Source of the DNA: Marinicella sp.
Lineage (GTDB): Bacteria > Pseudomonadota > Gammaproteobacteria > Xanthomonadales > Marinicellaceae
Assembly (NCBI GenBank): GCA_965230295.1
Contig: OZ246001.1
Location: 896,001 to 960,000 of the forward strand
Reading direction: 5' to 3'
Length of the DNA: 64,000 nucleotides
The notes under the pieces are model-generated. The model was not told where the DNA came from. It saw only the letters and a program-made list of their open reading frames with translations, and searched no databases. Both the position numbers and the translations under genes were made by a program. Of the stretch, positions 1-64,000 are shown piece by piece (positions within the stretch are counted from its first letter, which is position 1; each line of letters begins with the position of its first letter).

Positions 1-781
1 CGAAGTCATAACCACCTATGATTTTGTCATTACAAGTGTATGCAGGGTCAAATTGATCCATATTAGTGGGATCACACACACCCAAGTAAAAACCAGATCC
101 CAAGGGATTGGTGTGGTCGTATGCATCGTCACCAACATCTGCAAAAGATGGGTGATCAAAGTTGGCACCTGAGTCTAAGACACCAATAACAACACCTTCA
201 CCAAAAGCCATACCACTGGCAGGTGCGGTACCTGTCCAAACGTTATCGGCACCAATCAATTGTGGGCCCTGGTCAGTACTCATGGAATACTCTCGATCCA
301 ACTCAACGTTTTTAATGCCACCTATTGACCTGATTTCTGCCGCTTCAGCAGCAGTCATTTCAATCACCACGCCGTTCAGCGCGTATTGATAGGTAAAAAT
401 TGAATCAACATCTCTTCCCAATGTTCCACTGACTGAGCTGAGGAAATTGGTTTGAACTTGTTTCAGGTGCTCTACGTATGCCACAGCAGCGGGGCTTTTA
501 GAAAGCAAACGGTTGCCTTCGCCACGAGGAATAGGAGCAAATTGGCCAACACCATTGTAGTTAGCTAAAGCTGCCTCTTCGAGCGTTATGATATACCTGC
601 GTTGGCCCAAAGCATTGGGTGCCGGGATAAATGATCCATTTTGATTAACTTCTTCTGTTAACGATGCACCAACAGAGACTGTATTTGCAGCCTGTACGAC
701 ATCTGTTTGTGATACTCCAGCCAAACAGACGGCTGACATCACTGAAGCAGTAATCAATGGATTTATTTTTGATTTAGACAT
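1..781 (-). CDS. S8 family (subtilase) serine peptidase, N-terminal part; truncated by the window edge
   Basis: Not in the ORF track; translated by hand from ATG at 781 with an AGGAGAGG RBS. MSKSKINPLITASVMSAVCLAG signal peptide, I9-like propeptide (RYIITLEE...YQYALNGVVIEMTAAEA), then the catalytic-Asp motif GEGVVIGVLDSG..FDHPSF and CNDKIIGGYDF. Confidence 0.9.
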   Translation of the reverse strand, partial: MSKSKINPLITASVMSAVCLAGVSQTDVVQAANTVSVGASLTEEVNQNGSFIPAPNALGQRRYIITLEEAALANYNGVGQFAPIPRGEGNRLLSKSPAAVAYVEHLKQVQTNFLSSVSGTLGRDVDSIFTYQYALNGVVIEMTAAEAAEIRSIGGIKNVELDREYSMSTDQGPQLIGADNVWTGTAPASGMAFGEGVVIGVLDSGANFDHPSFADVGDDAYDHTNPLGSGFYLGVCDPTNMDQFDPAYTCNDKIIGGYDF

Positions 782-1074
782 AAATTTGTCCTCTCCTTTT
801 TTTCATTGAATTAATTAAATATAAATATATTGTATAAATTACAAAGCCTAATGATTTGGGTGCCCCTTATAATCATGTTAATTACACACAATTCATTTAG
901 CCTAAGGATACTACACAAGCATAAGTTGAAAATCAAGCAAGATTGAAACCGATTTTAAGTTTAACGTTTAATGGGCGCATTTATCGTTAAATCAGCCAAA
1001 AGGGGACGCGCATTAATGGCGCATTCCAAGACATCAAGTGGGAGCCTAAATCAATCCCGTGATAGAATGCGCAA

Positions 1075-1644
1075 ATGAAAAAAATGTTGCTTATTTATTT
1101 CACCCTTTGGATACCGTTTTGTGGCATCGCCAATGACAATCAATCAGAAGATGAACACTTGTACGATGGTGTTGACTACCGCTGGTATTGGAACACCAAC
1201 ATTGGCATTGTGGTGCCTGATGATGATGTGCGTCTGAACGAAGCCCAAGTTTTGGATTTGAGGGTCGGCAAACACTTCAATGAAAACTGGGCGTTAGAAT
1301 TCGAAGTGATGCGAGATGAGTATGATTTTGACATTGATTTTGATCTCAAACACTATGCCGCAGGATTAAATGTGTTGTACACCAATCACGACCCGCTTTG
1401 GAAACCATACTTCTTGGTGGGGGTGGGTGGTATTTATTCAGACTCCCGATTTCCTGATACACAAGATTCAGACTTGATCGTTAACTTGGCCATTGGTGGT
1501 TCCTGGTACTTTACCGGCAATGGTGTTCGCATCAGGGCTGAAGCCAGATCGCGTTTGGACACCAATGATTCTGACTTACCAGGACAGGATGGTTTTGGCG
1601 ATGGCCAATTCACTATAGGCATCATCGTGCCAATTGGAGATTAA
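1075..1644 (+). CDS. Outer membrane beta-barrel protein (OmpA-like transmembrane domain)
   Basis: Signal peptide; amphipathic strands (NWALEFEV, WKPYFLVGVGG, LAIGGSWYF, IRAEAR, QFTIGIIVPI). Confidence 0.75.
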   Translation: MKKMLLIYFTLWIPFCGIANDNQSEDEHLYDGVDYRWYWNTNIGIVVPDDDVRLNEAQVLDLRVGKHFNENWALEFEVMRDEYDFDIDFDLKHYAAGLNVLYTNHDPLWKPYFLVGVGGIYSDSRFPDTQDSDLIVNLAIGGSWYFTGNGVRIRAEARSRLDTNDSDLPGQDGFGDGQFTIGIIVPIGD

Positions 1645-1650
1645 AAAACT

Positions 1651-2346
1651 TCAAAGGAATGGCAACACCCAACCGCTGCTTTTTTTGTAGGCTTGCCATT
1701 CCGGGTAACGAGACAAGCTTTGTTCTTTGGCAATCATATTAGGTACAAAAACCAACAACCACACCAGCGCCAATATCAAGGCTGCCAGCCAGTGCCAAGC
1801 CAATAGCGCAAAGGATCCATAGATCATCATCTCACCCAAATAATTTGGGTGGCGTATGTATTTGTACAGACCATCATTGATCAAACCGGCTTTATATTTT
1901 AAAATGTAATGTTTCTGGGCATCGGCAGCAATCATGATCACACAACCCAGTAAGCACATAAAAACGCACATCGAAAACCACCAAGCATCACTGAATGGGT
2001 AATCAGGCGTTTGGGGTTGTTTGATCAATAACCAAGCAATCACCCAATACCAAAAAAGCACCCCAAAGAATGCCATCAGGCCGGCTCCTATTGTGACCTT
2101 TTTCTGCCAATTGGCATCGGGAAAACTCAAATCTTTCAACAACCAAACAAAACCATAACCACCGTGTAGAGCCAAATACAAATAAGCCGCCATTGAATCA
2201 TTTTGGTAATAGACCATCATCAGAATGACCACCACAAAAGTGGTTGCTTTCTGGAAGTTGATGACCCAGGATAGTTTCCAGGGTTTGGGCCCACCTAAAA
2301 AATCAGTGGTTAAATGGTCAGCCAATTGTTTTAAAAATGTCATCAT
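1651..2346 (-). CDS. DUF1295 / steroid 5-alpha-reductase-like membrane protein
   Basis: Multiple TM helices; ADAQK and GLYKYIRHPNYLGEMMIY motifs. Confidence 0.85.
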   Translation of the reverse strand: MMTFLKQLADHLTTDFLGGPKPWKLSWVINFQKATTFVVVILMMVYYQNDSMAAYLYLALHGGYGFVWLLKDLSFPDANWQKKVTIGAGLMAFFGVLFWYWVIAWLLIKQPQTPDYPFSDAWWFSMCVFMCLLGCVIMIAADAQKHYILKYKAGLINDGLYKYIRHPNYLGEMMIYGSFALLAWHWLAALILALVWLLVFVPNMIAKEQSLSRYPEWQAYKKSSGWVLPFL

Positions 2347-2368
2347 ATTCGCTGCTCAGTTTAATGGC

Positions 2369-3478
2369 TCAATACAAAGATTTCAAAGACTCTGCTGTAT
2401 AGGGCAGCATAGAATCCCAATCATCGGCCTGCAGTTTTTGTACCCAATGAGGGTCTTGCAGTAAACACCGGCCCACGGCCACCAAATCATAGTGGCCCGC
2501 TGCCAATGCCTGTTCAATCATTTTGAATTGATCTGTGGCTATGTTTGAGTGGGTATTCATACCGCGTTTGGCTTCATCCACAAACCCGCCATCCAAACCC
2601 ACACTGCCCACTGTGATGGTGGGTTTCCCAGTGATTTTTTTGGTCCACCCAGCGAGGTTCAATTCTGAACCGGGAAACTCAGGCTCCCAAAAACGACGGG
2701 TTGAACAATGAAACACATCGACCCCTGCAGCAGCCAACGGGCTTAAGAAAGCATCCAGTTCTGTCGGGTTATGCGCCAGTTTTGCATGGTAATTCTGCAA
2801 CTTCCATTGTGAATAGCGCAACATGATTGGAAAATCAGTGCCAACAGCTGTGCGCATGGCGGTGATCATTTCCACTGCAAACCGGGTTCGCTCTCTGATT
2901 CCGCCAGCATACTTGTCGGTTCTTAAATTCGTTTTATCCCAAAAAAACTGATCCAACAAATAGCCGTGAGCACCGTGAATCTCCACCCCATCAAAGCCCA
3001 GCTGCTGGGCCTGCTCAGCGGCCAATACAAAAGCTTCAATGATCGCATCAACATCAGTTTGGGACATGGACTCACCATTCGGTTTGTTGGGTGACAACAA
3101 GCCAGAAGGGCTGTAAGCAGGCACCGAGTCATCAGGTTGCAGACAATCTTTCCTGACCCCGCCGACATGCCACAATTGGGGCATGATTTTACCACCCTCG
3201 GAATGGACCGCCTGAACCACTTTGTGCCAGCCGGCCAAAGCATCTTCACCATAAAAGAAAGGAACATCCGGATATCCATTGGCGGCTTGGTGCCCCACGC
3301 ATGTGCCTTCGGTGATGATCAGTCCCACATCATTGGCAGCTCGTCTTTGGTAATAATCAATGTTCTTTTGGTTGGGTACATGCCCTGGAGATGAGCTGCG
3401 AGTCATCGGAGCCATCACCACACGGTTTTTGAGTTTCAATGAGCCCAACTCAAACGGACTGAATATATGCTGCATCAT
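2369..3478 (-). CDS. NADH:flavin oxidoreductase, old yellow enzyme family
   Basis: LKNRVVMAPMTR, GLIITEG, QLWHVG, GFDGVEIHGAHGYLLDQF, NLRTDKYAG, DLVAVGR. Confidence 0.93.
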   Translation of the reverse strand: MMQHIFSPFELGSLKLKNRVVMAPMTRSSSPGHVPNQKNIDYYQRRAANDVGLIITEGTCVGHQAANGYPDVPFFYGEDALAGWHKVVQAVHSEGGKIMPQLWHVGGVRKDCLQPDDSVPAYSPSGLLSPNKPNGESMSQTDVDAIIEAFVLAAEQAQQLGFDGVEIHGAHGYLLDQFFWDKTNLRTDKYAGGIRERTRFAVEMITAMRTAVGTDFPIMLRYSQWKLQNYHAKLAHNPTELDAFLSPLAAAGVDVFHCSTRRFWEPEFPGSELNLAGWTKKITGKPTITVGSVGLDGGFVDEAKRGMNTHSNIATDQFKMIEQALAAGHYDLVAVGRCLLQDPHWVQKLQADDWDSMLPYTAESLKSLY

Positions 3479-4020
3479 GCTTTCAATTGTTGACTCAGCA
3501 GCTGCAGCGAATCCAATGCTTTATCAATAAAAGCCGTCGTTCTTTCATCAATCAAATCTCCCTGATCGTTGAATTTATCAGATGCCCGACCTATCATCAC
3601 TTCTGGCTTGTTTACCACAAAGGCATTCATAAAAACCAAAATTTGTCGCAAGTGGTATTGGCTCCGGGCGGTGCCCAGTCCAGGACTGGCACCCATGATG
3701 GACACCGCTTTACCATTAAACGCCTGGTTGTCCACTCTGGAAAACCAGTCTATGGCATTTTTCAACACGCCGGAAACGGAATAGTTGTATTCGGGAGAAG
3801 CCAAAACAATCGCATCAGCTCTTGCCAACAACTCATGTGCCTGCTGAACCACATCAGGTATACCTTGTGCATTGAGGTCTTGGTCATACAGCGGAAAGCC
3901 ACTGATGTCCACCTCAATGTATTCAATACCTTTGTTGTTTAAATGGGATGCCACTGCACGTAAGATGCCTTTGTGCATGGAGTGCTTTCTTAAACTGCCT
4001 GAAATACCTGCTATTTTCAT
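3475..4020 (-). CDS. NADPH-dependent FMN reductase (ChrR-like)
   Basis: ISGSLRKHS, SPEYNYSVSGVLKNAIDWFSR, GTARSQYHLRQ; overlaps the next gene's start. Confidence 0.93.
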   Translation of the reverse strand: MKIAGISGSLRKHSMHKGILRAVASHLNNKGIEYIEVDISGFPLYDQDLNAQGIPDVVQQAHELLARADAIVLASPEYNYSVSGVLKNAIDWFSRVDNQAFNGKAVSIMGASPGLGTARSQYHLRQILVFMNAFVVNKPEVMIGRASDKFNDQGDLIDERTTAFIDKALDSLQLLSQQLKA

Positions 4021-4322
4021 GTTGAAGGTGATGAAAATAATAAATTATAACGTCAGTGGGTGAAAATAGTGTAGTTACCTTTGAAGAACTGTTAGACAGT
4101 TCGACCAGCGCAGGTGATGTAAGAACCCCGTTAAAAACTTGAACCACATCACAAGCTTATATTAAGCAAACGTTAATTAAATAAGAATTAACTGTGTCTT
4201 AACATTAGATTCAAATTTCTTCCTCAATTCATTCACATTTGAACCTTAACTTTAACAGCGTGAGGACTTGGTACCAGGTTGAAGGTTCACAATCACTTTC
4301 TGAATGAACTAAGGAGAAAATA

Positions 4323-6026
4323 ATGAAAACAATGCATACTCTGATTGGCATCATGATGATGACAACAATCGCTCAAGCACAAAACCGACCACCCAACCAG
4401 GGTGGCCCAAACAACAACCCCAACGACAATGAAAATGTAGTATCCCCTGCCAGGCGGATAGAACGAGGTCCTCGGCCTCCACAGAACCAACCACCACTTG
4501 ATGACCGGTTTCGTTCCATCGATGGCAGTGGTAATCACCCAACCATTGACGACATGGGAAAAGCACACACCCAATTGGTCAGGCTGGTAGAAAATGGTTA
4601 TGCAGATGGCATAGCCGAATTGGCTGGCAATACAAGAAACAGTGCCAGGCTGATCAGCAATGCCGTCAGCGCCCAGACCGAATCGATGCCGAACAACAAA
4701 GGTGCCACTGATTTTGTGTGGCAATGGGGACAATTCCTTGATCATGACATTGATCTGACTGACGGTGTCGATCCTGCAGAACCTATTGACATCAGTGTGC
4801 CAGCGGGTGATGTCTATTTTGATCCGAACAACACAGGAACTGTGACCATTTCAATGAACCGCTCTATCTATGACACATCAACAGGCACAGCAACAGATAA
4901 TCCCAGGCAACAAATCAACGAAATCACAGCCTGGATTGATGCTTCCAATGTGTATGGCTCAGATTCTGAGCGTGCCAATGAACTGCGAACTTTAGATGGT
5001 ACAGGCCAATTGAAAACTTCAGCCGGCAACCTATTACCCTTCAATGTGAATGCTTTTCCTAATGCAGGAGGCGACAGCCCTAATCTGTTTCTGGCAGGTG
5101 ATGTCAGGGCCAATGAGCAAATCGGCTTAACGGTGATGCACACTTTATTTATGCGTGAACACAATTGGCATGCCAATCGCCTCAAAGCCGAGAACCCTGA
5201 TTGGTCAGGTGACAGAATTTATGAAGAAGCACGGGCCATCGTAGGGGCCGAAATGCAAGTGATCACTTACTATGAATACTTGCCCACTTTACTTGGGCGC
5301 AATGCGCTGCAACCTTATAGACGTTATAACGATCGCATTCATGCAGGTATTGCCAATTTATTTTCTGGAGCAGTGTTCCGTTATGGCCACAGCGCACTCA
5401 GTCCTCAACTGTTAAGAATCAATGCGCAAGGCAATGAAATTACAGCTGGACATTTGCCATTAAGAAATGCGTTCTTTTCACCTTATCGCTTAGCCACTGA
5501 AGGCGGCATTGAACCCCTATTAAGGGGGCTGGCCACACAAGTGTGCCAGCAAGTCGATAATTTCATCATCGATGATGTCCGTAACTTTCTATTTGGCGCA
5601 CCTGGTTCAGGTGGTTTCGATTTGGCTTCATTGAATATTCAACGAGGCAGGGATCATGGCTTGCCAGCCTACAATGATGTGCGAGAAGCTTATGGCTTAG
5701 AGCGCAAACAATCATTTGCAGACGTGACTTCAGATCCTGAGAAACAAGCTGCATTGGCATCGGTGTATAAATCAGTGGATGACATTGATTTGTGGGTAGG
5801 CGGATTGTCAGAAGACCTTGTTCGTGGTGCACTGGTGGGCGAATTGATCCAAACAGTATTGGTTGAACAGTTCACAGCTTTGAGAGATGGTGACCGGTTT
5901 TATTTTGAGAACCAAATGGATCGAAGACAAGCAGATCGGATCAGAAGCACACGATTATCAGACATCATCAGGCGCAATTCAGATATTGGATCTGAAATTC
6001 AAAACAATGTCTTTAGAATTGAGTGA
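4323..6026 (+). CDS. Secreted animal-type heme peroxidase (peroxidase-cyclooxygenase superfamily)
   Basis: Signal peptide; RSIDGSGN, WGQFLDHD (distal His), ITAWIDASNVYG (Ca loop), GDVRANEQ, FRYGHS (proximal His), NIQRGRDHG, LRDGDRFYFE; AAGGAG RBS. Confidence 0.95.
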   Translation: MKTMHTLIGIMMMTTIAQAQNRPPNQGGPNNNPNDNENVVSPARRIERGPRPPQNQPPLDDRFRSIDGSGNHPTIDDMGKAHTQLVRLVENGYADGIAELAGNTRNSARLISNAVSAQTESMPNNKGATDFVWQWGQFLDHDIDLTDGVDPAEPIDISVPAGDVYFDPNNTGTVTISMNRSIYDTSTGTATDNPRQQINEITAWIDASNVYGSDSERANELRTLDGTGQLKTSAGNLLPFNVNAFPNAGGDSPNLFLAGDVRANEQIGLTVMHTLFMREHNWHANRLKAENPDWSGDRIYEEARAIVGAEMQVITYYEYLPTLLGRNALQPYRRYNDRIHAGIANLFSGAVFRYGHSALSPQLLRINAQGNEITAGHLPLRNAFFSPYRLATEGGIEPLLRGLATQVCQQVDNFIIDDVRNFLFGAPGSGGFDLASLNIQRGRDHGLPAYNDVREAYGLERKQSFADVTSDPEKQAALASVYKSVDDIDLWVGGLSEDLVRGALVGELIQTVLVEQFTALRDGDRFYFENQMDRRQADRIRSTRLSDIIRRNSDIGSEIQNNVFRIE

Positions 6027-6191
6027 ACTTGATAAAACCCGCCAAAAACCAGGCGTACTTCGGTACAAAAATGGCTGTTTGGTCCAGAGAAGCCAATACA
6101 TATAAGATGATACAAAGGAAAGCTGCTGAGCAGCTTTCCTTTGTATTGGGTCCATGAATTTTTCCCTTAATGTAACCACTACAGTCCGGGT

Positions 6192-7784
6192 CTATTCAAA
6201 ACCATGGATAAAAATTTCATCCACCTGTGTCAATGTCAGAAATTGGTCCGCCAACACGTTTTGATATTTGTTGACTGTTCCGTCAGGCCAAGTCACTTTC
6301 AATAAATCAATGACATTGGCAGACCCAAGACCAAAATGTTGGGTAGTTGGTTCAGTAGATAAATAATTATTCCCCAGACTCACTGATCTGGTTAAGGTGG
6401 TGTTGCCATTGATGGTTGCTTCTATTTTCGCACCAACTGCATCAATATTATCTATACCACCTTGCAATTTGACCATTAAATAATGATTGGTTGTGACGAT
6501 GTTGTTTTGATAAAAAGCAGACATCTGATCATTGTTATTAATCAATATATCAATTTTTCCATCCCGGTTCTGATCGAAACACAACACCGCCCTGCCCATG
6601 CCATCATCATCCACATTGTATTCTTGGGCACGGTCAACAAAAGTGCCATTTCCGGCATTGATAAACAATCTGGCTCTGTCAGTGATGAAATCAGGGTCTG
6701 GGTAACCATTGACATGGTAAATATCCAATAGACCATCGTTGTTAAAATCAGCAAAACAACTGCCCCAACCCCAGCCACCATCTCGAACCCCGGCAGACTC
6801 GCTGATGTCAGTGAAGTTGCCATGACCATCGTTTTGGTACAAGCGATTGCCTGTCCTACCACCGGGATCTAAATATATAGATGTCACAAACCAATCCATA
6901 TCACCGTCATTATCAAAATCACCCACAGAAGCGCCCATGCCATGTTCATCGGTTAACACCGATGGATCTTGAGTGATCATAGACTGACCAGTACTCTTGT
7001 AGTAATTAGAATATCCATAGTCACTGGCCACCATCATGTCAATATTTTGATCGTTGTTGAGGTGGTTAAAACTGATGGTAAAAGAAAATGGGTTCACAAC
7101 AGTCAGCCATTGGTTGGTGACATCACTGAAAACGCCCGCACCATTATTTTCCCACAACAATTGATCATCAGTATAACCCCAATGAGAAATGGCCAAATCA
7201 AGATCACCGTCACCATCAAAATCAGCAGCAGACGTGCTGTAATTGTCTGTATGAGGCAAGCCTGAACCCGCTGATATGTCTACAAAGCCAGTGTTTGCAT
7301 TGTTCTTATATAACCGCACCCAACCTGTGTTAACCAACCCCTCAGGGCTCACACCTCCGATGATCAAGTCCCTCAACCCGTCACCGTCAATGTCAGCAAT
7401 CAGTGGACCTGATGAATACATGTCTTGAGGATTTAAATTGAATGCCACGGCTTGATCGACAAAATTACCTTGACCGTCTGAAATCAACAGCTTGTTAGGC
7501 GTTAAATTAACCCCGTTGACATCAACCAAAGCACCTGTACTGACAAATATGTCTTCCCATTGATCACCATTGACATCACCAATGGCCATTCCACCCCCCA
7601 AAACTATAGGCAAATTCCCGAAATGAGCTGGTGTATTTCTGTGTTGATAACTCAAGCCGACCTCCACAGATTTCTCAATAAAACCAGTACCGCCAGCCAC
7701 TGCCATGCCAGGCTCGGCAACCATCAATAATAAGATTAAATATTTTTTAAATTTTCCCACGATAAGTTGGCCCACATGTAACAC
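6192..7784 (-). CDS. CRTAC1-like FG-GAP/VCBS repeat protein with C-terminal ASPIC/UnbV domain
   Basis: Repeated DxNGDxxxD/DFDNDGDxD motifs, GWGWGSCFADFNNDG, NIDAVGAKI...QHFGLG...VTWPDG. Start codon uncertain. Confidence 0.9.
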   Translation of the reverse strand: MLHVGQLIVGKFKKYLILLLMVAEPGMAVAGGTGFIEKSVEVGLSYQHRNTPAHFGNLPIVLGGGMAIGDVNGDQWEDIFVSTGALVDVNGVNLTPNKLLISDGQGNFVDQAVAFNLNPQDMYSSGPLIADIDGDGLRDLIIGGVSPEGLVNTGWVRLYKNNANTGFVDISAGSGLPHTDNYSTSAADFDGDGDLDLAISHWGYTDDQLLWENNGAGVFSDVTNQWLTVVNPFSFTISFNHLNNDQNIDMMVASDYGYSNYYKSTGQSMITQDPSVLTDEHGMGASVGDFDNDGDMDWFVTSIYLDPGGRTGNRLYQNDGHGNFTDISESAGVRDGGWGWGSCFADFNNDGLLDIYHVNGYPDPDFITDRARLFINAGNGTFVDRAQEYNVDDDGMGRAVLCFDQNRDGKIDILINNNDQMSAFYQNNIVTTNHYLMVKLQGGIDNIDAVGAKIEATINGNTTLTRSVSLGNNYLSTEPTTQHFGLGSANVIDLLKVTWPDGTVNKYQNVLADQFLTLTQVDEIFIHGFE

Positions 7785-7855
7785 ACACCTATAGATTCTA
7801 GCGCAATTGAGTTTGAAATTTAATCCACAACAACAGGTTTTTATGGTATTGAAAG

Positions 7856-7885
7856 AAAAAAGGCACCCAACGGGCGCCCTTTTTC
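7856..7885 (-). terminator. Rho-independent terminator after 7914..8396
   Basis: Minus strand GGCGCCC-GTT-GGGTGCC followed by T6; A/T tracts on both sides, so possibly bidirectional. Confidence 0.7.
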
Positions 7886-7913
7886 AGAGCTTGTCATTTT
7901 TTGACAATAATAA

Positions 7914-8396
7914 TCACCTGCGGGTCAGCCAAAAAACACGGCGCAATAATTTGCCCACATTATCTGGCAAATCAGCTGCATCGAATGCTTCGCCATTGAC
8001 CTCTACTGTACCTGACATTTCAACACCTGAATCGCTGGCTTGAATCAGCAAACCACTGAAAGACACATCCCATAAACCTTCCTTCGACTCTAATGTAAAC
8101 GCACCATCAGAAGTGGTTGTTAATTGCCCGTTACCACGACTGGTGTCTTTGGAAATCACACCATTGATGGTGGCTTCATTTTCACCAGAGCCTGGATGAA
8201 ATTGATTGAACTCAGTTAATGAAGCACCACTGAATTGCATGTCATCCAAACGACCGTTTTTTGACACTGTATATGAACCAGATAAATCATCCACCACTGT
8301 GGTCATGCGCGTGATGTCGAAACCTGCCATTGAAGCCGTGGCAAGGAACAAACTGGAACAGATGACCAGTGTGCTTTTTATAGTATTTAATTTCAT
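7914..8396 (-). CDS. Hypothetical exported beta-rich protein
   Basis: Sec signal (..SSLFLATASMA), CAGGAG RBS, own terminator; no family recognised. Confidence 0.75.
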   Translation of the reverse strand: MKLNTIKSTLVICSSLFLATASMAGFDITRMTTVVDDLSGSYTVSKNGRLDDMQFSGASLTEFNQFHPGSGENEATINGVISKDTSRGNGQLTTTSDGAFTLESKEGLWDVSFSGLLIQASDSGVEMSGTVEVNGEAFDAADLPDNVGKLLRRVFWLTRR

Positions 8397-8471
8397 TATA
8401 TTCTCCTGGATTGTTGATTAAATTGATAACAGATATGTAATTTCACTGCAGTCTCCTGCAGGTATCCATTC

Positions 8472-8499
8472 CAACGAGCCAACTTTGGTGAGGTTGACA
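8472..8499 (-). promoter_or_regulatory. Putative ECF-sigma promoter TGTCAACC-N15-CGTTG for 7914..8396
   Basis: Identical -35/-10 boxes and spacing to the opposite-strand motif at 8531-8558; fits the general ECF AAC...CGT pattern. Confidence 0.7.
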
Positions 8500-8530
8500 A
8501 AGAATTAAAATTTTTATTTTCATTGTATGC

Positions 8531-8558
8531 TGTCAACCACCCTGGCCATGATCCGTTG
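8531..8558 (+). promoter_or_regulatory. Putative autoregulatory ECF-sigma promoter TGTCAACC-N15-CGTTG
   Basis: Directly upstream of the ECF sigma gene; mirrored copy at 8472-8499. Confidence 0.7.
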
Positions 8559-8659
8559 TATGATTAACTGAACAACAATTACTGAACATGACAGCCACTG
8601 CCAATATATGCTTATACAATGAATACCAAGGTACTGAGCTCAAGCAAAACACCACAAAC

Positions 8660-9190
8660 ATGGAAACCAGAACCCTGAACCAATTGTTGGACGTGTTCTT
8701 GCGAGAACAACAGAAACAGGCCTATGCCATTGCTTTGGTCAGTGTGCAGCAAGAATCAGATGCTTTGGATGTGATCCAGGATGCGATGATGGCTTTTGTT
8801 AAAAGTTACAGCCATAAACCTCAAGACAGCTGGCGGCCATTGTTTTATCGCATCTTGCAAAATAAGATCAATGACCATCATCGGCGGCAAAAAAGTTGGT
8901 TGCAAAATTTTTTCAGCCATCAGGACAAAGACGATCTGGCAGCAGAACAAGCCAGTGAAGCCCCAAGTCCGTTGGCTGTGCTAAACACCCTTGAACAAGG
9001 CAACGAAATGATTAATATCATCAAAAACTTACCCAGTAAACAACAACAGGTGGTTATGTACAGGCATTGGCAACAAATGACTGTTAATGAAACTGCAGAA
9101 GTGATGCAAATCAGTACGGGCAGTGTTAAAACCCATTTATTTAGAGCCACCCAAAAAATCAAATCAATGATTGGAGATGCGGATGAATAA
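8660..9190 (+). CDS. ECF-type RNA polymerase sigma-70 factor
   Basis: Region 2 DALDVIQDAM...LFYRILQNKINDHHRR; region 4 LPSKQQQV...ETAEVMQISTGSVKTHLFRA. The ORF could start at 8588. Confidence 0.93.
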   Translation: METRTLNQLLDVFLREQQKQAYAIALVSVQQESDALDVIQDAMMAFVKSYSHKPQDSWRPLFYRILQNKINDHHRRQKSWLQNFFSHQDKDDLAAEQASEAPSPLAVLNTLEQGNEMINIIKNLPSKQQQVVMYRHWQQMTVNETAEVMQISTGSVKTHLFRATQKIKSMIGDADE

Positions 9191-9536
9191 AGAACCGATA
9201 GAAGATCAAATCAAACAATCCATGGATGCCCTCACTGATGCCATAGATGTGAGTACCCAAGTCAAACTCAACGAAGCCAGACATGCTGCCTTGAATCAAC
9301 CCGAAAGCCGTTTCATGAAAACCTTCACATGGTCGTTGGCTGGCATGGCCGCTGCGGTACTTTTGACATTCGCCTTGGTGGTTAATGGCCCTGATCAATT
9401 ACCCGTTAATGGCCCAGATGTGCAGTTATTTGAAGACTTGGAATTGCTCACCAATGAGGCAGATACTGAATTTTACCAAGACCTGGAATTCTTGACCTGG
9501 CTGGATGAAGGCAATTGGCAGGAATCGGACATATGA
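9183..9536 (+). CDS. Putative anti-sigma factor (DUF3619-like, one TM)
   Basis: KLNEARHAAL, single TM helix, acidic C-terminus EDLELL...EFYQDLEFLTWL; overlaps the sigma gene's stop. Confidence 0.7.
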   Translation: MNKEPIEDQIKQSMDALTDAIDVSTQVKLNEARHAALNQPESRFMKTFTWSLAGMAAAVLLTFALVVNGPDQLPVNGPDVQLFEDLELLTNEADTEFYQDLEFLTWLDEGNWQESDI

Positions 9537-9817
9537 GTTGGCTGTTGTATTTATTACTTATGAATGAACCTGCAGAAGCTGCCACAAAACCCGCAAGTAT
9601 ACAAACAGATTCAATCATGACAACCAAACAATCAACCAATCATAAAAGCGATGAAGAACAACCAGACATGGAACTGCTGCTGTTTTTAGCTGAATGGGAT
9701 GGGGTAGAAAAAGATGAGTGGGTGGACCCAGAGGTCTTTGCCCAAGACTCACAATTCAATCAACAACTGGATAACAACAAGGCGCAAGGCGATGAAGAAG
9801 ATCCTGATAATCATTAA
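9533..9817 (+). CDS. Small acidic hypothetical protein of the ECF operon
   Basis: ATGA overlap with the upstream gene; PDMELLLFLAEW...WVDP core. Confidence 0.6.
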   Translation: MSWLLYLLLMNEPAEAATKPASIQTDSIMTTKQSTNHKSDEEQPDMELLLFLAEWDGVEKDEWVDPEVFAQDSQFNQQLDNNKAQGDEEDPDNH

Positions 9818-10271
9818 TCTATTGTTTACATGGCAGGTGTTTGCCATTGAATGGGATGAGTTGAATTCTGCTCAACAACAAACATTAGCTCCCTTCGAAG
9901 GTGGCTGGTCAGACATGCCTGAACAAAAGCGGCAACAACTGGCCAAAGGGGCCAGCCGTTGGCAGAACTTAAACAAACAAGAAAAAGGATTGGTACTGAA
10001 CCGACTGAACAAATGGAAAGAACTGTCACCGGAACAACGCAAAAAGATTCGCCAAAGATACCGAACATTTCAAAGTTTATCCCCCCAGCAAAGGGCCAAC
10101 TTGTGGCGTCTTCACCAGCGGTTTAAAAACTTATCGCCAGAACAAAGAAAGAAACTGCGCCAGAAATACCAACAGTTAACCCCTGAGCAAAAGCGTCAAT
10201 TCAGACAGCGCCAGATGAAGAAACAACAACAGCGAAACAGAAAAAACAAACAACGCAGAAATGGCAAATAA
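9792..10271 (+). CDS. DUF3106 family periplasmic protein
   Basis: Signal peptide from MKKILIII; W.EL...QQQTLAP..W and repeated W/F..LSPEQR units. Confidence 0.85.
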   Translation: MKKILIIINLLFTWQVFAIEWDELNSAQQQTLAPFEGGWSDMPEQKRQQLAKGASRWQNLNKQEKGLVLNRLNKWKELSPEQRKKIRQRYRTFQSLSPQQRANLWRLHQRFKNLSPEQRKKLRQKYQQLTPEQKRQFRQRQMKKQQQRNRKNKQRRNGK

Positions 10272-10281
10272 AAACCCTGTT

Positions 10282-10929
10282 TCAGAACTCCGGTGGCAAT
10301 TGAAATTGTTTGATCGGCCCGTCTGCAACTGTTTGAAACGAAATAAACTGGCTCTGCAAGGCCAACCGGTTTGCACAATTCAAAGCGGCGCCTTGCGAAT
10401 ACAAGGGATCTCCGACTATGGGATGTCCAATGGACATCATGTGAACCCGCAGTTGGTGTGACCTTCCGGTTATCGGTGTCAATTCAACCAACGTGGTTTG
10501 GTCTTCATTGGCAATCACTTGCCAATGCGTTAATGCTGGCTTGCCATGTTGGTGATCAACCATTTGCCTGGGCCGGTTGGGCCAATCGCAAATCAAGGGT
10601 TCCTCAATTTTTCCCGCCTTTTCAATCAAGTGTCCAAACACCCGTGCACGGTACTTTTTCTTGATCAAGCGATGTTCAAACTGGCGACCTAAGTGAGCAT
10701 GGGTTGATTTATTCAACGCCATAACAATCAAACCTGAAGTTTCCATATCTAAGCGATGCACGGTTGTGGCCTGTGGAAATTGTTCCTGCGCACGACATTG
10801 CAATGAATCTTTGTGTTGCTGCTGTCTGCCTGGAACCGATAACAAGCCAGAAGGCTTGTTCAACACCAACACATCTTCATCCTGATAAACCACATCCAGA
10901 TAGGGTTCCATCGGTGGTTGATAAATCAT
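10282..10929 (-). CDS. rluA: Pseudouridine synthase RluA
   Basis: NKPSGLLSVPGR, VHRLDMETSG, DWPNRPRQ, PITGRSHQLRVHM...GDPLY. Confidence 0.9.
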   Translation of the reverse strand: MIYQPPMEPYLDVVYQDEDVLVLNKPSGLLSVPGRQQQHKDSLQCRAQEQFPQATTVHRLDMETSGLIVMALNKSTHAHLGRQFEHRLIKKKYRARVFGHLIEKAGKIEEPLICDWPNRPRQMVDHQHGKPALTHWQVIANEDQTTLVELTPITGRSHQLRVHMMSIGHPIVGDPLYSQGAALNCANRLALQSQFISFQTVADGPIKQFQLPPEF

Positions 10930-11846
10930 GACTTGCCTTTGAAGTTTGCTTTGCGGGCTGCCTTTTTAGCCGCTTTTGCTGCCAACTTAAGTTCTACTTC
11001 TGCCAGTTCCTGCTTCATCATCGCAGGTGTTTCCAGGGTGATTCGCCCCACCACACCGGTTCTGAATTCGTTCAAAAATAAATTGGAAATACGGGTCAGG
11101 TCTACATGCCCACCGGATTTGAGTGCACCTCTGCTCTGTCCAATTTTGACCAACAATTCATAGGGCTCATCCGGGATCTGATCCATGTTGTAACGCTCAG
11201 CAACGGCCTTTTTATAGGCTACCATGATGTATTCAGCCAGGAAAAATGCTTTGTCTTCGGCTTCTACTATGTTGTCCTTGATGCCACCAGTAACGGCCAA
11301 TCGATAGGCGCTGTTTTGATTATCAAAACGAGGCCACAAGACACCGGGCGTGTCATGTAATATAACATTACCCGGTAGCTTAATCCGCTGTTGCCTTTTG
11401 GTCACCGCTGCCTCATTCCCTGTTTTGGCAATGGTGCGTTCAGCCATGATGTTAATCAGTGTTGATTTACCCACATTTGGAATGCCCATAATCATCACTT
11501 GGATTGGCTTTTTATTGACTTCTCTTTGTGGAAACCAGTCCAGACACCACTGCGGTATTTGCTTGATCAAAGAGTGGTCTGAAGTGTTCACCACATACGC
11601 TTTTACTGTGTCATCTTGTTGCAGTTCATGCACCCATTCCTGATTCAGTTCGGGATCAGCCAAATCTGACTTATTCAACAATTTGATACAGGGTGTCTGA
11701 CCCCTTAATTTTTGCAACAAGGGGTTTTGTGAACTGTAAGGTAATCGAGCATCCAACACCTCAATCACCAAATCCACTTCTGGAATCAGTTCGCGGATTT
11801 CTTTTTGGGCCTTGTGCATGTGGCCAGGAAACCAATTGATGCTCAT
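10926..11846 (-). CDS. ylqF: Ribosome biogenesis GTPase YlqF/RbgA
   Basis: INWFPGHMHKA N-terminus; circularly permuted G motifs NKSD, GIPNVGKST, DTPG. Confidence 0.95.
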   Translation of the reverse strand: MSINWFPGHMHKAQKEIRELIPEVDLVIEVLDARLPYSSQNPLLQKLRGQTPCIKLLNKSDLADPELNQEWVHELQQDDTVKAYVVNTSDHSLIKQIPQWCLDWFPQREVNKKPIQVMIMGIPNVGKSTLINIMAERTIAKTGNEAAVTKRQQRIKLPGNVILHDTPGVLWPRFDNQNSAYRLAVTGGIKDNIVEAEDKAFFLAEYIMVAYKKAVAERYNMDQIPDEPYELLVKIGQSRGALKSGGHVDLTRISNLFLNEFRTGVVGRITLETPAMMKQELAEVELKLAAKAAKKAARKANFKGKS

Positions 11847-11933
11847 GGGTGTCGCTCTGATGAATAAGGCGCCTATTTTAACTGAAGATGCTGGGATAAG
11901 CCCATCATCAATGCCATCTCAGCACAATAAATA

Positions 11934-11961
11934 CTTGAAATCTGGTCGGCCAACCCTATCT
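11934..11961 (+). promoter_or_regulatory. Sigma-32 (RpoH) heat-shock promoter of htpG
   Basis: CTTGAAA-N13-CCCTATCT against the consensus CTTGAAA-N13/14-CCCCATNT, about 30 bp before htpG. Confidence 0.75.
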
Positions 11962-11993
11962 TGCTGACATCTTAAATACCTAACCTGAAAAAA

Positions 11994-13886
11994 ATGACTG
12001 ATACTGCTGAAAAATTTGAATTTCAAGCTGAAGTGAATCAAGTTCTGGACTTGGTCATTCACTCACTGTACTCAAACAAAGAAATATTCCTCAGGGAATT
12101 GATTTCAAATGCTTCTGACGCCTGTGACAAGTTGCGTTTTGAAGCCATCAAAAACCCAGATTTAAGTGCCGATAACCTGCACATCAAAGTGGACTTTGAT
12201 GCAGAGACCAAAACCGTTACCATCAGTGACAACGGCATAGGCATGACGCGAGACGAAGTGATCAACAACATTGGTACCATTGCCAACTCAGGTACCAAAA
12301 AATACCTGGAGTCAATCGCCAAAAAAGACCGTGACGATGCCAACTTGATTGGCCAATTTGGGGTTGGCTTTTACGCTTCATTCATTGTGGCAGATGAAGT
12401 GGAAATCAAAACCTTAAAAGCGGGCGAAGCCGCTGATCAAGCAGTTGCCTGGAAATCTGATGGTAAAAATGCCTACACTTTAGAAAACATCACCAAGGAA
12501 TCTCAAGGTACAGAAATCACCTTGCACCTGCGTGAAGAAGAACATGAGTTTGCCGATAACTTCAGACTGCGTAACCTGATTAAAAAATACTCAGAGCATG
12601 TGGCCTTCCCCATTCAAATGTTAGAAGTGACATACCCTGAGAAAGATGATGAGGGCAATGAGATTCCAGCCAAAACTCCTGAATACGAAGTGGTCAATGA
12701 TGCCACTGCGTTGTGGAAGAAGGCTCCCGGCGACATCAAAGACGAAGATTACCAAGCGTTTTACCAACAAATCTCCAATGATTTCAATGAAGCGGCTTTT
12801 TGGTCTCACAACCACATTGAAGGGACTCAAAGTTACAGCAATTTATTGTATGTACCAAGTAAATCACCGTTTAACATGTTTCAAAACCCGGATGATCGAG
12901 AAGGTTTGAAATTATTCATTAAACGGGTTTTCATCATGGATGCCGCGAAGGAATTGATGCCCAACTACCTTCGCTTTGTTAAAGGTGTGGTTGATTCTAA
13001 TGACCTGCCATTAAACGTGTCTCGTGAATTGTTACAAGACAACCCCTTGTTGCAAAAAATTAAATCAGGCCTGGTTAAGCGTGTTTTAGGCATGTTGAAA
13101 AAGAAAGCTTTGGACACTGAAGTGTACGCCAACTTTTGGCAAGAGTTTGGGGACACCCTAAAAGAAGGTGTGGTTGAGGATTTCAATAACCGCGATGCCG
13201 TACTCAAACTGTTGCGTTTTGCCTCCACTGAAAATGATGATGCCACTGAAAGTGTTTCTTTGGATGACTACATCAGCCGCTGCAAAGACAAACAGGATAA
13301 AATTTACTACATCACCGGTGAGTCATACGAATCGGTTAAGAATTCGCCCCATTTAGAGTTGTTTAAGAAAGAAGGGGTTGAAGTGTTGTTGATGCACAGC
13401 CGCATTGATGAGTGGATGATGGGCCATGTTCAAGAATATGATGGTAAGAAATTCCAATCTGTTGCCAAGGGCAAATTGGATCTGGGTCAAGAAGATAAAA
13501 AAGATACAGAGCCATCAGAAGCCGACAAATCTTTCTTAGAAAAAATTCAAAAACAACTTGAAGGGCATGTCAGCGAAGTTTCTGCATCAACCCGATTGGT
13601 TGACTCTGCCAGCTGCCTGGTGATGGATGAACATGCCATGGCCATTCACATGCAAAAACTGATGGAACAGGCTGGACAAGCCATGCCCGGCCAATTACCG
13701 GCATTGGAAATCAATTTGGACCACCCATTGGTGCAGCACATAGAGCACATTGACAATGAAGACCATTTCAAAAAATGGTCAGAATTGTTGTATGAACAAG
13801 CTTTATTGGCTGAAGGCGGACAATTGAAAAACCCGGCTGAATATGTGCATAAAATGAATCAATTGATGTTAGACATCATGAAGTAA
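11994..13886 (+). CDS. htpG: Molecular chaperone HtpG (Hsp90)
   Basis: FQAEV..LYSNKEIFLRELISNASDA, DNGIGM, IGQFGVGFY, DLPLNVSRE. Confidence 0.98.
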   Translation: MTDTAEKFEFQAEVNQVLDLVIHSLYSNKEIFLRELISNASDACDKLRFEAIKNPDLSADNLHIKVDFDAETKTVTISDNGIGMTRDEVINNIGTIANSGTKKYLESIAKKDRDDANLIGQFGVGFYASFIVADEVEIKTLKAGEAADQAVAWKSDGKNAYTLENITKESQGTEITLHLREEEHEFADNFRLRNLIKKYSEHVAFPIQMLEVTYPEKDDEGNEIPAKTPEYEVVNDATALWKKAPGDIKDEDYQAFYQQISNDFNEAAFWSHNHIEGTQSYSNLLYVPSKSPFNMFQNPDDREGLKLFIKRVFIMDAAKELMPNYLRFVKGVVDSNDLPLNVSRELLQDNPLLQKIKSGLVKRVLGMLKKKALDTEVYANFWQEFGDTLKEGVVEDFNNRDAVLKLLRFASTENDDATESVSLDDYISRCKDKQDKIYYITGESYESVKNSPHLELFKKEGVEVLLMHSRIDEWMMGHVQEYDGKKFQSVAKGKLDLGQEDKKDTEPSEADKSFLEKIQKQLEGHVSEVSASTRLVDSASCLVMDEHAMAIHMQKLMEQAGQAMPGQLPALEINLDHPLVQHIEHIDNEDHFKKWSELLYEQALLAEGGQLKNPAEYVHKMNQLMLDIMK

Positions 13887-13910
13887 TTCGAATCTATTGA
13901 TTCTCCAGTC

Positions 13911-13943
13911 AGGCTCTGGTGCACAAGCATCAGGGCCTTTTTT
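13911..13943 (+). terminator. Rho-independent terminator of htpG
   Basis: AGGCTCTGGTGC-ACAA-GCATCAGGGCCT followed by a T run. Confidence 0.8.
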
Positions 13944-14039
13944 GTGCCTGGATTCCAACACCCGCTATTCATGCCGTGATTTGATACTGTGATATACTGA
14001 TGTTCATGTAAGGACTACAAGTTACCATTGAGGGGGGCT

Positions 14040-15461
14040 ATGCTATTTAACTCGTTGACGTTTATCGTCTTCTTTGCTGTTGTGTTGATTGTTCACAACC
14101 TGCCATTTTCCTGGCGCACCAAAAAAACCAATTTACTGATTGCCAGCTATTTATTTTATGCGGCTTGGAACCCACCTTTCATCATCTTGGTGTGGTTGTC
14201 CACAGTGATCGATTGGCATGTGGCGCACAAAATACATACCACAAGCCAACAAAGCAAACGTCGATTGTTGTTGATGGTCAGCATCATGGTCAATCTCGGC
14301 ATTTTGGGCTTTTTCAAATATGGCGATTTCCTGTTGGAGAATTGGCAAGCCTTGATGTCGGTGTTCGGCATTGATTATACGGTACCAGAGTGGAGTATCA
14401 TTTTACCCGTCGGCATTTCTTTTTATACCTTCCAAACCATGGCATATTCCCTGGATGTGTACTTTAAACGCGCTGCACCCACCAAAAGTTTTCTGGATTT
14501 TGCCTTGTTTGTTACCTTTTTTCCGCAACTGGTGGCAGGCCCTATTGTCAGACCCACGCATTTATTACCTCAGTTCGAGAAACCACGCAAAGCCAGTCGC
14601 AATATGCTGATTTGGGGTTTGGGTTTGATCACTTTGGGTTTGTTCCAAAAAGTGGTCATTGCCGATGGGATTCTGGCTTCCATATCGGACGGTGTGTACG
14701 GTGCACGAGGAGCGGTTTCATGGTTGGATGCGTGGTTAGGCACCTTTGCTTTTGCCGGCCAAATATTTTCGGACTTTGCAGGATATTCAACCACGGCCAT
14801 TGGTGTCGGGCTTACCCTGGGATTCTCTTTACCCAGCAATTTCAATTATCCATATGCTGCCATTGGCTTTTCTGACTTTTGGCGACGCTGGCACATATCA
14901 TTGTCATCATGGCTCAGAGATTATTTATACATTCCACTGGGTGGTAACCGAAAAGGCGCCATACGCACCAACATCAATTTGATGTTGACCATGTTGATCG
15001 GTGGTTTGTGGCATGGGGCCAGTTGGACTTTTGTTGTTTGGGGAGGGCTGCACGGCCTCTATTTGGCCATCGAGCGAAAGTTCAAGTTGTTGTTTGGCAA
15101 CCCGGCCTGGCTGAAAAAGAGACTCATTCAATTGGGTCTTGGCATATTGACTTATCTGATGATCAACATAACCTGGGTATTTTTCAGAGCACAATCGTTT
15201 CCTCAGGCATTTGGTCTGATTAAATCCATGTTTGGACTCAATCCAGATGGCAAACCTGTTTTGGCCACTGTACACATCATCATGGTGACCTTGGTCACCT
15301 TGTCCATGTTACTGGTTCATTGGCGAATGAGAAACACCTCTTTGGAATCCGTAGTAGCAAAAACATCTTGGCCGGTATTGGGTACCCTGTGGGGCCTGAT
15401 GCTGTTTTTAATCATCATCACACAGGGGAGCGGCGATGCCTTCATCTACTTCCAATTCTGA
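14040..15461 (+). CDS. MBOAT family O-acyltransferase (AlgI/DltB-like)
   Basis: LPVGISFYTFQ, FFPQLVAGPIVR, DFWRRWHISLSSWLRDYLYIPLGGNR, GLWHGA, terminal FIYFQF. Confidence 0.95.
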   Translation: MLFNSLTFIVFFAVVLIVHNLPFSWRTKKTNLLIASYLFYAAWNPPFIILVWLSTVIDWHVAHKIHTTSQQSKRRLLLMVSIMVNLGILGFFKYGDFLLENWQALMSVFGIDYTVPEWSIILPVGISFYTFQTMAYSLDVYFKRAAPTKSFLDFALFVTFFPQLVAGPIVRPTHLLPQFEKPRKASRNMLIWGLGLITLGLFQKVVIADGILASISDGVYGARGAVSWLDAWLGTFAFAGQIFSDFAGYSTTAIGVGLTLGFSLPSNFNYPYAAIGFSDFWRRWHISLSSWLRDYLYIPLGGNRKGAIRTNINLMLTMLIGGLWHGASWTFVVWGGLHGLYLAIERKFKLLFGNPAWLKKRLIQLGLGILTYLMINITWVFFRAQSFPQAFGLIKSMFGLNPDGKPVLATVHIIMVTLVTLSMLLVHWRMRNTSLESVVAKTSWPVLGTLWGLMLFLIIITQGSGDAFIYFQF

Positions 15462-16539
15462 TCGACAAGACAAAGATTATTATTTTCATGAGCATCGACC
15501 CATACCAACGGTCAAGTGGCGACCAGCCCTGCTGTTGGCCCTGAGTCTGATGGTCGTTGGCATCATGGCATGGGAATACAATGCCCGCGTCATCTGGGGG
15601 TATGAAGCAGACTCATATATCGACAACAATGGTCTGTGGGCCATTCAAAGAAGACGCATTGACAAAAGTGATGAAAACACTGTTGCCATCATCGGTGCCA
15701 GTCGGATCCTGTTTGATTTTGATTTAGACACCTATGAGGCCATGACCGGTACCCGCCCCATTCAATTGGCTTTGGTTGGGACCAACCCGAGACCGATTCT
15801 GGCAGATTTGGCCAAAGATGAAGACTTCAAAGGTTTACTTTATGTGGGCATCACCCCTGGCAGCTTTTTCCGCCAAGGCTATGGTTTATCAGGTGATGCA
15901 CCAGAGTATTACCAGAACGAGAGTCCAACCCAATGGATCAGTCAGCAACTGAGTATGGTTATTGAGCCACACTTGGCTTTTTACGATTTAGAAAACTGGC
16001 CATTATTCACATTGATCGAAAGGATCAAGCTGAGCAACCGAGAGGGTGTCAGAGATCCCAGAATGGGGGTCTGGAAACTCTCCAATGCGGACAAGGACCG
16101 CAACACCAAAATGTTTTGGAAAGTCGAAGACGATCCTGAATATCAACACAAAGCACAAATGACTTGGCGTGGTTTTATGCAAGCAGGAGATAAACGCGGA
16201 CCCGCACCCTTTGATTTAGATCAGTACATGACCGGGGTCATCAAAGACGTTAATGCGATTCGAGCCAGGGGTGGAGAAGTGGTGTTCATCCGCTTGCCTT
16301 CCAATGGTGATTACCGCCCCAGAGAGGCCCGACTCCAACCACGGGCTGACTATTGGAATCGTCTACTGACTGACACCCAGTCAGTGGGTGTACATTTCGA
16401 GGACCACGATACCTTACAAGGATACAGATTACCGGAATGGTCACACTTGCACTCAGAAGATGCCGCCAAGTTCACAGCTGCTTTGGTGCCGATCATCAAT
16501 GACAAACTAAAACTAGCTGACAAACAAGCCATTCGCTGA
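15436..16539 (+). CDS. Membrane-anchored SGNH-like partner of the MBOAT (AlgJ/DltD-like)
   Basis: N-terminal TM helix; IIGASR (Ser) and PEWSHL (His) motifs; overlaps the MBOAT stop. Confidence 0.7.
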   Translation: MPSSTSNSDRQDKDYYFHEHRPIPTVKWRPALLLALSLMVVGIMAWEYNARVIWGYEADSYIDNNGLWAIQRRRIDKSDENTVAIIGASRILFDFDLDTYEAMTGTRPIQLALVGTNPRPILADLAKDEDFKGLLYVGITPGSFFRQGYGLSGDAPEYYQNESPTQWISQQLSMVIEPHLAFYDLENWPLFTLIERIKLSNREGVRDPRMGVWKLSNADKDRNTKMFWKVEDDPEYQHKAQMTWRGFMQAGDKRGPAPFDLDQYMTGVIKDVNAIRARGGEVVFIRLPSNGDYRPREARLQPRADYWNRLLTDTQSVGVHFEDHDTLQGYRLPEWSHLHSEDAAKFTAALVPIINDKLKLADKQAIR

Positions 16540-16554
16540 ACACCAATGAAGGCA

Positions 16555-16887
16555 TCATTCACTGACACGCTTTTTGTCCGCAAATTTAATCAAGGCAAAC
16601 ACAATGGTTGCCAAAGGCACCAAAGCGGTTGAAGGCAATGTGCAATACACGGCAGTGATCAATATCAGGACACACTGACCCAGTGTGCCAAAGCGATAGA
16701 CAGATGCCAGCCACCAGCCCATCAGGCCACCAATCAATGGTCCAATATAGAACCCCAGTGCGCCGAAAGTAGCCAAATCAGCAAAATCAAGCAACAGCCC
16801 GCCGCCCAGAGGGCCAAAAGCACGCAAAAAACGCTCACTGGTGCTCATTTCAGTGATAACCGTTTTGTTCGATCCTTTATCAGTCAT
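16555..16887 (-). CDS. Hypothetical membrane protein
   Basis: GAAGGAG RBS before ATG 16887; Gly-rich hydrophobic segments. Confidence 0.65.
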   Translation of the reverse strand: MTDKGSNKTVITEMSTSERFLRAFGPLGGGLLLDFADLATFGALGFYIGPLIGGLMGWWLASVYRFGTLGQCVLILITAVYCTLPSTALVPLATIVFALIKFADKKRVSE

Positions 16888-16995
16888 GTCATTCTCCTTC
16901 AAACATACCCATGGCCTACTTGACCACTCCATAATTTAGGGTATCAAATCAGGCATGAAATGACATGTGCTAGAGGTCTATATCGGTCTACAACT

Positions 16996-17406
16996 CTAGG
17001 CCATATAGGCCATCAATCCGAGCACAAATAAACTCAAGAGTATCAGCACACTGACACCAAAAACCAGTCCTCGCATGGCTGACCAAGCCATGTAATAACA
17101 AATCATGTGCATCACTCGGGTGACAAAATAACCCAGCATCAATCGATTCACCCAAATGGGGTCGGCTGCACTGAGTGATGCGAAAAGAAACAACAAAATC
17201 ATCACACCCATGGTTTCATTGGTGTTGGCATGGGCTCTGGACAACCTGAACAATACATTTTTGTGACTGCTCTCAATGGGATAACCTGGCGGGTGCTTGA
17301 GTTTGATGGCCATCAGATCAAACACCAGTAACTGCACCAGTGACAAGGCTGCGGTCAGGCCCAGAACCAGCACCGACCATTGGTAATTAACCATTATTTC
17401 TGACAT
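16996..17406 (-). CDS. MAPEG family membrane protein
   Basis: TM helices; RLSRAHANTNE and RVMHMICY motifs. Confidence 0.8.
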   Translation of the reverse strand: MSEIMVNYQWSVLVLGLTAALSLVQLLVFDLMAIKLKHPPGYPIESSHKNVLFRLSRAHANTNETMGVMILLFLFASLSAADPIWVNRLMLGYFVTRVMHMICYYMAWSAMRGLVFGVSVLILLSLFVLGLMAYMA

Positions 17407-17440
17407 GTGTATTCCTCTTTCAAAATGTTATTGATATGTT

Positions 17441-18904
17441 TCACAAGATGGGAGAGATCAATCGTGCCATCTTTTCGATAAAAATTTTAATCACCGAACG
17501 CTTTTCCCATGAGTTGACGCTTAACAATTTGGCATCACTCAAATCTGCGACAAACGAATCTTTCAATTGCTGTGCGAATGGCTCATCATAAACCAACACA
17601 TTGACCTCAAAATTCAACTCAAAACTGCGTTCATCGAAATTGGCTGTGCCCATAATACTCAAAAAATCATCAACCACCATGGTCTTGGTATGAATGAATC
17701 CACGGCTGTATTTATATACTTTCACACCAACTTGCATCATTTCATAATAAAAGGATTGGGCGGCTGCATTGACAATTTTGCTGTCTGATTGATTCGGCAC
17801 CAGCAACCTCACTGAGACGCCCCGAAGCACCGCTATTTTTAATGCCTTGATCAATGCCGGATTGGGTATAAAGTAAGGTGTGGTGATCAATATTTCGGTT
17901 TTGGCCGTGTGAATGGCCTGTAAAATTGAAAACAAAATAGAGGGCTGTGGAGAATCTGGCCCGCTGGCCACCACTTGCATCATTTTGTAGTCATTCTTGT
18001 CCAAGTTTTCAAATGCGGTTGGCAATTCATCTTCAATTTCAACTGATTGGTCGGCACAGAAATTCCAATCCGTTAAAAAGATGTTCTGTAAATAGGCTGC
18101 GCTTTGGCCTTCAATCCTTAAATGTGAATCACGCCAATACACTTTGTCCGGGTCGACAGCTGGGTTGTTGTATTCATCACCAATATTAATACCTCCTACA
18201 TAAGCCACTTTGCCGTCAACCACCACTATTTTCCGGTGGTTGCGGTAATTCAGTCTTTCAGTAAAAGCAAACCACCTGATCTCAGCAAACGGGAAAGCCT
18301 CAATGCCATGAGAACGCATGCGCATCAGTACCAAGTGGTTCAAACCTAAACTGCCATAGTCATCATAAATCAACCTAACGGCCACACCTTCTTTGGCTTT
18401 TTTGATCAGCAATTGACACAACTGACTACCAATGTCATCAAACCTGAAGATGTAATACTCCAAATGTATGGTGTGTTTGGCTGCTTCAAGGTCACTGAAT
18501 AGTTGGGGAAATTTTTGTTCACCATTTTCCAACAGCGTCAATTTATTCCTGACCGTCAAACGACTACAACTGTCTTGATAGATCATTTTTGTCAGGCCAT
18601 GAAATTGCTTCAAGTTTTCTTTGTGTTGTCGCATGACCCGAGTCGAATCATCATCAAACCTGGCCTGATACGCCTCTAATGTATGTTGAGTTGAGGTTAA
18701 TTTCTGTTGATAAATTTTGCGTTTTCGGCGCTGTATACCAAACACAAAATATAAAAACAGCCCGACTACCGGAAATAAATAAACAGTGAACAGCCAAGCC
18801 GAAGCCCTGGAGCTGATGGTGTATTGTTGAATGATTTGCAATGTGACATAAATCAACAACACCCAATAGGCATAGTAAGCGATGGTTATCCAGCTGATTG
18901 TCAT
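17441..18904 (-). CDS. cls: Cardiolipin synthase
   Basis: Two N-terminal TMs; two HKD motifs (NHRKIVVVDG, IHTKTMVVDD); GTANFDERSFELNFE. Confidence 0.95.
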   Translation of the reverse strand: MTISWITIAYYAYWVLLIYVTLQIIQQYTISSRASAWLFTVYLFPVVGLFLYFVFGIQRRKRKIYQQKLTSTQHTLEAYQARFDDDSTRVMRQHKENLKQFHGLTKMIYQDSCSRLTVRNKLTLLENGEQKFPQLFSDLEAAKHTIHLEYYIFRFDDIGSQLCQLLIKKAKEGVAVRLIYDDYGSLGLNHLVLMRMRSHGIEAFPFAEIRWFAFTERLNYRNHRKIVVVDGKVAYVGGINIGDEYNNPAVDPDKVYWRDSHLRIEGQSAAYLQNIFLTDWNFCADQSVEIEDELPTAFENLDKNDYKMMQVVASGPDSPQPSILFSILQAIHTAKTEILITTPYFIPNPALIKALKIAVLRGVSVRLLVPNQSDSKIVNAAAQSFYYEMMQVGVKVYKYSRGFIHTKTMVVDDFLSIMGTANFDERSFELNFEVNVLVYDEPFAQQLKDSFVADLSDAKLLSVNSWEKRSVIKIFIEKMARLISPIL

Positions 18905-19003
18905 GACTTGTCGATCAATGATTGGAACATTGCAGTAAACAGTGGCGTGTAAGATTGAATAAATTATAACAGCAGCCCCTGGTGACTTTGTTACAATGCG
19001 CGC

Positions 19004-19966
19004 ATGAATTCAGAGATAACCCACCCATTTGATCGACTGACTCCAGATTTAATACTTGATGCCATGGAAGAGCAAGGCTTTGCCATTGATGGTCGTGTAT
19101 CTGCACTGAACAGTTTTGAAAACCGGGTTTATCAAATTGGCTTGGCAGACACCACCCCCATAATCGCAAAATTTTATCGACCCAACCGGTGGACAGCCAA
19201 ACAAATACAAGAAGAGCACGACTTCAGTTTTACTGCTGAAAACCATGACATCCCTGTGGTCACCCCCCTGCGCAACGAACAGGGTCACAGCATCTATCAT
19301 TTTGCTGATTTCATGTTCAGCTTGTTTCCCAGGAAAGGTGGTCATGCGCCTGAGCTGGATCATCAGGATAATTTGGCCATCATGGGTCGTACTTTGGCCA
19401 GGTTGCACAATGTGGGTGCACAACAACCTTTTTCTCACCGCCCGATCTTGAACAGCACCACTTTTGGCCGTGAATGCATGAATTATGTGGCTGAACATTT
19501 TATCCCCATTGAACACCAATCCTCCTACCGAAACCTGGCTCAACAGATCCTACCCATCATCGAAGAAAAATTAACCGGTGCACACAACATCAGGGTTCAT
19601 GGTGATTTGCACATTGGTAACATCCTGTTGCGTGATGAAATACCCAATTTAGTTGATTTTGATGATGCACGTTCTGCACCAGCCATTCAGGACATATGGA
19701 TGCTGTTGTCAGGAGAACCTCATGAACAAGAAACACAATTACAAAAAATCATCGGTGCTTACAATGAATTCAGGGATTTTCCTTTCAGTGAATTATTGAT
19801 GATTGAATCTTTGCGGACATTGCGCATGATACACCACACCGCATGGTTGGCCAGACGCTGGGATGACCCCGCTTTTCCCCCTGCATTCCCCTGGTTTGAC
19901 AGTCACAGTTTTTGGACCCAGCACTTGACTGATTTACAACACCAACTCACGGCATTACAAAACTGA
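19004..19966 (+). CDS. srkA: Stress response Ser/Thr protein kinase SrkA (RdoA/YihE)
   Basis: LNSFENRVYQ, AKFYRPNRW, HGDLHIGN, VDFDD, AWLARRWDDPAFP. Confidence 0.93.
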   Translation: MNSEITHPFDRLTPDLILDAMEEQGFAIDGRVSALNSFENRVYQIGLADTTPIIAKFYRPNRWTAKQIQEEHDFSFTAENHDIPVVTPLRNEQGHSIYHFADFMFSLFPRKGGHAPELDHQDNLAIMGRTLARLHNVGAQQPFSHRPILNSTTFGRECMNYVAEHFIPIEHQSSYRNLAQQILPIIEEKLTGAHNIRVHGDLHIGNILLRDEIPNLVDFDDARSAPAIQDIWMLLSGEPHEQETQLQKIIGAYNEFRDFPFSELLMIESLRTLRMIHHTAWLARRWDDPAFPPAFPWFDSHSFWTQHLTDLQHQLTALQN

Positions 19967-20132
19967 TCAATGCAATTTGGGCGATGAAAGGATGGCGGTT
20001 TACCTGACAAGCCAGAAGCCTTAATTGGACACCGCAGCACGAGCGCTCGGTTAGGCAAAATCAACAAGGCTTACATCAATAAAAGGTACGGAACAGCCAA
20101 ATCAGACGATTTTCACCCTTCAAAGTGCAATC

Positions 20133-20801
20133 ATGTGGTTCTTTTCAATTGACCGAATGATGATGCGTACTTTGATTAATGTCCTCACTTTTATCACCTT
20201 CACCATCCTGTGTTTTGGGGTGGCTTATTATGCTTTCACCTATTTACTGGAACCCATTCATCCCGACAACAGTTTCAAACTTAAACTGGCTTACAGTGGC
20301 TGGGTGGTGCCATTTCATTTTTACGCGGCTGGTTTGGCACTGGCCCTCACACCTTTTCAACTGAGTCAAAAACTGCGTAAACAAGTAAAAAACATACACC
20401 GGACTTTGGGGTTGTTGTATGTGATTTGTGTCCTACTGGGCGGCATTTCCGGGCTTTTGATGGCCTTAGGGGCCACTGGCGGCTGGGTGGCCAAAAGTGG
20501 TTTTTTCTGTCTGGCCGTTTTGTGGTTGTACACCACCGCAATGGCATTTTCATATGCCATCAAAGGCGACATAACCAGACACAAACAATGGATTTACCGC
20601 AGTGTGGCTTTGACGGCAGCCGGGATTACTTTGCGACTGTTCCTTGGTATCGGATTGGGCGTGATGCACTGGCCATTCTTAACGGTTTACGTACCCACTG
20701 CCTGGTTGTGTTGGACCCTTAATTTACTGATTTGTGAAATCATTATTTATCGCCAGCGTTTGGGCCAACGACAGCACCATAAATCTCTTGCTTTGACCTG
20801 A
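20133..20801 (+). CDS. DUF2306 family membrane protein
   Basis: PFQL..KLR..IHRTLG..Y, HKQWIYRS, ITLRL; multiple TMs. Confidence 0.8.
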   Translation: MWFFSIDRMMMRTLINVLTFITFTILCFGVAYYAFTYLLEPIHPDNSFKLKLAYSGWVVPFHFYAAGLALALTPFQLSQKLRKQVKNIHRTLGLLYVICVLLGGISGLLMALGATGGWVAKSGFFCLAVLWLYTTAMAFSYAIKGDITRHKQWIYRSVALTAAGITLRLFLGIGLGVMHWPFLTVYVPTAWLCWTLNLLICEIIIYRQRLGQRQHHKSLALT

Positions 20802-21837
20802 ATTCACTGGGTGTCATATTTTGTAATTTCTTGAAAGCACTGTTGAAAGTTGATTTTGAGGTGAACCCACTGGCATAAGCCACATCCAAGATGTTGCGTT
20901 TTTCACCGGGTTGTCTCAACATGTCTAGAGCCACATCGATGCGCAATTGGTTGATGTATTCCCTGAATGACAATTGGTAAGTGTGGTTGATCGCCAAAGA
21001 CACCAGATAAACCGGATAACCCGATTTTTGAGCCAATTGTCCGATGGTTAAACTGGGCTCCAAAAACAACTGTTGTTCATGCATCAATTCTTCCAGCTTA
21101 TCAATGACCTCTGGAAATCGCTGATCCTCTGTTATCCTATTGGGTGACTGAGGTGATCTGATAGGTTCAACGCCCGCAACCTTTTGTTGTGCCAGAGCCA
21201 GGTAACCCATCACACTGATCCAACAAGCGACAGCCAAATAAATGATGCCTACATTGTATCCTTGGATAGGTACCAACCATTGGGTCACTGCAATGAACCA
21301 GATCAAAACCTGAAAATAAGCCATCACATCAACCCACAACAAAGTAATGCCATCGGTGTTAGAACACTGTTCCTCTAAAATATGCCGATAACGTTTGATG
21401 GTCACCAAACCTGCGACCACATAACTGATGCTGTACACATACAGCGTCAACTCAAACAAACCAAAAAAACCTGGACCATTTTCCCAAGGGTTGATGATCC
21501 AGGTGATGTTCACCCCTGCCATATAAATGAAGCCGGCCAGATGAATCAGGTCTGTCCATTTGAAAGGCAGATCCTGAGTCAGTGTCCGCACGTATAAGTA
21601 AAAGAAACTACCGTGCAAAAACGGAAAGAACTGGATCAATACATACAGCGGCAATAAAGGCGTTTGCGGATTGTGGTAGTGAATCACCCGCATGGACAAA
21701 TCAAGCGCCAACAACACCATCCACAAAGCCAGTACCCGGTTACTGCGCACATTGATGCGTTTGCGCAGCAATGCCATCGCCAGTACCATTCCTTGTGCTG
21801 AACCTATCGCAAATACATGAGATAAAAATTGCATCAT
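20743..21837 (-). CDS. Membrane-embedded AraC family transcriptional regulator
   Basis: About 7 TM N-terminus; C-terminal FLEPSLTI...FREYINQLRI...AYASGFTSKSTFNSAFKK...TPSEFR. Confidence 0.9.
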   Translation of the reverse strand: MMQFLSHVFAIGSAQGMVLAMALLRKRINVRSNRVLALWMVLLALDLSMRVIHYHNPQTPLLPLYVLIQFFPFLHGSFFYLYVRTLTQDLPFKWTDLIHLAGFIYMAGVNITWIINPWENGPGFFGLFELTLYVYSISYVVAGLVTIKRYRHILEEQCSNTDGITLLWVDVMAYFQVLIWFIAVTQWLVPIQGYNVGIIYLAVACWISVMGYLALAQQKVAGVEPIRSPQSPNRITEDQRFPEVIDKLEELMHEQQLFLEPSLTIGQLAQKSGYPVYLVSLAINHTYQLSFREYINQLRIDVALDMLRQPGEKRNILDVAYASGFTSKSTFNSAFKKLQNMTPSEFRSKQEIYGAVVGPNAGDK

Positions 21838-21849
21838 AAAATACGGGCC

Positions 21850-22497
21850 TCAGCCATTGTTCCTGAACCACCCTGTTAGGCTGTGTCGTGACTTCTTTGC
21901 CGGTAAGACTTCATGCGGAAATTCTTCACTCAGGAACACCACAAAAGTCCCCAGTTGCGGCAAAATTCTCTTAAATGGCTGAACTTCATCAGGTTGGTAC
22001 AGCAACAGTTCTCCACCATCTACTTCACCCCACTCCTGATTCAGGTACAAAATGGTGCTGACTTTGCGGTTCGGGCCGTTCACTTTTTGACCACGAAAGG
22101 CATCCAAATGTTTTTGGTAATAAGCCCCTTCTGAGTAATGTGCAAACATACACTCGTATTCAAACAGCCCAAGAAAAAACCGATGATTCAGAGCCAGGCG
22201 CAATGACTCTGTCCAATTTAAATAATCCAGACATGCTGTTTGATCATCGTTCACCCACATGATTTCATCGCCACGGATTTGTTGGTTGGTTTGAAAGTCT
22301 TGGTGCCGTCCAACTCCGGCACTTTTAAATTGGCCGGGTTGCAATTGAGCCAACTGGGTCAACAGCGGTTTAATGAATGGACCTCCAAACGCCTTTTCCA
22401 CCACCACATAACCATCCTTTGCGATCCCTTCACAAATGGTGTTGATCAATTCAGATTCAGAGGGCATTAAACTATTCAGTTGATTCAGCAATGGCAT
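21850..22497 (-). CDS. 2OG-Fe(II) oxygenase (EGLN/prolyl-hydroxylase-like)
   Basis: IRGDEI.W, YQKHLDAF (HxD), GGEL, PHEVLP...RHSLTGWF. Confidence 0.9.
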   Translation of the reverse strand: MPLLNQLNSLMPSESELINTICEGIAKDGYVVVEKAFGGPFIKPLLTQLAQLQPGQFKSAGVGRHQDFQTNQQIRGDEIMWVNDDQTACLDYLNWTESLRLALNHRFFLGLFEYECMFAHYSEGAYYQKHLDAFRGQKVNGPNRKVSTILYLNQEWGEVDGGELLLYQPDEVQPFKRILPQLGTFVVFLSEEFPHEVLPAKKSRHSLTGWFRNNG

Positions 22498-22555
22498 ATT
22501 TTACTAGATAAAGGAATCAAGCCCCAAGAACATTCCTTATGATAAAATACTGGCC

Positions 22556-22834
22556 ATGAACAAACCCATCAGTTGTGGCGCACAAGACATGTTAGAAGCC
22601 GCCATCATACAACGCAGACGTCTTAACCTCATCTGCCATGCCGAAACCGGAGAACAAGCCTTTTTTGACCGGGTGTTGCCGATTGATATAGGCACTGAAG
22701 ATGGTATTGAATCCCTCACAATCATGACCACTGACAATGATGGAGGCATTCTGAAACTCAGTATCAACACATCAGACATCGAGTTTTTTGAAGCCAAAGA
22801 CTACCAAGACCCCAGAATCATCTACCAGAAGTAA
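22556..22834 (+). CDS. Rof-like (Rho-binding antiterminator) small protein
   Basis: KPISCGAQDMLEAAI..RRRLNL resembles the Rof/YaeO N-terminus (PINCDDYDNLELAC); size fits. Confidence 0.55.
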   Translation: MNKPISCGAQDMLEAAIIQRRRLNLICHAETGEQAFFDRVLPIDIGTEDGIESLTIMTTDNDGGILKLSINTSDIEFFEAKDYQDPRIIYQK

Positions 22835-22902
22835 ATCCTGAAAATTCACCTATTTTTGCTTGTCATTGGTTACAATCATCGGTTTTTGACCCAGTTATCC
22901 CG

Positions 22903-24696
22903 ATGAAAAAATATTGGCTGATTTTATTGTGTTGCTCATTTTCAGCAAAGGCACAAAACCCTGAACCCATCACTTATACCTTTTCCGTCATTGACGCCAA
23001 ACACCATTTGGCCGAGGTTTCAGTCACTTTTCCCCAAGTGGGCACCAAAACACTTGAAGTCAAACTGCCGGTGTGGCGTTCCGGGCGCTATGAAATCTTG
23101 AATTTGAGTAAAAACATCAGCCAATTCAAGGCTCAACATAACAATGATCAGCCCATCAACTGGAACAAAGTCGATAAGAATACCTGGAAATTGTGGCTGA
23201 ACCAACCTGGTGATGTCACCATCACATATCAGGTTTACGCCAACTTACTCAAAGCCCGGGTGGCTCACATTGATGACAGCCATGCCTATTTAGATGCCAG
23301 TGGAGTCTTTATGTTTTCACCGTCTTACCGTGATGTCCCACTGATTGTAAATCTTAAAGTACCCGATGATTGGCAAAGTCGATCAGGTATGGAAAAGATC
23401 AATGATGATCACTCTTTTTATGCCAACAATTATGATCAATTGGTCGACTCCCCAATAGAAACCGGCATCCATGAATTCACCTCGTTTGAGGTTGATGGAA
23501 AGACCTATGAAATTGTGGTTTGGGGCCAAGGCAACCATGACATCAACGACCTCAAAGAACAAGTCACATTGCTACATCATGAAGGTGAGAAGATCTGGCA
23601 GGAGTTTCCATTTGAACGTTATGTTTATATGTATCATGTGGGTGATGGCTTACGAGGCGCCACTGAACATGTCAACTCGACCATCATCCAAAATGATCGG
23701 TTTAAATTCAAACCTCGTAAATCTTACTTGAAAATTCTCGCAACCACCGCACATGAATTTGTCCACACCTGGAATGTCAAAGCATACCGGCCTGCTGGGA
23801 TCGCTCCTTATGATTATTCAGTAGAGAATTATTCTGACTTGTTCTGGATGGCTGAAGGCATCACCAGTTATTACGATGACCTCTTCTTGATGCGAGCTGG
23901 GATCTATGAAGCTGAAGAGTATTTTGAAAAACTGGCCAGTGACATCAATAAGCATTTGAATAAACCGGGTCGCCACGTTGAATCACTGGCGCAAACCAGT
24001 TTTGACACCTGGATAAAAGATGACTCACAACAAGCTCACAACGCCTCGGTCAGCATTTATTTAGAAGGGTCAATGGCTGCCTGGCGCATGGATCAGGAAA
24101 TCCGCCAAATAACAGACAATCGTTTTGGATTAGACGAGTTACAAAAACGCTTATACCAACAGCACAACAACATCACCAAAGGCTATTCCAAAGCCGATGT
24201 GTTGCGGTTGTTATCTGAGATCACCGGCACTGACATGACGCCATTCTGGGACCAATATATTGAAGGGACACAAGCGATTGACTTTGATGACTTGTTGGCA
24301 TTTTATGGTTTACAAATGACCCATAAAGAAGATGATGATTCCCCCAAGAAAAGCTGGATTGGCGCTTCATTGTCGCTCAACCATGATGCGCCTGTGATTA
24401 ACACCGTTGACAGTGGTGGACCTGCCTGGTTGGCTGGACTTACCGCTGGTGATCAACTGGTGGCCATCGATGGCATACGAGTTACCAGCCAGGACATTGA
24501 GCAACGAATCGAACAATTGGCCATTGAAGACGTTGTGGAAATACATTATTTCAGTGCTGGTTTATTGAAGGAATCCAACTTGAAACCCATCGCTGAACCA
24601 CACCCTGAATTCACCATCGAACCCCAAGAAAAACCGAGCCGCAAACAACAAGCCCGCTTCAAAGCATGGGCTGGTCAAGACCTGATACAAAAATAA
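22903..24696 (+). CDS. M61 family metallopeptidase (glycyl aminopeptidase) with PDZ domain
   Basis: LPVWRSGRY, DSPIE.G, GATEH, HEFVHTWNVK, WMAEGITSYY; C-terminal PDZ (GPAWLAGLTAGDQLVAIDG). Confidence 0.93.
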   Translation: MKKYWLILLCCSFSAKAQNPEPITYTFSVIDAKHHLAEVSVTFPQVGTKTLEVKLPVWRSGRYEILNLSKNISQFKAQHNNDQPINWNKVDKNTWKLWLNQPGDVTITYQVYANLLKARVAHIDDSHAYLDASGVFMFSPSYRDVPLIVNLKVPDDWQSRSGMEKINDDHSFYANNYDQLVDSPIETGIHEFTSFEVDGKTYEIVVWGQGNHDINDLKEQVTLLHHEGEKIWQEFPFERYVYMYHVGDGLRGATEHVNSTIIQNDRFKFKPRKSYLKILATTAHEFVHTWNVKAYRPAGIAPYDYSVENYSDLFWMAEGITSYYDDLFLMRAGIYEAEEYFEKLASDINKHLNKPGRHVESLAQTSFDTWIKDDSQQAHNASVSIYLEGSMAAWRMDQEIRQITDNRFGLDELQKRLYQQHNNITKGYSKADVLRLLSEITGTDMTPFWDQYIEGTQAIDFDDLLAFYGLQMTHKEDDDSPKKSWIGASLSLNHDAPVINTVDSGGPAWLAGLTAGDQLVAIDGIRVTSQDIEQRIEQLAIEDVVEIHYFSAGLLKESNLKPIAEPHPEFTIEPQEKPSRKQQARFKAWAGQDLIQK

Positions 24697-24710
24697 AGCT
24701 GGCAGGCATG

Positions 24711-25322
24711 TTATTGAGCTTGCTTGTACGCTTCTTTTTGTAACATCAGGCGCATCTGCTTTAGGGTTAGATACATGGCATCACGGTTGTATTTATTGAC
24801 CCCTGATTTAAAACCTATTTCCGGGTCCATGTAATATTGATAAATAATGTCGATTTGTTGATCATTGACGGGAATGATCTGCCAGGAGGCTTCCATGTTT
24901 TGAACCCTCAAGTGATCATGAGCTGGCAATTGATGAGGCCGGTTGGTGATCAAAATCTGCCAAGATCCGGTGTCCGCCTGTTCCTCTGCGGCTGCACTGA
25001 ATACCACGTCCCTGTCCCTGAACCACAACGGTCCCTTGAAAACCATGTGAATCAATTCCTGATGCGTTCTTTCGGCTGAAATACACCCATGAACCCATTG
25101 CGAACAAACCGATAGATCCCTCAATAAAGCCAATACCGATGCTGCCGATCCTTGTACCGTCATCACGCCTTTGGTGTGCCATTGCTTGTATTTGGGGTGT
25201 TGGTGTTGTTGATACACTTTAATCCCCTTGCGATCAATTTTTTTACGCCATTGATTTTCAGCATGAGTCAAACTACTCACAAATAGCACACCAAACAGCA
25301 TAGTTTTTAAAATCACATACAT
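24711..25322 (-). CDS. START-domain (lipid-binding) exported protein
   Basis: Signal peptide; W..KIDRKGIKVY, QWVHGC, PLWFRDRD, Y..DP. Confidence 0.75.
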   Translation of the reverse strand: MYVILKTMLFGVLFVSSLTHAENQWRKKIDRKGIKVYQQHQHPKYKQWHTKGVMTVQGSAASVLALLRDLSVCSQWVHGCISAERTHQELIHMVFKGPLWFRDRDVVFSAAAEEQADTGSWQILITNRPHQLPAHDHLRVQNMEASWQIIPVNDQQIDIIYQYYMDPEIGFKSGVNKYNRDAMYLTLKQMRLMLQKEAYKQAQ

Positions 25323-25363
25323 TTGGTTTTATCTTAACCCAGTTTTGCGCCTACAATACCGTT

Positions 25364-25999
25364 ATGGGCGAACAAAAAATCATCGGAATAGCGGGAAACA
25401 TAGGTGCAGGCAAAACCTCATTGGTGGAGTTTCTTACCAGCACTTACCAAATCACGCCCTTTTATGAACCCAATGACAACAACCCCTATCTGGATGATTT
25501 TTATCAAGACATGAAACGCTGGGCTTTTCATTCTCAACTCTATTTTCTCAGTTCAAAATTCAAAATCCATCAACAACTCGAACAAACGCCAGGCGTGGTG
25601 ATTCAAGACCGCACCATTTTTGAAGATGTTGAAATCTTTGCCACCGCGCTGCACCAAATTCGCAAAATCAACAAACGTGATTGGGCCACTTATTTGAGCT
25701 TTTATGAAAGCATACAACAAGCGATCAAACCACCTGATCTGATGATCTACCTCAAATGTTCAATCCGCACAACCAGAAAACGGATCAAACTGCGGGGCAG
25801 AAAAATGGAACAAGACATGCCATTGAGCTATTTAAAAAGGTTAGAATCCTTATACCAAAACTGGATCGCCCAATATGACAAAAGTAAATTGTTGGTGATC
25901 GAAACCGATCGCTTGGATTATGTGAATGACCTGATTGATCAAATTGAATTGATGCAAAGCATAGAAGCTTTGTTACCCAAAGACCTGGCCCGCAGCTAA
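25364..25999 (+). CDS. Deoxynucleoside kinase
   Basis: GNIGAGKT P-loop, NPYLDDFY, QDRTIFED, PDLMIYL, RIKLRGR. Confidence 0.93.
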   Translation: MGEQKIIGIAGNIGAGKTSLVEFLTSTYQITPFYEPNDNNPYLDDFYQDMKRWAFHSQLYFLSSKFKIHQQLEQTPGVVIQDRTIFEDVEIFATALHQIRKINKRDWATYLSFYESIQQAIKPPDLMIYLKCSIRTTRKRIKLRGRKMEQDMPLSYLKRLESLYQNWIAQYDKSKLLVIETDRLDYVNDLIDQIELMQSIEALLPKDLARS

Positions 26000-26015
26000 C
26001 TGGAGTAAATACTGG

Positions 26016-26867
26016 ATGAAATATTTGATGACATACCTCAAAGGCATGCTGATGGGCATTGCTGACTTGGTCCCTGGTGTATCGGGTGGAACCATCGCCT
26101 TGATCACCGGCATCTATCAACGCTTGATCAATGCCATTGCAGCAGCCAATATCAACAGCTTGAAACTGTTGTTCAAAGGTCAGATTAAAAGCCTTTGGAC
26201 ACAAATTGATGGTTGGTTTTTGTTGAGCATGTTTGCTGGGTTGTTGACAGCTGTTTTTGTGTTTGCGGGTGTGATTAAGTCTTTGCTGCACCACCATCCA
26301 GTGCTGACCTGGTCGTTTTTCTTTGGCCTGATCATAGCCTCCGCCGTTCTGCTGCTGAATAAACACCGATCTACGCAATTGGTTCATTGGTTTTTACTGG
26401 TTTTCGGCGTGTTCTTGGGATATTTCCTCAGCACCCAGAGTATGGCCGTGTTACCTGAGGGTTCTTGGGGAATATTGATAGCTGGTATGATCGCCATCAG
26501 TGCCATGATATTGCCAGGCATTTCTGGTTCACTGATTTTAATTTTACTCGGGAAATACCAAACTGTATTGGCTGCTGTTGAAAACAGGGAATGGTTAACT
26601 TTACTTATTTTTGCAGGTGGTTGCATCATTGGACTGATGTTGTTTTCACGGCTGTTAAAATGGCTGCTGGCTCGTTATCATAAAGCCACACTTTATTCTT
26701 TGGCAGGCCTGATGCTCGGCACTTTATTCAAAGTCTGGCCCTGGAAATCAGCTGTCGGCAACATCATCCCCACCGCCCATCCAGAACCGCAAATAATGTT
26801 TGCGGTGTTGTTGATGGCAGGTGCAGCTGTGTTGGTCAAACTTTTATTCAACTTTGGTAAAAACTAA
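26016..26867 (+). CDS. DUF368 family membrane protein
   Basis: MGIADLVPGVSGGTIALITGIY and AMILPGISGS repeats; KVWPWK. Confidence 0.92.
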   Translation: MKYLMTYLKGMLMGIADLVPGVSGGTIALITGIYQRLINAIAAANINSLKLLFKGQIKSLWTQIDGWFLLSMFAGLLTAVFVFAGVIKSLLHHHPVLTWSFFFGLIIASAVLLLNKHRSTQLVHWFLLVFGVFLGYFLSTQSMAVLPEGSWGILIAGMIAISAMILPGISGSLILILLGKYQTVLAAVENREWLTLLIFAGGCIIGLMLFSRLLKWLLARYHKATLYSLAGLMLGTLFKVWPWKSAVGNIIPTAHPEPQIMFAVLLMAGAAVLVKLLFNFGKN

Positions 26868-26904
26868 TTCAGCTGACAGTTCAATCCAATAACCAGAGGT
26901 ATAT

Positions 26905-27255
26905 ATGATTGCAGGACATAACGGTTTTTTCTTCAAAAGGAAAAAAATAATCACCTTCATATGCTTAATGATGCTGGTCATTCCTGTAATGGTTGCTGGT
27001 AAAACACCAGGAGAGGACAGTGAATCAACCATCAGCATGAACTTCAAAGACTATCCGCTGAATGCAATCGTTCATTTAGTGGCTGAAATGACTCCACAAG
27101 AAGAAACAATGCTTAACCTTGGGTTGCTGGATGGAATTAAAGTCACGGTCAAAGTTAAGCATGTTAATGCCTTTGAGCTCCTGGATAGATTGCTGAAGGA
27201 AAAGGGGCTTAAAGTACATCGAACAAGCCACACTTGGGAATATTCAAAATTATAG
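26905..27255 (+). CDS. Small exported protein resembling a secretin N0 / STN domain
   Basis: Hydrophobic leader; ISMNFKDYPLNAIVHLVAEMT...KVTVKVKHV...LDRLLKEKGL. Confidence 0.55.
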   Translation: MIAGHNGFFFKRKKIITFICLMMLVIPVMVAGKTPGEDSESTISMNFKDYPLNAIVHLVAEMTPQEETMLNLGLLDGIKVTVKVKHVNAFELLDRLLKEKGLKVHRTSHTWEYSKL

Positions 27256-27309
27256 AATTCAAGTATATTCAAGGCTTTATAATGTAGCTTTACTCAGCCT
27301 CATAAAACA

Positions 27310-28725
27310 GTGAAAACATTTTATTGGTACGACTTAGAAACCTTTGGCACCAACACCCGCTACGATCGCATTGCCCAGTTTGCCGGCATTCGCACTGACG
27401 AGCACTTGAATCCAGTCAGTGAACCTGACATGTTTTATTGTCAGCCAACCTTCGATTATTTACCTGACCCCGGCAGTTGTTTAGTGACCGGTATCACGCC
27501 ACAACTGTGTGAAGAAAAAGGCATGGCTGAGCATGAATTTGCAGCGAAAGTTCATGATATATTCAGCCAACACAACAGTTGTGGCGTGGGCTACAACAGC
27601 ATCCGCTTTGATGATGAATGCGTCCGTTCTTTGTTATACCGAAATTTATACGACCCTTACCAAAGAGAGTACTTGAACGGCAACAGTCGCTGGGACCTGA
27701 TCGATCTGGTCAGAGCCACTTATGCACTGCGACCTGATAACATTGAGTGGCCCATGCACGAACCAGGTAAGCCAAGCTTCAGGCTGGAAGACTTGGCCCA
27801 AGCCAACGGTTTAGTACATGAGGCAGCTCATGATGCACTTTCAGACGTCGAAGCCACCATTCAAATGGCCAAACTGATCCAAAAAAACCAACCCCGTTTG
27901 TTTGATTTTGCCCTGAATTTACGCAACAAAGACAGCGTTCGCAGTTTGTTGAATTGGCAATTACAACAACCGATTGTTCATGTTTCAAACAAAATACCCG
28001 CTGAAAGGGGATGCCTGAGCTTGATGCTGCCACTGGCCATCCACCCCAACAACAAAAATGGCGTGATCTGTTATGACTTACACCACGACCCCACAGACTT
28101 TTTGTCCTTGGAAGTGGCGGAGATTCAAGATCGACTGTATACACCCCAAGCTGATTTGCCCGCTGGCGTTCAGCGGGTTCACCTGAAAACCATCCACCTG
28201 AACAAGGCCCCCTTTGTATCGCCCATCTCAGCACTCAAAGGTGTGGATTTGAAGCGTATCGGCTTGGATTACCAGCGGTGCCAAAATCACCTCGCTCAAA
28301 TCAAGCAAGTAGCTGGCACCGAGAAGAAAGCCGCTGCTGTGTTTGATCAGCCCTTTGATTCGCCCGCAGATGACGTGGATGAAATGATTTATGCCGGCTT
28401 TTTCAGTTTCAAAGAACGGGCTGAATTTGAGTCAATCAGGAACTTAGCCGCCAGTGAAATTCCATGGCAAACAGGCAATTTCAAAGACCCAAGAGCGGCC
28501 ACTTTGATCCAGCGTTACAAAGCCAGAAATTTCTATCAATCATTGTCAGATGAACAACGCACCTTGTGGCAGATTGATGCCTTGAAAAGACTGGAGCATC
28601 GTTTTGGAGAAGGGTTTAATCTGTGGTTTGAAAACATTGAATCATTGCGCAATCAAACCACAGATGCTGCTACAATGAATATCCTGGATCAGGTGGAACA
28701 GTTTGTGATGGCAAAAGAGTTTTGA
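27310..28725 (+). CDS. sbcB: Exodeoxyribonuclease I
   Basis: WYDLETFG, QFAGIRTD, GYNSIRFDDE, AHDALSDVEAT. Confidence 0.96.
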   Translation: MKTFYWYDLETFGTNTRYDRIAQFAGIRTDEHLNPVSEPDMFYCQPTFDYLPDPGSCLVTGITPQLCEEKGMAEHEFAAKVHDIFSQHNSCGVGYNSIRFDDECVRSLLYRNLYDPYQREYLNGNSRWDLIDLVRATYALRPDNIEWPMHEPGKPSFRLEDLAQANGLVHEAAHDALSDVEATIQMAKLIQKNQPRLFDFALNLRNKDSVRSLLNWQLQQPIVHVSNKIPAERGCLSLMLPLAIHPNNKNGVICYDLHHDPTDFLSLEVAEIQDRLYTPQADLPAGVQRVHLKTIHLNKAPFVSPISALKGVDLKRIGLDYQRCQNHLAQIKQVAGTEKKAAAVFDQPFDSPADDVDEMIYAGFFSFKERAEFESIRNLAASEIPWQTGNFKDPRAATLIQRYKARNFYQSLSDEQRTLWQIDALKRLEHRFGEGFNLWFENIESLRNQTTDAATMNILDQVEQFVMAKEF

Positions 28726-28744
28726 TCACCAAATTCGAATGCGG

Positions 28745-29143
28745 TCACTGGACTGGAGAAGACCGAGTCCCCTCTTTGGGCAAGTTGGCCCGGTATTGCC
28801 TTCTGACAACAGTCATGAACACCCGAATCACCACATACAAAAAGAACCCAACTGCCACAGCGTAAATCCCCCAATGTTTAAGGATGATGATGGGCTCAGC
28901 ATTTTCAATGCCTTTGATGTAATCCCATAGCATAGGCAATGCACCAATCATGGTGATGGTCATGGCCACATAACTGAACATCCTCAGTTTATACATCCGC
29001 TCTCTGAACAGTCGTTTTTGGAACAACTTCAGTTCTTCAGGATCAATTTTGGCCTCAGGATCACGACTGAATCCACAACTGGGACAGACCTTGGCCACTG
29101 AAGATATTTTGGTTCTACAAGCCGGACAATTAATGAGCGCCAT
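28745..29143 (-). CDS. Zinc-ribbon domain membrane protein
   Basis: MALINCPAC...ISS.A..CPSCG, then two TMs. Confidence 0.8.
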   Translation of the reverse strand: MALINCPACRTKISSVAKVCPSCGFSRDPEAKIDPEELKLFQKRLFRERMYKLRMFSYVAMTITMIGALPMLWDYIKGIENAEPIIILKHWGIYAVAVGFFLYVVIRVFMTVVRRQYRANLPKEGTRSSPVQ

Positions 29144-29257
29144 GATGATTCCTGTGTTTAAAAATCAAGATTATAACAATTCTGACATGAATATTTTATC
29201 AAAAAAGTCTATCATAGGCAGATCACAAACCTGCCTCAAAATCTTTATAACAAGAGC

Positions 29258-30679
29258 ATGAAAAGAAAAACCAAGATCGTTGCCACCCTGGGCCCAGCCA
29301 GCCAATCTCCCACTCAAATAGAAGCATTGATTCATGCTGGTGTGAATGTGTTCCGCCTGAATTTTTCGCATGGTTCAATCAAAGACCACCAGGAAAATGT
29401 GAATAACATCAGGGAAGTCGCAGCCAAACTCGGTGTATTGGTTGGCATTTTACAGGATTTACAAGGGCCAAAGATCAGAGTGGGCAAATTCACCGGTGGT
29501 TCGATTGAGTTGGCCGACGGTGAATCTTTTACCTTGTACCCAGATAAAAATAAATTGGGTGATCAGCAAGGCGTTGGTATCAGTTACCCCCAGTTGTATG
29601 CTGATGTTAATGTGGGGGATTCGTTGTTGTTAGATGATGGCAAATTGATCTTAAAAGTATCGGCTGTTGATAAGCAGATCATCCACACCACCATCGCACG
29701 AGGTGGGACTTTAAGTGACAAAAAAGGCATCAATGTACCTGATGCCGATTTGAGTATTGCGGCGGTGACTGATAAAGACATTGCTGACATTGCCACTGGC
29801 GCTCAACTGGATGTTGATTGGGTTGCTTTGAGTTTTGTTCGCAACCAAAATGATTTATTGATTGCCAGACAACACCTTGAATTGAATAACTCAAAGGCAA
29901 AGCTGATGGCTAAAATTGAAAAGCCTGGCGCCATTCGTAATTACAAAGAGATTTTGCGTACTGCAGATGGCATCATGGTAGCACGAGGCGACTTAGGGGT
30001 AGAGTTGTCACCCGAGAAAGTGCCGATGTTACAGAAACGACTGATCAGAAAAGCCAGAGAGAAAGGCAAACCGGTGATCACTGCCACCCAAATGCTGGAA
30101 ACCATGACTGAAAATGCCATTCCAACCAGGGCTGAAGCCAACGATGTGGCCAATGCCATTTTTGATGGTACCGATGCAGTGATGCTTTCTGCAGAAACCG
30201 CCACGGGATCATATCCGATAAAAGCAGTTGAGACCATGGATCGCATAGCCACCACAGTTGAATCTGACAATGACTACAGAAAACGCATGCGTGAGCGGAA
30301 ATTCAAAGCAGAAAAAAACACCCCGGATGCCGTGTCATTCGCAGCGTGCAACATTGCCACCACACTGGCTGCTGAAGTGTTGTGTTGCTTTTCCAGCTCA
30401 GGTGCCACCGCATTGCGGGTTGCCAGAAATCGCATTCACACCGACGTGATTGCCATTTCACCCTCTATCAAATCATGCAACCAGCTAACTGTGTCATGGG
30501 GCATCAACCCGGTCTTAAGTGATGATGCCACCAGCACGGATGAAATGGTTAAGATTGCCAACCAAGTCATCATTGATCAAAAAATGGCCCAAACTGGTGA
30601 CCAGTTTGTGATCACTGCTGGTGTACCTTTTGGACACTCTGGCACCACCAATTTGATTCGTGTGGAAACACTGGACTGA
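29258..30679 (+). CDS. pyk: Pyruvate kinase
   Basis: TKIVATLGPAS, RLNFSHG, DLQGPKIR, AKIEK, MVARGDLGVE, ATQML, DAVMLSAET. Confidence 0.97.
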   Translation: MKRKTKIVATLGPASQSPTQIEALIHAGVNVFRLNFSHGSIKDHQENVNNIREVAAKLGVLVGILQDLQGPKIRVGKFTGGSIELADGESFTLYPDKNKLGDQQGVGISYPQLYADVNVGDSLLLDDGKLILKVSAVDKQIIHTTIARGGTLSDKKGINVPDADLSIAAVTDKDIADIATGAQLDVDWVALSFVRNQNDLLIARQHLELNNSKAKLMAKIEKPGAIRNYKEILRTADGIMVARGDLGVELSPEKVPMLQKRLIRKAREKGKPVITATQMLETMTENAIPTRAEANDVANAIFDGTDAVMLSAETATGSYPIKAVETMDRIATTVESDNDYRKRMRERKFKAEKNTPDAVSFAACNIATTLAAEVLCCFSSSGATALRVARNRIHTDVIAISPSIKSCNQLTVSWGINPVLSDDATSTDEMVKIANQVIIDQKMAQTGDQFVITAGVPFGHSGTTNLIRVETLD

Positions 30680-30707
30680 TCATTTTCCCGATCATCAATC
30701 ATTCAAT

Positions 30708-30749
30708 GGGCGTTGATGTGTACAACCACTGTTTGGCTCACCAACGCCC
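30708..30749. terminator. Possible hairpin between convergent pyk and the giant-protein operon
   Basis: GGGCGTTGATG...CACCAACGCCC inverted repeat; long loop and no clear T-tract. Confidence 0.35.
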
Positions 30750-30768
30750 TGATGAATGATTTTAGGCA

Positions 30769-33700
30769 TCACCTGTTGGTTTGATTGTCATTTAAAACAG
30801 GTCCCCAACTTTGATCAGGAGTTAACATTTCGGGGAACTGAATATATTGACAGAGTCCACCAAGAGCATCAATCACCTCTGTGCAAGATGTCGATTGATC
30901 CAAACCCTGACCCAATCTCTGGATTTGCATGATGGGCGAACTCATACTGAATTCATAAGGGTTCAAACCTGCATCAGTACCAACCGGATTGCTCTGCAAA
31001 TAACGGCCAATTTCAGGGTCATAATCGCGCCAGTAATTGTGGTGCATGCCCGACTCTCCGTCATCATATTGCCCTGATGATCGCAAGTAAAAATGAAAAT
31101 TGCTGCCATCACCATCAACATCTTTTTCAGGACTGGTGGTACCAAATGCATCAGACTCCAATGACCAGATCCTTACTCCAGCATCGTTGGTGATCCAACG
31201 TGGTGCATGCAAATGATCCGTTTGGATGTAGTAAATGTCATCATGAGTCATGCCTTTACTTGAATAAAACTTGCGAATTTGAGCAATCAATCGATCGCCT
31301 AAATACACATTCTCTCGATCCCAAATGTGCTGGCCATTCTTGTATTTTGATACATGAACCAAACGACCTTGCTCATCATACAAAAACAGGAATTCTCCAG
31401 CCAATGCACCATTGGTTTTGTTGTGGGTCTTGTGGACCCGCTCACCCAAGGCATTGTATCGATACACGGCCCTGGTGATAACACCCTGGGTGTGGGTACT
31501 CATGCGATTGGCTTGATTGTAAATCCACTGTTTGTCTCCAGTGTGATGGGTTTGCAAGGTGTTGCCATTGGCATCATATACCCGGTTTGCACCAAAGTTA
31601 ATCGACATCAAACGATTGCTGTTGGGGTCAATGGTGTAATTGGTGATGATGGTTTCAGACTTATTGCCATTCAAACCACCGTTGGAACCCCCATTGGCTT
31701 TGGCCGATGGGTTACCCCCTGCTTCACGCATGATTCGATTGCCTGCCTTGTCATATGAATAAGTCGTATTCAAATAATTTTCACTGGTCAATCGATCCAA
31801 TCGATCATAGCTGAACCAATCGTTATTGGTCGAGATTTCTCTGGTGACATAAGTGATGTTGTGGTTGTTGTCATGATTGAATGAAGCCGTCACATCGACA
31901 CCATAATTGTATCCAGTCATTCGATAACCATTGTCATACAATGCGTTGTAATGCTGTCCATTACCAAAATTAATCGATTCGATCGGTCCAAACGGCAGAT
32001 AACTGACACCTGTGATTAAGGAATCAGTGATTCCAGTTGGACTGGTGGTGGTGATTCGTTTAACTTGATTCAGGTCATCGTATTCGTAAGCCAACGTCAT
32101 ACCTGATGGATATGACATGCTTGCCAGACGGTCATAAGAATCATAACTGTAACTGATCGTCAGATCATTGAAAGCTGCATAGCTGGTGGCATCAAACCCA
32201 CTGACCTCTTGCGCTTTACTCAACAAATTTCCAAAGGCATCATAAGTGAATGCAGTCTGTCCACTTTGATCAATGAAGCCGGTCAGTTGGCCAAGCCCTC
32301 CTGCACCTTGGTCATAGAAGAAATAATTGTCCAGGCTGCTGTCAGCATATTCCACCAAAGTCAAACGATTTCTGCCGTCATAAACCCTTTCAACCAGATG
32401 ACCATTGGCATCTGTCTTACTGACTTTATTGCCTGCCGCATCATAAGTTTGATGACTGGTTCCACTGTCAGGACTGATCAAGGTGATCAGATTACCAAAA
32501 TCATCGTAATGGTGGGTGGTCACATTGCCCCTGGCATCGGTGGTGGTCTTCACCCGGTCAGCCACATCATGACTGAATTGAGTCATGGTGTTGGCCGTTG
32601 CAGGGACAGTACCCAAATAATCTTGAGTTTTTTGGGTCAAACGATTGAGGCTGTCATAACTGTAATCAGTCGTCACCCCTTTACCGTTGGTGTAGCTGTT
32701 CAAGTCTCCATTGCTGCTGTAATCGTAAGTCACAGAAACACCGGATTGTTGTCTACTGGCCAAGTATCCATATGCATCAAACGATTGGTTGATCACTCGA
32801 CTGGGTATCGAAACACCCTTACCAAAGGATTGTTCTGACAACAGGTTTCCTTCACTGTCCAATGTGTACTCAATGCGGTTGTCGGCCTCATCAGTGATCT
32901 GTATCAACCGCAATGCATCGTCATAAGTCAGACTCAACCTTGTTGCTTTCGCTGTGCCATAATTCTCAGTCACAGAACTGAGGTGTCCGGTATGCAGATA
33001 GCCATATTGGGTCACCCGAGTTTCGGTGCCAACAGCCATGTATTCAGATGAGGACAACAGCCTATCTGTACTTGGTTCATAAGTGTACTCAATGGTCACA
33101 CCATTGGGCCTTTGCTCTTCGGTTACTTTTCCTGACGCTGACCAGCGAATCTGATCTCGTTCAACCAATCCACCAGGACCAGTCACCCGTTTCAGGCGAT
33201 TCTGCCTGGTTACCACAGGATTGTCTTTGGCATAGTATACGTAGTCTGTCTGATCAATGGCACCTGGTCTGGGACCATCATCCAAGCTGATTTGATTGAA
33301 AGGTCCTGCATAGGTATGAGCGACTGATCGGCTGATGGCAGTGCCATCTGGTCTGAAACCGCTGCTGCTGACAGACGTGACTTGACCATAGTTGTCATAA
33401 ACATAAGAAGTCACTTTGTTTTGACCATTGAAAACCGACGGCTCAGAGATACTGGCAACTTTGCCGTAGAATCGAGAATCATAAGTATAATCAGTGCGGC
33501 GTTCATGAGCACCTACACCAGGTTCATCGGCCTCTATGCGATAAGCAAATTGGCCCTTGGTGTCATAACCCCCGTAGGTGGTTGTGGTGCCTTCGTTGGT
33601 GTGGCTGATTAAATTGTTTTGAGCGTCATAATCGAATGATTCATTACCCAGTTCACAGCCAGAACATCCCGGACCACTGAAACTCTTCAAGCGCCACAAG

Positions 33701-36700
33701 TCACCTGATTTCTCAACTTCAAGGCTGCTCACAGCATCCAATGAATTTGTCAGCGTTCTGTTGATATCAGATGTATAAGAGATCGAAATTCGATTAACCC
33801 CATTGGCCAACTCACTGGAAATCAAGCGTCCCTGACCATCATGAACGAAGGTACTGTAACGAATGCCCCGTTGGTCAGTGATGCCGGTCAATAAGCCAGG
33901 ATGCTTACTATTTTCATAATGGAAGATCTTGCGATTCAACCTGAGACTGGACGGATAATTGATATGAGTTATGTTGTCCTGAGTATAAGTAAATGTCCAA
34001 CCACGACTGCTGCTGTCGGTCACACTGTTGATCCTAATAACCGAATCAATCACATCAAAGAAAATGTTGATGTACAAACCATACTCGTCAGTAACACGAA
34101 TGTGATCACTGTTGTGAGTGACTCGGATTCTTTCTCCAGTGTTCAATCGAATTTCATTCAAACGACCCTGTGAATCATAATATTCTTTGTCACCATTCTT
34201 GGCATAAAATGTCCATCCTTTGCTGGTTTGTTCCAAACCGCTTTTCACATGATTGGTGGCCACCCAATTAAATTGCAACCTGTAGTATTGATAGATACGA
34301 CCGTCAGGACGGGTCACATTCACCCACTCAACACCAGATTCATCCAAATAAATACCTGACACGCTGCGGTTGTAATCATGGGTCCAACGCATGCCTGTGT
34401 CACCATGGACAGGCTCTCCAAAGGCATCCACCTCTGTGTGTGAGTTATAAGTCACACCAAATTTCAAACCATGGCCCAGTTTGAGCAAGGGTTCATGGTG
34501 ATGGTGGTTACCAGTGGCCACATTGATCGCTTTGGCGATCACGGTACCGCCACCCTCACCCATGGGTGACATGGTTTGGGGACCCTGGTCGTCTTCGTTG
34601 ACACAACCTTTGTCTGTATTCAAATAAGAACCGACCGGGCAACTGATACCATAGTAGTATGTAGCTTGGTGGTCAATTCCATTCACTTCCGGCCAACGCA
34701 AGAAGCCATCATAAGACCAGTGTGGATGTTCAGCACCGGCATCAGAGTGAACACAAACCTGATCTGGTTCGGACACTTGTGCTGCCGCCATGTTACATAA
34801 AACTTGTGCTTTCGCCACATTTTCACTCAGGTAGTACACCTCAATTTGTTGTGGTACATCATCATCCAAATTAACCAGATTAGTCACTTCAGGAACCACT
34901 GCTGCGTAGGCTACATCAGTACTGTTGATGACATATGTCAGATCATAATTCACGTCATAATCAGTGATTTCATCATCCAGCCCAACCACTGTCAGTGATT
35001 GACTTTGTGACCAATCGGATGGCGTGAAAGTCAACTGACTGACTGCGATTTGTGCTTCGGTGGCGTCTGAAACATTGAAATCCAAAATCACATCAGCCGT
35101 CGGCTCAACTGACAAAGACACATCAAATTGCGCTTGTAATTGTCCCGCTTCATCGGTTTCAAAGCCACTCAGATTGTTCATGATTACAGCAGCCACATCA
35201 TCATCGATGTTGGTCACACTGACCACAGCCATTGCAAGCCCGTCATAATGACCATCTGTACTACTGACAGCGCCATTGATTGTGTAATCAACATCGCCAT
35301 CAACCACGCCATCGTCCACACCAGTGATCAGCACATCTTGGGCCACATTCCAATTGGCAGCAGTGAAAGTAACACCGCTGTCAACTGTGCCTTCTGAGAC
35401 ATCACTGCTGTTGAAAGCGATGGTCACATCGGCCTCTGGTTCTGAATTCAAAACCACACCAAATTTGGCAGTACCACCTTGCTCGGAGGTGGTCAGACCA
35501 TTCACAGGTAAGACCGTCACACCTGCCACATCATCATCGGTGTTGGTGGCATCAATGGCTGGAATTGCCAAGCCATCGTAGCTGGCATCTGCGCTGCTGA
35601 TTGTGATGCTGACTTGATAGTTTTGATCACCATCAATCAAAGCATCGTCTTGACCCGTTAAGGTGATGGTTTGTTCGGTACTCCAGTTGACTGTGGTAAA
35701 GACCAATCCAGTCGGTGCCACCAAGGCTTCTGATGCATCAGAGCTGTTGAAAGTCACCGTCACGTCAGCGGTAGGTTCAGCCGTCAAACTGATGGTCACA
35801 TCAACCGAACCACCGGCTTCACTGGTTTGCAAAGCCCCTTGTGGAGTGATGATTAACCCTGTGCTGTCATTGTCTTCATTGGTCAAATTAACATCTGCAA
35901 TGACAATGCCTTCGTAATTGACATCGGTACTGCTGCTGGTGAAGCTCAATAAATAAGCTTGGTCACCATCCACCAAAGGATCATCTTGTCCGGTGATTGT
36001 TACCACCTGTGCTTGATTCCAATTGATCGCATCGAACACCATCAAGCTGACATCTACAGTGCCTTCTTCTTCATCAGAACTGAGCAAAGAGACATTCACT
36101 GCATGCAGCGGTTCACTGGTTAAAGTAACTTCAAACTGTGCGGTACCGCCGGCTTCAGTGGTTGTTGTGCCACCAATCGCAGTCACAGAGACTCCGGCTT
36201 GGTCATCATCCGTGTTGGTCAGGCTCAGCGCATCAACCACCAAACCATCATAATTAACGTCAACACTGCTGACTGCCGTATTGATGTCATAGGTCACATC
36301 ACCATCAACCACCGCATCATCTTGACCGATCACATTAATGACTTGTGGCGTGTTCCAATCCGTTGAAGTGAAAGTCAACTGGGCAGGACTGACCTGTCCT
36401 TCGGTTTCAATCGAACTGGATAAATCCAAAATCACATTGTCAGACGGTTCTGTCAACAATGTGACTTCAAAACTGATCACATCACCTGTTTCAGAAGTGG
36501 TAGAACCAGCCAAAGCGGTGAACAGTACACCCGGGATGTCATCATCGACATTGGTCACTTCAAGATCGGCAATTTGTGTGGCAGCGAACTGGGCATCGGC
36601 TGATTGTATCGGACCAAATTGCAAAGCGGCCACCTGATCACCATCCACCAAGGTGTCATCCACACCGGTTACCGTGATGGCTTGTGGTAGCGACCAGTTA

Positions 36701-39700
36701 TTCAAATCAAACAACAATTGACTCACATCTGTTGAAATTTCACTGTCGTCACTGACCGTCACAGGTATGATCACATAATCTTCAGGCTGTTGTACCAGTG
36801 TGACATTGACCGTGGCCTGGTCGCCAGCTTCGCTGACCGCATTATCAACAGCCAGAACTTCAATCACCGAGGCATTGATTTGCAAAGTCTCTGTGCTGTA
36901 ACTGACCACCGATGAGGAGCCATCTGAGATTACGGCATACAAATATACCGCATTTCCAGCCAAGGCACTGATGTCCCAATCATAAGAGTCATCACTGTTT
37001 TCAGACAATCCGGCCACAATCAGCACACCATCGGAACCACTGTTGTCCAGATCATAGTACAAATCGATGTTGGCATCCGAGTCGGCATCACTGGCCAACC
37101 ATTCAATGCGGAAATTACTGGCCGCTGTGCTGGTGGCTTGTTGTAAGGAAACAAACTCAAAAGCAGGCACATCATCCACCAGATCATCAATCACAAAAAC
37201 TGACTGTAACGGAGAAAAGGGTGTTTCAGAACCGTCACCATTCAAAGCTTTGGCTTGCCAATAGTATTGGTTGCGATCGGTCATCGCCGGACTCAACGCC
37301 ACGGGCTGATCGACCACTTGTGATGAGAACAACACCGTGGCATCGGCATCTTCATAGATGTCCACTTGGAAAGTCTCGGCAAAACCGGTGTATTGATCAA
37401 TAGCGACCTTCAACTCTGGTGTGACTGTGGAAACCCAGCTTTGGTCGGCCGGGTTAACCGTTTTAATCAAAGGCGCACCGCCTAATTTCTGGGTGGTGAA
37501 TTGGCCGTATTGCCAACGACCGTAGCGGAATTCAGGGATCTTATTGCCCCGTGCTCGCCAATAATAGACTGTGTCATCAGTCAAACCAGTCACTGACCAA
37601 ATGACTTGTCCCGAGACATCAGTTACTTGAGTGAATTGTTGAATACCAGGTGATGTGAAATCTGGTTGCACATCAATTTCAATATCGATAAACACATCCA
37701 GTGGCGCATCCACAATCAAATCCACATCTACTCCGGTCAACGCTTGGTTGACCGGGGCATTCAATTGGTAACCGGTTTGCGGTGAAACGTTAACTCCGCT
37801 GGTGAATTGACTGTCCGCACACAACACTTCGTTGTTACCATCGGTTACTTTGGCGGTCCAGAAATAATCAACAAAAACTTCATATTCATTATAAGGCTGC
37901 CAGCTGCGCAGCTGACCTGAGCTGGCTTGTAACCAACCGGAATCAGCCAACATGATTGTTTTTGCAGCATCTTCAAACACTTCAAAACGATATTGCAAGG
38001 CATCGCCTTCGGCGTCCAGGCCTTGATTCACAGACAACTCAACGACGTTGTCATTGACTGACAAGCCAGCCTCAGGATACTCCAACCCACAATATTCAGG
38101 CGCGTTGTTCGTGGCACTGAAGAAGAACTCATCGTATGACCAGTTACTGTAGGTGACACCGTCAAACGCCCTTACCCGCCAAATATAACGAACATCTTCA
38201 GTCAAAATTTGACCGTGTGCCCACACGGTGGTGCTTAATTCAGATTCGTCAATGGTTTCGCTGAAGAACAGGTTCTGTAAACTGTTCTCATACATCTCGA
38301 ATTCATAGACCATGGCTGCGTCCACCGCACCCACTGAATTGACAATCATGAATTCAGTGGGCTCCACCGCCACTTGAGCACCTGCCAATGGGCTCTCAAT
38401 CACCACCGCTTGGGGCCGGTCTTCAACCGTAGGATTACCACCATGATCATGTTCTTGTTTATCTGTGGCACTGTCCTGATCAAAATCACCCGTGCCATCT
38501 TCATCCAAATCGCCAAAATGCTCCATTTCCCAGGCATCCAGTAATCCATCACCATCGGTGTCATCCGGGTCTAGTTGGGAGATGATCAATTGCACATTGA
38601 CATCCTCATCAACGGTGCCGTCACTGGCCCTGAACGAGGCATTAAAAGTGCCCTCAGCATCGGGGGTCCAATTAAACTGCCATGTACCCGATCCGGTGGC
38701 GGTTAAGCTTGCGCCTACAGGCAGACTCAATGGCGTCAGGGTCAACACATCCTGGCTGTCGTCATCGGTGACCAGAATATCGAAACTCATGGCTTGATTC
38801 ACATACCCAGTTTGCGGACTGGTCACCGCCACTTCGGGTCTGGCATTGGGTTCCAACCCATCAAATATCACTGTGTAAGTAACCGTGTTTCCATTGTGGC
38901 TGTAACTTTCATAAGTATCAAACAAACCGATGAAATAAGTGAAAACGCCCGGATCGCCCTCCACTTTGTATTGCCAAATATTTTCAGTTGGCAACACTTT
39001 ATTATCATCACGAATCGCGGTGATCATTTGCGGGATGCCTGCATAATCATCAGGCCAGTGAACAAATACTGGATCACCGTCTATTTCCGGAGTCACTGTC
39101 ACTGTCACAAAGCGTCTGTCATTGCTGACGCCGTTGTCTACAACTGCACCCTCCCCCAGTATTTCCAAATTATCTACCCGAACATCCATACCATTGGATT
39201 CATAGACATATAAAGTGTCTCCTGAGAAGGCCAGAAAATCAGTTACCCCATCACGGTCGGCTTCGGCCACTTTGACTTTGTGTAATAGGGTATGAGTTTG
39301 GGGTTGGCCGTCAATCAGGGAAGTTAACTCACCCCCTAAATCATCGGAATGAACATAATCTGCGCTAAAATCTACAAACTGGCCAGTCAATGAAGTCGTC
39401 ATCTGCCAACTGACCATGGCACTTTCCTCAGATGGCAACGTCCCAATGTCAGCCAGCAAGGAAGGCACAACGGGTTGGTCATTCACTGATGTACCTAACA
39501 ATGTAAAGTCAATCAACAGACCCTGATTATTTTCGGTGATGGTGGGTTGGGCCGATTCAATTTTCAGATTGGTGGCCTCACCATCGCCGATGTTTTTGAC
39601 GCGCAACCCCAGGTCGAATGGTTCTGCCGGTTCTATGATCGGTGGTGGTGTGTTGGGATCATCAGCAAACACATCAGCCGGCAGGAAATAATCCAGCTTC

Positions 39701-40263
39701 AGAAAAGGCGTAGGTCGCACTTCGATGTAGTCTGGGGCCACTTCAATGGTTTGGCTTTCTTCACCAAATTTGTAATTAACCGTTGCACCAACACCATAAG
39801 TTTCACCAATTTTATTGCCTGCAGGTACAGCTACTTTTCTTGGAATGATTAACCATCGTATTTCAGCCGTTTCACCAGCCGGTAATACGGCCATACCATC
39901 AGTCAATTTGGGCACGTCTTCCAAATCATCTATGGCCAATGGTTGGCCATTAGAATCTTCCAGTCCATCAAGGTAGTCAACGGTGATGAAAAACTTCACA
40001 TCATCCGTACCCTGTGCGTGGTTATAAGAAGCAGTGACCGGATTGCCATCGACATCCCTAAACACCACATTGATGCCCAGTTCACTCAAATCCAGCGCTT
40101 CCAAACCGTTGGTGATCACCATTTTCGCTTCGAACGCCTGACGCTCAAAAGTCACCTCTTGTCTGATTTCAATTTTCACCACCGCGCAGATCAATTCTGC
40201 CAGGGCCATCATGGGTGCCATCAACAACACCATTGCCAACATCATTTTTTTCATCATATTCAT
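30769..40263 (-). CDS. Giant (3164 aa) secreted multidomain protein: conserved N-terminal domain, Ig/cadherin-like, TSP3-like Ca motif, FN3/Ig-like, six Calx-beta-like repeats, DUF6531-like domain and Rhs/YD cage with degenerate core
   Basis: Sec signal (..APMMALA); DTDGDGLLDAWE; six roughly 113-aa TxExG...W...DDxxVDGD...TNxDDD repeats; INVATGN..TYNS..G.RWTH; many YD repeats; TDHLHAPR...GQYDDGESG.HHNYWRDYDPEIGRY. Confidence 0.9.
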   Translation of the reverse strand: MNMMKKMMLAMVLLMAPMMALAELICAVVKIEIRQEVTFERQAFEAKMVITNGLEALDLSELGINVVFRDVDGNPVTASYNHAQGTDDVKFFITVDYLDGLEDSNGQPLAIDDLEDVPKLTDGMAVLPAGETAEIRWLIIPRKVAVPAGNKIGETYGVGATVNYKFGEESQTIEVAPDYIEVRPTPFLKLDYFLPADVFADDPNTPPPIIEPAEPFDLGLRVKNIGDGEATNLKIESAQPTITENNQGLLIDFTLLGTSVNDQPVVPSLLADIGTLPSEESAMVSWQMTTSLTGQFVDFSADYVHSDDLGGELTSLIDGQPQTHTLLHKVKVAEADRDGVTDFLAFSGDTLYVYESNGMDVRVDNLEILGEGAVVDNGVSNDRRFVTVTVTPEIDGDPVFVHWPDDYAGIPQMITAIRDDNKVLPTENIWQYKVEGDPGVFTYFIGLFDTYESYSHNGNTVTYTVIFDGLEPNARPEVAVTSPQTGYVNQAMSFDILVTDDDSQDVLTLTPLSLPVGASLTATGSGTWQFNWTPDAEGTFNASFRASDGTVDEDVNVQLIISQLDPDDTDGDGLLDAWEMEHFGDLDEDGTGDFDQDSATDKQEHDHGGNPTVEDRPQAVVIESPLAGAQVAVEPTEFMIVNSVGAVDAAMVYEFEMYENSLQNLFFSETIDESELSTTVWAHGQILTEDVRYIWRVRAFDGVTYSNWSYDEFFFSATNNAPEYCGLEYPEAGLSVNDNVVELSVNQGLDAEGDALQYRFEVFEDAAKTIMLADSGWLQASSGQLRSWQPYNEYEVFVDYFWTAKVTDGNNEVLCADSQFTSGVNVSPQTGYQLNAPVNQALTGVDVDLIVDAPLDVFIDIEIDVQPDFTSPGIQQFTQVTDVSGQVIWSVTGLTDDTVYYWRARGNKIPEFRYGRWQYGQFTTQKLGGAPLIKTVNPADQSWVSTVTPELKVAIDQYTGFAETFQVDIYEDADATVLFSSQVVDQPVALSPAMTDRNQYYWQAKALNGDGSETPFSPLQSVFVIDDLVDDVPAFEFVSLQQATSTAASNFRIEWLASDADSDANIDLYYDLDNSGSDGVLIVAGLSENSDDSYDWDISALAGNAVYLYAVISDGSSSVVSYSTETLQINASVIEVLAVDNAVSEAGDQATVNVTLVQQPEDYVIIPVTVSDDSEISTDVSQLLFDLNNWSLPQAITVTGVDDTLVDGDQVAALQFGPIQSADAQFAATQIADLEVTNVDDDIPGVLFTALAGSTTSETGDVISFEVTLLTEPSDNVILDLSSSIETEGQVSPAQLTFTSTDWNTPQVINVIGQDDAVVDGDVTYDINTAVSSVDVNYDGLVVDALSLTNTDDDQAGVSVTAIGGTTTTEAGGTAQFEVTLTSEPLHAVNVSLLSSDEEEGTVDVSLMVFDAINWNQAQVVTITGQDDPLVDGDQAYLLSFTSSSTDVNYEGIVIADVNLTNEDNDSTGLIITPQGALQTSEAGGSVDVTISLTAEPTADVTVTFNSSDASEALVAPTGLVFTTVNWSTEQTITLTGQDDALIDGDQNYQVSITISSADASYDGLAIPAIDATNTDDDVAGVTVLPVNGLTTSEQGGTAKFGVVLNSEPEADVTIAFNSSDVSEGTVDSGVTFTAANWNVAQDVLITGVDDGVVDGDVDYTINGAVSSTDGHYDGLAMAVVSVTNIDDDVAAVIMNNLSGFETDEAGQLQAQFDVSLSVEPTADVILDFNVSDATEAQIAVSQLTFTPSDWSQSQSLTVVGLDDEITDYDVNYDLTYVINSTDVAYAAVVPEVTNLVNLDDDVPQQIEVYYLSENVAKAQVLCNMAAAQVSEPDQVCVHSDAGAEHPHWSYDGFLRWPEVNGIDHQATYYYGISCPVGSYLNTDKGCVNEDDQGPQTMSPMGEGGGTVIAKAINVATGNHHHHEPLLKLGHGLKFGVTYNSHTEVDAFGEPVHGDTGMRWTHDYNRSVSGIYLDESGVEWVNVTRPDGRIYQYYRLQFNWVATNHVKSGLEQTSKGWTFYAKNGDKEYYDSQGRLNEIRLNTGERIRVTHNSDHIRVTDEYGLYINIFFDVIDSVIRINSVTDSSSRGWTFTYTQDNITHINYPSSLRLNRKIFHYENSKHPGLLTGITDQRGIRYSTFVHDGQGRLISSELANGVNRISISYTSDINRTLTNSLDAVSSLEVEKSGDLWRLKSFSGPGCSGCELGNESFDYDAQNNLISHTNEGTTTTYGGYDTKGQFAYRIEADEPGVGAHERRTDYTYDSRFYGKVASISEPSVFNGQNKVTSYVYDNYGQVTSVSSSGFRPDGTAISRSVAHTYAGPFNQISLDDGPRPGAIDQTDYVYYAKDNPVVTRQNRLKRVTGPGGLVERDQIRWSASGKVTEEQRPNGVTIEYTYEPSTDRLLSSSEYMAVGTETRVTQYGYLHTGHLSSVTENYGTAKATRLSLTYDDALRLIQITDEADNRIEYTLDSEGNLLSEQSFGKGVSIPSRVINQSFDAYGYLASRQQSGVSVTYDYSSNGDLNSYTNGKGVTTDYSYDSLNRLTQKTQDYLGTVPATANTMTQFSHDVADRVKTTTDARGNVTTHHYDDFGNLITLISPDSGTSHQTYDAAGNKVSKTDANGHLVERVYDGRNRLTLVEYADSSLDNYFFYDQGAGGLGQLTGFIDQSGQTAFTYDAFGNLLSKAQEVSGFDATSYAAFNDLTISYSYDSYDRLASMSYPSGMTLAYEYDDLNQVKRITTTSPTGITDSLITGVSYLPFGPIESINFGNGQHYNALYDNGYRMTGYNYGVDVTASFNHDNNHNITYVTREISTNNDWFSYDRLDRLTSENYLNTTYSYDKAGNRIMREAGGNPSAKANGGSNGGLNGNKSETIITNYTIDPNSNRLMSINFGANRVYDANGNTLQTHHTGDKQWIYNQANRMSTHTQGVITRAVYRYNALGERVHKTHNKTNGALAGEFLFLYDEQGRLVHVSKYKNGQHIWDRENVYLGDRLIAQIRKFYSSKGMTHDDIYYIQTDHLHAPRWITNDAGVRIWSLESDAFGTTSPEKDVDGDGSNFHFYLRSSGQYDDGESGMHHNYWRDYDPEIGRYLQSNPVGTDAGLNPYEFSMSSPIMQIQRLGQGLDQSTSCTEVIDALGGLCQYIQFPEMLTPDQSWGPVLNDNQTNR
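34855..36870 (-). repeat. Six diverged Calx-beta-like protein repeats (about 113 aa each)
   Basis: Units begin SEAGDQ, SETGDV, TEAGGT, SEAGGS, SEQGGT, DEAGQL; shared PTADV, NWS/NWN and DDxxxDGD motifs. Boundaries approximate. Confidence 0.8.
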
Positions 40264-40310
40264 CCTTTATTGAATTGTCTGAATGTATTCTTCGTTCCTG
40301 ATCAAATGGC

Positions 40311-40364
40311 TCACCAGCCGCCTCCGTTGCCGCCGCCTCCGCCACCACCGCCACCACCAGCGCA
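40311..40364 (-). repeat. Poly-glycine C-terminal tail C-A-G10-N-G3-W
   Basis: Mixed GGC/GGT/GGA codons. Confidence 0.9.
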
Positions 40365-43300
40365 AGGGTTCGTTTTGGGACATTTGTCGCAACTGTTGTA
40401 CAATTCGATACAACCTTCAAGCTTGCACCCTAATTTCACATCATCTAAGTTATCCAATGTGGCACCGGCATTGCCATAATATCCACTGCTAGAACTAAGA
40501 CCCGCTCCAGCATGGAAAAATGGGACATGGATTTCGCAACCAAAACTGGCTGAAGCACAAGAACTGGGTGGTGGGGGTGGACCTGGAAAAAATCGTTCTT
40601 TGTTGTCAAATCGATTGGTCCCACCTTTACTCCTTTTGTAAGGTCCTATTCCGGCAGACCCTTTGAATTTGGGCCGGTCGTCATCGGCATCGGTGATGTC
40701 TGTTCCAATTCTAAAGGACAGGCAAATTTTTACTTTGACACAAGTCCAGGAAAATTCAAATTTCAATTTGCCACATGTCCTGGCACCCAGCCCCAAACAA
40801 ATACCCCCATCGAATTTAAGCAAACCAGTTGGATCGGTGTATCTTAGTGGCGCATTACTGACGTAGACATACTCATTGGCATCGGCATAAACACCCAATG
40901 GATCACGCTGAATATATCGGCCCAAACCAGGAGCATAATCCCGATTGAAGTTATGGTAGGTAAACGACTCGGGATCTGCATATTGGCCCGGCATCATCAA
41001 TGGATCGGTGTGCCCGTTGACGGCTTGCCAATCATGTGATTCACCAAAAGCAGAGAATTCACGGGCCAGTTGCACCACACCTTGACTGTCGATGATTTTG
41101 TGCGGTGTGCCCAGATGATCATTCAGGTAATAGAAATAACCTTCAGCTGATTTCTTTAAGATCGGTTTGGCCCCTTCTAATTGATGCGGCTCATGTAAAT
41201 AATTAACTGTTGAACCATCGGCAAGACGCTCATGAATCAAACCTTCTTTGCCATAGTGGAAATAGGTGGTTTCATTGTTGGCCAGATCCTTTTTAAAAAT
41301 ACGTCTACCGAACGGGTCGTAATGGTATTCATGGGTAGCTGTTCCGCCACCGTCTTGAATTTGGGTTAAACGCATGGCTTCGTCATAAACGTAGTTATTC
41401 AAAACGCCTAAACCGGCATCAGTGACTTGTGTCATGTTGCCATTGTCATCATAGACATAGGATTGGGTGATGGCATCCACCAGTTGGTTGTTGGCATTGT
41501 ATTGCCAAATGGCATCGTTGGTGGTCAGTGAAGTGGTGCGGTTTCCTACCGCATCATACTGGTACCCTTCGGTTGGTAGGGATGGGTGTGTGGCACTGAT
41601 CAGCTGGTCCAGGTTGTCATATCCAAAAACATGGTTTCCTTGTTGGGTCTCTTTGCTGGTCATGAAACCATAGTCATTGTAGCCATAGACATGCTCCTGA
41701 ATGGGATTGGCTTGGGCGTCAGTGGCCGTGATGCTCATGGTCCGTTGCAGACCATCATAAGTCATCTGTTTCACCACCCCACCAGGCATGGTCACCTGTT
41801 GTGGCTTATTGACCTTAAAATCAGAATAAACGATGTCGCCCTGGTTGGGAATCACCACTTTGGCCAAACGCGCATCATCATAAGAAAATGGGTACTTGAT
41901 GCCATCCACTCCGGTGAAGCTTTTGGTCAAGCCATCTTTGAAATATTCATAGCTGTGGTTGAATGAGTGGCCATGTACGGTCAGAGTTTCACTCAACTTG
42001 TTCAGCTTAAAGTCATAGGTCGCTGTGCCCACCAAAGTGCCGTCTTCATATCGTTCAATAGCTCCACGGTTGTTGAGGGTATAAGTTATGGTATTGACCA
42101 ATTGTTGTTGCCCATCAATGGAGCGAAAGGAGCGGGTTCCGACCTGTCGACTGTCGTCATCGTATAAATATTCAATGCGATTGCCCATGGCATCTTCTTT
42201 GAATGTCACATAATTGTTTTCATCATAAATAAAATGAAACGCTTCATTCATGGGACGAATCACATCTTTCAGATTGTTCGCCAAATCATATTCAAACCGA
42301 TGTCGGTTCAATTTGGCATCATAAAATTCAATCATGTTATCCCGGTCATCATACCGATACTGTTGCTGTAAAACCCCTTCATGATAACGATGGGTCCTTC
42401 TGTTGAGCGCGTCGTATTCAAATGTGATGGTCCGTTCTGCATTGCCGGAAGTTTCAATGATGTTACCTACGGCATCGTATTCGATGTTCATGACATCGAT
42501 TTTGGTCTCACCAGCTTGTTCATAGGTTCGTGTTTCCTGGATGATGCGATTTTGCAGGTCATACCGCAAATCCATACTGTAAGTGGGGAAAACCACCCGG
42601 GTGGGTTGATAAAACGCTCCCGAATTCATCGGTGCATCCACCAATGGTTGATAAGAATATGTGGTGATCAAGCCACTTGCTGTGATCATGGCCGTCATAC
42701 GACCAAAATCATCGTAGGTATAGGTTGTTTCATTACCCTCCTCAGAAATTGCCTTGCTGAGGCTACCTGCCGATGAATACTCGGTGATCAGCTCACCACC
42801 CATTTCATCAGTAACCTTTATTCCACGACCCAATGGATCACTTTCATAAAATCGTTTTGACTGATCTGGATGTTCCACCTCAAGCAAGTGCCCAAGCTTG
42901 TTGTATTTATACTTGGTTTCAAACTGGTTGGGGGTCTGCTTCAAGGTCATGTTGCCGGCATCATCGTACTCAAACGTCCACAGTTTGGTCCTGGCATCTG
43001 TGTATGTTTTGACATTGCCGCGAGCATCATGGGTGAAGAACCGTTCATTCAGTCTGCCATCGGTTGCTTTGTTCATGTTGCCATGGTCATCGTATTCATA
43101 AGTCTTCACTGACTCGGCCGTCTGGGCATCTGCCAAAGATCTGACTTCGGTCACTTGACCATAGGCATCATGAGTCAAGCGATGAATGCGTTCAGCTGGT
43201 TCTCCCACTGCTTCAACCACCTCAAACAAATTGTTGTTGACATAAGAGTAGGTGGTCAAGACACCATTGCGATCACGCATGGTCAGCAAATTGGAATTGG

Positions 43301-44393
43301 ATACATCAAAGGTATATTCTTCAAACGTACCGTCAGGAAAGGTGATTTTTTTGATATTCCTGAATTCATCAAAATCCCGTCGGATCTGTTTGCCATAGGC
43401 ATCTGTTTCGATGAATGCCCGCAAATCTTGGGTGATGGATCTGACTGTGAAGCCATTGATGTCATGTCGTGCCAGTTCACCATCCCGCTTGAACCAACTC
43501 TCAGTCACCCGACCACCTGGAAAGGTGGTTTTTAAATAGTATTCTTTTTTGCCTTTGAGGTAATCAAACACATAATGAGCCTTGTGCCCCAACACATTGG
43601 TGATCGATTTCACCCGCCCGGAACCACCATACTCAATGGTCTTGATTTTCAATTCCGGATCAGTGATCTGGGTGAGGTTTACATATCCATCATCATTAGG
43701 GGTGTTGCTGTAATCGTAAGTCCAGTTGAAACCCCTCAAATCAGTCACTGCGGCCAGTTTATATCGTTTGGGTGTGGCCGATTCGTCTACCACTTGCCAT
43801 TGGTATATGACTTGTCGACCTTCGTAATCACTGACCGATTGCAGTTGCCCATGTTCAGTGTGATAGCCAAAGGTCAAGACTTGTAAGTTTTTGGCATTCC
43901 TGACCCCTACCAATCTTTCTACCTGGGTTGAATTAACCATGGCGGTTTCATAAAGGAAAGTGGCTGCATAACCTGTGATGTGACCCATGCTGTTGGCACG
44001 TCCGTCGTTATTGTAATGCATGAAATTGCCATCACGATCGGTCCAGGTCCAGCCACTGTGGTCACTTTTTTTGCGCAGTTTCATTCTGGGGCCAAATTTA
44101 AAAATGGTGCCTGCTGAATCCAATTTCTCATAACTGTCGCCACCCCGGATGATGCGCAACACCGTAAGATCGGTGGGATTGATCTCAAACACCAAAGTAT
44201 CCCAGGCAGGGTTGAATTTCCATTGTCCTTGTTCATACAAACGACTCCAACTGACATGTCCGCCAGGTACTTTGACGGAAATGTCTTCAACCACTTCATA
44301 GTAATGCCCTGAGGTGGGTTCAACCCTGGTGTGTCCATTAATTTGAACCATCAACAAAATGACGATCAACAGTGTCTTTGCGATTTTATTCAT
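40311..44393 (-). CDS. Rhs/YD-repeat protein (1360 aa) with Sec signal, DUF6531-like N-terminus, intact core and Cys/Gly-rich C-terminal domain
   Basis: VEPTSGHY..DISVKVPGG..WSRLY; YD repeats; DHLGTP, PGQYAD.ES..YHNFNRDYAPGLGRYIQRDPLG-X19-DPTG; TAAGGA RBS. Confidence 0.93.
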   Translation of the reverse strand: MNKIAKTLLIVILLMVQINGHTRVEPTSGHYYEVVEDISVKVPGGHVSWSRLYEQGQWKFNPAWDTLVFEINPTDLTVLRIIRGGDSYEKLDSAGTIFKFGPRMKLRKKSDHSGWTWTDRDGNFMHYNNDGRANSMGHITGYAATFLYETAMVNSTQVERLVGVRNAKNLQVLTFGYHTEHGQLQSVSDYEGRQVIYQWQVVDESATPKRYKLAAVTDLRGFNWTYDYSNTPNDDGYVNLTQITDPELKIKTIEYGGSGRVKSITNVLGHKAHYVFDYLKGKKEYYLKTTFPGGRVTESWFKRDGELARHDINGFTVRSITQDLRAFIETDAYGKQIRRDFDEFRNIKKITFPDGTFEEYTFDVSNSNLLTMRDRNGVLTTYSYVNNNLFEVVEAVGEPAERIHRLTHDAYGQVTEVRSLADAQTAESVKTYEYDDHGNMNKATDGRLNERFFTHDARGNVKTYTDARTKLWTFEYDDAGNMTLKQTPNQFETKYKYNKLGHLLEVEHPDQSKRFYESDPLGRGIKVTDEMGGELITEYSSAGSLSKAISEEGNETTYTYDDFGRMTAMITASGLITTYSYQPLVDAPMNSGAFYQPTRVVFPTYSMDLRYDLQNRIIQETRTYEQAGETKIDVMNIEYDAVGNIIETSGNAERTITFEYDALNRRTHRYHEGVLQQQYRYDDRDNMIEFYDAKLNRHRFEYDLANNLKDVIRPMNEAFHFIYDENNYVTFKEDAMGNRIEYLYDDDSRQVGTRSFRSIDGQQQLVNTITYTLNNRGAIERYEDGTLVGTATYDFKLNKLSETLTVHGHSFNHSYEYFKDGLTKSFTGVDGIKYPFSYDDARLAKVVIPNQGDIVYSDFKVNKPQQVTMPGGVVKQMTYDGLQRTMSITATDAQANPIQEHVYGYNDYGFMTSKETQQGNHVFGYDNLDQLISATHPSLPTEGYQYDAVGNRTTSLTTNDAIWQYNANNQLVDAITQSYVYDDNGNMTQVTDAGLGVLNNYVYDEAMRLTQIQDGGGTATHEYHYDPFGRRIFKKDLANNETTYFHYGKEGLIHERLADGSTVNYLHEPHQLEGAKPILKKSAEGYFYYLNDHLGTPHKIIDSQGVVQLAREFSAFGESHDWQAVNGHTDPLMMPGQYADPESFTYHNFNRDYAPGLGRYIQRDPLGVYADANEYVYVSNAPLRYTDPTGLLKFDGGICLGLGARTCGKLKFEFSWTCVKVKICLSFRIGTDITDADDDRPKFKGSAGIGPYKRSKGGTNRFDNKERFFPGPPPPPSSCASASFGCEIHVPFFHAGAGLSSSSGYYGNAGATLDNLDDVKLGCKLEGCIELYNSCDKCPKTNPCAGGGGGGGGGGNGGGW

Positions 44394-44522
44394 AGCAATT
44401 TTTCCTTAATAACTTGTTTCTATTTGCAATGTGGGTGGGGACCACTGTGGTCTTATTGCCACCTTCATTGCAGTTTTATATTCAATCCATATTTATTCAG
44501 AACATGTTTTCTTTGGTACCAG

Positions 44523-44636
44523 TCAGTTGCCGCTACCGGGGCCACCGCCTCCAGGACCGCCGCCTCCGCCGCCACCTCCAGGGCCTCCGCCGCCTCCGCC
44601 TCCGCCGCCTCCGCCGCCACCGCCGCCACCGGCACC
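44523..44636 (-). repeat. Poly-glycine C-terminal tail G16-P-G8-P-G4-P-GSGN
   Basis: Read from (GCC/TCC/ACC)n triplets on the + strand; synonymous codons are mixed. Confidence 0.9.
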
Positions 44637-47600
44637 AGAAACGTTACAACATTGATCACCTTCACATTCAGGCGCACAAGGGGAAGATTCCTCATTGGCA
44701 CCAGGTCCGCCACACCACAGTGCCGCATCTGCTTGCCAACATCGGAAATCAAGTGGTCCACCGTCACGACTGTTGCGAGGTGGTTTGGGCAGCTTAATGC
44801 CAGGCTCACCACAGTCATCACCCGCCACATATGACACGTAACTGGGTGATGCGGTCCCGTCAATCTCGCCGCTTGGGCACTGGAATTTGTAAGCGCCATT
44901 GATTTGATTGGTGTAGCCAGAACAACCACCACCGCCCGCATTGCCATCAGCACCGGGAACCAAAGATCGTTTATTGATCAACTTAAAGGGTAAATAGTGG
45001 GTTTCATTGGCTTCGATGCTCTCTGGAACTTCTCCCAAAATCTCGTAAATGAAATATTCATCTTCATTGGGAAAGTTCAAGGCCAGATCGTGGGCCCTGA
45101 TCAAGCCCAAGTTTTTGATTTCCAGTAAACCGGTATACACATCTCCGGGATACATGTCAGGCAAATTGGTGACTGTGGGGCTGATCATCACCACAGGCGC
45201 CGGTACATTGGTTTCAAAGGTCGCATTCATAACCACTTCATAGCGATCTTCAATGGTGATTTCTGTCACTGACCAATCGATGGTGATCAGGTTTCGTTGT
45301 AAAAAGAAGAATTCACTGTTACCAGGAGGACCAGACTGTGGATCCGGTAAGACCCGCATGCGACCATTTAAATCTTCATAGTTAGAGCTGGTGACCTGAT
45401 AACGGTATCGCCCAATATTGATTGGCTCAGTTTGCACCGCGCCTGAGGCATCTGTGACCCACTCATAAACTCGATTGGAATCTATTTCGCTGGTTAATCT
45501 GATCCGCACATTGGCCAAACCTATGGGGTCTGGGTATTCTAATGGATCCAGTCCGGTATATACATTGGCGGTTTGAAAAGCCACAGTGCCCATATCATTG
45601 GTGGTAACCATAGCTGTCAATGGCACATAAAATGGATCTATGTTGTCGCCAGTGATCTCAATGACGTAACCCGAGAGTATTTCACAGGGATCAGGTATTT
45701 GATCACAAATGTTGCTGGGTGGCGTCATGCCTACGTTGACTTCCACACTCTGATAGATTCCCAAAACAGGGATCGTTGCGTTGGACATGAGGTAGATCCA
45801 ACTGGGGGCAACATCAACCACCTGTCCCTGCTGATCCAGTTCAACAATCCTCAGAGACAATTCTTCAGCATCAGCAAAACCATTGTTGGTCATCTCAAAA
45901 GTATCAGTCACCGCCACTCCCGGATTGCTGCGCAGGTCTAACAAATGGGGTTCAACTTCCAATGCCGGCATGCCATTTGCAGCTTCAAAGTTCAATGTGG
46001 CACGACCCAACTCCAAGGTACCGTAATTATCTGAGATAATCCTCACTGTCAATTGACCTTGGCTGACACCCCCATTAGACACATTCAATAACACCGGTAC
46101 GGCTTGCCAATTCATTGGGTGGTTTAACAACGGCAGGGCTGCAGGCAAGGTGATGGCTTGTGCAGGCACATCGGAGGAAACCAGCTCTACCCTAACATTT
46201 TGATACTCCAAGCCACGGGGGGCTTTCAAATACAACAAATGTTCAGTGTCAACGTTGTAAGGGATTCTGACATTTTCATCTTGAAAATCCGCATAGATCC
46301 GTCCCACTTGGAAGCTACCATCCATCGGACGATCCAAAATGTCTGGGTGAGTCACCGACACTTGATATGTACCGGCATCGGTACTACCGGCTGTGTGGGT
46401 GTATGAGAACTGACCAAAGGCATCAGTGAACACATCAATGTTTTGCTCAAAGCCTTCATTACGCAATGATAAATTCAGGGGCACATCAGCCACTGGCTGA
46501 CCATTGTTTCGTGACACTGCTTGACCACTGATGCTGGTGGTTTCACCTTGAACTATCAGCGGTTCACTGACACCCAACAATTCACCCGCGTATGACGTTT
46601 CAGCCAATACCGTGGGTTGGCGTGTTTCAACACCCTGCAGGATGATGGCTTGACCTGAATTTTGGTCAAAGTACATTTTTTCAATGCTGGCTACCACCAC
46701 CACATGATCCCCTGCATTGGCTGGGATGTTGATCGGCTGTGACGATGACAAATAACTGGTGCCAGCCGGGATGCGAGCCACAGTCACTCCAGTGGGGAAC
46801 GTGAATACGTTGTTACCCAACACTTGTCTGAAACCCGCCAAAGCCAAGGTGTTGCCATCGTCATCTTCCAGTCGCAAATGCACATCGCCACTGTCAAGTG
46901 AACCAGTACCCTTTGCGGTGATCAAATCAACACTTTGTTCGCCTGGGTTTTGAATCAGCAATTGAACTTCACCAGTGGTGCCCCTGACAAAATTGTTGGT
47001 GGTGATGCTGATGATCAAGCCACCTTCTTCAACCGGTATGGCCAATTGACTTTCGATGTTGGCTGACGAGCCATCGGTTGGACGATGGTGAATGGTCATG
47101 TCAACCAAAACCTCTTCGGTTCCTACCGGCATGTTTCCTGGGATGTTCAGAGAAACTTCCGCACTGCCAAAACCAGCTATCGAAACTTCATTGGAGTGAT
47201 ACGTTTCACCCTCTACCATCAAAGTCATGGTCACATGGTCAATGGCCTCGGCTTCGTGGTTGGTGATTTCCATGAACAGTTGGTTCATCAACCCACGCTT
47301 GAGGCTTTGTTCGACCATCAGATCGGCAGTCAAATCGGGTAATTTGAGGGTATTGGGCAGAGACTCTCCTCCATTGATGGCGACCACCGCATATGTGCGG
47401 CCTGAACCAGCATAGGAGTCGTCAGTATAGGTGGTGGTTCCTGAGATTGTGCCTGAGGTGTTCAACTTCACCGCATTGCCATTGTCGATTTGATACACAT
47501 CGAACTCAGTGGCTATGTTGTGTGACCAGTTCAAACTTGGAGACGAGGTATCACTCACCGAGATGTTGAAGTTTTGTACCGGTAATAACGAGGGATTGAT

Positions 47601-50600
47601 TGATGCCTCATTGGAAACAGCAGATTCATTGCCCACCGCATCAACAGCAGTCACCAGGTAGGTGCTGGCACCCGAAATCGGCTGACCATCAACCACAGTC
47701 ACCAGATCATTCACCAAGTTGTCGGGGTTGATGTTGTTTAATGTGGGTTGAGGATTACCATTGCGATATAAGCGGTAATGTGCCACTGCATCGGCTGGGT
47801 CGTTCGGTTCCCATTGTGCCTGAATGCCGCTACCGGTTTCTGACAATGTCAACATTTGAGGCGCCGTTGGAGCCACACTGTCGGCTATTGCCACCACTGT
47901 CAAGCTGGTGCCACTGACCGCTTCATCGCTGTTTTCACTGCGCACACTGGCCACGGCATAAACGTATTCGCCATCAGCAGGGCTGTCAACATAATCCGTT
48001 ACGGTTGGTCCTGTGCGATCGAGGTATACCAGGTTCCCAGGGCCCACTGGTTTGCGATACAGCTCATATTCAGCAGCATTCAACACCGGAAACCAAGTCA
48101 AGCGTACTTGACCATCTGGCAAGGATGTGGCCGCCAAACCTTGGGGGGCTTCCAATGGTGGCAAGTCCTCACGATAAATTTGAAACTGGTTGTTGATGGC
48201 GATGCCATTGTTGACATTACCTGCAATATCTTTTGCATGAATTCGAAAACTCAAAGTCTCGGGTGAGACACCCGCGTCACTAGGCACATTATTCAATACA
48301 GCACTGTAAACCCCTGCATTGAAAATCACAGAATCTATCTGAATTTCTGCTCGGTTATTACCTGATAATTGATACCAGACCAAAGGCATATCCATTGTTG
48401 CTTCACTCAGTGTGAATGAAACCGACAGCTCTGGACTACCATCATAATCAATGGGTGAATTCGGTGACATCTCCAATGTCATCACTTCAGGTCCTTGGGT
48501 GTCGATACTGATGTCAGTGATGGGTCCGGTGTTGGTACCCAAATTACCTGCACGGTCATAGGCTGACAAGACGGCTGTTGCAGAAGATTGAAAACTTTCC
48601 CCTCCAAACTCTATCGTGCCAGTAAATTCAGCTGTAGACGATGGTTGGAAATCAACAATGATGGGAGAAGTGCCCGCTGCAGATGGTATAAAACTGAGGA
48701 ATGGTACTTCTGCCAAAGGCTCAGACATGGTCAGAGTTACACCCACCAGTCCTGTTACAAAAGGCTGTGTTTTGTCAAATACCAGACTTTGAACAACTGG
48801 TGCCGTTTGATCAGATACGGCACTGGCCATTCCAGATAAGGGGCCCTCAATGCCTGACCCATCCAAGGCGTTAACTCCGGATATCCAATAAAAATACTGA
48901 CCATCACCTGGTGTCAAATCATTATAGAAAGTGGTCACCACTGGGTTCCCAGCAGTTTGCAACGTTTTAACTCCATTGGCAGAGGTGGATCGATATATAT
49001 GATAACCCACAGTGCTGCCATCGTTGTCTGCATTCCAGGTCAATTGAATGACACCCATGGGTTTTGCCTGAGCGCTCAGCCCAGACGGGGCACTTGGAAT
49101 GTCTTGGTTAACTGTGACATTAAAAACAGTGTATGGTCCAACAGTTGTGCCATTGGCTGGTCGGCTAATCACTGTTCTGGCACGCAAGGTGTTGTTACCA
49201 TCCTGTAAGCTGACAAATCTTTGGAATTGACCGTTTGAGTCTACGGGTATGCCAGTGATTGAACCCACGCCAACCACTTCCAGTTCTACGGTGGCGCCGG
49301 CCACTGACTGTCCCACAACGGATACTTCCAATTCACCCACTTGTGCACCATCCAGAGGTTCATTGATAGTGGGGGGAGGTGGTGCATCCAGGGCGACATT
49401 GATTTGATAATTGGCGGTACTTTGGTTACCAAAAACATCTTCTGCCACGATGTTCAGTGTCACCAATCCATCAACTTCATCGGCCAAATTCCACATCGCT
49501 TGAAACCCGTCGATGGCATTGCTGTCTGTGACACTCATGCCTCCTGATGACGTTTCAAATCGAATCGAAGAAACACCTGAATCATCACTGGCATCAACCA
49601 CGATCAAACCACTGTTTCTCACAACCATTGCATCCACAGCAGGGGCACCACTGATGGTCACAGCATCAATGCTTGGCCCGTCAGCATCGGCCAATGGGGT
49701 TTCAGATACCGACGTGAATACGGGATCAAAATCGCCATGTCGATTGATTGCTATCACGGCAAATTGGTAACTCTGACCATTGGTCAAACCGTCAATATCT
49801 AATGACAAAGGTGCTTGACTGGCTCCACTGCCATAGTTGATTCCAGTGTGCACTTCCGGGTCGATGGTACCGATGGCATGGTATACACGATATTGATTGA
49901 CCACATCAGCTGGTACTGCATGTTCCCATGTCAATGTTACACGACCATCATGTGGTTCTGTACTGACCACTGTTGGATGATTAGGCCATGTCACAGCCGT
50001 TTGACTCCGACGATCTGACACGTTATCAAAACCATCAACGGCAGACACTTCAACCAAATAGCTCGTGGCACGATCCAGGTTCGTTATGGAAAACGAGCTG
50101 ATTGATGAATCCACATCACCAATCGCAACGTCATTCAGAAACACCCGGTAATCGGTCATGTCTCCAGCCGAGTTGATGGAATGACTCCAATATATATCTA
50201 CACTGGATTCTGTCGATTGGTCGACCACAATGCTGCCAGGCATTTCAGGTGGCTCCACATCAACAAACAATGCCTCTACTGAAGTCACACTTGGATCATA
50301 CAAGCCAAGTATATCAGTGGCCACCACGGCATAATGGATGGTTTGTGGCGGAAGGATTTCTGTCACTTGATAAGTTTTTGTACCTGCTGGAATGGTAGCG
50401 ACTTCTGTACCTTGTGAGATGTTGTCAAATGACCCTGTTGTAGATGAATACACCGTATAAAAATCAATGTTTCCCCCATTGGCTAATTCATCGTATGATT
50501 GCCAATCCAGCAAGGCCGTGCGTCCGTTGCCATCAACCACCACACTGATTGACACTGGTTCTGGTGTTTGGTTGTTGAAGACAATTTCAACCGCTGTAGA

Positions 50601-53600
50601 TATACTGGTGTTGCCCGCACAATCAACGGCAGTGAACTGGAAAGTATTGACCCCTTCGGACAAGCTCACTTCAGTTTGCCATGTGGTTTCATTGTCTGCA
50701 GCAACAACTTGTTGGCCATCCAAAAATACAGCGGTGCCTAATTCTTTGGTGCCTGAAATCAATTGGGAACTGACTGATGTGGGAGAAATCACCGCATTCA
50801 CACTCAATTGGACCGGATTGATGGTGTCAACCACGAAAGTCGATCCAAAAAGATCGCTGTCATTGCCTTGTGTATCTTGAACGGCAGCACTGATGGTGTA
50901 ATTTCCATCAAGCAAAGTGGATGTTGGGGTAAAGTTATAAAAATCTCCAACGATCTCTGTTGTGCCGTTGACAGGATTGCCATCTAAAGAGAGGTCAAAT
51001 GTTGATTGAGCCAAGTTGAATCCATTGCCCAAATGATCATACAGCGACAAACTGACCACATTTGGACTTTGTGAAACACACTGCAAATCAAATGGAGTGG
51101 CTGAGACAACTGCAGGCCGTCCTGCTGCATAAAAATAAGTGATTCTGACACTGTCAGATACATTGCCTGCTCGATCAACTGCCGCCACATCCCAAGTGGT
51201 TGTACCTGCAGGCAAATTGATCAGTGCCGACCATTCATTATCTGAATAACCAGTGACCACTTGTCCATTGATGCTGATGGCCGTATTGGCAGGACGGGTA
51301 CCACGCAAAACTTGTAACTCTGAGGCCACCAAATTGCTGGCCGGTTCTACTGCTACCGCCCAGAGTGTAGGAGAGTCTGGTGGCGTGATGTCATATTCAA
51401 TCACATGAGTGTATTGGTCATCCACGGGTTCACCTGGTACCCCATCGGAATCCTGGTCCAAAACATCGGCCACGACATCCATTTGGTAATCACCTTCTTG
51501 ATCCATGGATTTACTTAACACCAAATCCACCACTCCTGAGCCAACCAATTCAATGGTTTGCACCTGGATCGAATCACTGTTGTGAGAGATCAAAAAGTCT
51601 GAAGTCTCTAAATTAAGGACATCTATCGCCTGGTTAAAGCGCAATCTGATTCGGTTGGCTGCGTTGTTCAAATGTGCCTGATCTGTATGCACAATTTGTA
51701 AAGGTAAATCGACAGATTCTAAGATAACGCTGCCAAATTCACCGCTTTGCGACCCTTGGGCCGTTGAAGAGACCTCACCCCCAAAAGCCTCAACCCTGGT
51801 GTTTAAATTACTGCCTTGATTGACTCCATAGTGGATGGCCACGCGACCTCCACCACCACCCCAGCCCCAACCATCGGATGAGCCGCCATTGGCCTGGAAT
51901 GTTCCATCACCGCTCAGTGCTTGGACTTCTAACCAAATAGATCCACCACTGCCACTGCCATTATAGTCAATATCACTGCCATCAGCCTCCAATGAACCTT
52001 CATGGTGCATGTATTTGGCATCGATCTTCAGTGCACCACCACCTCTGGTATTGCCTCCACTGCCACCAACACCGACCAATGTAGGCATTTGTTCATCACC
52101 ATATATCGCATTGGTCGTACCACCACTGGTAGCTTGTACGCCGCCCAGTCCTCCATGTGACCCTGCTGCGGTTCCGGACAGTTCATTGCTTTTAAGCATC
52201 CCTGCTCCTTTAAGATTGATGCCCGATTCACTGTCAATCAAAACCTGATTGGCATTCAAATGAACCCTGTCAGTTAAGTCTTCAGCCGGTTGCTGAATAA
52301 CCTGGCCGTTATTGATTAATGCAATTTTATTCCACTGTTGCACATAAGATGGGATGTAGGTCCAGTTATCAACAATCAAATCTTGGACACTCAGATTCAA
52401 CACATCACCTTGAATCCATGAAAACTGTTCACCAGCGATCATCTCACTGGTGAAAGCGGTATTTTGCTCAATAACAGAATCATAAATAGTTATGTTTTTT
52501 ACCTGCACATTGGTGCCTGGCTCAAACATGACAGAAGCATTGAGAACTGTCAGATATTCACCATTGGTGTTTCGACCGACCTCACCAATGGCAGTTGTTG
52601 CACCCACAATCCAATCAGCCTCATTGGCAATGATGATTTCACCCAAAGGTTGGGCATTGTCTTTCAAATAAACAGTTCCGGCACCGCCACCTTCAAGACC
52701 AGCCTGGAAGCCACCATAAGCCATCACCTGCGAGGTCAAATCAAATCCATTCAAGGTGTCATAGTAAACCGCAACCCGGCCACCGCCACCAGACCCGTAG
52801 TCGGTGTAAGTACCATTGGCACTGATCGTACCAGCACCACTGAGCTCATTCACTTCAAGCCACACCGAACCACCACTGCCACCGCGCCTGTTGACCGATT
52901 GGGCATCGGCCCGAATCGAACCGGATAAATCCAATACGCCGGTAACCGTTAACCGGATCGCACCACCACCGCGGTTGTAATAACCACTGGTACCCAGATC
53001 AACCGGATTGCGCAGATCACCATAAACCGGGTTGGTAAAACGACTTGGATTATCGTCCCACAACATCCCCGAACCACCGTGACTGGCTCCAGAAAGTGAG
53101 CCCATTATATTGGTATCATGATCTGCTGCTTTACCACTCACATCAATCGATGAATCAGCACTGACTGACAAATCAGTCACGGTGATGTGGGTGCCTTGAT
53201 AACCTTCGCTGTGGGTCAAAACTGCACCGTTGAGTAAATTGAGGGTAGATAAGTTCTGGGCGACATTCATCGTTACCACTGCACCATCAAGGGTCAAATC
53301 TACCAGGCCAGACTGACTGGCATCGATGGTCAACTGGGCTCCACCGGTGACCGATAAATTGGTCCAGGTCGGGTGATCCACACCCAAAACAATGTGCACA
53401 CCGTCCTCAATCACGTGTGTGGAAGAATCTGGTATATTGAAAATATTTTGGTGTGAAACCATCGACTGGTTGATGTCAAAGGTCGTGTTGACCGTCAGTT
53501 GGCCCAGTTGTAGCCACTGGCTGACTGCACTCATCACCAGTTCATCCAGCACCAAATCATGGTTTTGTTCGACCAAACCATCCACCACTGAAACACGGCT

Positions 53601-55622
53601 CAGCTGATTGACATCTGACTGAATATCCACAAAGGCATGACTGATCTGGATGGGTTCATCCAAGTCACCTGAAGCTGGTTGGTTCAACGGAGTGGCAGCA
53701 CCCATAATCCAATCAGCCTCATTGGCAATGATGATTTCACCCAAAGGTTGGGCATTGTCTTTCAAATAAACAGTTCCGGCACCGCCACCTTCAAGACCAG
53801 CCTGGAAGCCACCATAAGCCATCACCTGCGAGGTCAAATCAAATCCATTCAAGGTGTCATAGTAAACCGCAACCCGGCCACCGCCACCAGACCCGTAGTC
53901 GGTGTAAGTACCATTGGCACTGATCGTACCAGCACCACTGAGCTCATTCACTTCAAGCCACACCGAACCACCACTGCCACCGCGCCTGTTGACCGATTGG
54001 GCATCGGCCCGAATCGAACCGGATAAATCCAATACGCCGGTAACCGTTAACCGGATCGCACCACCACCGCGGTTGTAATAACCACTGGTACCCAGATCAA
54101 CCGGATTGCGCAGATCACCATAAACCGGGTTGGTAAAACGACTTGGATTATCGTCCCACAACATCCCCGAACCACCGTGACTGGCTCCAGAAAGTGAGCC
54201 CATTATATTGGTATCATGATCTGCTGCTTTACCACTCACATCAATCGATGAATCAGCACTGACTGACAAATCAGTCACGGTGATGTGGGTGCCTTGATAA
54301 CCTTCGCTGTGGGTCAAAACTGCACCGTTGAGTAAATTGAGGGTAGATAAGTTCTGGGCGACATTCATCGTTACCACTGCACCATCAAGGGTCAAATCTA
54401 CCAGGCCAGACTGACTGGCATCGATGGTCAACTGGGCTCCACCGGTGACCGATAAATTGGTCCAGGTCGGGTGATCCACACCCAAAACAATGTGCACACC
54501 GTCCTCAATCACGTGTGTGGAAGAATCTGGTATATTGAAAATATTTTGGTGTGAAACCATCGACTGGTTGATGTCAAAGGTCGTGTTGACCGTCAGTTGG
54601 CCCAGTTGTAGCCACTGGCTGACTGCACTCATCACCAGTTCATCCAGCACCAAATCATGGTTTTGTTCGACCAAACCATCCACCACTGAAACACGGCTCA
54701 GCTGATTGACATCTGACTGAATATCCACAAAGGCATGACTGATCTGGATGGGTTCATCCAAGTCACCTGAAGCTGGTTGGTTCAACGGAGTGGCAGCACC
54801 CATAATCCAATCAGCCTCATTGGCAATGATGATTTCACCCAAAGGTTGGGCATTGTCTTTCAAATAAACAGTTCCGGCACCGCCACCTTCAAGACCAGCC
54901 TGGAAGCCACCATAAGCCATCACCTGCGAGGTCAAATCAAATCCATTCAAGGTGTCATAGTAAACCGCAACCCGGCCACCGCCACCAGACCCGTAGTCGG
55001 TGTAAGTACCATTGGCACTGATCGTACCAGCACCACTGAGCTCATTCACTTCAAGCCACACCGAACCACCACTGCCGCCGCGCCTGTTGACCGATTGGGC
55101 ATCGGCCCGAATCGAACCGGACAAATCCAATACGCCGGTAACCGTTAACCGAATCGCACCACCACCGCGGTTGTAATAACCACTGGTACCCAAATCAACC
55201 GGATTGCGCAGATCACCATAAACCGGGTTGGTAAAACGACTTGGGTGATCGTCCCACAACATCCCCGAACCACCGTGACTGGCTCCAGAAAGTGAGCCCA
55301 CTATATTGACATCATGATCTGCTGCTTTACCACTCACATCAATCGATGAATCAGCACTGACTGACAAATCAGTCACGGTGATGTGGGTGCCTTGATAACC
55401 TTCGCTGTGGGTCAAAACCGCCCCGTTGAGCAATTGAACTGATGGAAAAGCATGTACACCATCGATGGTCACGATGGTTCCATCAATGATCAATTCTTGG
55501 CCATCATAAGTGGTATCTCCGTCACCAATCACCGTTTCAGTTGTTAAAGTGACTGAACATACTTCCTGCGCAAAAAGCATTAAAAATGCTGTAAATACCC
55601 AAAATTCCTTTTTTAAATTCAT
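44523..55622 (-). CDS. Giant (3699 aa) secreted adhesin-like protein: Gly-rich beta-repeat units, Ig-like and FN3 domains, Cys-rich/poly-Gly C-terminus
   Basis: Sec signal; GGGAIRL...GGSGGSVWL...GGGGRVAV units; FN3-like segments (W..S.....DYRV..., YLVEVSAVDGFDNVS; YFYWISGVN; YLVTAVDAVGNES); ITIDWSVTEITIEDRYEV..ATFETNVPAPVV. Confidence 0.9.
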   Translation of the reverse strand: MNLKKEFWVFTAFLMLFAQEVCSVTLTTETVIGDGDTTYDGQELIIDGTIVTIDGVHAFPSVQLLNGAVLTHSEGYQGTHITVTDLSVSADSSIDVSGKAADHDVNIVGSLSGASHGGSGMLWDDHPSRFTNPVYGDLRNPVDLGTSGYYNRGGGAIRLTVTGVLDLSGSIRADAQSVNRRGGSGGSVWLEVNELSGAGTISANGTYTDYGSGGGGRVAVYYDTLNGFDLTSQVMAYGGFQAGLEGGGAGTVYLKDNAQPLGEIIIANEADWIMGAATPLNQPASGDLDEPIQISHAFVDIQSDVNQLSRVSVVDGLVEQNHDLVLDELVMSAVSQWLQLGQLTVNTTFDINQSMVSHQNIFNIPDSSTHVIEDGVHIVLGVDHPTWTNLSVTGGAQLTIDASQSGLVDLTLDGAVVTMNVAQNLSTLNLLNGAVLTHSEGYQGTHITVTDLSVSADSSIDVSGKAADHDTNIMGSLSGASHGGSGMLWDDNPSRFTNPVYGDLRNPVDLGTSGYYNRGGGAIRLTVTGVLDLSGSIRADAQSVNRRGGSGGSVWLEVNELSGAGTISANGTYTDYGSGGGGRVAVYYDTLNGFDLTSQVMAYGGFQAGLEGGGAGTVYLKDNAQPLGEIIIANEADWIMGAATPLNQPASGDLDEPIQISHAFVDIQSDVNQLSRVSVVDGLVEQNHDLVLDELVMSAVSQWLQLGQLTVNTTFDINQSMVSHQNIFNIPDSSTHVIEDGVHIVLGVDHPTWTNLSVTGGAQLTIDASQSGLVDLTLDGAVVTMNVAQNLSTLNLLNGAVLTHSEGYQGTHITVTDLSVSADSSIDVSGKAADHDTNIMGSLSGASHGGSGMLWDDNPSRFTNPVYGDLRNPVDLGTSGYYNRGGGAIRLTVTGVLDLSGSIRADAQSVNRRGGSGGSVWLEVNELSGAGTISANGTYTDYGSGGGGRVAVYYDTLNGFDLTSQVMAYGGFQAGLEGGGAGTVYLKDNAQPLGEIIIANEADWIVGATTAIGEVGRNTNGEYLTVLNASVMFEPGTNVQVKNITIYDSVIEQNTAFTSEMIAGEQFSWIQGDVLNLSVQDLIVDNWTYIPSYVQQWNKIALINNGQVIQQPAEDLTDRVHLNANQVLIDSESGINLKGAGMLKSNELSGTAAGSHGGLGGVQATSGGTTNAIYGDEQMPTLVGVGGSGGNTRGGGALKIDAKYMHHEGSLEADGSDIDYNGSGSGGSIWLEVQALSGDGTFQANGGSSDGWGWGGGGGRVAIHYGVNQGSNLNTRVEAFGGEVSSTAQGSQSGEFGSVILESVDLPLQIVHTDQAHLNNAANRIRLRFNQAIDVLNLETSDFLISHNSDSIQVQTIELVGSGVVDLVLSKSMDQEGDYQMDVVADVLDQDSDGVPGEPVDDQYTHVIEYDITPPDSPTLWAVAVEPASNLVASELQVLRGTRPANTAISINGQVVTGYSDNEWSALINLPAGTTTWDVAAVDRAGNVSDSVRITYFYAAGRPAVVSATPFDLQCVSQSPNVVSLSLYDHLGNGFNLAQSTFDLSLDGNPVNGTTEIVGDFYNFTPTSTLLDGNYTISAAVQDTQGNDSDLFGSTFVVDTINPVQLSVNAVISPTSVSSQLISGTKELGTAVFLDGQQVVAADNETTWQTEVSLSEGVNTFQFTAVDCAGNTSISTAVEIVFNNQTPEPVSISVVVDGNGRTALLDWQSYDELANGGNIDFYTVYSSTTGSFDNISQGTEVATIPAGTKTYQVTEILPPQTIHYAVVATDILGLYDPSVTSVEALFVDVEPPEMPGSIVVDQSTESSVDIYWSHSINSAGDMTDYRVFLNDVAIGDVDSSISSFSITNLDRATSYLVEVSAVDGFDNVSDRRSQTAVTWPNHPTVVSTEPHDGRVTLTWEHAVPADVVNQYRVYHAIGTIDPEVHTGINYGSGASQAPLSLDIDGLTNGQSYQFAVIAINRHGDFDPVFTSVSETPLADADGPSIDAVTISGAPAVDAMVVRNSGLIVVDASDDSGVSSIRFETSSGGMSVTDSNAIDGFQAMWNLADEVDGLVTLNIVAEDVFGNQSTANYQINVALDAPPPPTINEPLDGAQVGELEVSVVGQSVAGATVELEVVGVGSITGIPVDSNGQFQRFVSLQDGNNTLRARTVISRPANGTTVGPYTVFNVTVNQDIPSAPSGLSAQAKPMGVIQLTWNADNDGSTVGYHIYRSTSANGVKTLQTAGNPVVTTFYNDLTPGDGQYFYWISGVNALDGSGIEGPLSGMASAVSDQTAPVVQSLVFDKTQPFVTGLVGVTLTMSEPLAEVPFLSFIPSAAGTSPIIVDFQPSSTAEFTGTIEFGGESFQSSATAVLSAYDRAGNLGTNTGPITDISIDTQGPEVMTLEMSPNSPIDYDGSPELSVSFTLSEATMDMPLVWYQLSGNNRAEIQIDSVIFNAGVYSAVLNNVPSDAGVSPETLSFRIHAKDIAGNVNNGIAINNQFQIYREDLPPLEAPQGLAATSLPDGQVRLTWFPVLNAAEYELYRKPVGPGNLVYLDRTGPTVTDYVDSPADGEYVYAVASVRSENSDEAVSGTSLTVVAIADSVAPTAPQMLTLSETGSGIQAQWEPNDPADAVAHYRLYRNGNPQPTLNNINPDNLVNDLVTVVDGQPISGASTYLVTAVDAVGNESAVSNEASINPSLLPVQNFNISVSDTSSPSLNWSHNIATEFDVYQIDNGNAVKLNTSGTISGTTTYTDDSYAGSGRTYAVVAINGGESLPNTLKLPDLTADLMVEQSLKRGLMNQLFMEITNHEAEAIDHVTMTLMVEGETYHSNEVSIAGFGSAEVSLNIPGNMPVGTEEVLVDMTIHHRPTDGSSANIESQLAIPVEEGGLIISITTNNFVRGTTGEVQLLIQNPGEQSVDLITAKGTGSLDSGDVHLRLEDDDGNTLALAGFRQVLGNNVFTFPTGVTVARIPAGTSYLSSSQPINIPANAGDHVVVVASIEKMYFDQNSGQAIILQGVETRQPTVLAETSYAGELLGVSEPLIVQGETTSISGQAVSRNNGQPVADVPLNLSLRNEGFEQNIDVFTDAFGQFSYTHTAGSTDAGTYQVSVTHPDILDRPMDGSFQVGRIYADFQDENVRIPYNVDTEHLLYLKAPRGLEYQNVRVELVSSDVPAQAITLPAALPLLNHPMNWQAVPVLLNVSNGGVSQGQLTVRIISDNYGTLELGRATLNFEAANGMPALEVEPHLLDLRSNPGVAVTDTFEMTNNGFADAEELSLRIVELDQQGQVVDVAPSWIYLMSNATIPVLGIYQSVEVNVGMTPPSNICDQIPDPCEILSGYVIEITGDNIDPFYVPLTAMVTTNDMGTVAFQTANVYTGLDPLEYPDPIGLANVRIRLTSEIDSNRVYEWVTDASGAVQTEPINIGRYRYQVTSSNYEDLNGRMRVLPDPQSGPPGNSEFFFLQRNLITIDWSVTEITIEDRYEVVMNATFETNVPAPVVMISPTVTNLPDMYPGDVYTGLLEIKNLGLIRAHDLALNFPNEDEYFIYEILGEVPESIEANETHYLPFKLINKRSLVPGADGNAGGGGCSGYTNQINGAYKFQCPSGEIDGTASPSYVSYVAGDDCGEPGIKLPKPPRNSRDGGPLDFRCWQADAALWCGGPGANEESSPCAPECEGDQCCNVSGAGGGGGGGGGGGGGGGGPGGGGGGGGPGGGGPGSGN
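52600..55430 (-). repeat. Near-identical in-frame tandem repeat, 1098-bp period (366 aa), about 2.6 copies
   Basis: Identical antisense ORFs recur exactly 1098 bp apart (53392/54490; 53679/54777). Only a few substitutions were seen, in the gene-proximal copy (DDHPS vs DDNPS, DVNIVG vs DTNIMG). Confidence 0.93.
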
Positions 55623-55645
55623 AACAAATGCCTGTTTAATCGTAA

Positions 55646-56515
55646 TTATTTCATGGTTACTTTCAGTGCTGGGTCAGAAACCCAGAATTTTTTAAATTGG
55701 CTGTGCTCAGCCGTATCGGCCACGATGTTCATGGCGATGTATTGGTGTTGCTGTTTGCGGTAGATGTTTTTTTGTGGGTCCACCACTTGCCAGCCACCGT
55801 CAAGCCAAACCTCACTCCACGTATGGAATTCGGTCGGATCGAGAATGGAGTCTTGCTTCACAACATAGCCATTGACTGCACGGGCTGGAATGCCCAATAT
55901 GCGGTTGATGGCAGTATTTAAATAGGCGTACTCTGTGCAGTCACCAGACAGGTTCTTGGCAGCAAAGGCGGCCCCTTTGTCTTTCGAGCCATAGCCTGTG
56001 TATTCAATATTTTCTACCAACCAGTTATGTACCTGTTCGGTGGCTTCATCACCCAAGTATTCAAACTGTTGTGCAACCTCAATAACGTGTTCATTTTCCA
56101 ACTCGATTTGCGGCTGTGAAGTCAGAAATAAGGGCTGTGCAGAGTCAGCACCCAGGGCTGTTTCTGACAGCTTCAGTTGGGTTGTGATCACAACTTCCTT
56201 TTTGCCATACGGTGCCAGTCGTTCAATGTTGAACTGCAGAATCACATTGCCATAAGCATCCTGCTGGCGTGTGAATGGATCGTTGCTGGTCACCTTTGTA
56301 ACTTGCTGCGTGCTGGTCAAAGACACAGGTGCAAACACGTAAAATTCAATGTTTTCAGATGCTGTTGACTGCTTATTTTCCAACAAAAATGCGTATCGGA
56401 TGGTGCGGTCGATGTTCCATTCCTGGACGATGGTTGCCTGTTTGATGAACAGCCACCACAGCCCAATGACCAACAAGGTCATGGCAGCAACCCACAGAAT
56501 CATGCGCTTCTTCAT
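55646..56515 (-). CDS. Membrane-anchored transglutaminase-like cysteine enzyme
   Basis: N-terminal TM helix; GDCTEYA (Cys), GIPARAVNGY, FHTWSEVW (His), WQVVDP (Asp); ATGA overlap with the upstream gene. Confidence 0.9.
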   Translation of the reverse strand: MKKRMILWVAAMTLLVIGLWWLFIKQATIVQEWNIDRTIRYAFLLENKQSTASENIEFYVFAPVSLTSTQQVTKVTSNDPFTRQQDAYGNVILQFNIERLAPYGKKEVVITTQLKLSETALGADSAQPLFLTSQPQIELENEHVIEVAQQFEYLGDEATEQVHNWLVENIEYTGYGSKDKGAAFAAKNLSGDCTEYAYLNTAINRILGIPARAVNGYVVKQDSILDPTEFHTWSEVWLDGGWQVVDPQKNIYRKQQHQYIAMNIVADTAEHSQFKKFWVSDPALKVTMK

Positions 56516-57360
56516 GAACATGACATTCTGGCTCCGTCGGTGCGACGTTTTTGGTATTGCACAATGCGCCGATTGTGTTCATGCACTTGTAAGGCTGATT
56601 GCACTTTGCTGGCACCAACGGCATAGACATTGGCCTTAAGTTTGGTGCGCCATTTTTTTACAACCTCGCGTGCATCAAGATGATCTGGAATGACCAGTAA
56701 AACGTTCTTTATCAATCCTTTGGCTTCAGTGATTTGTTGGGTAAATGATTGTGGAGACTGCAATATAGCAAGGCCATCCAAGGCGATCACACTGTCAAAG
56801 TATCGATCCATATGGGGGTTGTTGGAGCTGTCAACAATTTGCCAAAAACCGGTATCACCACCCATGGCATTGTTCAGTAAAAACAGGTCATCTAATTTTG
56901 AATACAAAGATTCACCTTCGATTACTGACTTCCAGTAGTCAACCCCTCCATCGAGAATTTTGACGTTGTTAAATCCGCGTTTCAGCAGTTTCTTGTGCAG
57001 GTCTTCCAGATGTCGATAAGACTGGCCTTGCCCAACCAGCACCACTTCTCGTTCTTTGAAAAATGGTATGGTCAATAATTTCGAATGGGGTAAATTGAAT
57101 GATTGATCGATATGATTGTGTTGATAGGCATCTACATTGCGAATATCGACCACCATCAATTGAGGTTTATTTTGACTGATTTTGTGCTGTAGCAGATACG
57201 GAGAAATGTATTTCTCAGGATCACGATGCCACTCAATCTTTTGCTCTGGTTGCACCAAATCAATGGATTTGAAATCACACTGCAAAATGGCTTGTTCAGC
57301 CAATACGGGTAGAGCCACAATTAAAATTGCAGCTGCAAAAAAGGTATTACGCGCCCTCAT
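56512..57360 (-). CDS. Exported rhodanese-like domain protein (catalytic Cys absent)
   Basis: Signal peptide from ATG 57360; VVDIRNVDAYQHNHIDQSFNLP, LLKRGFNNVKILDGGVDYW; active-site loop reads VVLVGQGQS. Confidence 0.8.
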   Translation of the reverse strand: MRARNTFFAAAILIVALPVLAEQAILQCDFKSIDLVQPEQKIEWHRDPEKYISPYLLQHKISQNKPQLMVVDIRNVDAYQHNHIDQSFNLPHSKLLTIPFFKEREVVLVGQGQSYRHLEDLHKKLLKRGFNNVKILDGGVDYWKSVIEGESLYSKLDDLFLLNNAMGGDTGFWQIVDSSNNPHMDRYFDSVIALDGLAILQSPQSFTQQITEAKGLIKNVLLVIPDHLDAREVVKKWRTKLKANVYAVGASKVQSALQVHEHNRRIVQYQKRRTDGARMSCS

Positions 57361-58043
57361 AGCAGCTGAAATAATAGATCGGTATTGGGATCGGTATCGG
57401 GTGTGCAAATGATTTTCAAATGCACCAGTGCTGCGATGGGTTGATTGATTTCTCGGATAATCATCAAACTGTCCTCTGTCTTCTAGATTGCAAAATGTCC
57501 TTTTTTGGTTTAGGTTTTGTTACAAGTCATGTGTTTGGTATGACTCGTTCTTACCACCACCTAATTGGGTGCAAAATTTACTGCACTTCTGAAAACATTG
57601 CAAGAAAAAAATTCAAATCAAATTGATTTTTTTAGCCAATCAAGTACATAGCAGGCTTCTGTTAAAGGATGTTGGCAACAGTATGATACACAAATTCTGT
57701 TCACAATTGCTTGGCTTGCAACAAGCACAAGAGGAATCCGAATCCATCGATAATAAACCGGTCATTATCACCATTTCTACAACAATCTGCACCTCGTTCA
57801 GAGTGTTTATTTGCACTTCGCTTTTAAGCCAGTTGTTCAATCGATGCCTGTTAAAATCTAGAGGATCAGCCCTATTTCAAGCTCTAGACGTTATTTAGGT
57901 GGTCAGGTGCAGCCTGCCCAAAGCTTTGAACATAAACTTCAATTGAGTAGCGGTCACCCACATTAAGTTGTCATTTTCACAAGATTACCACCTCGGTAAG
58001 TGGTAATATATTAAATAAAAGGACAGGAAAAGAAATCAAACAT

Positions 58044-59015
58044 ATGTCATCCAACATACCAGAACACCCTTCAACTGCCAACAGGCAAATTAAAACCGAT
58101 CAAAGTGATGCGCAAGCCATTGAAGCAGTCATCGATGCAGTTGGGCAAAAAATCCTTGATAAACAAGAATCAATCAAAACAGTCATTGCAGCACTGATTG
58201 CTGGTGGACACGTGTTACTAGAAGATCTACCAGGGCTGGGGAAAACAACCTTAGCAACAGCCATATCACAAGTTTTTGATATGGACTTTAAAAGGATTCA
58301 GTTGACTTCTGACATGATGCCCAGCGATGTCTTAGGTGTCAGTATTTACGATGCCACCACCCAAACATTCAGTTATCACAAAGGACCCATTTTTACTCAA
58401 TTCTTATTGGCAGATGAGCTCAACCGAGCCACGCCCAAAACCCAAAGCGCTTTGTTAGAAGCCATGGCAGAAAATCAGGTCAGTATTGATGGAAGAACTT
58501 ATGCTTTGGATGAAGTGTTTTTTGTCATGGCCACCCAAAACCCCATAGATGAAGCAGGCACCTATGCATTGCCTCAATCACAACTGGATCGATTTTTAGT
58601 CAGTTTGTCATTGGGTTATCCTGAACAACAAAGTGAGCGGGAGCTTTATGGGGCCGCTTACCTGAACGCGTTTAAACAACCTATTGAAGCCTTGAGTTCG
58701 CCTGACCAACTGCTTAAATGGCAACATGATGCCAGGCAAGTTCATGCCAGCGAAGAAGTGTTGGATTACTTACAACTGCTGATTCACAAAACCCGAATTC
58801 ATGGCGAAATACACCATGGGTTATCGCCCAGAGCTGGATTGTCCATGTTCAGGTTGGCACAAAGTTTCGCCTACATGGCCAACCGGGATTTCATCACACC
58901 AGCAGACATTCAACAAGCTTTCTATCCTGTATGTCGGCACCGTCTGATGATGCTTGATGGACGACATGCCCGCGAATTGATCCACACCATTCTTGATGAT
59001 ACCGCAGTTATTTAA
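58044..59015 (+). CDS. MoxR family AAA+ ATPase
   Basis: GGHVLLEDLPGLGKTT, RIQLTSDMMPSD, LADELNRATPKTQSALLEAM, ATQNP, QLDRF. Confidence 0.95.
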   Translation: MSSNIPEHPSTANRQIKTDQSDAQAIEAVIDAVGQKILDKQESIKTVIAALIAGGHVLLEDLPGLGKTTLATAISQVFDMDFKRIQLTSDMMPSDVLGVSIYDATTQTFSYHKGPIFTQFLLADELNRATPKTQSALLEAMAENQVSIDGRTYALDEVFFVMATQNPIDEAGTYALPQSQLDRFLVSLSLGYPEQQSERELYGAAYLNAFKQPIEALSSPDQLLKWQHDARQVHASEEVLDYLQLLIHKTRIHGEIHHGLSPRAGLSMFRLAQSFAYMANRDFITPADIQQAFYPVCRHRLMMLDGRHARELIHTILDDTAVI

Positions 59016-59943
59016 AGACAAACTGAATAACTTCTTCAACCGCCGTGGCAAAGAGAAACTGCCGGTTATTTTTGATTGGCGCAGAATATATGTGCTGCCC
59101 AGCAAACCAGGACTGTTCTTTTCTGTCATTTGGTTTTTGATGATGTTGGCGGGTCTCAATTTCAACAACAACATGAGTTTGATGTTGGTGTTTTTATTGT
59201 TCGGTTTGGCCCAAGTAGCCCTGTATAAATCATTTTTCAACTTACGCAATTTACGTCTGGAACAAGTCAAAGCAGAACCCGTGTTTTTGGGTGAAGACAT
59301 CACTTTGCACTTACAAATGGGTGCAGACCACGAGAAATGGCAAATCAGAACCGAGAATCACCTGAGCACCGATGTCAACAACATCTCCCAAGAAAGCGCC
59401 GAACTTAAATTGCTGGTCAAAAGTACCACCAGAGGATGGCAAGCGGTAGAAAGGATCAAACTCATGACGCGTTTCCCATTGGGTCTATTCACTGTATGGG
59501 TTTACTGCACACCCAATGAATCGGTTCTGGTTTATCCCAAGCCTGAAGAACCTTGTCCTGATTTCCCCAGCCATGGTGGCCAGGATGGCGAACAAACCAC
59601 GTTGATCAAAGGTGAAGAACTCAGTGGCATCAGGCACTATCAGCAAGGTGACCCCATCAGGGACATTGCTTGGAAAAAATCGGCACAAAGTGACCAAACC
59701 TGGGTCAAGGAATTTAACCAGACTCAAGGCAAGTACCTTCGTTTTGACTTTTCCCAACTGTCAATGAGCCACTTGGAAGCCAAACTCTCTCGCATGACTG
59801 CCTGGGTGTTGGCGGCTGAACAACAACAAGCTGAATACCAAGTTATGTTGCCGGGGTTTGATTCTGGCATGTCCATAGGAGAAAGACATCTGCACCATTG
59901 TTTAAAAGCATTGGCATTGTACCAATCAGGAGGTGAAGCATAG
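58996..59943 (+). CDS. DUF58 family protein
   Basis: RIYVLP..G, NFNNN, FPLGLF, VYPKP, IRHYQQGDPIRDIAWK. Confidence 0.92.
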   Translation: MIPQLFKDKLNNFFNRRGKEKLPVIFDWRRIYVLPSKPGLFFSVIWFLMMLAGLNFNNNMSLMLVFLLFGLAQVALYKSFFNLRNLRLEQVKAEPVFLGEDITLHLQMGADHEKWQIRTENHLSTDVNNISQESAELKLLVKSTTRGWQAVERIKLMTRFPLGLFTVWVYCTPNESVLVYPKPEEPCPDFPSHGGQDGEQTTLIKGEELSGIRHYQQGDPIRDIAWKKSAQSDQTWVKEFNQTQGKYLRFDFSQLSMSHLEAKLSRMTAWVLAAEQQQAEYQVMLPGFDSGMSIGERHLHHCLKALALYQSGGEA

Positions 59944-59960
59944 CTCGAATTCGCTCCCAA

Positions 59961-61919
59961 TTGAGCCTGAAACAATTGTTCTGGATTGTTTTTGCCGTGA
60001 TGCTGGCGGTGTTACCACAGCTGTATAGATTGCCACTGTGGTTTTTGCCCATGACCATCATTGTGGTCAGCTATCGCTTTTATGCCCAGATTTACCAAGT
60101 AAGAAAAGCCTACAACATCATCCTCATATTGATTGCATTGGTTGCCTTGATGATGATTGTTTACAGTCAAGGTTTTGGCTTGTCCAGAGAAATCAGCGTA
60201 ACCATTTTGATCACCATGTCGGTGCTGAAATTATTGGAAACGTATTCGATGCGAGATGCATTATTGGTGGTCATGCTTTGTTATTTTGTCACCATGACCC
60301 GGTTTTTATATTCACAGGATTTATTACTGATATTTTATTTATTGGGGTCTGCTTACATCACCACGCATGCTTTATCGGTATTGAATTACCAACAGTCTGA
60401 TCGCTGGTTTGATCGCAAGCAATTGAAATCAACGGCCTCTTCCCTGTCTTTAGCCATTCCTTTTGCCATACTTTTTTTTCTGGTGTTTCCACGATTGGGT
60501 TCACCCATTTGGGGTTCACCAGATATATTTGGCGAGGGTAAAACAGGCGTCAGTGACACCATGAGCCCCGGTTCCATCATTGAACTGTTCATGGATGACT
60601 CACCTGCTTTCAGGGTCACTTTCGAAGACCAAGTAACGCCTCCAAACAACAGACTCTATTGGCGTGGCCCGGTTTTATGGAATTTTGATGGCCGCACCTG
60701 GAGCCGAAAAAAACACCGCTCATTGCGAGAAACCATTCGCCAATACCCTTCTGAACAGGCCATTGCTTATCAAGTTGAATTGGAAAGCACTGGCCAAAAC
60801 TACATGTTTGGCCTAGATTATGTGGCTGCTGCAGTTGATAAAGCTTTGTTGTTACCTGACTCGCTGTTGTATTCTCCCACCAAAATAAACCAGCTCAGGC
60901 ATTATGAACTGAAATCGGTGATGCTGGATCGCTTTTACCAGCAATTAAGTGAAGACGATAAGAATTTATTGTTAGCCTATCCGGAAGGCCAAAATCAACA
61001 AACTTTAGCCATGATGAAAACCTGGCAGCAAGAGGCCAATAACCCCATAGAAATCATCAATCGAGGCTTGCAATATTTCAACCAAAATGACTTTTTTTAT
61101 TCATACACCCCTCCACCCCTTGAAGGCGAGGTGATCGATGAATTCATCTTCAACAGCAAGCGCGGCTTCTGCGAACATTTTGCCTCAACCTATGTCATCA
61201 TGATGCGCATGGCAGGGGTACCTGCACGTGTGGTTACAGGTTACCAGGGCGGTGTGGATAATGATGGTTATTTATTGGTAAAACAATCCGATGCCCATGC
61301 TTGGACCGAAGTTTATATTGAATCAGAAGGTTCTATTGGCTATTGGCAACGGGTGGATCCAACTTCTGTAGTGGCACCTGAGAGGGTTGAACGTGGCGCT
61401 CGAAACATCATGAATGAAAAACGCCATTGGATTGATTTCGAATGGCTGAAAAACACCAAAGAATCCCTGGATAAATACCGCTATCAGTGGAACCAATGGG
61501 TGCGTGACTTCAATGTCAGCAAACAAGAAGCCTTGTTCCGCGCCATTGGCATCGAATATCGTGATGGCAAATACCTGGCCTTGATGATGATCTCAATCCT
61601 GCTGGTTACTGGCATCTTAGTCATCATTCCGTTGTGGTTTATGAAACGCAAACACTTTCATGCTTTACAAAAATTGTATTTACAGTTTGCCAAACTGGCC
61701 AAGAAAACACCTGATCTGTACGGACAGCATTTACTGGGTATTGAGCATTTCTCTCAAAAATTCATCGATCAGTACCCCCAAACCGCAGCCCAAGTGAATC
61801 ACTTTGTTGACCTTTACGTCAATGCCCGATACAGCCGCCATGATGTGAACCAAGAAAAGTTAATCACACACTTACAAAACACCTTACAAAAAATAAAATT
61901 GAAGCTAGAAAATATCTAA
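59961..61919 (+). CDS. TgpA-like transglutaminase (DUF3488 + transglutaminase core)
   Basis: Multi-TM N-terminus, LYWRGPVLWNFDGRTW, GFCEHFAS, PARVVTGYQGG, AHAWTEVY, RVDPT. Confidence 0.92.
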   Translation: MSLKQLFWIVFAVMLAVLPQLYRLPLWFLPMTIIVVSYRFYAQIYQVRKAYNIILILIALVALMMIVYSQGFGLSREISVTILITMSVLKLLETYSMRDALLVVMLCYFVTMTRFLYSQDLLLIFYLLGSAYITTHALSVLNYQQSDRWFDRKQLKSTASSLSLAIPFAILFFLVFPRLGSPIWGSPDIFGEGKTGVSDTMSPGSIIELFMDDSPAFRVTFEDQVTPPNNRLYWRGPVLWNFDGRTWSRKKHRSLRETIRQYPSEQAIAYQVELESTGQNYMFGLDYVAAAVDKALLLPDSLLYSPTKINQLRHYELKSVMLDRFYQQLSEDDKNLLLAYPEGQNQQTLAMMKTWQQEANNPIEIINRGLQYFNQNDFFYSYTPPPLEGEVIDEFIFNSKRGFCEHFASTYVIMMRMAGVPARVVTGYQGGVDNDGYLLVKQSDAHAWTEVYIESEGSIGYWQRVDPTSVVAPERVERGARNIMNEKRHWIDFEWLKNTKESLDKYRYQWNQWVRDFNVSKQEALFRAIGIEYRDGKYLALMMISILLVTGILVIIPLWFMKRKHFHALQKLYLQFAKLAKKTPDLYGQHLLGIEHFSQKFIDQYPQTAAQVNHFVDLYVNARYSRHDVNQEKLITHLQNTLQKIKLKLENI

Positions 61920-62165
61920 ACGGTTAACACTGATTACGCATTCAATCATTAGATTCATGTGTGGACTTGAGGTAAAAAGAAACAAATATTTAATGAAATT
62001 TTCATGCTTTGGCATCCTCACTCTACTTTCATCACTTGGTTCAAAGACACAGCAAAAATTCGCCCATTTGATTCAGACATTGTTCATTTTTAAATTCCTA
62101 TAATCCGCCTCATCCCAACTTCAGCGTTGCGGAATAAAAACAACAACTAATCAGGAGAATTTAAA

Positions 62166-62711
62166 ATGAGAAAACTACTGTTAACCAGTTTATTGGGCAC
62201 CAACTTATACGCTCAAGCCAATGATGACATCAATTACAACTTTTTTGAAATAGGCTACGGCTACACTGATTTTGACAACAGTGCTCATGCCGATGGCTTT
62301 TATCTGGATGGTGCTTTTGAGCTGTCAGATCGCTTTTACATAGGTGCCTTTACTGACAACAGAGACCTCAGGAATTTTGACTTCAATCGATATGGATTGT
62401 CATTGGGCTTCCATACCAATGGCTCTGGAAAAACTGACTTTTATACAGAATTTAAGGCCGGCAGGTTTGAGATAAATAATTTAAACAACAACACATTGGG
62501 TTTGTATGCGGGAACCAGAACAGCATTCAACCAACGGTTTGAACTGATTTCTAAATTCGGCTACACCCATGTCGATGACTTGAATGATAATTTCTGGGAG
62601 GCTGAATTGAAAGGCTTGTTTAAATTCAATGATCAACATGCCATGACTTTGGGGTTGGATAGCTTTGATGGCGAACCTGGTGCTAAAGTGGGTTACCGTT
62701 TTAGTTTTTAA
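62166..62711 (+). CDS. Outer membrane beta-barrel / porin-like protein
   Basis: Signal peptide; NYNFFEIGY..., terminal VGYRFSF (BAM-type aromatic C-terminus); CAGGAG RBS. Confidence 0.8.
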   Translation: MRKLLLTSLLGTNLYAQANDDINYNFFEIGYGYTDFDNSAHADGFYLDGAFELSDRFYIGAFTDNRDLRNFDFNRYGLSLGFHTNGSGKTDFYTEFKAGRFEINNLNNNTLGLYAGTRTAFNQRFELISKFGYTHVDDLNDNFWEAELKGLFKFNDQHAMTLGLDSFDGEPGAKVGYRFSF

Positions 62712-62725
62712 TCGCTTTATTGATG

Positions 62726-62751
62726 CAGCCGCTCAGGTAAGTGAGCGGCTG
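62726..62751. terminator. Hairpin between convergent genes (probable terminator)
   Basis: CAGCCGCTCA-GGTAAG-TGAGCGGCTG, a perfect 10-bp stem. Confidence 0.65.
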
Positions 62752-62756
62752 TTCAA

Positions 62757-63707
62757 TTATTTTAACTTGATGTTACTCAGTCGTGTTTTATCCACCACAA
62801 GTTGTAACACATCCGGCCTTGAATAATGACCCACAGGATCAAAATTCTGTCGTTCCTCAAACACCTTGCTGTGATCAATGGTTGCCGCATACAATCCTTC
62901 CTCACCCACTTGAGGTTCAATCACAAAAGACCCATCTGGCGCACACAAACATGAGCCGCCGTCAGACAAGAATTTTTCCGGGCTGTTTTTCATCAACACA
63001 TCATGATAAGGGCTGGAGTCTGGGAAATCTTGAGGTCGCATCAAACCACTGACTGAAATCACAAATGAACGGCCTTCTTTGGCCATCATGGGAGTGATGT
63101 CATGGGTGTTGCGAATACTGCCAGGCCAGTTGGCCACATGTAAATCTTCACCTTGAGCATACAAAGCGGTGCGAGCCAGAGGCATCCAGTTTTCCCAACA
63201 GTTCAATCCTCCCACTGTAAAAGCACCCAATGAATGGGTTTGCAGACCATGGCCATCTCCGGGTGACCAAGTCAATCGCTCTTCATAAGTGGGTTGCAAT
63301 TTACGGTGTACAGATTTGATGACACCCTGTTCATTGATATAGACGATCGAACAATACAAGCTGTGTCCCCCACGATCCAAAGGTCTTTCGATGATGCCTA
63401 AATAACATGCCATCTGATGTTGTTTCAGCACCGCACAAATGTCATCCAGGTCACCCCGTTCAATTTGCACGGCTTGCTCACAATAATGGGCATGAAATTC
63501 TTTTTGATCCTGGGCATTGAATCTTGCCCCATGGGTCAGTTCCACCCAAAAAGGATAACCCGGCAACAAGCCTTCTCCCAAGGCCACCAACTGACAGTCT
63601 TGTCCACCGGCCTGGTGCAAATAATCAATGATTTTCTCTGTGGTTCTGATGCGGTCTAACCAAATTGGCGCGATTTGGATCAAACCAACTTTTAAAGTGT
63701 TGTTCAT
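62757..63707 (-). CDS. Nitrilase (carbon-nitrogen hydrolase family)
   Basis: Glu-Lys-Cys triad: ALGEGLLPGYP, HRKLQPTYEER, LNCWEN; DPVGHYSRPD. Confidence 0.93.
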   Translation of the reverse strand: MNNTLKVGLIQIAPIWLDRIRTTEKIIDYLHQAGGQDCQLVALGEGLLPGYPFWVELTHGARFNAQDQKEFHAHYCEQAVQIERGDLDDICAVLKQHQMACYLGIIERPLDRGGHSLYCSIVYINEQGVIKSVHRKLQPTYEERLTWSPGDGHGLQTHSLGAFTVGGLNCWENWMPLARTALYAQGEDLHVANWPGSIRNTHDITPMMAKEGRSFVISVSGLMRPQDFPDSSPYHDVLMKNSPEKFLSDGGSCLCAPDGSFVIEPQVGEEGLYAATIDHSKVFEERQNFDPVGHYSRPDVLQLVVDKTRLSNIKLK

Positions 63708-63831
63708 AAGTAATCCAGATGTGATTAAAACAGTGGTGACCACTAGCGTGGCAATTCGGTTTATTTTATACCAGTCACATCAACAGTTCTGCTATCATCA
63801 TGAATTATTCAATCATCTGAGCAAATAACCT

Positions 63832-64000
63832 ATGAAATACATCCACAACACCATGGCCATTCTTCTGCTGTTAATCAACTCTCAAATAACTGCAGAAACC
63901 CAGGTTATTTATGCAGGTGAACTGCTGGCGATCCCGGGGGAAGCACCACTCAAAGAACAAACCATCACCATCACCGATGGTGTGATCACAGATGTGAGTG
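63832..64000 (+). CDS. Probable exported amidohydrolase-family protein, N-terminal fragment
   Basis: Translated by hand: MKYIHNTMAILLLLINSQITAETQVIYAGELLAIPGEAPLKEQTITITDGVITDV, typical of the N-terminal beta-sandwich of metal-dependent amidohydrolases; runs off the window. Confidence 0.6.
   Translation, partial: MKYIHNTMAILLLLINSQITAETQVIYAGELLAIPGEAPLKEQTITITDGVITDVS

Follow-up and report, generated by a model that had tools for sequence, protein, structure and literature searches.

Five co-oriented genes in a 64,000-nucleotide stretch of the Marinicella sp. genome (hereafter, the window) encode a rhodanese-like protein, a transglutaminase-core protein and three very large proteins, two of them with Rhs cages, and they raise the question of whether such a combination is a functional unit and, if it is, whether it serves as a toxin system or as a toxin-free surface structure. 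The ORF coordinates (Table 1) agree with the compact arrangement reported in a first-pass annotation of this DNA, namely five co-oriented genes with an ATGA overlap. The gaps between P0002/P0003, P0003/P0004 and P0004/P0005 are 23, 129 and 47 bp, and are too small to hold any extra gene. The stop of P0001 (56512) and the ATG of P0002 (56521) overlap by 10 bp, and translations and coordinates place an alternative start at the third codon of P0002 (ATG 56515), which gives the ATGA overlap; P0002 is translationally coupled to P0001. The stop of P0005 lies 89 bp from a convergent pyruvate kinase gene. The promoter is presumed to lie in the region 5' of the operon, where a scan for promoters gave 5, no more than the 5.6 expected from shuffled sequences. 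The large products sum to 3699 + 1360 + 3164 = 8223 aa, in keeping with the earlier figure of more than 8200 aa. Predicted Sec export of the products was judged by eye from their N-termini. None of the five proteins matched the PAAR, VgrG, T1SS or TpsB families of Pfam (E <= 0.01), and the Pfam results and the ORF list bear out the previous statement that the operon has no immunity, VgrG/PAAR, T1SS or TpsB gene.

Table 1. Coordinates of the genes and other features of the locus within the window.
Feature	Position	Strand	Description
Five co-oriented genes, P0001-P0005	30769-57360	-	
P0001, ORF	56512-57408	-	TTG start; alternative ATG at 57360
P0001	56512-57360	-	exported tandem rhodanese-like protein without catalytic Cys; Pfam Rhodanese E 1.3e-09
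P0002	55646-56521	-	transglutaminase-core protein, apparent N-terminal membrane anchor; Transglut_core E 2.4e-21
P0003	44523-55622	-	3699-aa exported giant; repeats, beta-sandwich arrays, conserved C-terminal module
P0003 tandem repeats	52410-55532	-	3 x 1098 bp; tblastn self-matches and repeat search
P0003 C-terminal tail	44526-44936	-	GGGC..Y...C motif, 9 Cys, poly-Gly run of 16
P0004	40311-44393	-	1360-aa Sec-type Rhs/YD cage; RHS_repeat, Rhs_assc_core
P0004 tip	40314-40820	-	169 aa, orphan, 11 Cys, 10-Gly run
P0005	30769-40263	-	
P0005 N-terminal 1250 aa	36514-40263	-	conserved Ig-array module (alignment A3, AF2 model)
P0005 Rhs cage	30934-34116	-	RHS_repeat/Rhs_assc_core matches
P0005 degenerate cleavage motif	30901-30921	-	QRLGQGL, both catalytic Asp lost
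Intergenic region, 683 bp	57361-58043	.	between operon and divergent moxR

Read from the ATG at 57360, P0001 has 282 aa and a signal-like N-terminus. The AF2 model (pLDDT 82.8) consists of a rhodanese domain and a second alpha/beta domain, and its best Foldseek matches are the tandem rhodaneses 1yt8, 6mxv and 1urh and the single-domain proteins 3nhv and YgaP (TMt 0.6-0.75), with the second domain aligning to the tandem rhodaneses at high rmsd only. The position of the active-site Cys is occupied by a nearly invariant Gly (G112) in an alignment with 24 relatives (A2), whereas C28, near the mature N-terminus, D72, R74, G139 and C281, at the C-terminus, are invariant, and every score against the NCBIfam rhodanese equivalogs was far under the cut-off. 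Judged from its sequence, P0001 is thus a catalytically dead rhodanese fold, and the earlier label of pseudo-rhodanese holds; the family counts 797 representatives at E <= 1e-30. P0002 scores 76.5 bits against PF01841 (cut-off 23), and among solved sequences 3isr (E 1.7e-13) and the periplasmic domain of TgpA, 6g49, come closest to it. Its residues C195, H233 and D248 are invariant in an alignment with 18 relatives (A1), and their spacing suggests that they form the catalytic triad. The N-terminus of P0002 resembles a membrane anchor more than it does a cleaved signal.

The giant P0003 begins with three 366-aa repeats, whose cores are 98-99% identical in DNA at a spacing of 1098 bp, and continues with Ig/FN3/CarboxypepD_reg-type beta-sandwich arrays (Pfam fn3, Big_13, Glucodextran_B and CarboxypepD_reg). 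Its last 137 aa carry nine of the 14 Cys of the whole protein as well as the run of 16 Gly. Cys-rich and poly-Gly tails had been noted on two genes, and these are P0003 and P0004. A poly-Gly end is not, however, a trait of the Rhs family. In the giants, a GGGC..Y...C.NG motif followed by a Gly-rich stretch was found in all four aligned C-termini (A4), and the closest relative, G002, has no poly-Gly run at its end. In other genomes, homologues of P0003 are encoded after the transglutaminase gene or at the head of the cluster.

The two Rhs proteins match RHS_repeat (E 3.9e-43 for P0004 and 2.6e-42 for P0005) and Rhs_assc_core (TIGR03696; E 1.8e-16 and 3.2e-13, respectively), and they differ in state, as had been proposed: one cage appears cleavable and the other dead. 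P0004 retains an intact autoproteolysis motif, QRDPLG...PLRYTDPTGL (criterion, PxxxxDPxGL with an upstream DPxG). There is no Cys in its core of 1191 aa, versus the 11 in its tip. When the 748-2380-aa proteins in 5.8 billion clusters were searched, the tip matched nothing but itself, and it gave no credible Pfam match and no recognized toxin family. Orthologues of P0004 hold the same cluster position in G002 and in five further genomes (G041-G045). P0005 is an Ig-array fused to an Rhs cage, and the cage is 51% identical to the Rhs protein encoded at 1379222-1383637 of G000 versus 24% to P0004. Its cleavage motif, QSNPVG...SPIMQIQRLGQGL, has lost the Asp at both positions and is followed by just 43 residues. 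The Ig-array module has a Cys at mature position 3, a TSP3/dockerin-like acidic motif and many invariant columns within its first 340 aa (A3), and its all-beta AF2 model (pLDDT 78.3) contains five predicted beta-sandwich domains. In other genomes the module stands alone as a protein of about 1300-1900 aa; its fusion to a dead cage was seen in this genome only, the other Ig-array homologues examined having no Rhs part in the same ORF. The N-module family comprises 464 proteins at E <= 1e-10 among 8000 scored (90%-identity clusters), a number not comparable with that of the 40 genome loci described below, which came from exact motif patterns.

Forty related loci were collected through the transglutaminase by such patterns. 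In 34 of them, all among the 37 whose transglutaminase match was strong, a profile search placed the pseudo-rhodanese directly upstream on the same strand. Homologues of the giant, Ig-array or Rhs genes were found within 10 kb on either side in 17 of the 40, and when five apparently negative loci were extended, each proved to have a single co-oriented giant gene 10-30 kb upstream. In total 22 of the 40 loci are linked to giant, Rhs or Ig-array genes, and the other 18 were unextended or ended by a contig edge. The first-pass annotation had named missing linkage of the two small genes to giant/Rhs genes elsewhere as grounds for giving up its proposal; the linkage exists, and the recurring synteny supports its view of the five genes as one conserved functional set. 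In the beta- and gammaproteobacterial genomes G041-G045, the order on one strand is the same: giant, Rhs, Ig-array, a 10-gene secretion/filament set, dead rhodanese and transglutaminase. Often a small immunity-like ORF stands behind the Rhs gene, and sometimes a second Rhs gene behind the Ig-array; ORF calling in the high-GC loci was home-made, and small ORFs there are therefore unreliable. The nearest relative with the system, G002, carries the rhodanese, the transglutaminase and the N-terminal part of the giant on one contig, and the C-terminal part of the giant, Rhs, two small exported ORFs and the Ig-array protein on a second. The set recurs in Gamma- and Betaproteobacteria, and partly in records of Desulfobacterota, Myxococcota and Bdellovibrionota; its cultured carriers include Rhizobacter sp. 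LjRoot28, Chitinolyticbacter albus, Hahella and Marinicella pacifica. The gene combination is not due to chance; the locus is the trimmed version of a widespread cluster that has not yet been named. We found no description of the gene set in the literature, in agreement with the earlier remark that the combination was not recognized as a described system.

What do the clusters make? Fifteen of their Rhs ORFs were examined, and among the eight tips whose cleavage motif could be located by pattern there was no tip-to-tip similarity at E <= 1e-3. Tips in relatives belong to the toxin families PT-HINT with HNH (G041), PT-HINT (L043) and Ntox16 (G045), and predicted immunity-like ORFs directly follow the Rhs gene in G002, L022, G042, G045 and L043. 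Unrelated tips, known toxin domains and immunity-like genes together therefore point to a system of polymorphic toxins whose signature accessory genes are new, and not to a toxin-free scaffold. An alternative, which we consider unlikely, is that the gene products assemble into a scaffold without toxicity, at the surface or outside the cell (a stalk, matrix or adhesin), cross-linked through the Cys-rich tails and the transglutaminase, with Rhs cages that would be structural or adhesive as in teneurins. The window itself offers several features to that alternative: no immunity gene lies behind P0004 or P0005, where the spaces measure just 47 bp and 89 bp, the P0004 tip is rich in Cys and Gly and matches none of the toxin families, the P0005 cage is decayed, beta-sandwich arrays dominate the large proteins and the giant family retains its Cys-rich C-terminal motif. 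Against it stand the toxin tips and immunity-like ORFs of the orthologous clusters, the complete autoproteolysis motif of P0004, which is needed only for tip release, and the fused dead cage, which was seen in this genome only. So, although the conserved set, the dead cage, the pseudo-rhodanese and the missing genes of the original interpretation all stand, its non-toxin reading ("rather than a classical polymorphic toxin") does not. Because the window copy has neither an immunity-like ORF nor a tip of a toxin family, a toxic role for this copy would be assigned only by analogy with its relatives.

The 10-gene set of the full clusters encodes a pseudopilin, GspF-like and GspE-like proteins, three unnamed inner-membrane-type proteins, a TPR-STN-secretin with cohesin, and further pseudopilins. 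The Pfam and NCBIfam families recognized are T2SSF, T2SSE and Secretin, together with TPR, STN, Cohesin and the N_methyl of the pseudopilins, all under the equivalog cut-offs, and three of the machine genes of locus L046 have no family at all. A canonical Gsp type II secretion system was ruled out by the scores in L046 (score/cut-off: GspE, 486/630; GspF, 200/424; GspD, 149/351; GspG, 43-47/89); the profile matches instead identify a putative divergent machine of the type IV filament family. Its secretin family occurs in 12 of the 40 loci. The type II secretion-like machine carried by the clusters of other bacteria had been overlooked in the first-pass annotation. No orthologue of the dedicated machine was found in the genome of the window, where the best GspE match is 39% identical and the secretion genes comprise a T2SS in Xps order and a second GspD-E-F set. 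The window, then, retains the cargo genes and the enzyme pair, and the machine was lost or never present. It appears quite improbable that the transglutaminase and the pseudo-rhodanese would serve the filament/T2SS-like machine or the envelope (for example, in pseudopilus or secretin assembly), their linkage to the cargo being secondary: in full clusters the pair does follow the pseudopilins, with as much as about 20 kb between it and the giant gene, and the secretin stands beside it in 12 loci, but it stays by the giant, Rhs or Ig-array genes where the flanks have no machine genes (the window, G002, L014, L018, L019, L020, L022, L024, L031 and L039). Because the pair remains with the cargo genes where the cluster has no machine, we think that it probably serves the cargo and not the machine.

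Between pyk and moxR, the window copy forms an inserted island. These genes lie less than 1 kb apart in 12 of the 14 same-genus genomes that have both on one contig, versus 27.4 kb in the window genome, and a transglutaminase orthologue was found in only one of 23 same-genus genomes. The gap is an insertion hotspot, which in G004 and G008 carries another cargo of 7.2 kb. The hotspot could favour a chance meeting of unrelated genes that share no function and simply occupy the same variable region, but this is hardly credible for genes that overlap or lie 23-129 bp apart and whose families recur in the same order across the groups named above, and the synteny counts already contradict it.

We think it probable, with considerable room for doubt, that the five genes were acquired horizontally and represent a reduced version of a conserved system around Sec-exported Rhs polymorphic toxins. 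All five proteins would cross the inner membrane via Sec, and the membrane-anchored Cys-His-Asp enzyme of transglutaminase fold, with the dead tandem rhodanese as its non-catalytic partner, would act on the cargo in the periplasm, where it may clip it (the conserved GGG-C tail of the giant being one candidate site) or anchor it covalently. The cargo would then exit by the type II secretion pathway, here presumably through one of the general Gsp/Xps systems. Once outside the cell, the Rhs cage may be presented or delivered by the giant and the Ig-array proteins, and it would free its tip through aspartyl autoproteolysis. More tentatively, within the type IV filament/type II secretion superfamily the full cluster may possibly be a distinct and dedicated system that exports and displays Rhs cages and megadalton-scale beta-sandwich proteins, with the transglutaminase-fold enzyme and the dead tandem rhodanese as its module for cargo maturation or covalent anchoring. 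If so, it would represent a new mode of trafficking for polymorphic toxins, and the window a machine-less derivative of it.

Sec-dependent Rhs toxins are common. To our knowledge, how they exit from Gram-negative cells and reach their targets is largely unknown, and we know of no signature partner genes for this class until now. The recurring partner set defined here, namely the giant, the Ig-array, the transglutaminase, the dead rhodanese and often a private secretin/pseudopilin machine, provides testable handles on the export, processing and delivery of Rhs cages, and offers a role for two large unnamed families, those of the pseudo-rhodanese and the Ig-array N-module.

Several known systems resemble the locus in part. 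Tc (ABC) toxin complexes have a very large A-type protein encoded beside an Rhs-type cage with an autoproteolytically freed tip, and here also the gene of a very large protein adjoins that of an Rhs cage; a Tc toxin was ruled out, however, as no TcA, TcB or SpvB-type Pfam families were found in P0003-P0005 (E <= 0.01), and the proteins here have Sec signals and different accessory genes. In the LapG-LapA pair, a periplasmic enzyme of transglutaminase/papain-like fold is encoded with a giant exported repeat adhesin, and the window likewise places a transglutaminase-fold enzyme gene alongside that of a giant exported repeat protein. A LapG-type adhesin protease was rejected, since P0002 matches only PF01841 and the operon has no T1SS or LapD; unlike LapA, the presumed substrates here have N-terminal Sec signals and no RTX-type signal. 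A T6SS Rhs effector was likewise excluded by Sec-like N-termini and by the lack of any PAAR, VgrG or EagR Pfam match in the five proteins.

In Bdellovibrio, the RHS/YD gene of Bd0109 stands beside type IV pilus genes with a functional tie to the filament (PMC3818213), a likeness to the clusters described here; unlike the window genes, Bd0109 is small and regulatory, and the account that we compared reports no giant proteins, transglutaminase or rhodanese. Bacterial teneurin-like proteins share the Sec-dependent YD shell and diverse N-terminal adhesion domains, have polymorphic encapsulated tips of about 15 kDa with immunity proteins, and are defined by an FN-plug, an NHL propeller and the YD shell (bioRxiv 10.1101/2025.11.11.687626). 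The sequence profile search gave no Pfam match to NHL in P0004 or P0005, and the portion of the preprint compared mentions no linkage to transglutaminase, rhodanese or T2SS-like genes. The RHS toxins of the Sec/T2SS class (Zhang et al. 2012, PMC3482391) are similar in their signal peptide, RHS cage and variable C-terminal tip, in the HINT releasing domains and the HNH and Ntox16 tips seen in the relatives here, and in that RHS toxins and bacterial Ig domains occur together with a transglutaminase fold. In that class the transglutaminase domains are fused, including inactive N-terminal ones, whereas the enzyme here is separate, membrane-anchored by prediction, intact in its putative triad and always paired with a dead rhodanese, and the set includes the giant, the Ig-array and a dedicated secretin/pseudopilin machine; the portion of that paper's table compared here gives no signature neighbour genes for the T2SS class. 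The bacteriocin Bcn-A of Xanthomonas perforans (PMC7259588), made by a bacterium of the same broad order as the window genus, has an immunity ORF, absent from the window, and the description of its locus used for comparison mentions no transglutaminase, rhodanese, giant or Ig-array genes. However, Bcn-A is also an Rhs-family protein of roughly 1400 aa that depends on neighbouring accessory ORFs, and its need for xpsD, the T2SS secretin gene whose mutation abolishes the activity, parallels the T2SS exit proposed here.

The five ORFs of the operon take up 30769-57408 on the minus strand of the window, which lies in the single 4.0-Mb contig of the Marinicella sp. genome (G000), and the start of the pseudo-rhodanese gene (P0001) is most likely the ATG at 57360. 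The first-pass annotation had described an ATGA overlap and gaps of 23, 129 and 47 bp; the gaps are as described and leave no space for extra genes, while the start of the transglutaminase gene (P0002) overlaps the P0001 stop by 4 bp only with one choice of start codon, and otherwise by 10 bp. A convergent pyruvate kinase gene (pyk) lies 89 bp from one side of the operon, and a divergent MoxR-DUF58-TgpA operon flanks the other. A functional tie to this trio was rejected, because the trio is kept beside pyk in operon-less genomes. Promoter and terminator scans around the operon gave nothing above shuffled sequence.

Based on the alignment of transglutaminase relatives, 40 loci were gathered from one-genome-per-species contigs. 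In 34 of them, a co-oriented pseudo-rhodanese gene is located directly upstream of the transglutaminase according to a profile made from 23 of these very sequences, and BLAST with the window pseudo-rhodanese alone already recognized 25 of the 40. The six negatives comprise two MAG contigs from Desulfobacterota, a partial match and three loci whose transglutaminase is distant. Homologues of the giant protein, the Ig-array module or Rhs were found within ±10 kb at 17 of the 40 loci, and a type II secretion-like gene set (the machine) directly upstream of the pair at 12. In five loci with no large-protein gene in the flanks, a whole-genome search with the C-terminal module of the giant gave a single match each (E ≤ 1e-164), the giant genes being co-oriented and 10-30 kb upstream; the remaining 18 loci were unextended or end at contig edges.

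A co-linear full cluster exists in five genomes (Rhizobacter, Chitinolyticbacter, Aquabacterium, a Burkholderiales MAG and a Moraxellaceae MAG) in the order giant, Rhs, Ig-array, machine genes, pseudo-rhodanese, transglutaminase, with the machine arranged as pseudopilin, GspF-like, GspE-like, two or three unnamed genes, secretin and pseudopilins. The giant-Rhs-Ig-array order is identical in the window and the full clusters, and the two small genes are linked to giant/Rhs genes elsewhere, as the first-pass annotation had expected of a real system. In Marinicella pacifica (G002), the closest relative with the system and of the same genus, one contig carries the pair and the N-terminal part of the giant, and another has its C-terminal part together with Rhs, a pair of small exported ORFs and an Ig-array protein that is not fused. 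Directly downstream of the cluster transglutaminase in the Moraxellaceae MAG (locus L037, 11747-14472) is a CBASS-like pair, namely a DncV-like nucleotidyltransferase and a ThiF/Prok-E2_B protein.

A strict pattern found the cleavage motif in 8 of the 15 cluster Rhs ORFs; five of the seven missed ORFs, read by eye, have a DPxGE variant with a HINT domain behind it, and the other two are P0005, with a degenerate motif, and that of locus L042, truncated where the locus ends. No likeness was recognized between the Rhs tips when they were compared with each other (motif located in 8 of 15 ORFs), and Pfam was positive for three: PT-HINT plus HNH, PT-HINT alone, and Ntox16. Immunity-like ORFs immediately follow Rhs in M. 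pacifica, in the full-cluster genomes G042 and G045, and at loci L022 and L043, whereas none follows it at L024, L031 or in the window. Those of M. pacifica are two paralogues of signal-peptide or lipoprotein type, and that of L022 is a 116-aa four-helix membrane protein. Because the tips are unlike, three of them contain toxin families, and immunity-like ORFs stand behind Rhs, we conclude from sequence that this gene-cluster family is a polymorphic-toxin system, contrary to the initial view that the operon was something other than a classical polymorphic toxin. The window copy may have kept its toxicity or lost it. That its operon has no immunity gene had been noted at first and was confirmed in the window, and this is a trait of the operon, not of the organism, since three other Rhs loci in G000 (Table) each have small ORFs behind them. 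The M. pacifica Rhs (locus L059, 8021-11923) has a tip with an HEEVH motif, which could be a metallopeptidase mark; no Pfam family was found in this tip or in the two small exported ORFs.

Table. Locations of features in the window (plain positions) and elsewhere in the Marinicella sp. genome
Feature	Location	Strand or orientation	Remarks
Three tandem 1098-bp repeats in P0003	52410-55532	minus	repeat search; DNA cores 98-99% identical
MoxR AAA ATPase + DUF58 + TgpA (TgpA_N + transglutaminase core) operon	58044-61919	divergent to P0001-P0005	genus-wide, independent of the island
pyk-moxR gap	30680-58043		between pyk (29258-30679) and moxR (58044-59015); insertion hotspot in the genus
Rhs, Sec-type, 1471 aa	G000:C1:1379222-1383637		outside the window; 51% identical to the P0005 Rhs part; DPNGA motif variant
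Giant Rhs-type gene, 2277 aa	G000:C1:1551084-1557917		outside the window; four lipoprotein-like ~185-aa ORFs behind, immunity-like in look
Giant Rhs-type gene, 2290 aa	G000:C1:3225921-3232793		outside the window; small immunity-like ORFs behind

The two Rhs cages of the operon are one cleavable and one dead, as first supposed. P0004 is a 1360-aa cage with a complete cleavage motif and a 169-aa tip containing 11 Cys and a Gly run of 10; a homology search with this tip returned only itself (among 5.8 billion protein clusters, within the lengths covered). P0005 (3164 aa) consists of a conserved N-terminal module, internal repeats of about 110 aa each, and a cage in which both catalytic Asp are gone and 43 residues follow the motif. 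Its N-terminal module is predicted to be a chain of beta-sandwich domains, and the model shows nothing more specific: Foldseek gave generic Ig, cadherin and MG-domain matches (TM < 0.2), and the best ESM Atlas lead for the N-terminal part was 0.75 (below 0.9). The P0005 Rhs part is 51% identical to the 1471-aa Rhs of the same genome but only 24% to P0004, and no Rhs is present in the same ORF among the other Ig-array homologues examined. Judged from these comparisons, the Ig-array/Rhs fusion is a local event. A second Rhs right after the Ig-array gene in two of the five full-cluster genomes is a parallel to the fused P0005.

P0003 (3699 aa) starts with three 366-aa repeats, followed by FN3, Ig and CarboxypepD_reg-type domains and ending in a Cys-rich motif and poly-Gly. 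Tandem Repeats Finder, with a longest period of 500, gave no rows for the repeats because their 1098-bp unit exceeds it. The M. pacifica homologue is split across two contigs with the break within the repeats, so in short-read assemblies this stretch will frequently be broken or collapsed. A PDB sequence search with P0003 gave no match, and the best ESM Atlas lead for its C-terminal part was 0.80 (below 0.9). The Cys/Gly tails of P0003 and P0004 are alike in composition only, because BLAST found no similarity between the P0003 tail and the P0004 tip (E = 1.4). Papain-fold peptidases tend to cut after Gly-Gly, so the conserved GGG-C motif ahead of the P0003 tail is, as a guess by analogy, a candidate processing site.

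As for the enzyme pair, P0001 has a rhodanese fold (Pfam E = 1.3e-09) with Gly at the catalytic Cys position and two invariant Cys, one near the mature N-terminus and one at the C-terminus, in 24 aligned relatives. In its model (pLDDT 82.8), a confidently predicted rhodanese domain is accompanied by a second domain of alpha/beta type, and tandem rhodaneses took the top Foldseek ranks. P0002 has a hydrophobic N-terminal anchor and a transglutaminase core in which Cys195, His233 and Asp248 are invariant (18 relatives), its nearest relatives being 79% and 77% identical. The predicted complex of P0002 (residues 30-291) with P0001 (22-282) scored 0.01 (mark 0.32), which has no bearing either way.

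The analysis settles which genes make up the sets and in what order, which active sites are intact or dead, and that the tips are diverse. Beyond this, we propose that all five proteins would cross the inner membrane by Sec, that the enzyme pair would work on the cargo (the giant, Rhs and Ig-array proteins) in the periplasm, and that the cargo would leave via a secretin. The cargo is the likely target of the pair because loci that lack machine genes still keep the pair beside the cargo genes. G000 contains an Xps-order T2SS at 857073-867919 and a second GspD-E-F set, and an Rhs bacteriocin of Xanthomonas is xpsD-dependent (PMC7259588). In the secretin of locus L046 (5057-7447) and in its homologues at 12 loci, TPR repeats lie at the N-terminus and a cohesin domain at the C-terminus. 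Dockerin (PF00404) or TSP3-type motifs occur in several Ig-array homologues, and P0005 contains an acidic DTDGDGLLDAWE motif; there are thus hints that the cargo may be docked on the secretin in cohesin-dockerin style.

The distance between pyk and moxR is below 1 kb in 12 of the 14 same-genus genomes with both genes on one contig, 7.2 kb in G004 and G008, and 27.4 kb in G000. The insert of G004 and G008 (locus L054) is unrelated to the operon and encodes a Ser/Thr kinase-TPR protein, an ECF sigma factor, a Calx-beta protein and TPR proteins. Since this distance is usually so short, a transglutaminase orthologue is present in only one of 23 same-genus genomes, and the M. pacifica system sits elsewhere, we infer that the operon is an island within an insertion hotspot. 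The 1471-aa Rhs of G000, with a 102-aa ORF behind it, adjoins a gene pair (ECF sigma and kinase/TPR) resembling that of the G008 insert.

Tc toxins, T6SS effectors and the LapG system were each rejected as the identity of the operon by membership tests. The pseudo-rhodanese and Ig-array N-module families are not small (797 representatives at E ≤ 1e-30, and 464 clusters at E ≤ 1e-10 with 8000 scored, respectively). A literature search found nothing that joins rhodanese, transglutaminase and Rhs with giant proteins or pseudopilins, in agreement with the first-pass annotation, which did not recognize the combination as a described system; the supplements of PMC3482391 and of a teneurin-like preprint, outside the scope of the search, might list such neighbourhoods. 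PMC13274458 and PMC10318531 matched the gene set in words and are irrelevant in the content available, and PMC7691419 gives Marinicella background only. A Sec/T2SS class of RHS toxins was described by Zhang et al. (PMC3482391), of which some members are fused to inactive transglutaminase domains, with anchoring proposed, and the available text names no neighbouring genes as a signature of the class. If the machine is dedicated, it would represent a new trafficking mode. Compared with the class of Zhang et al., as far as the available text describes it, the transglutaminase here is separate and apparently active, and is accompanied by a dead rhodanese, by two families of large proteins and often by a machine of its own.
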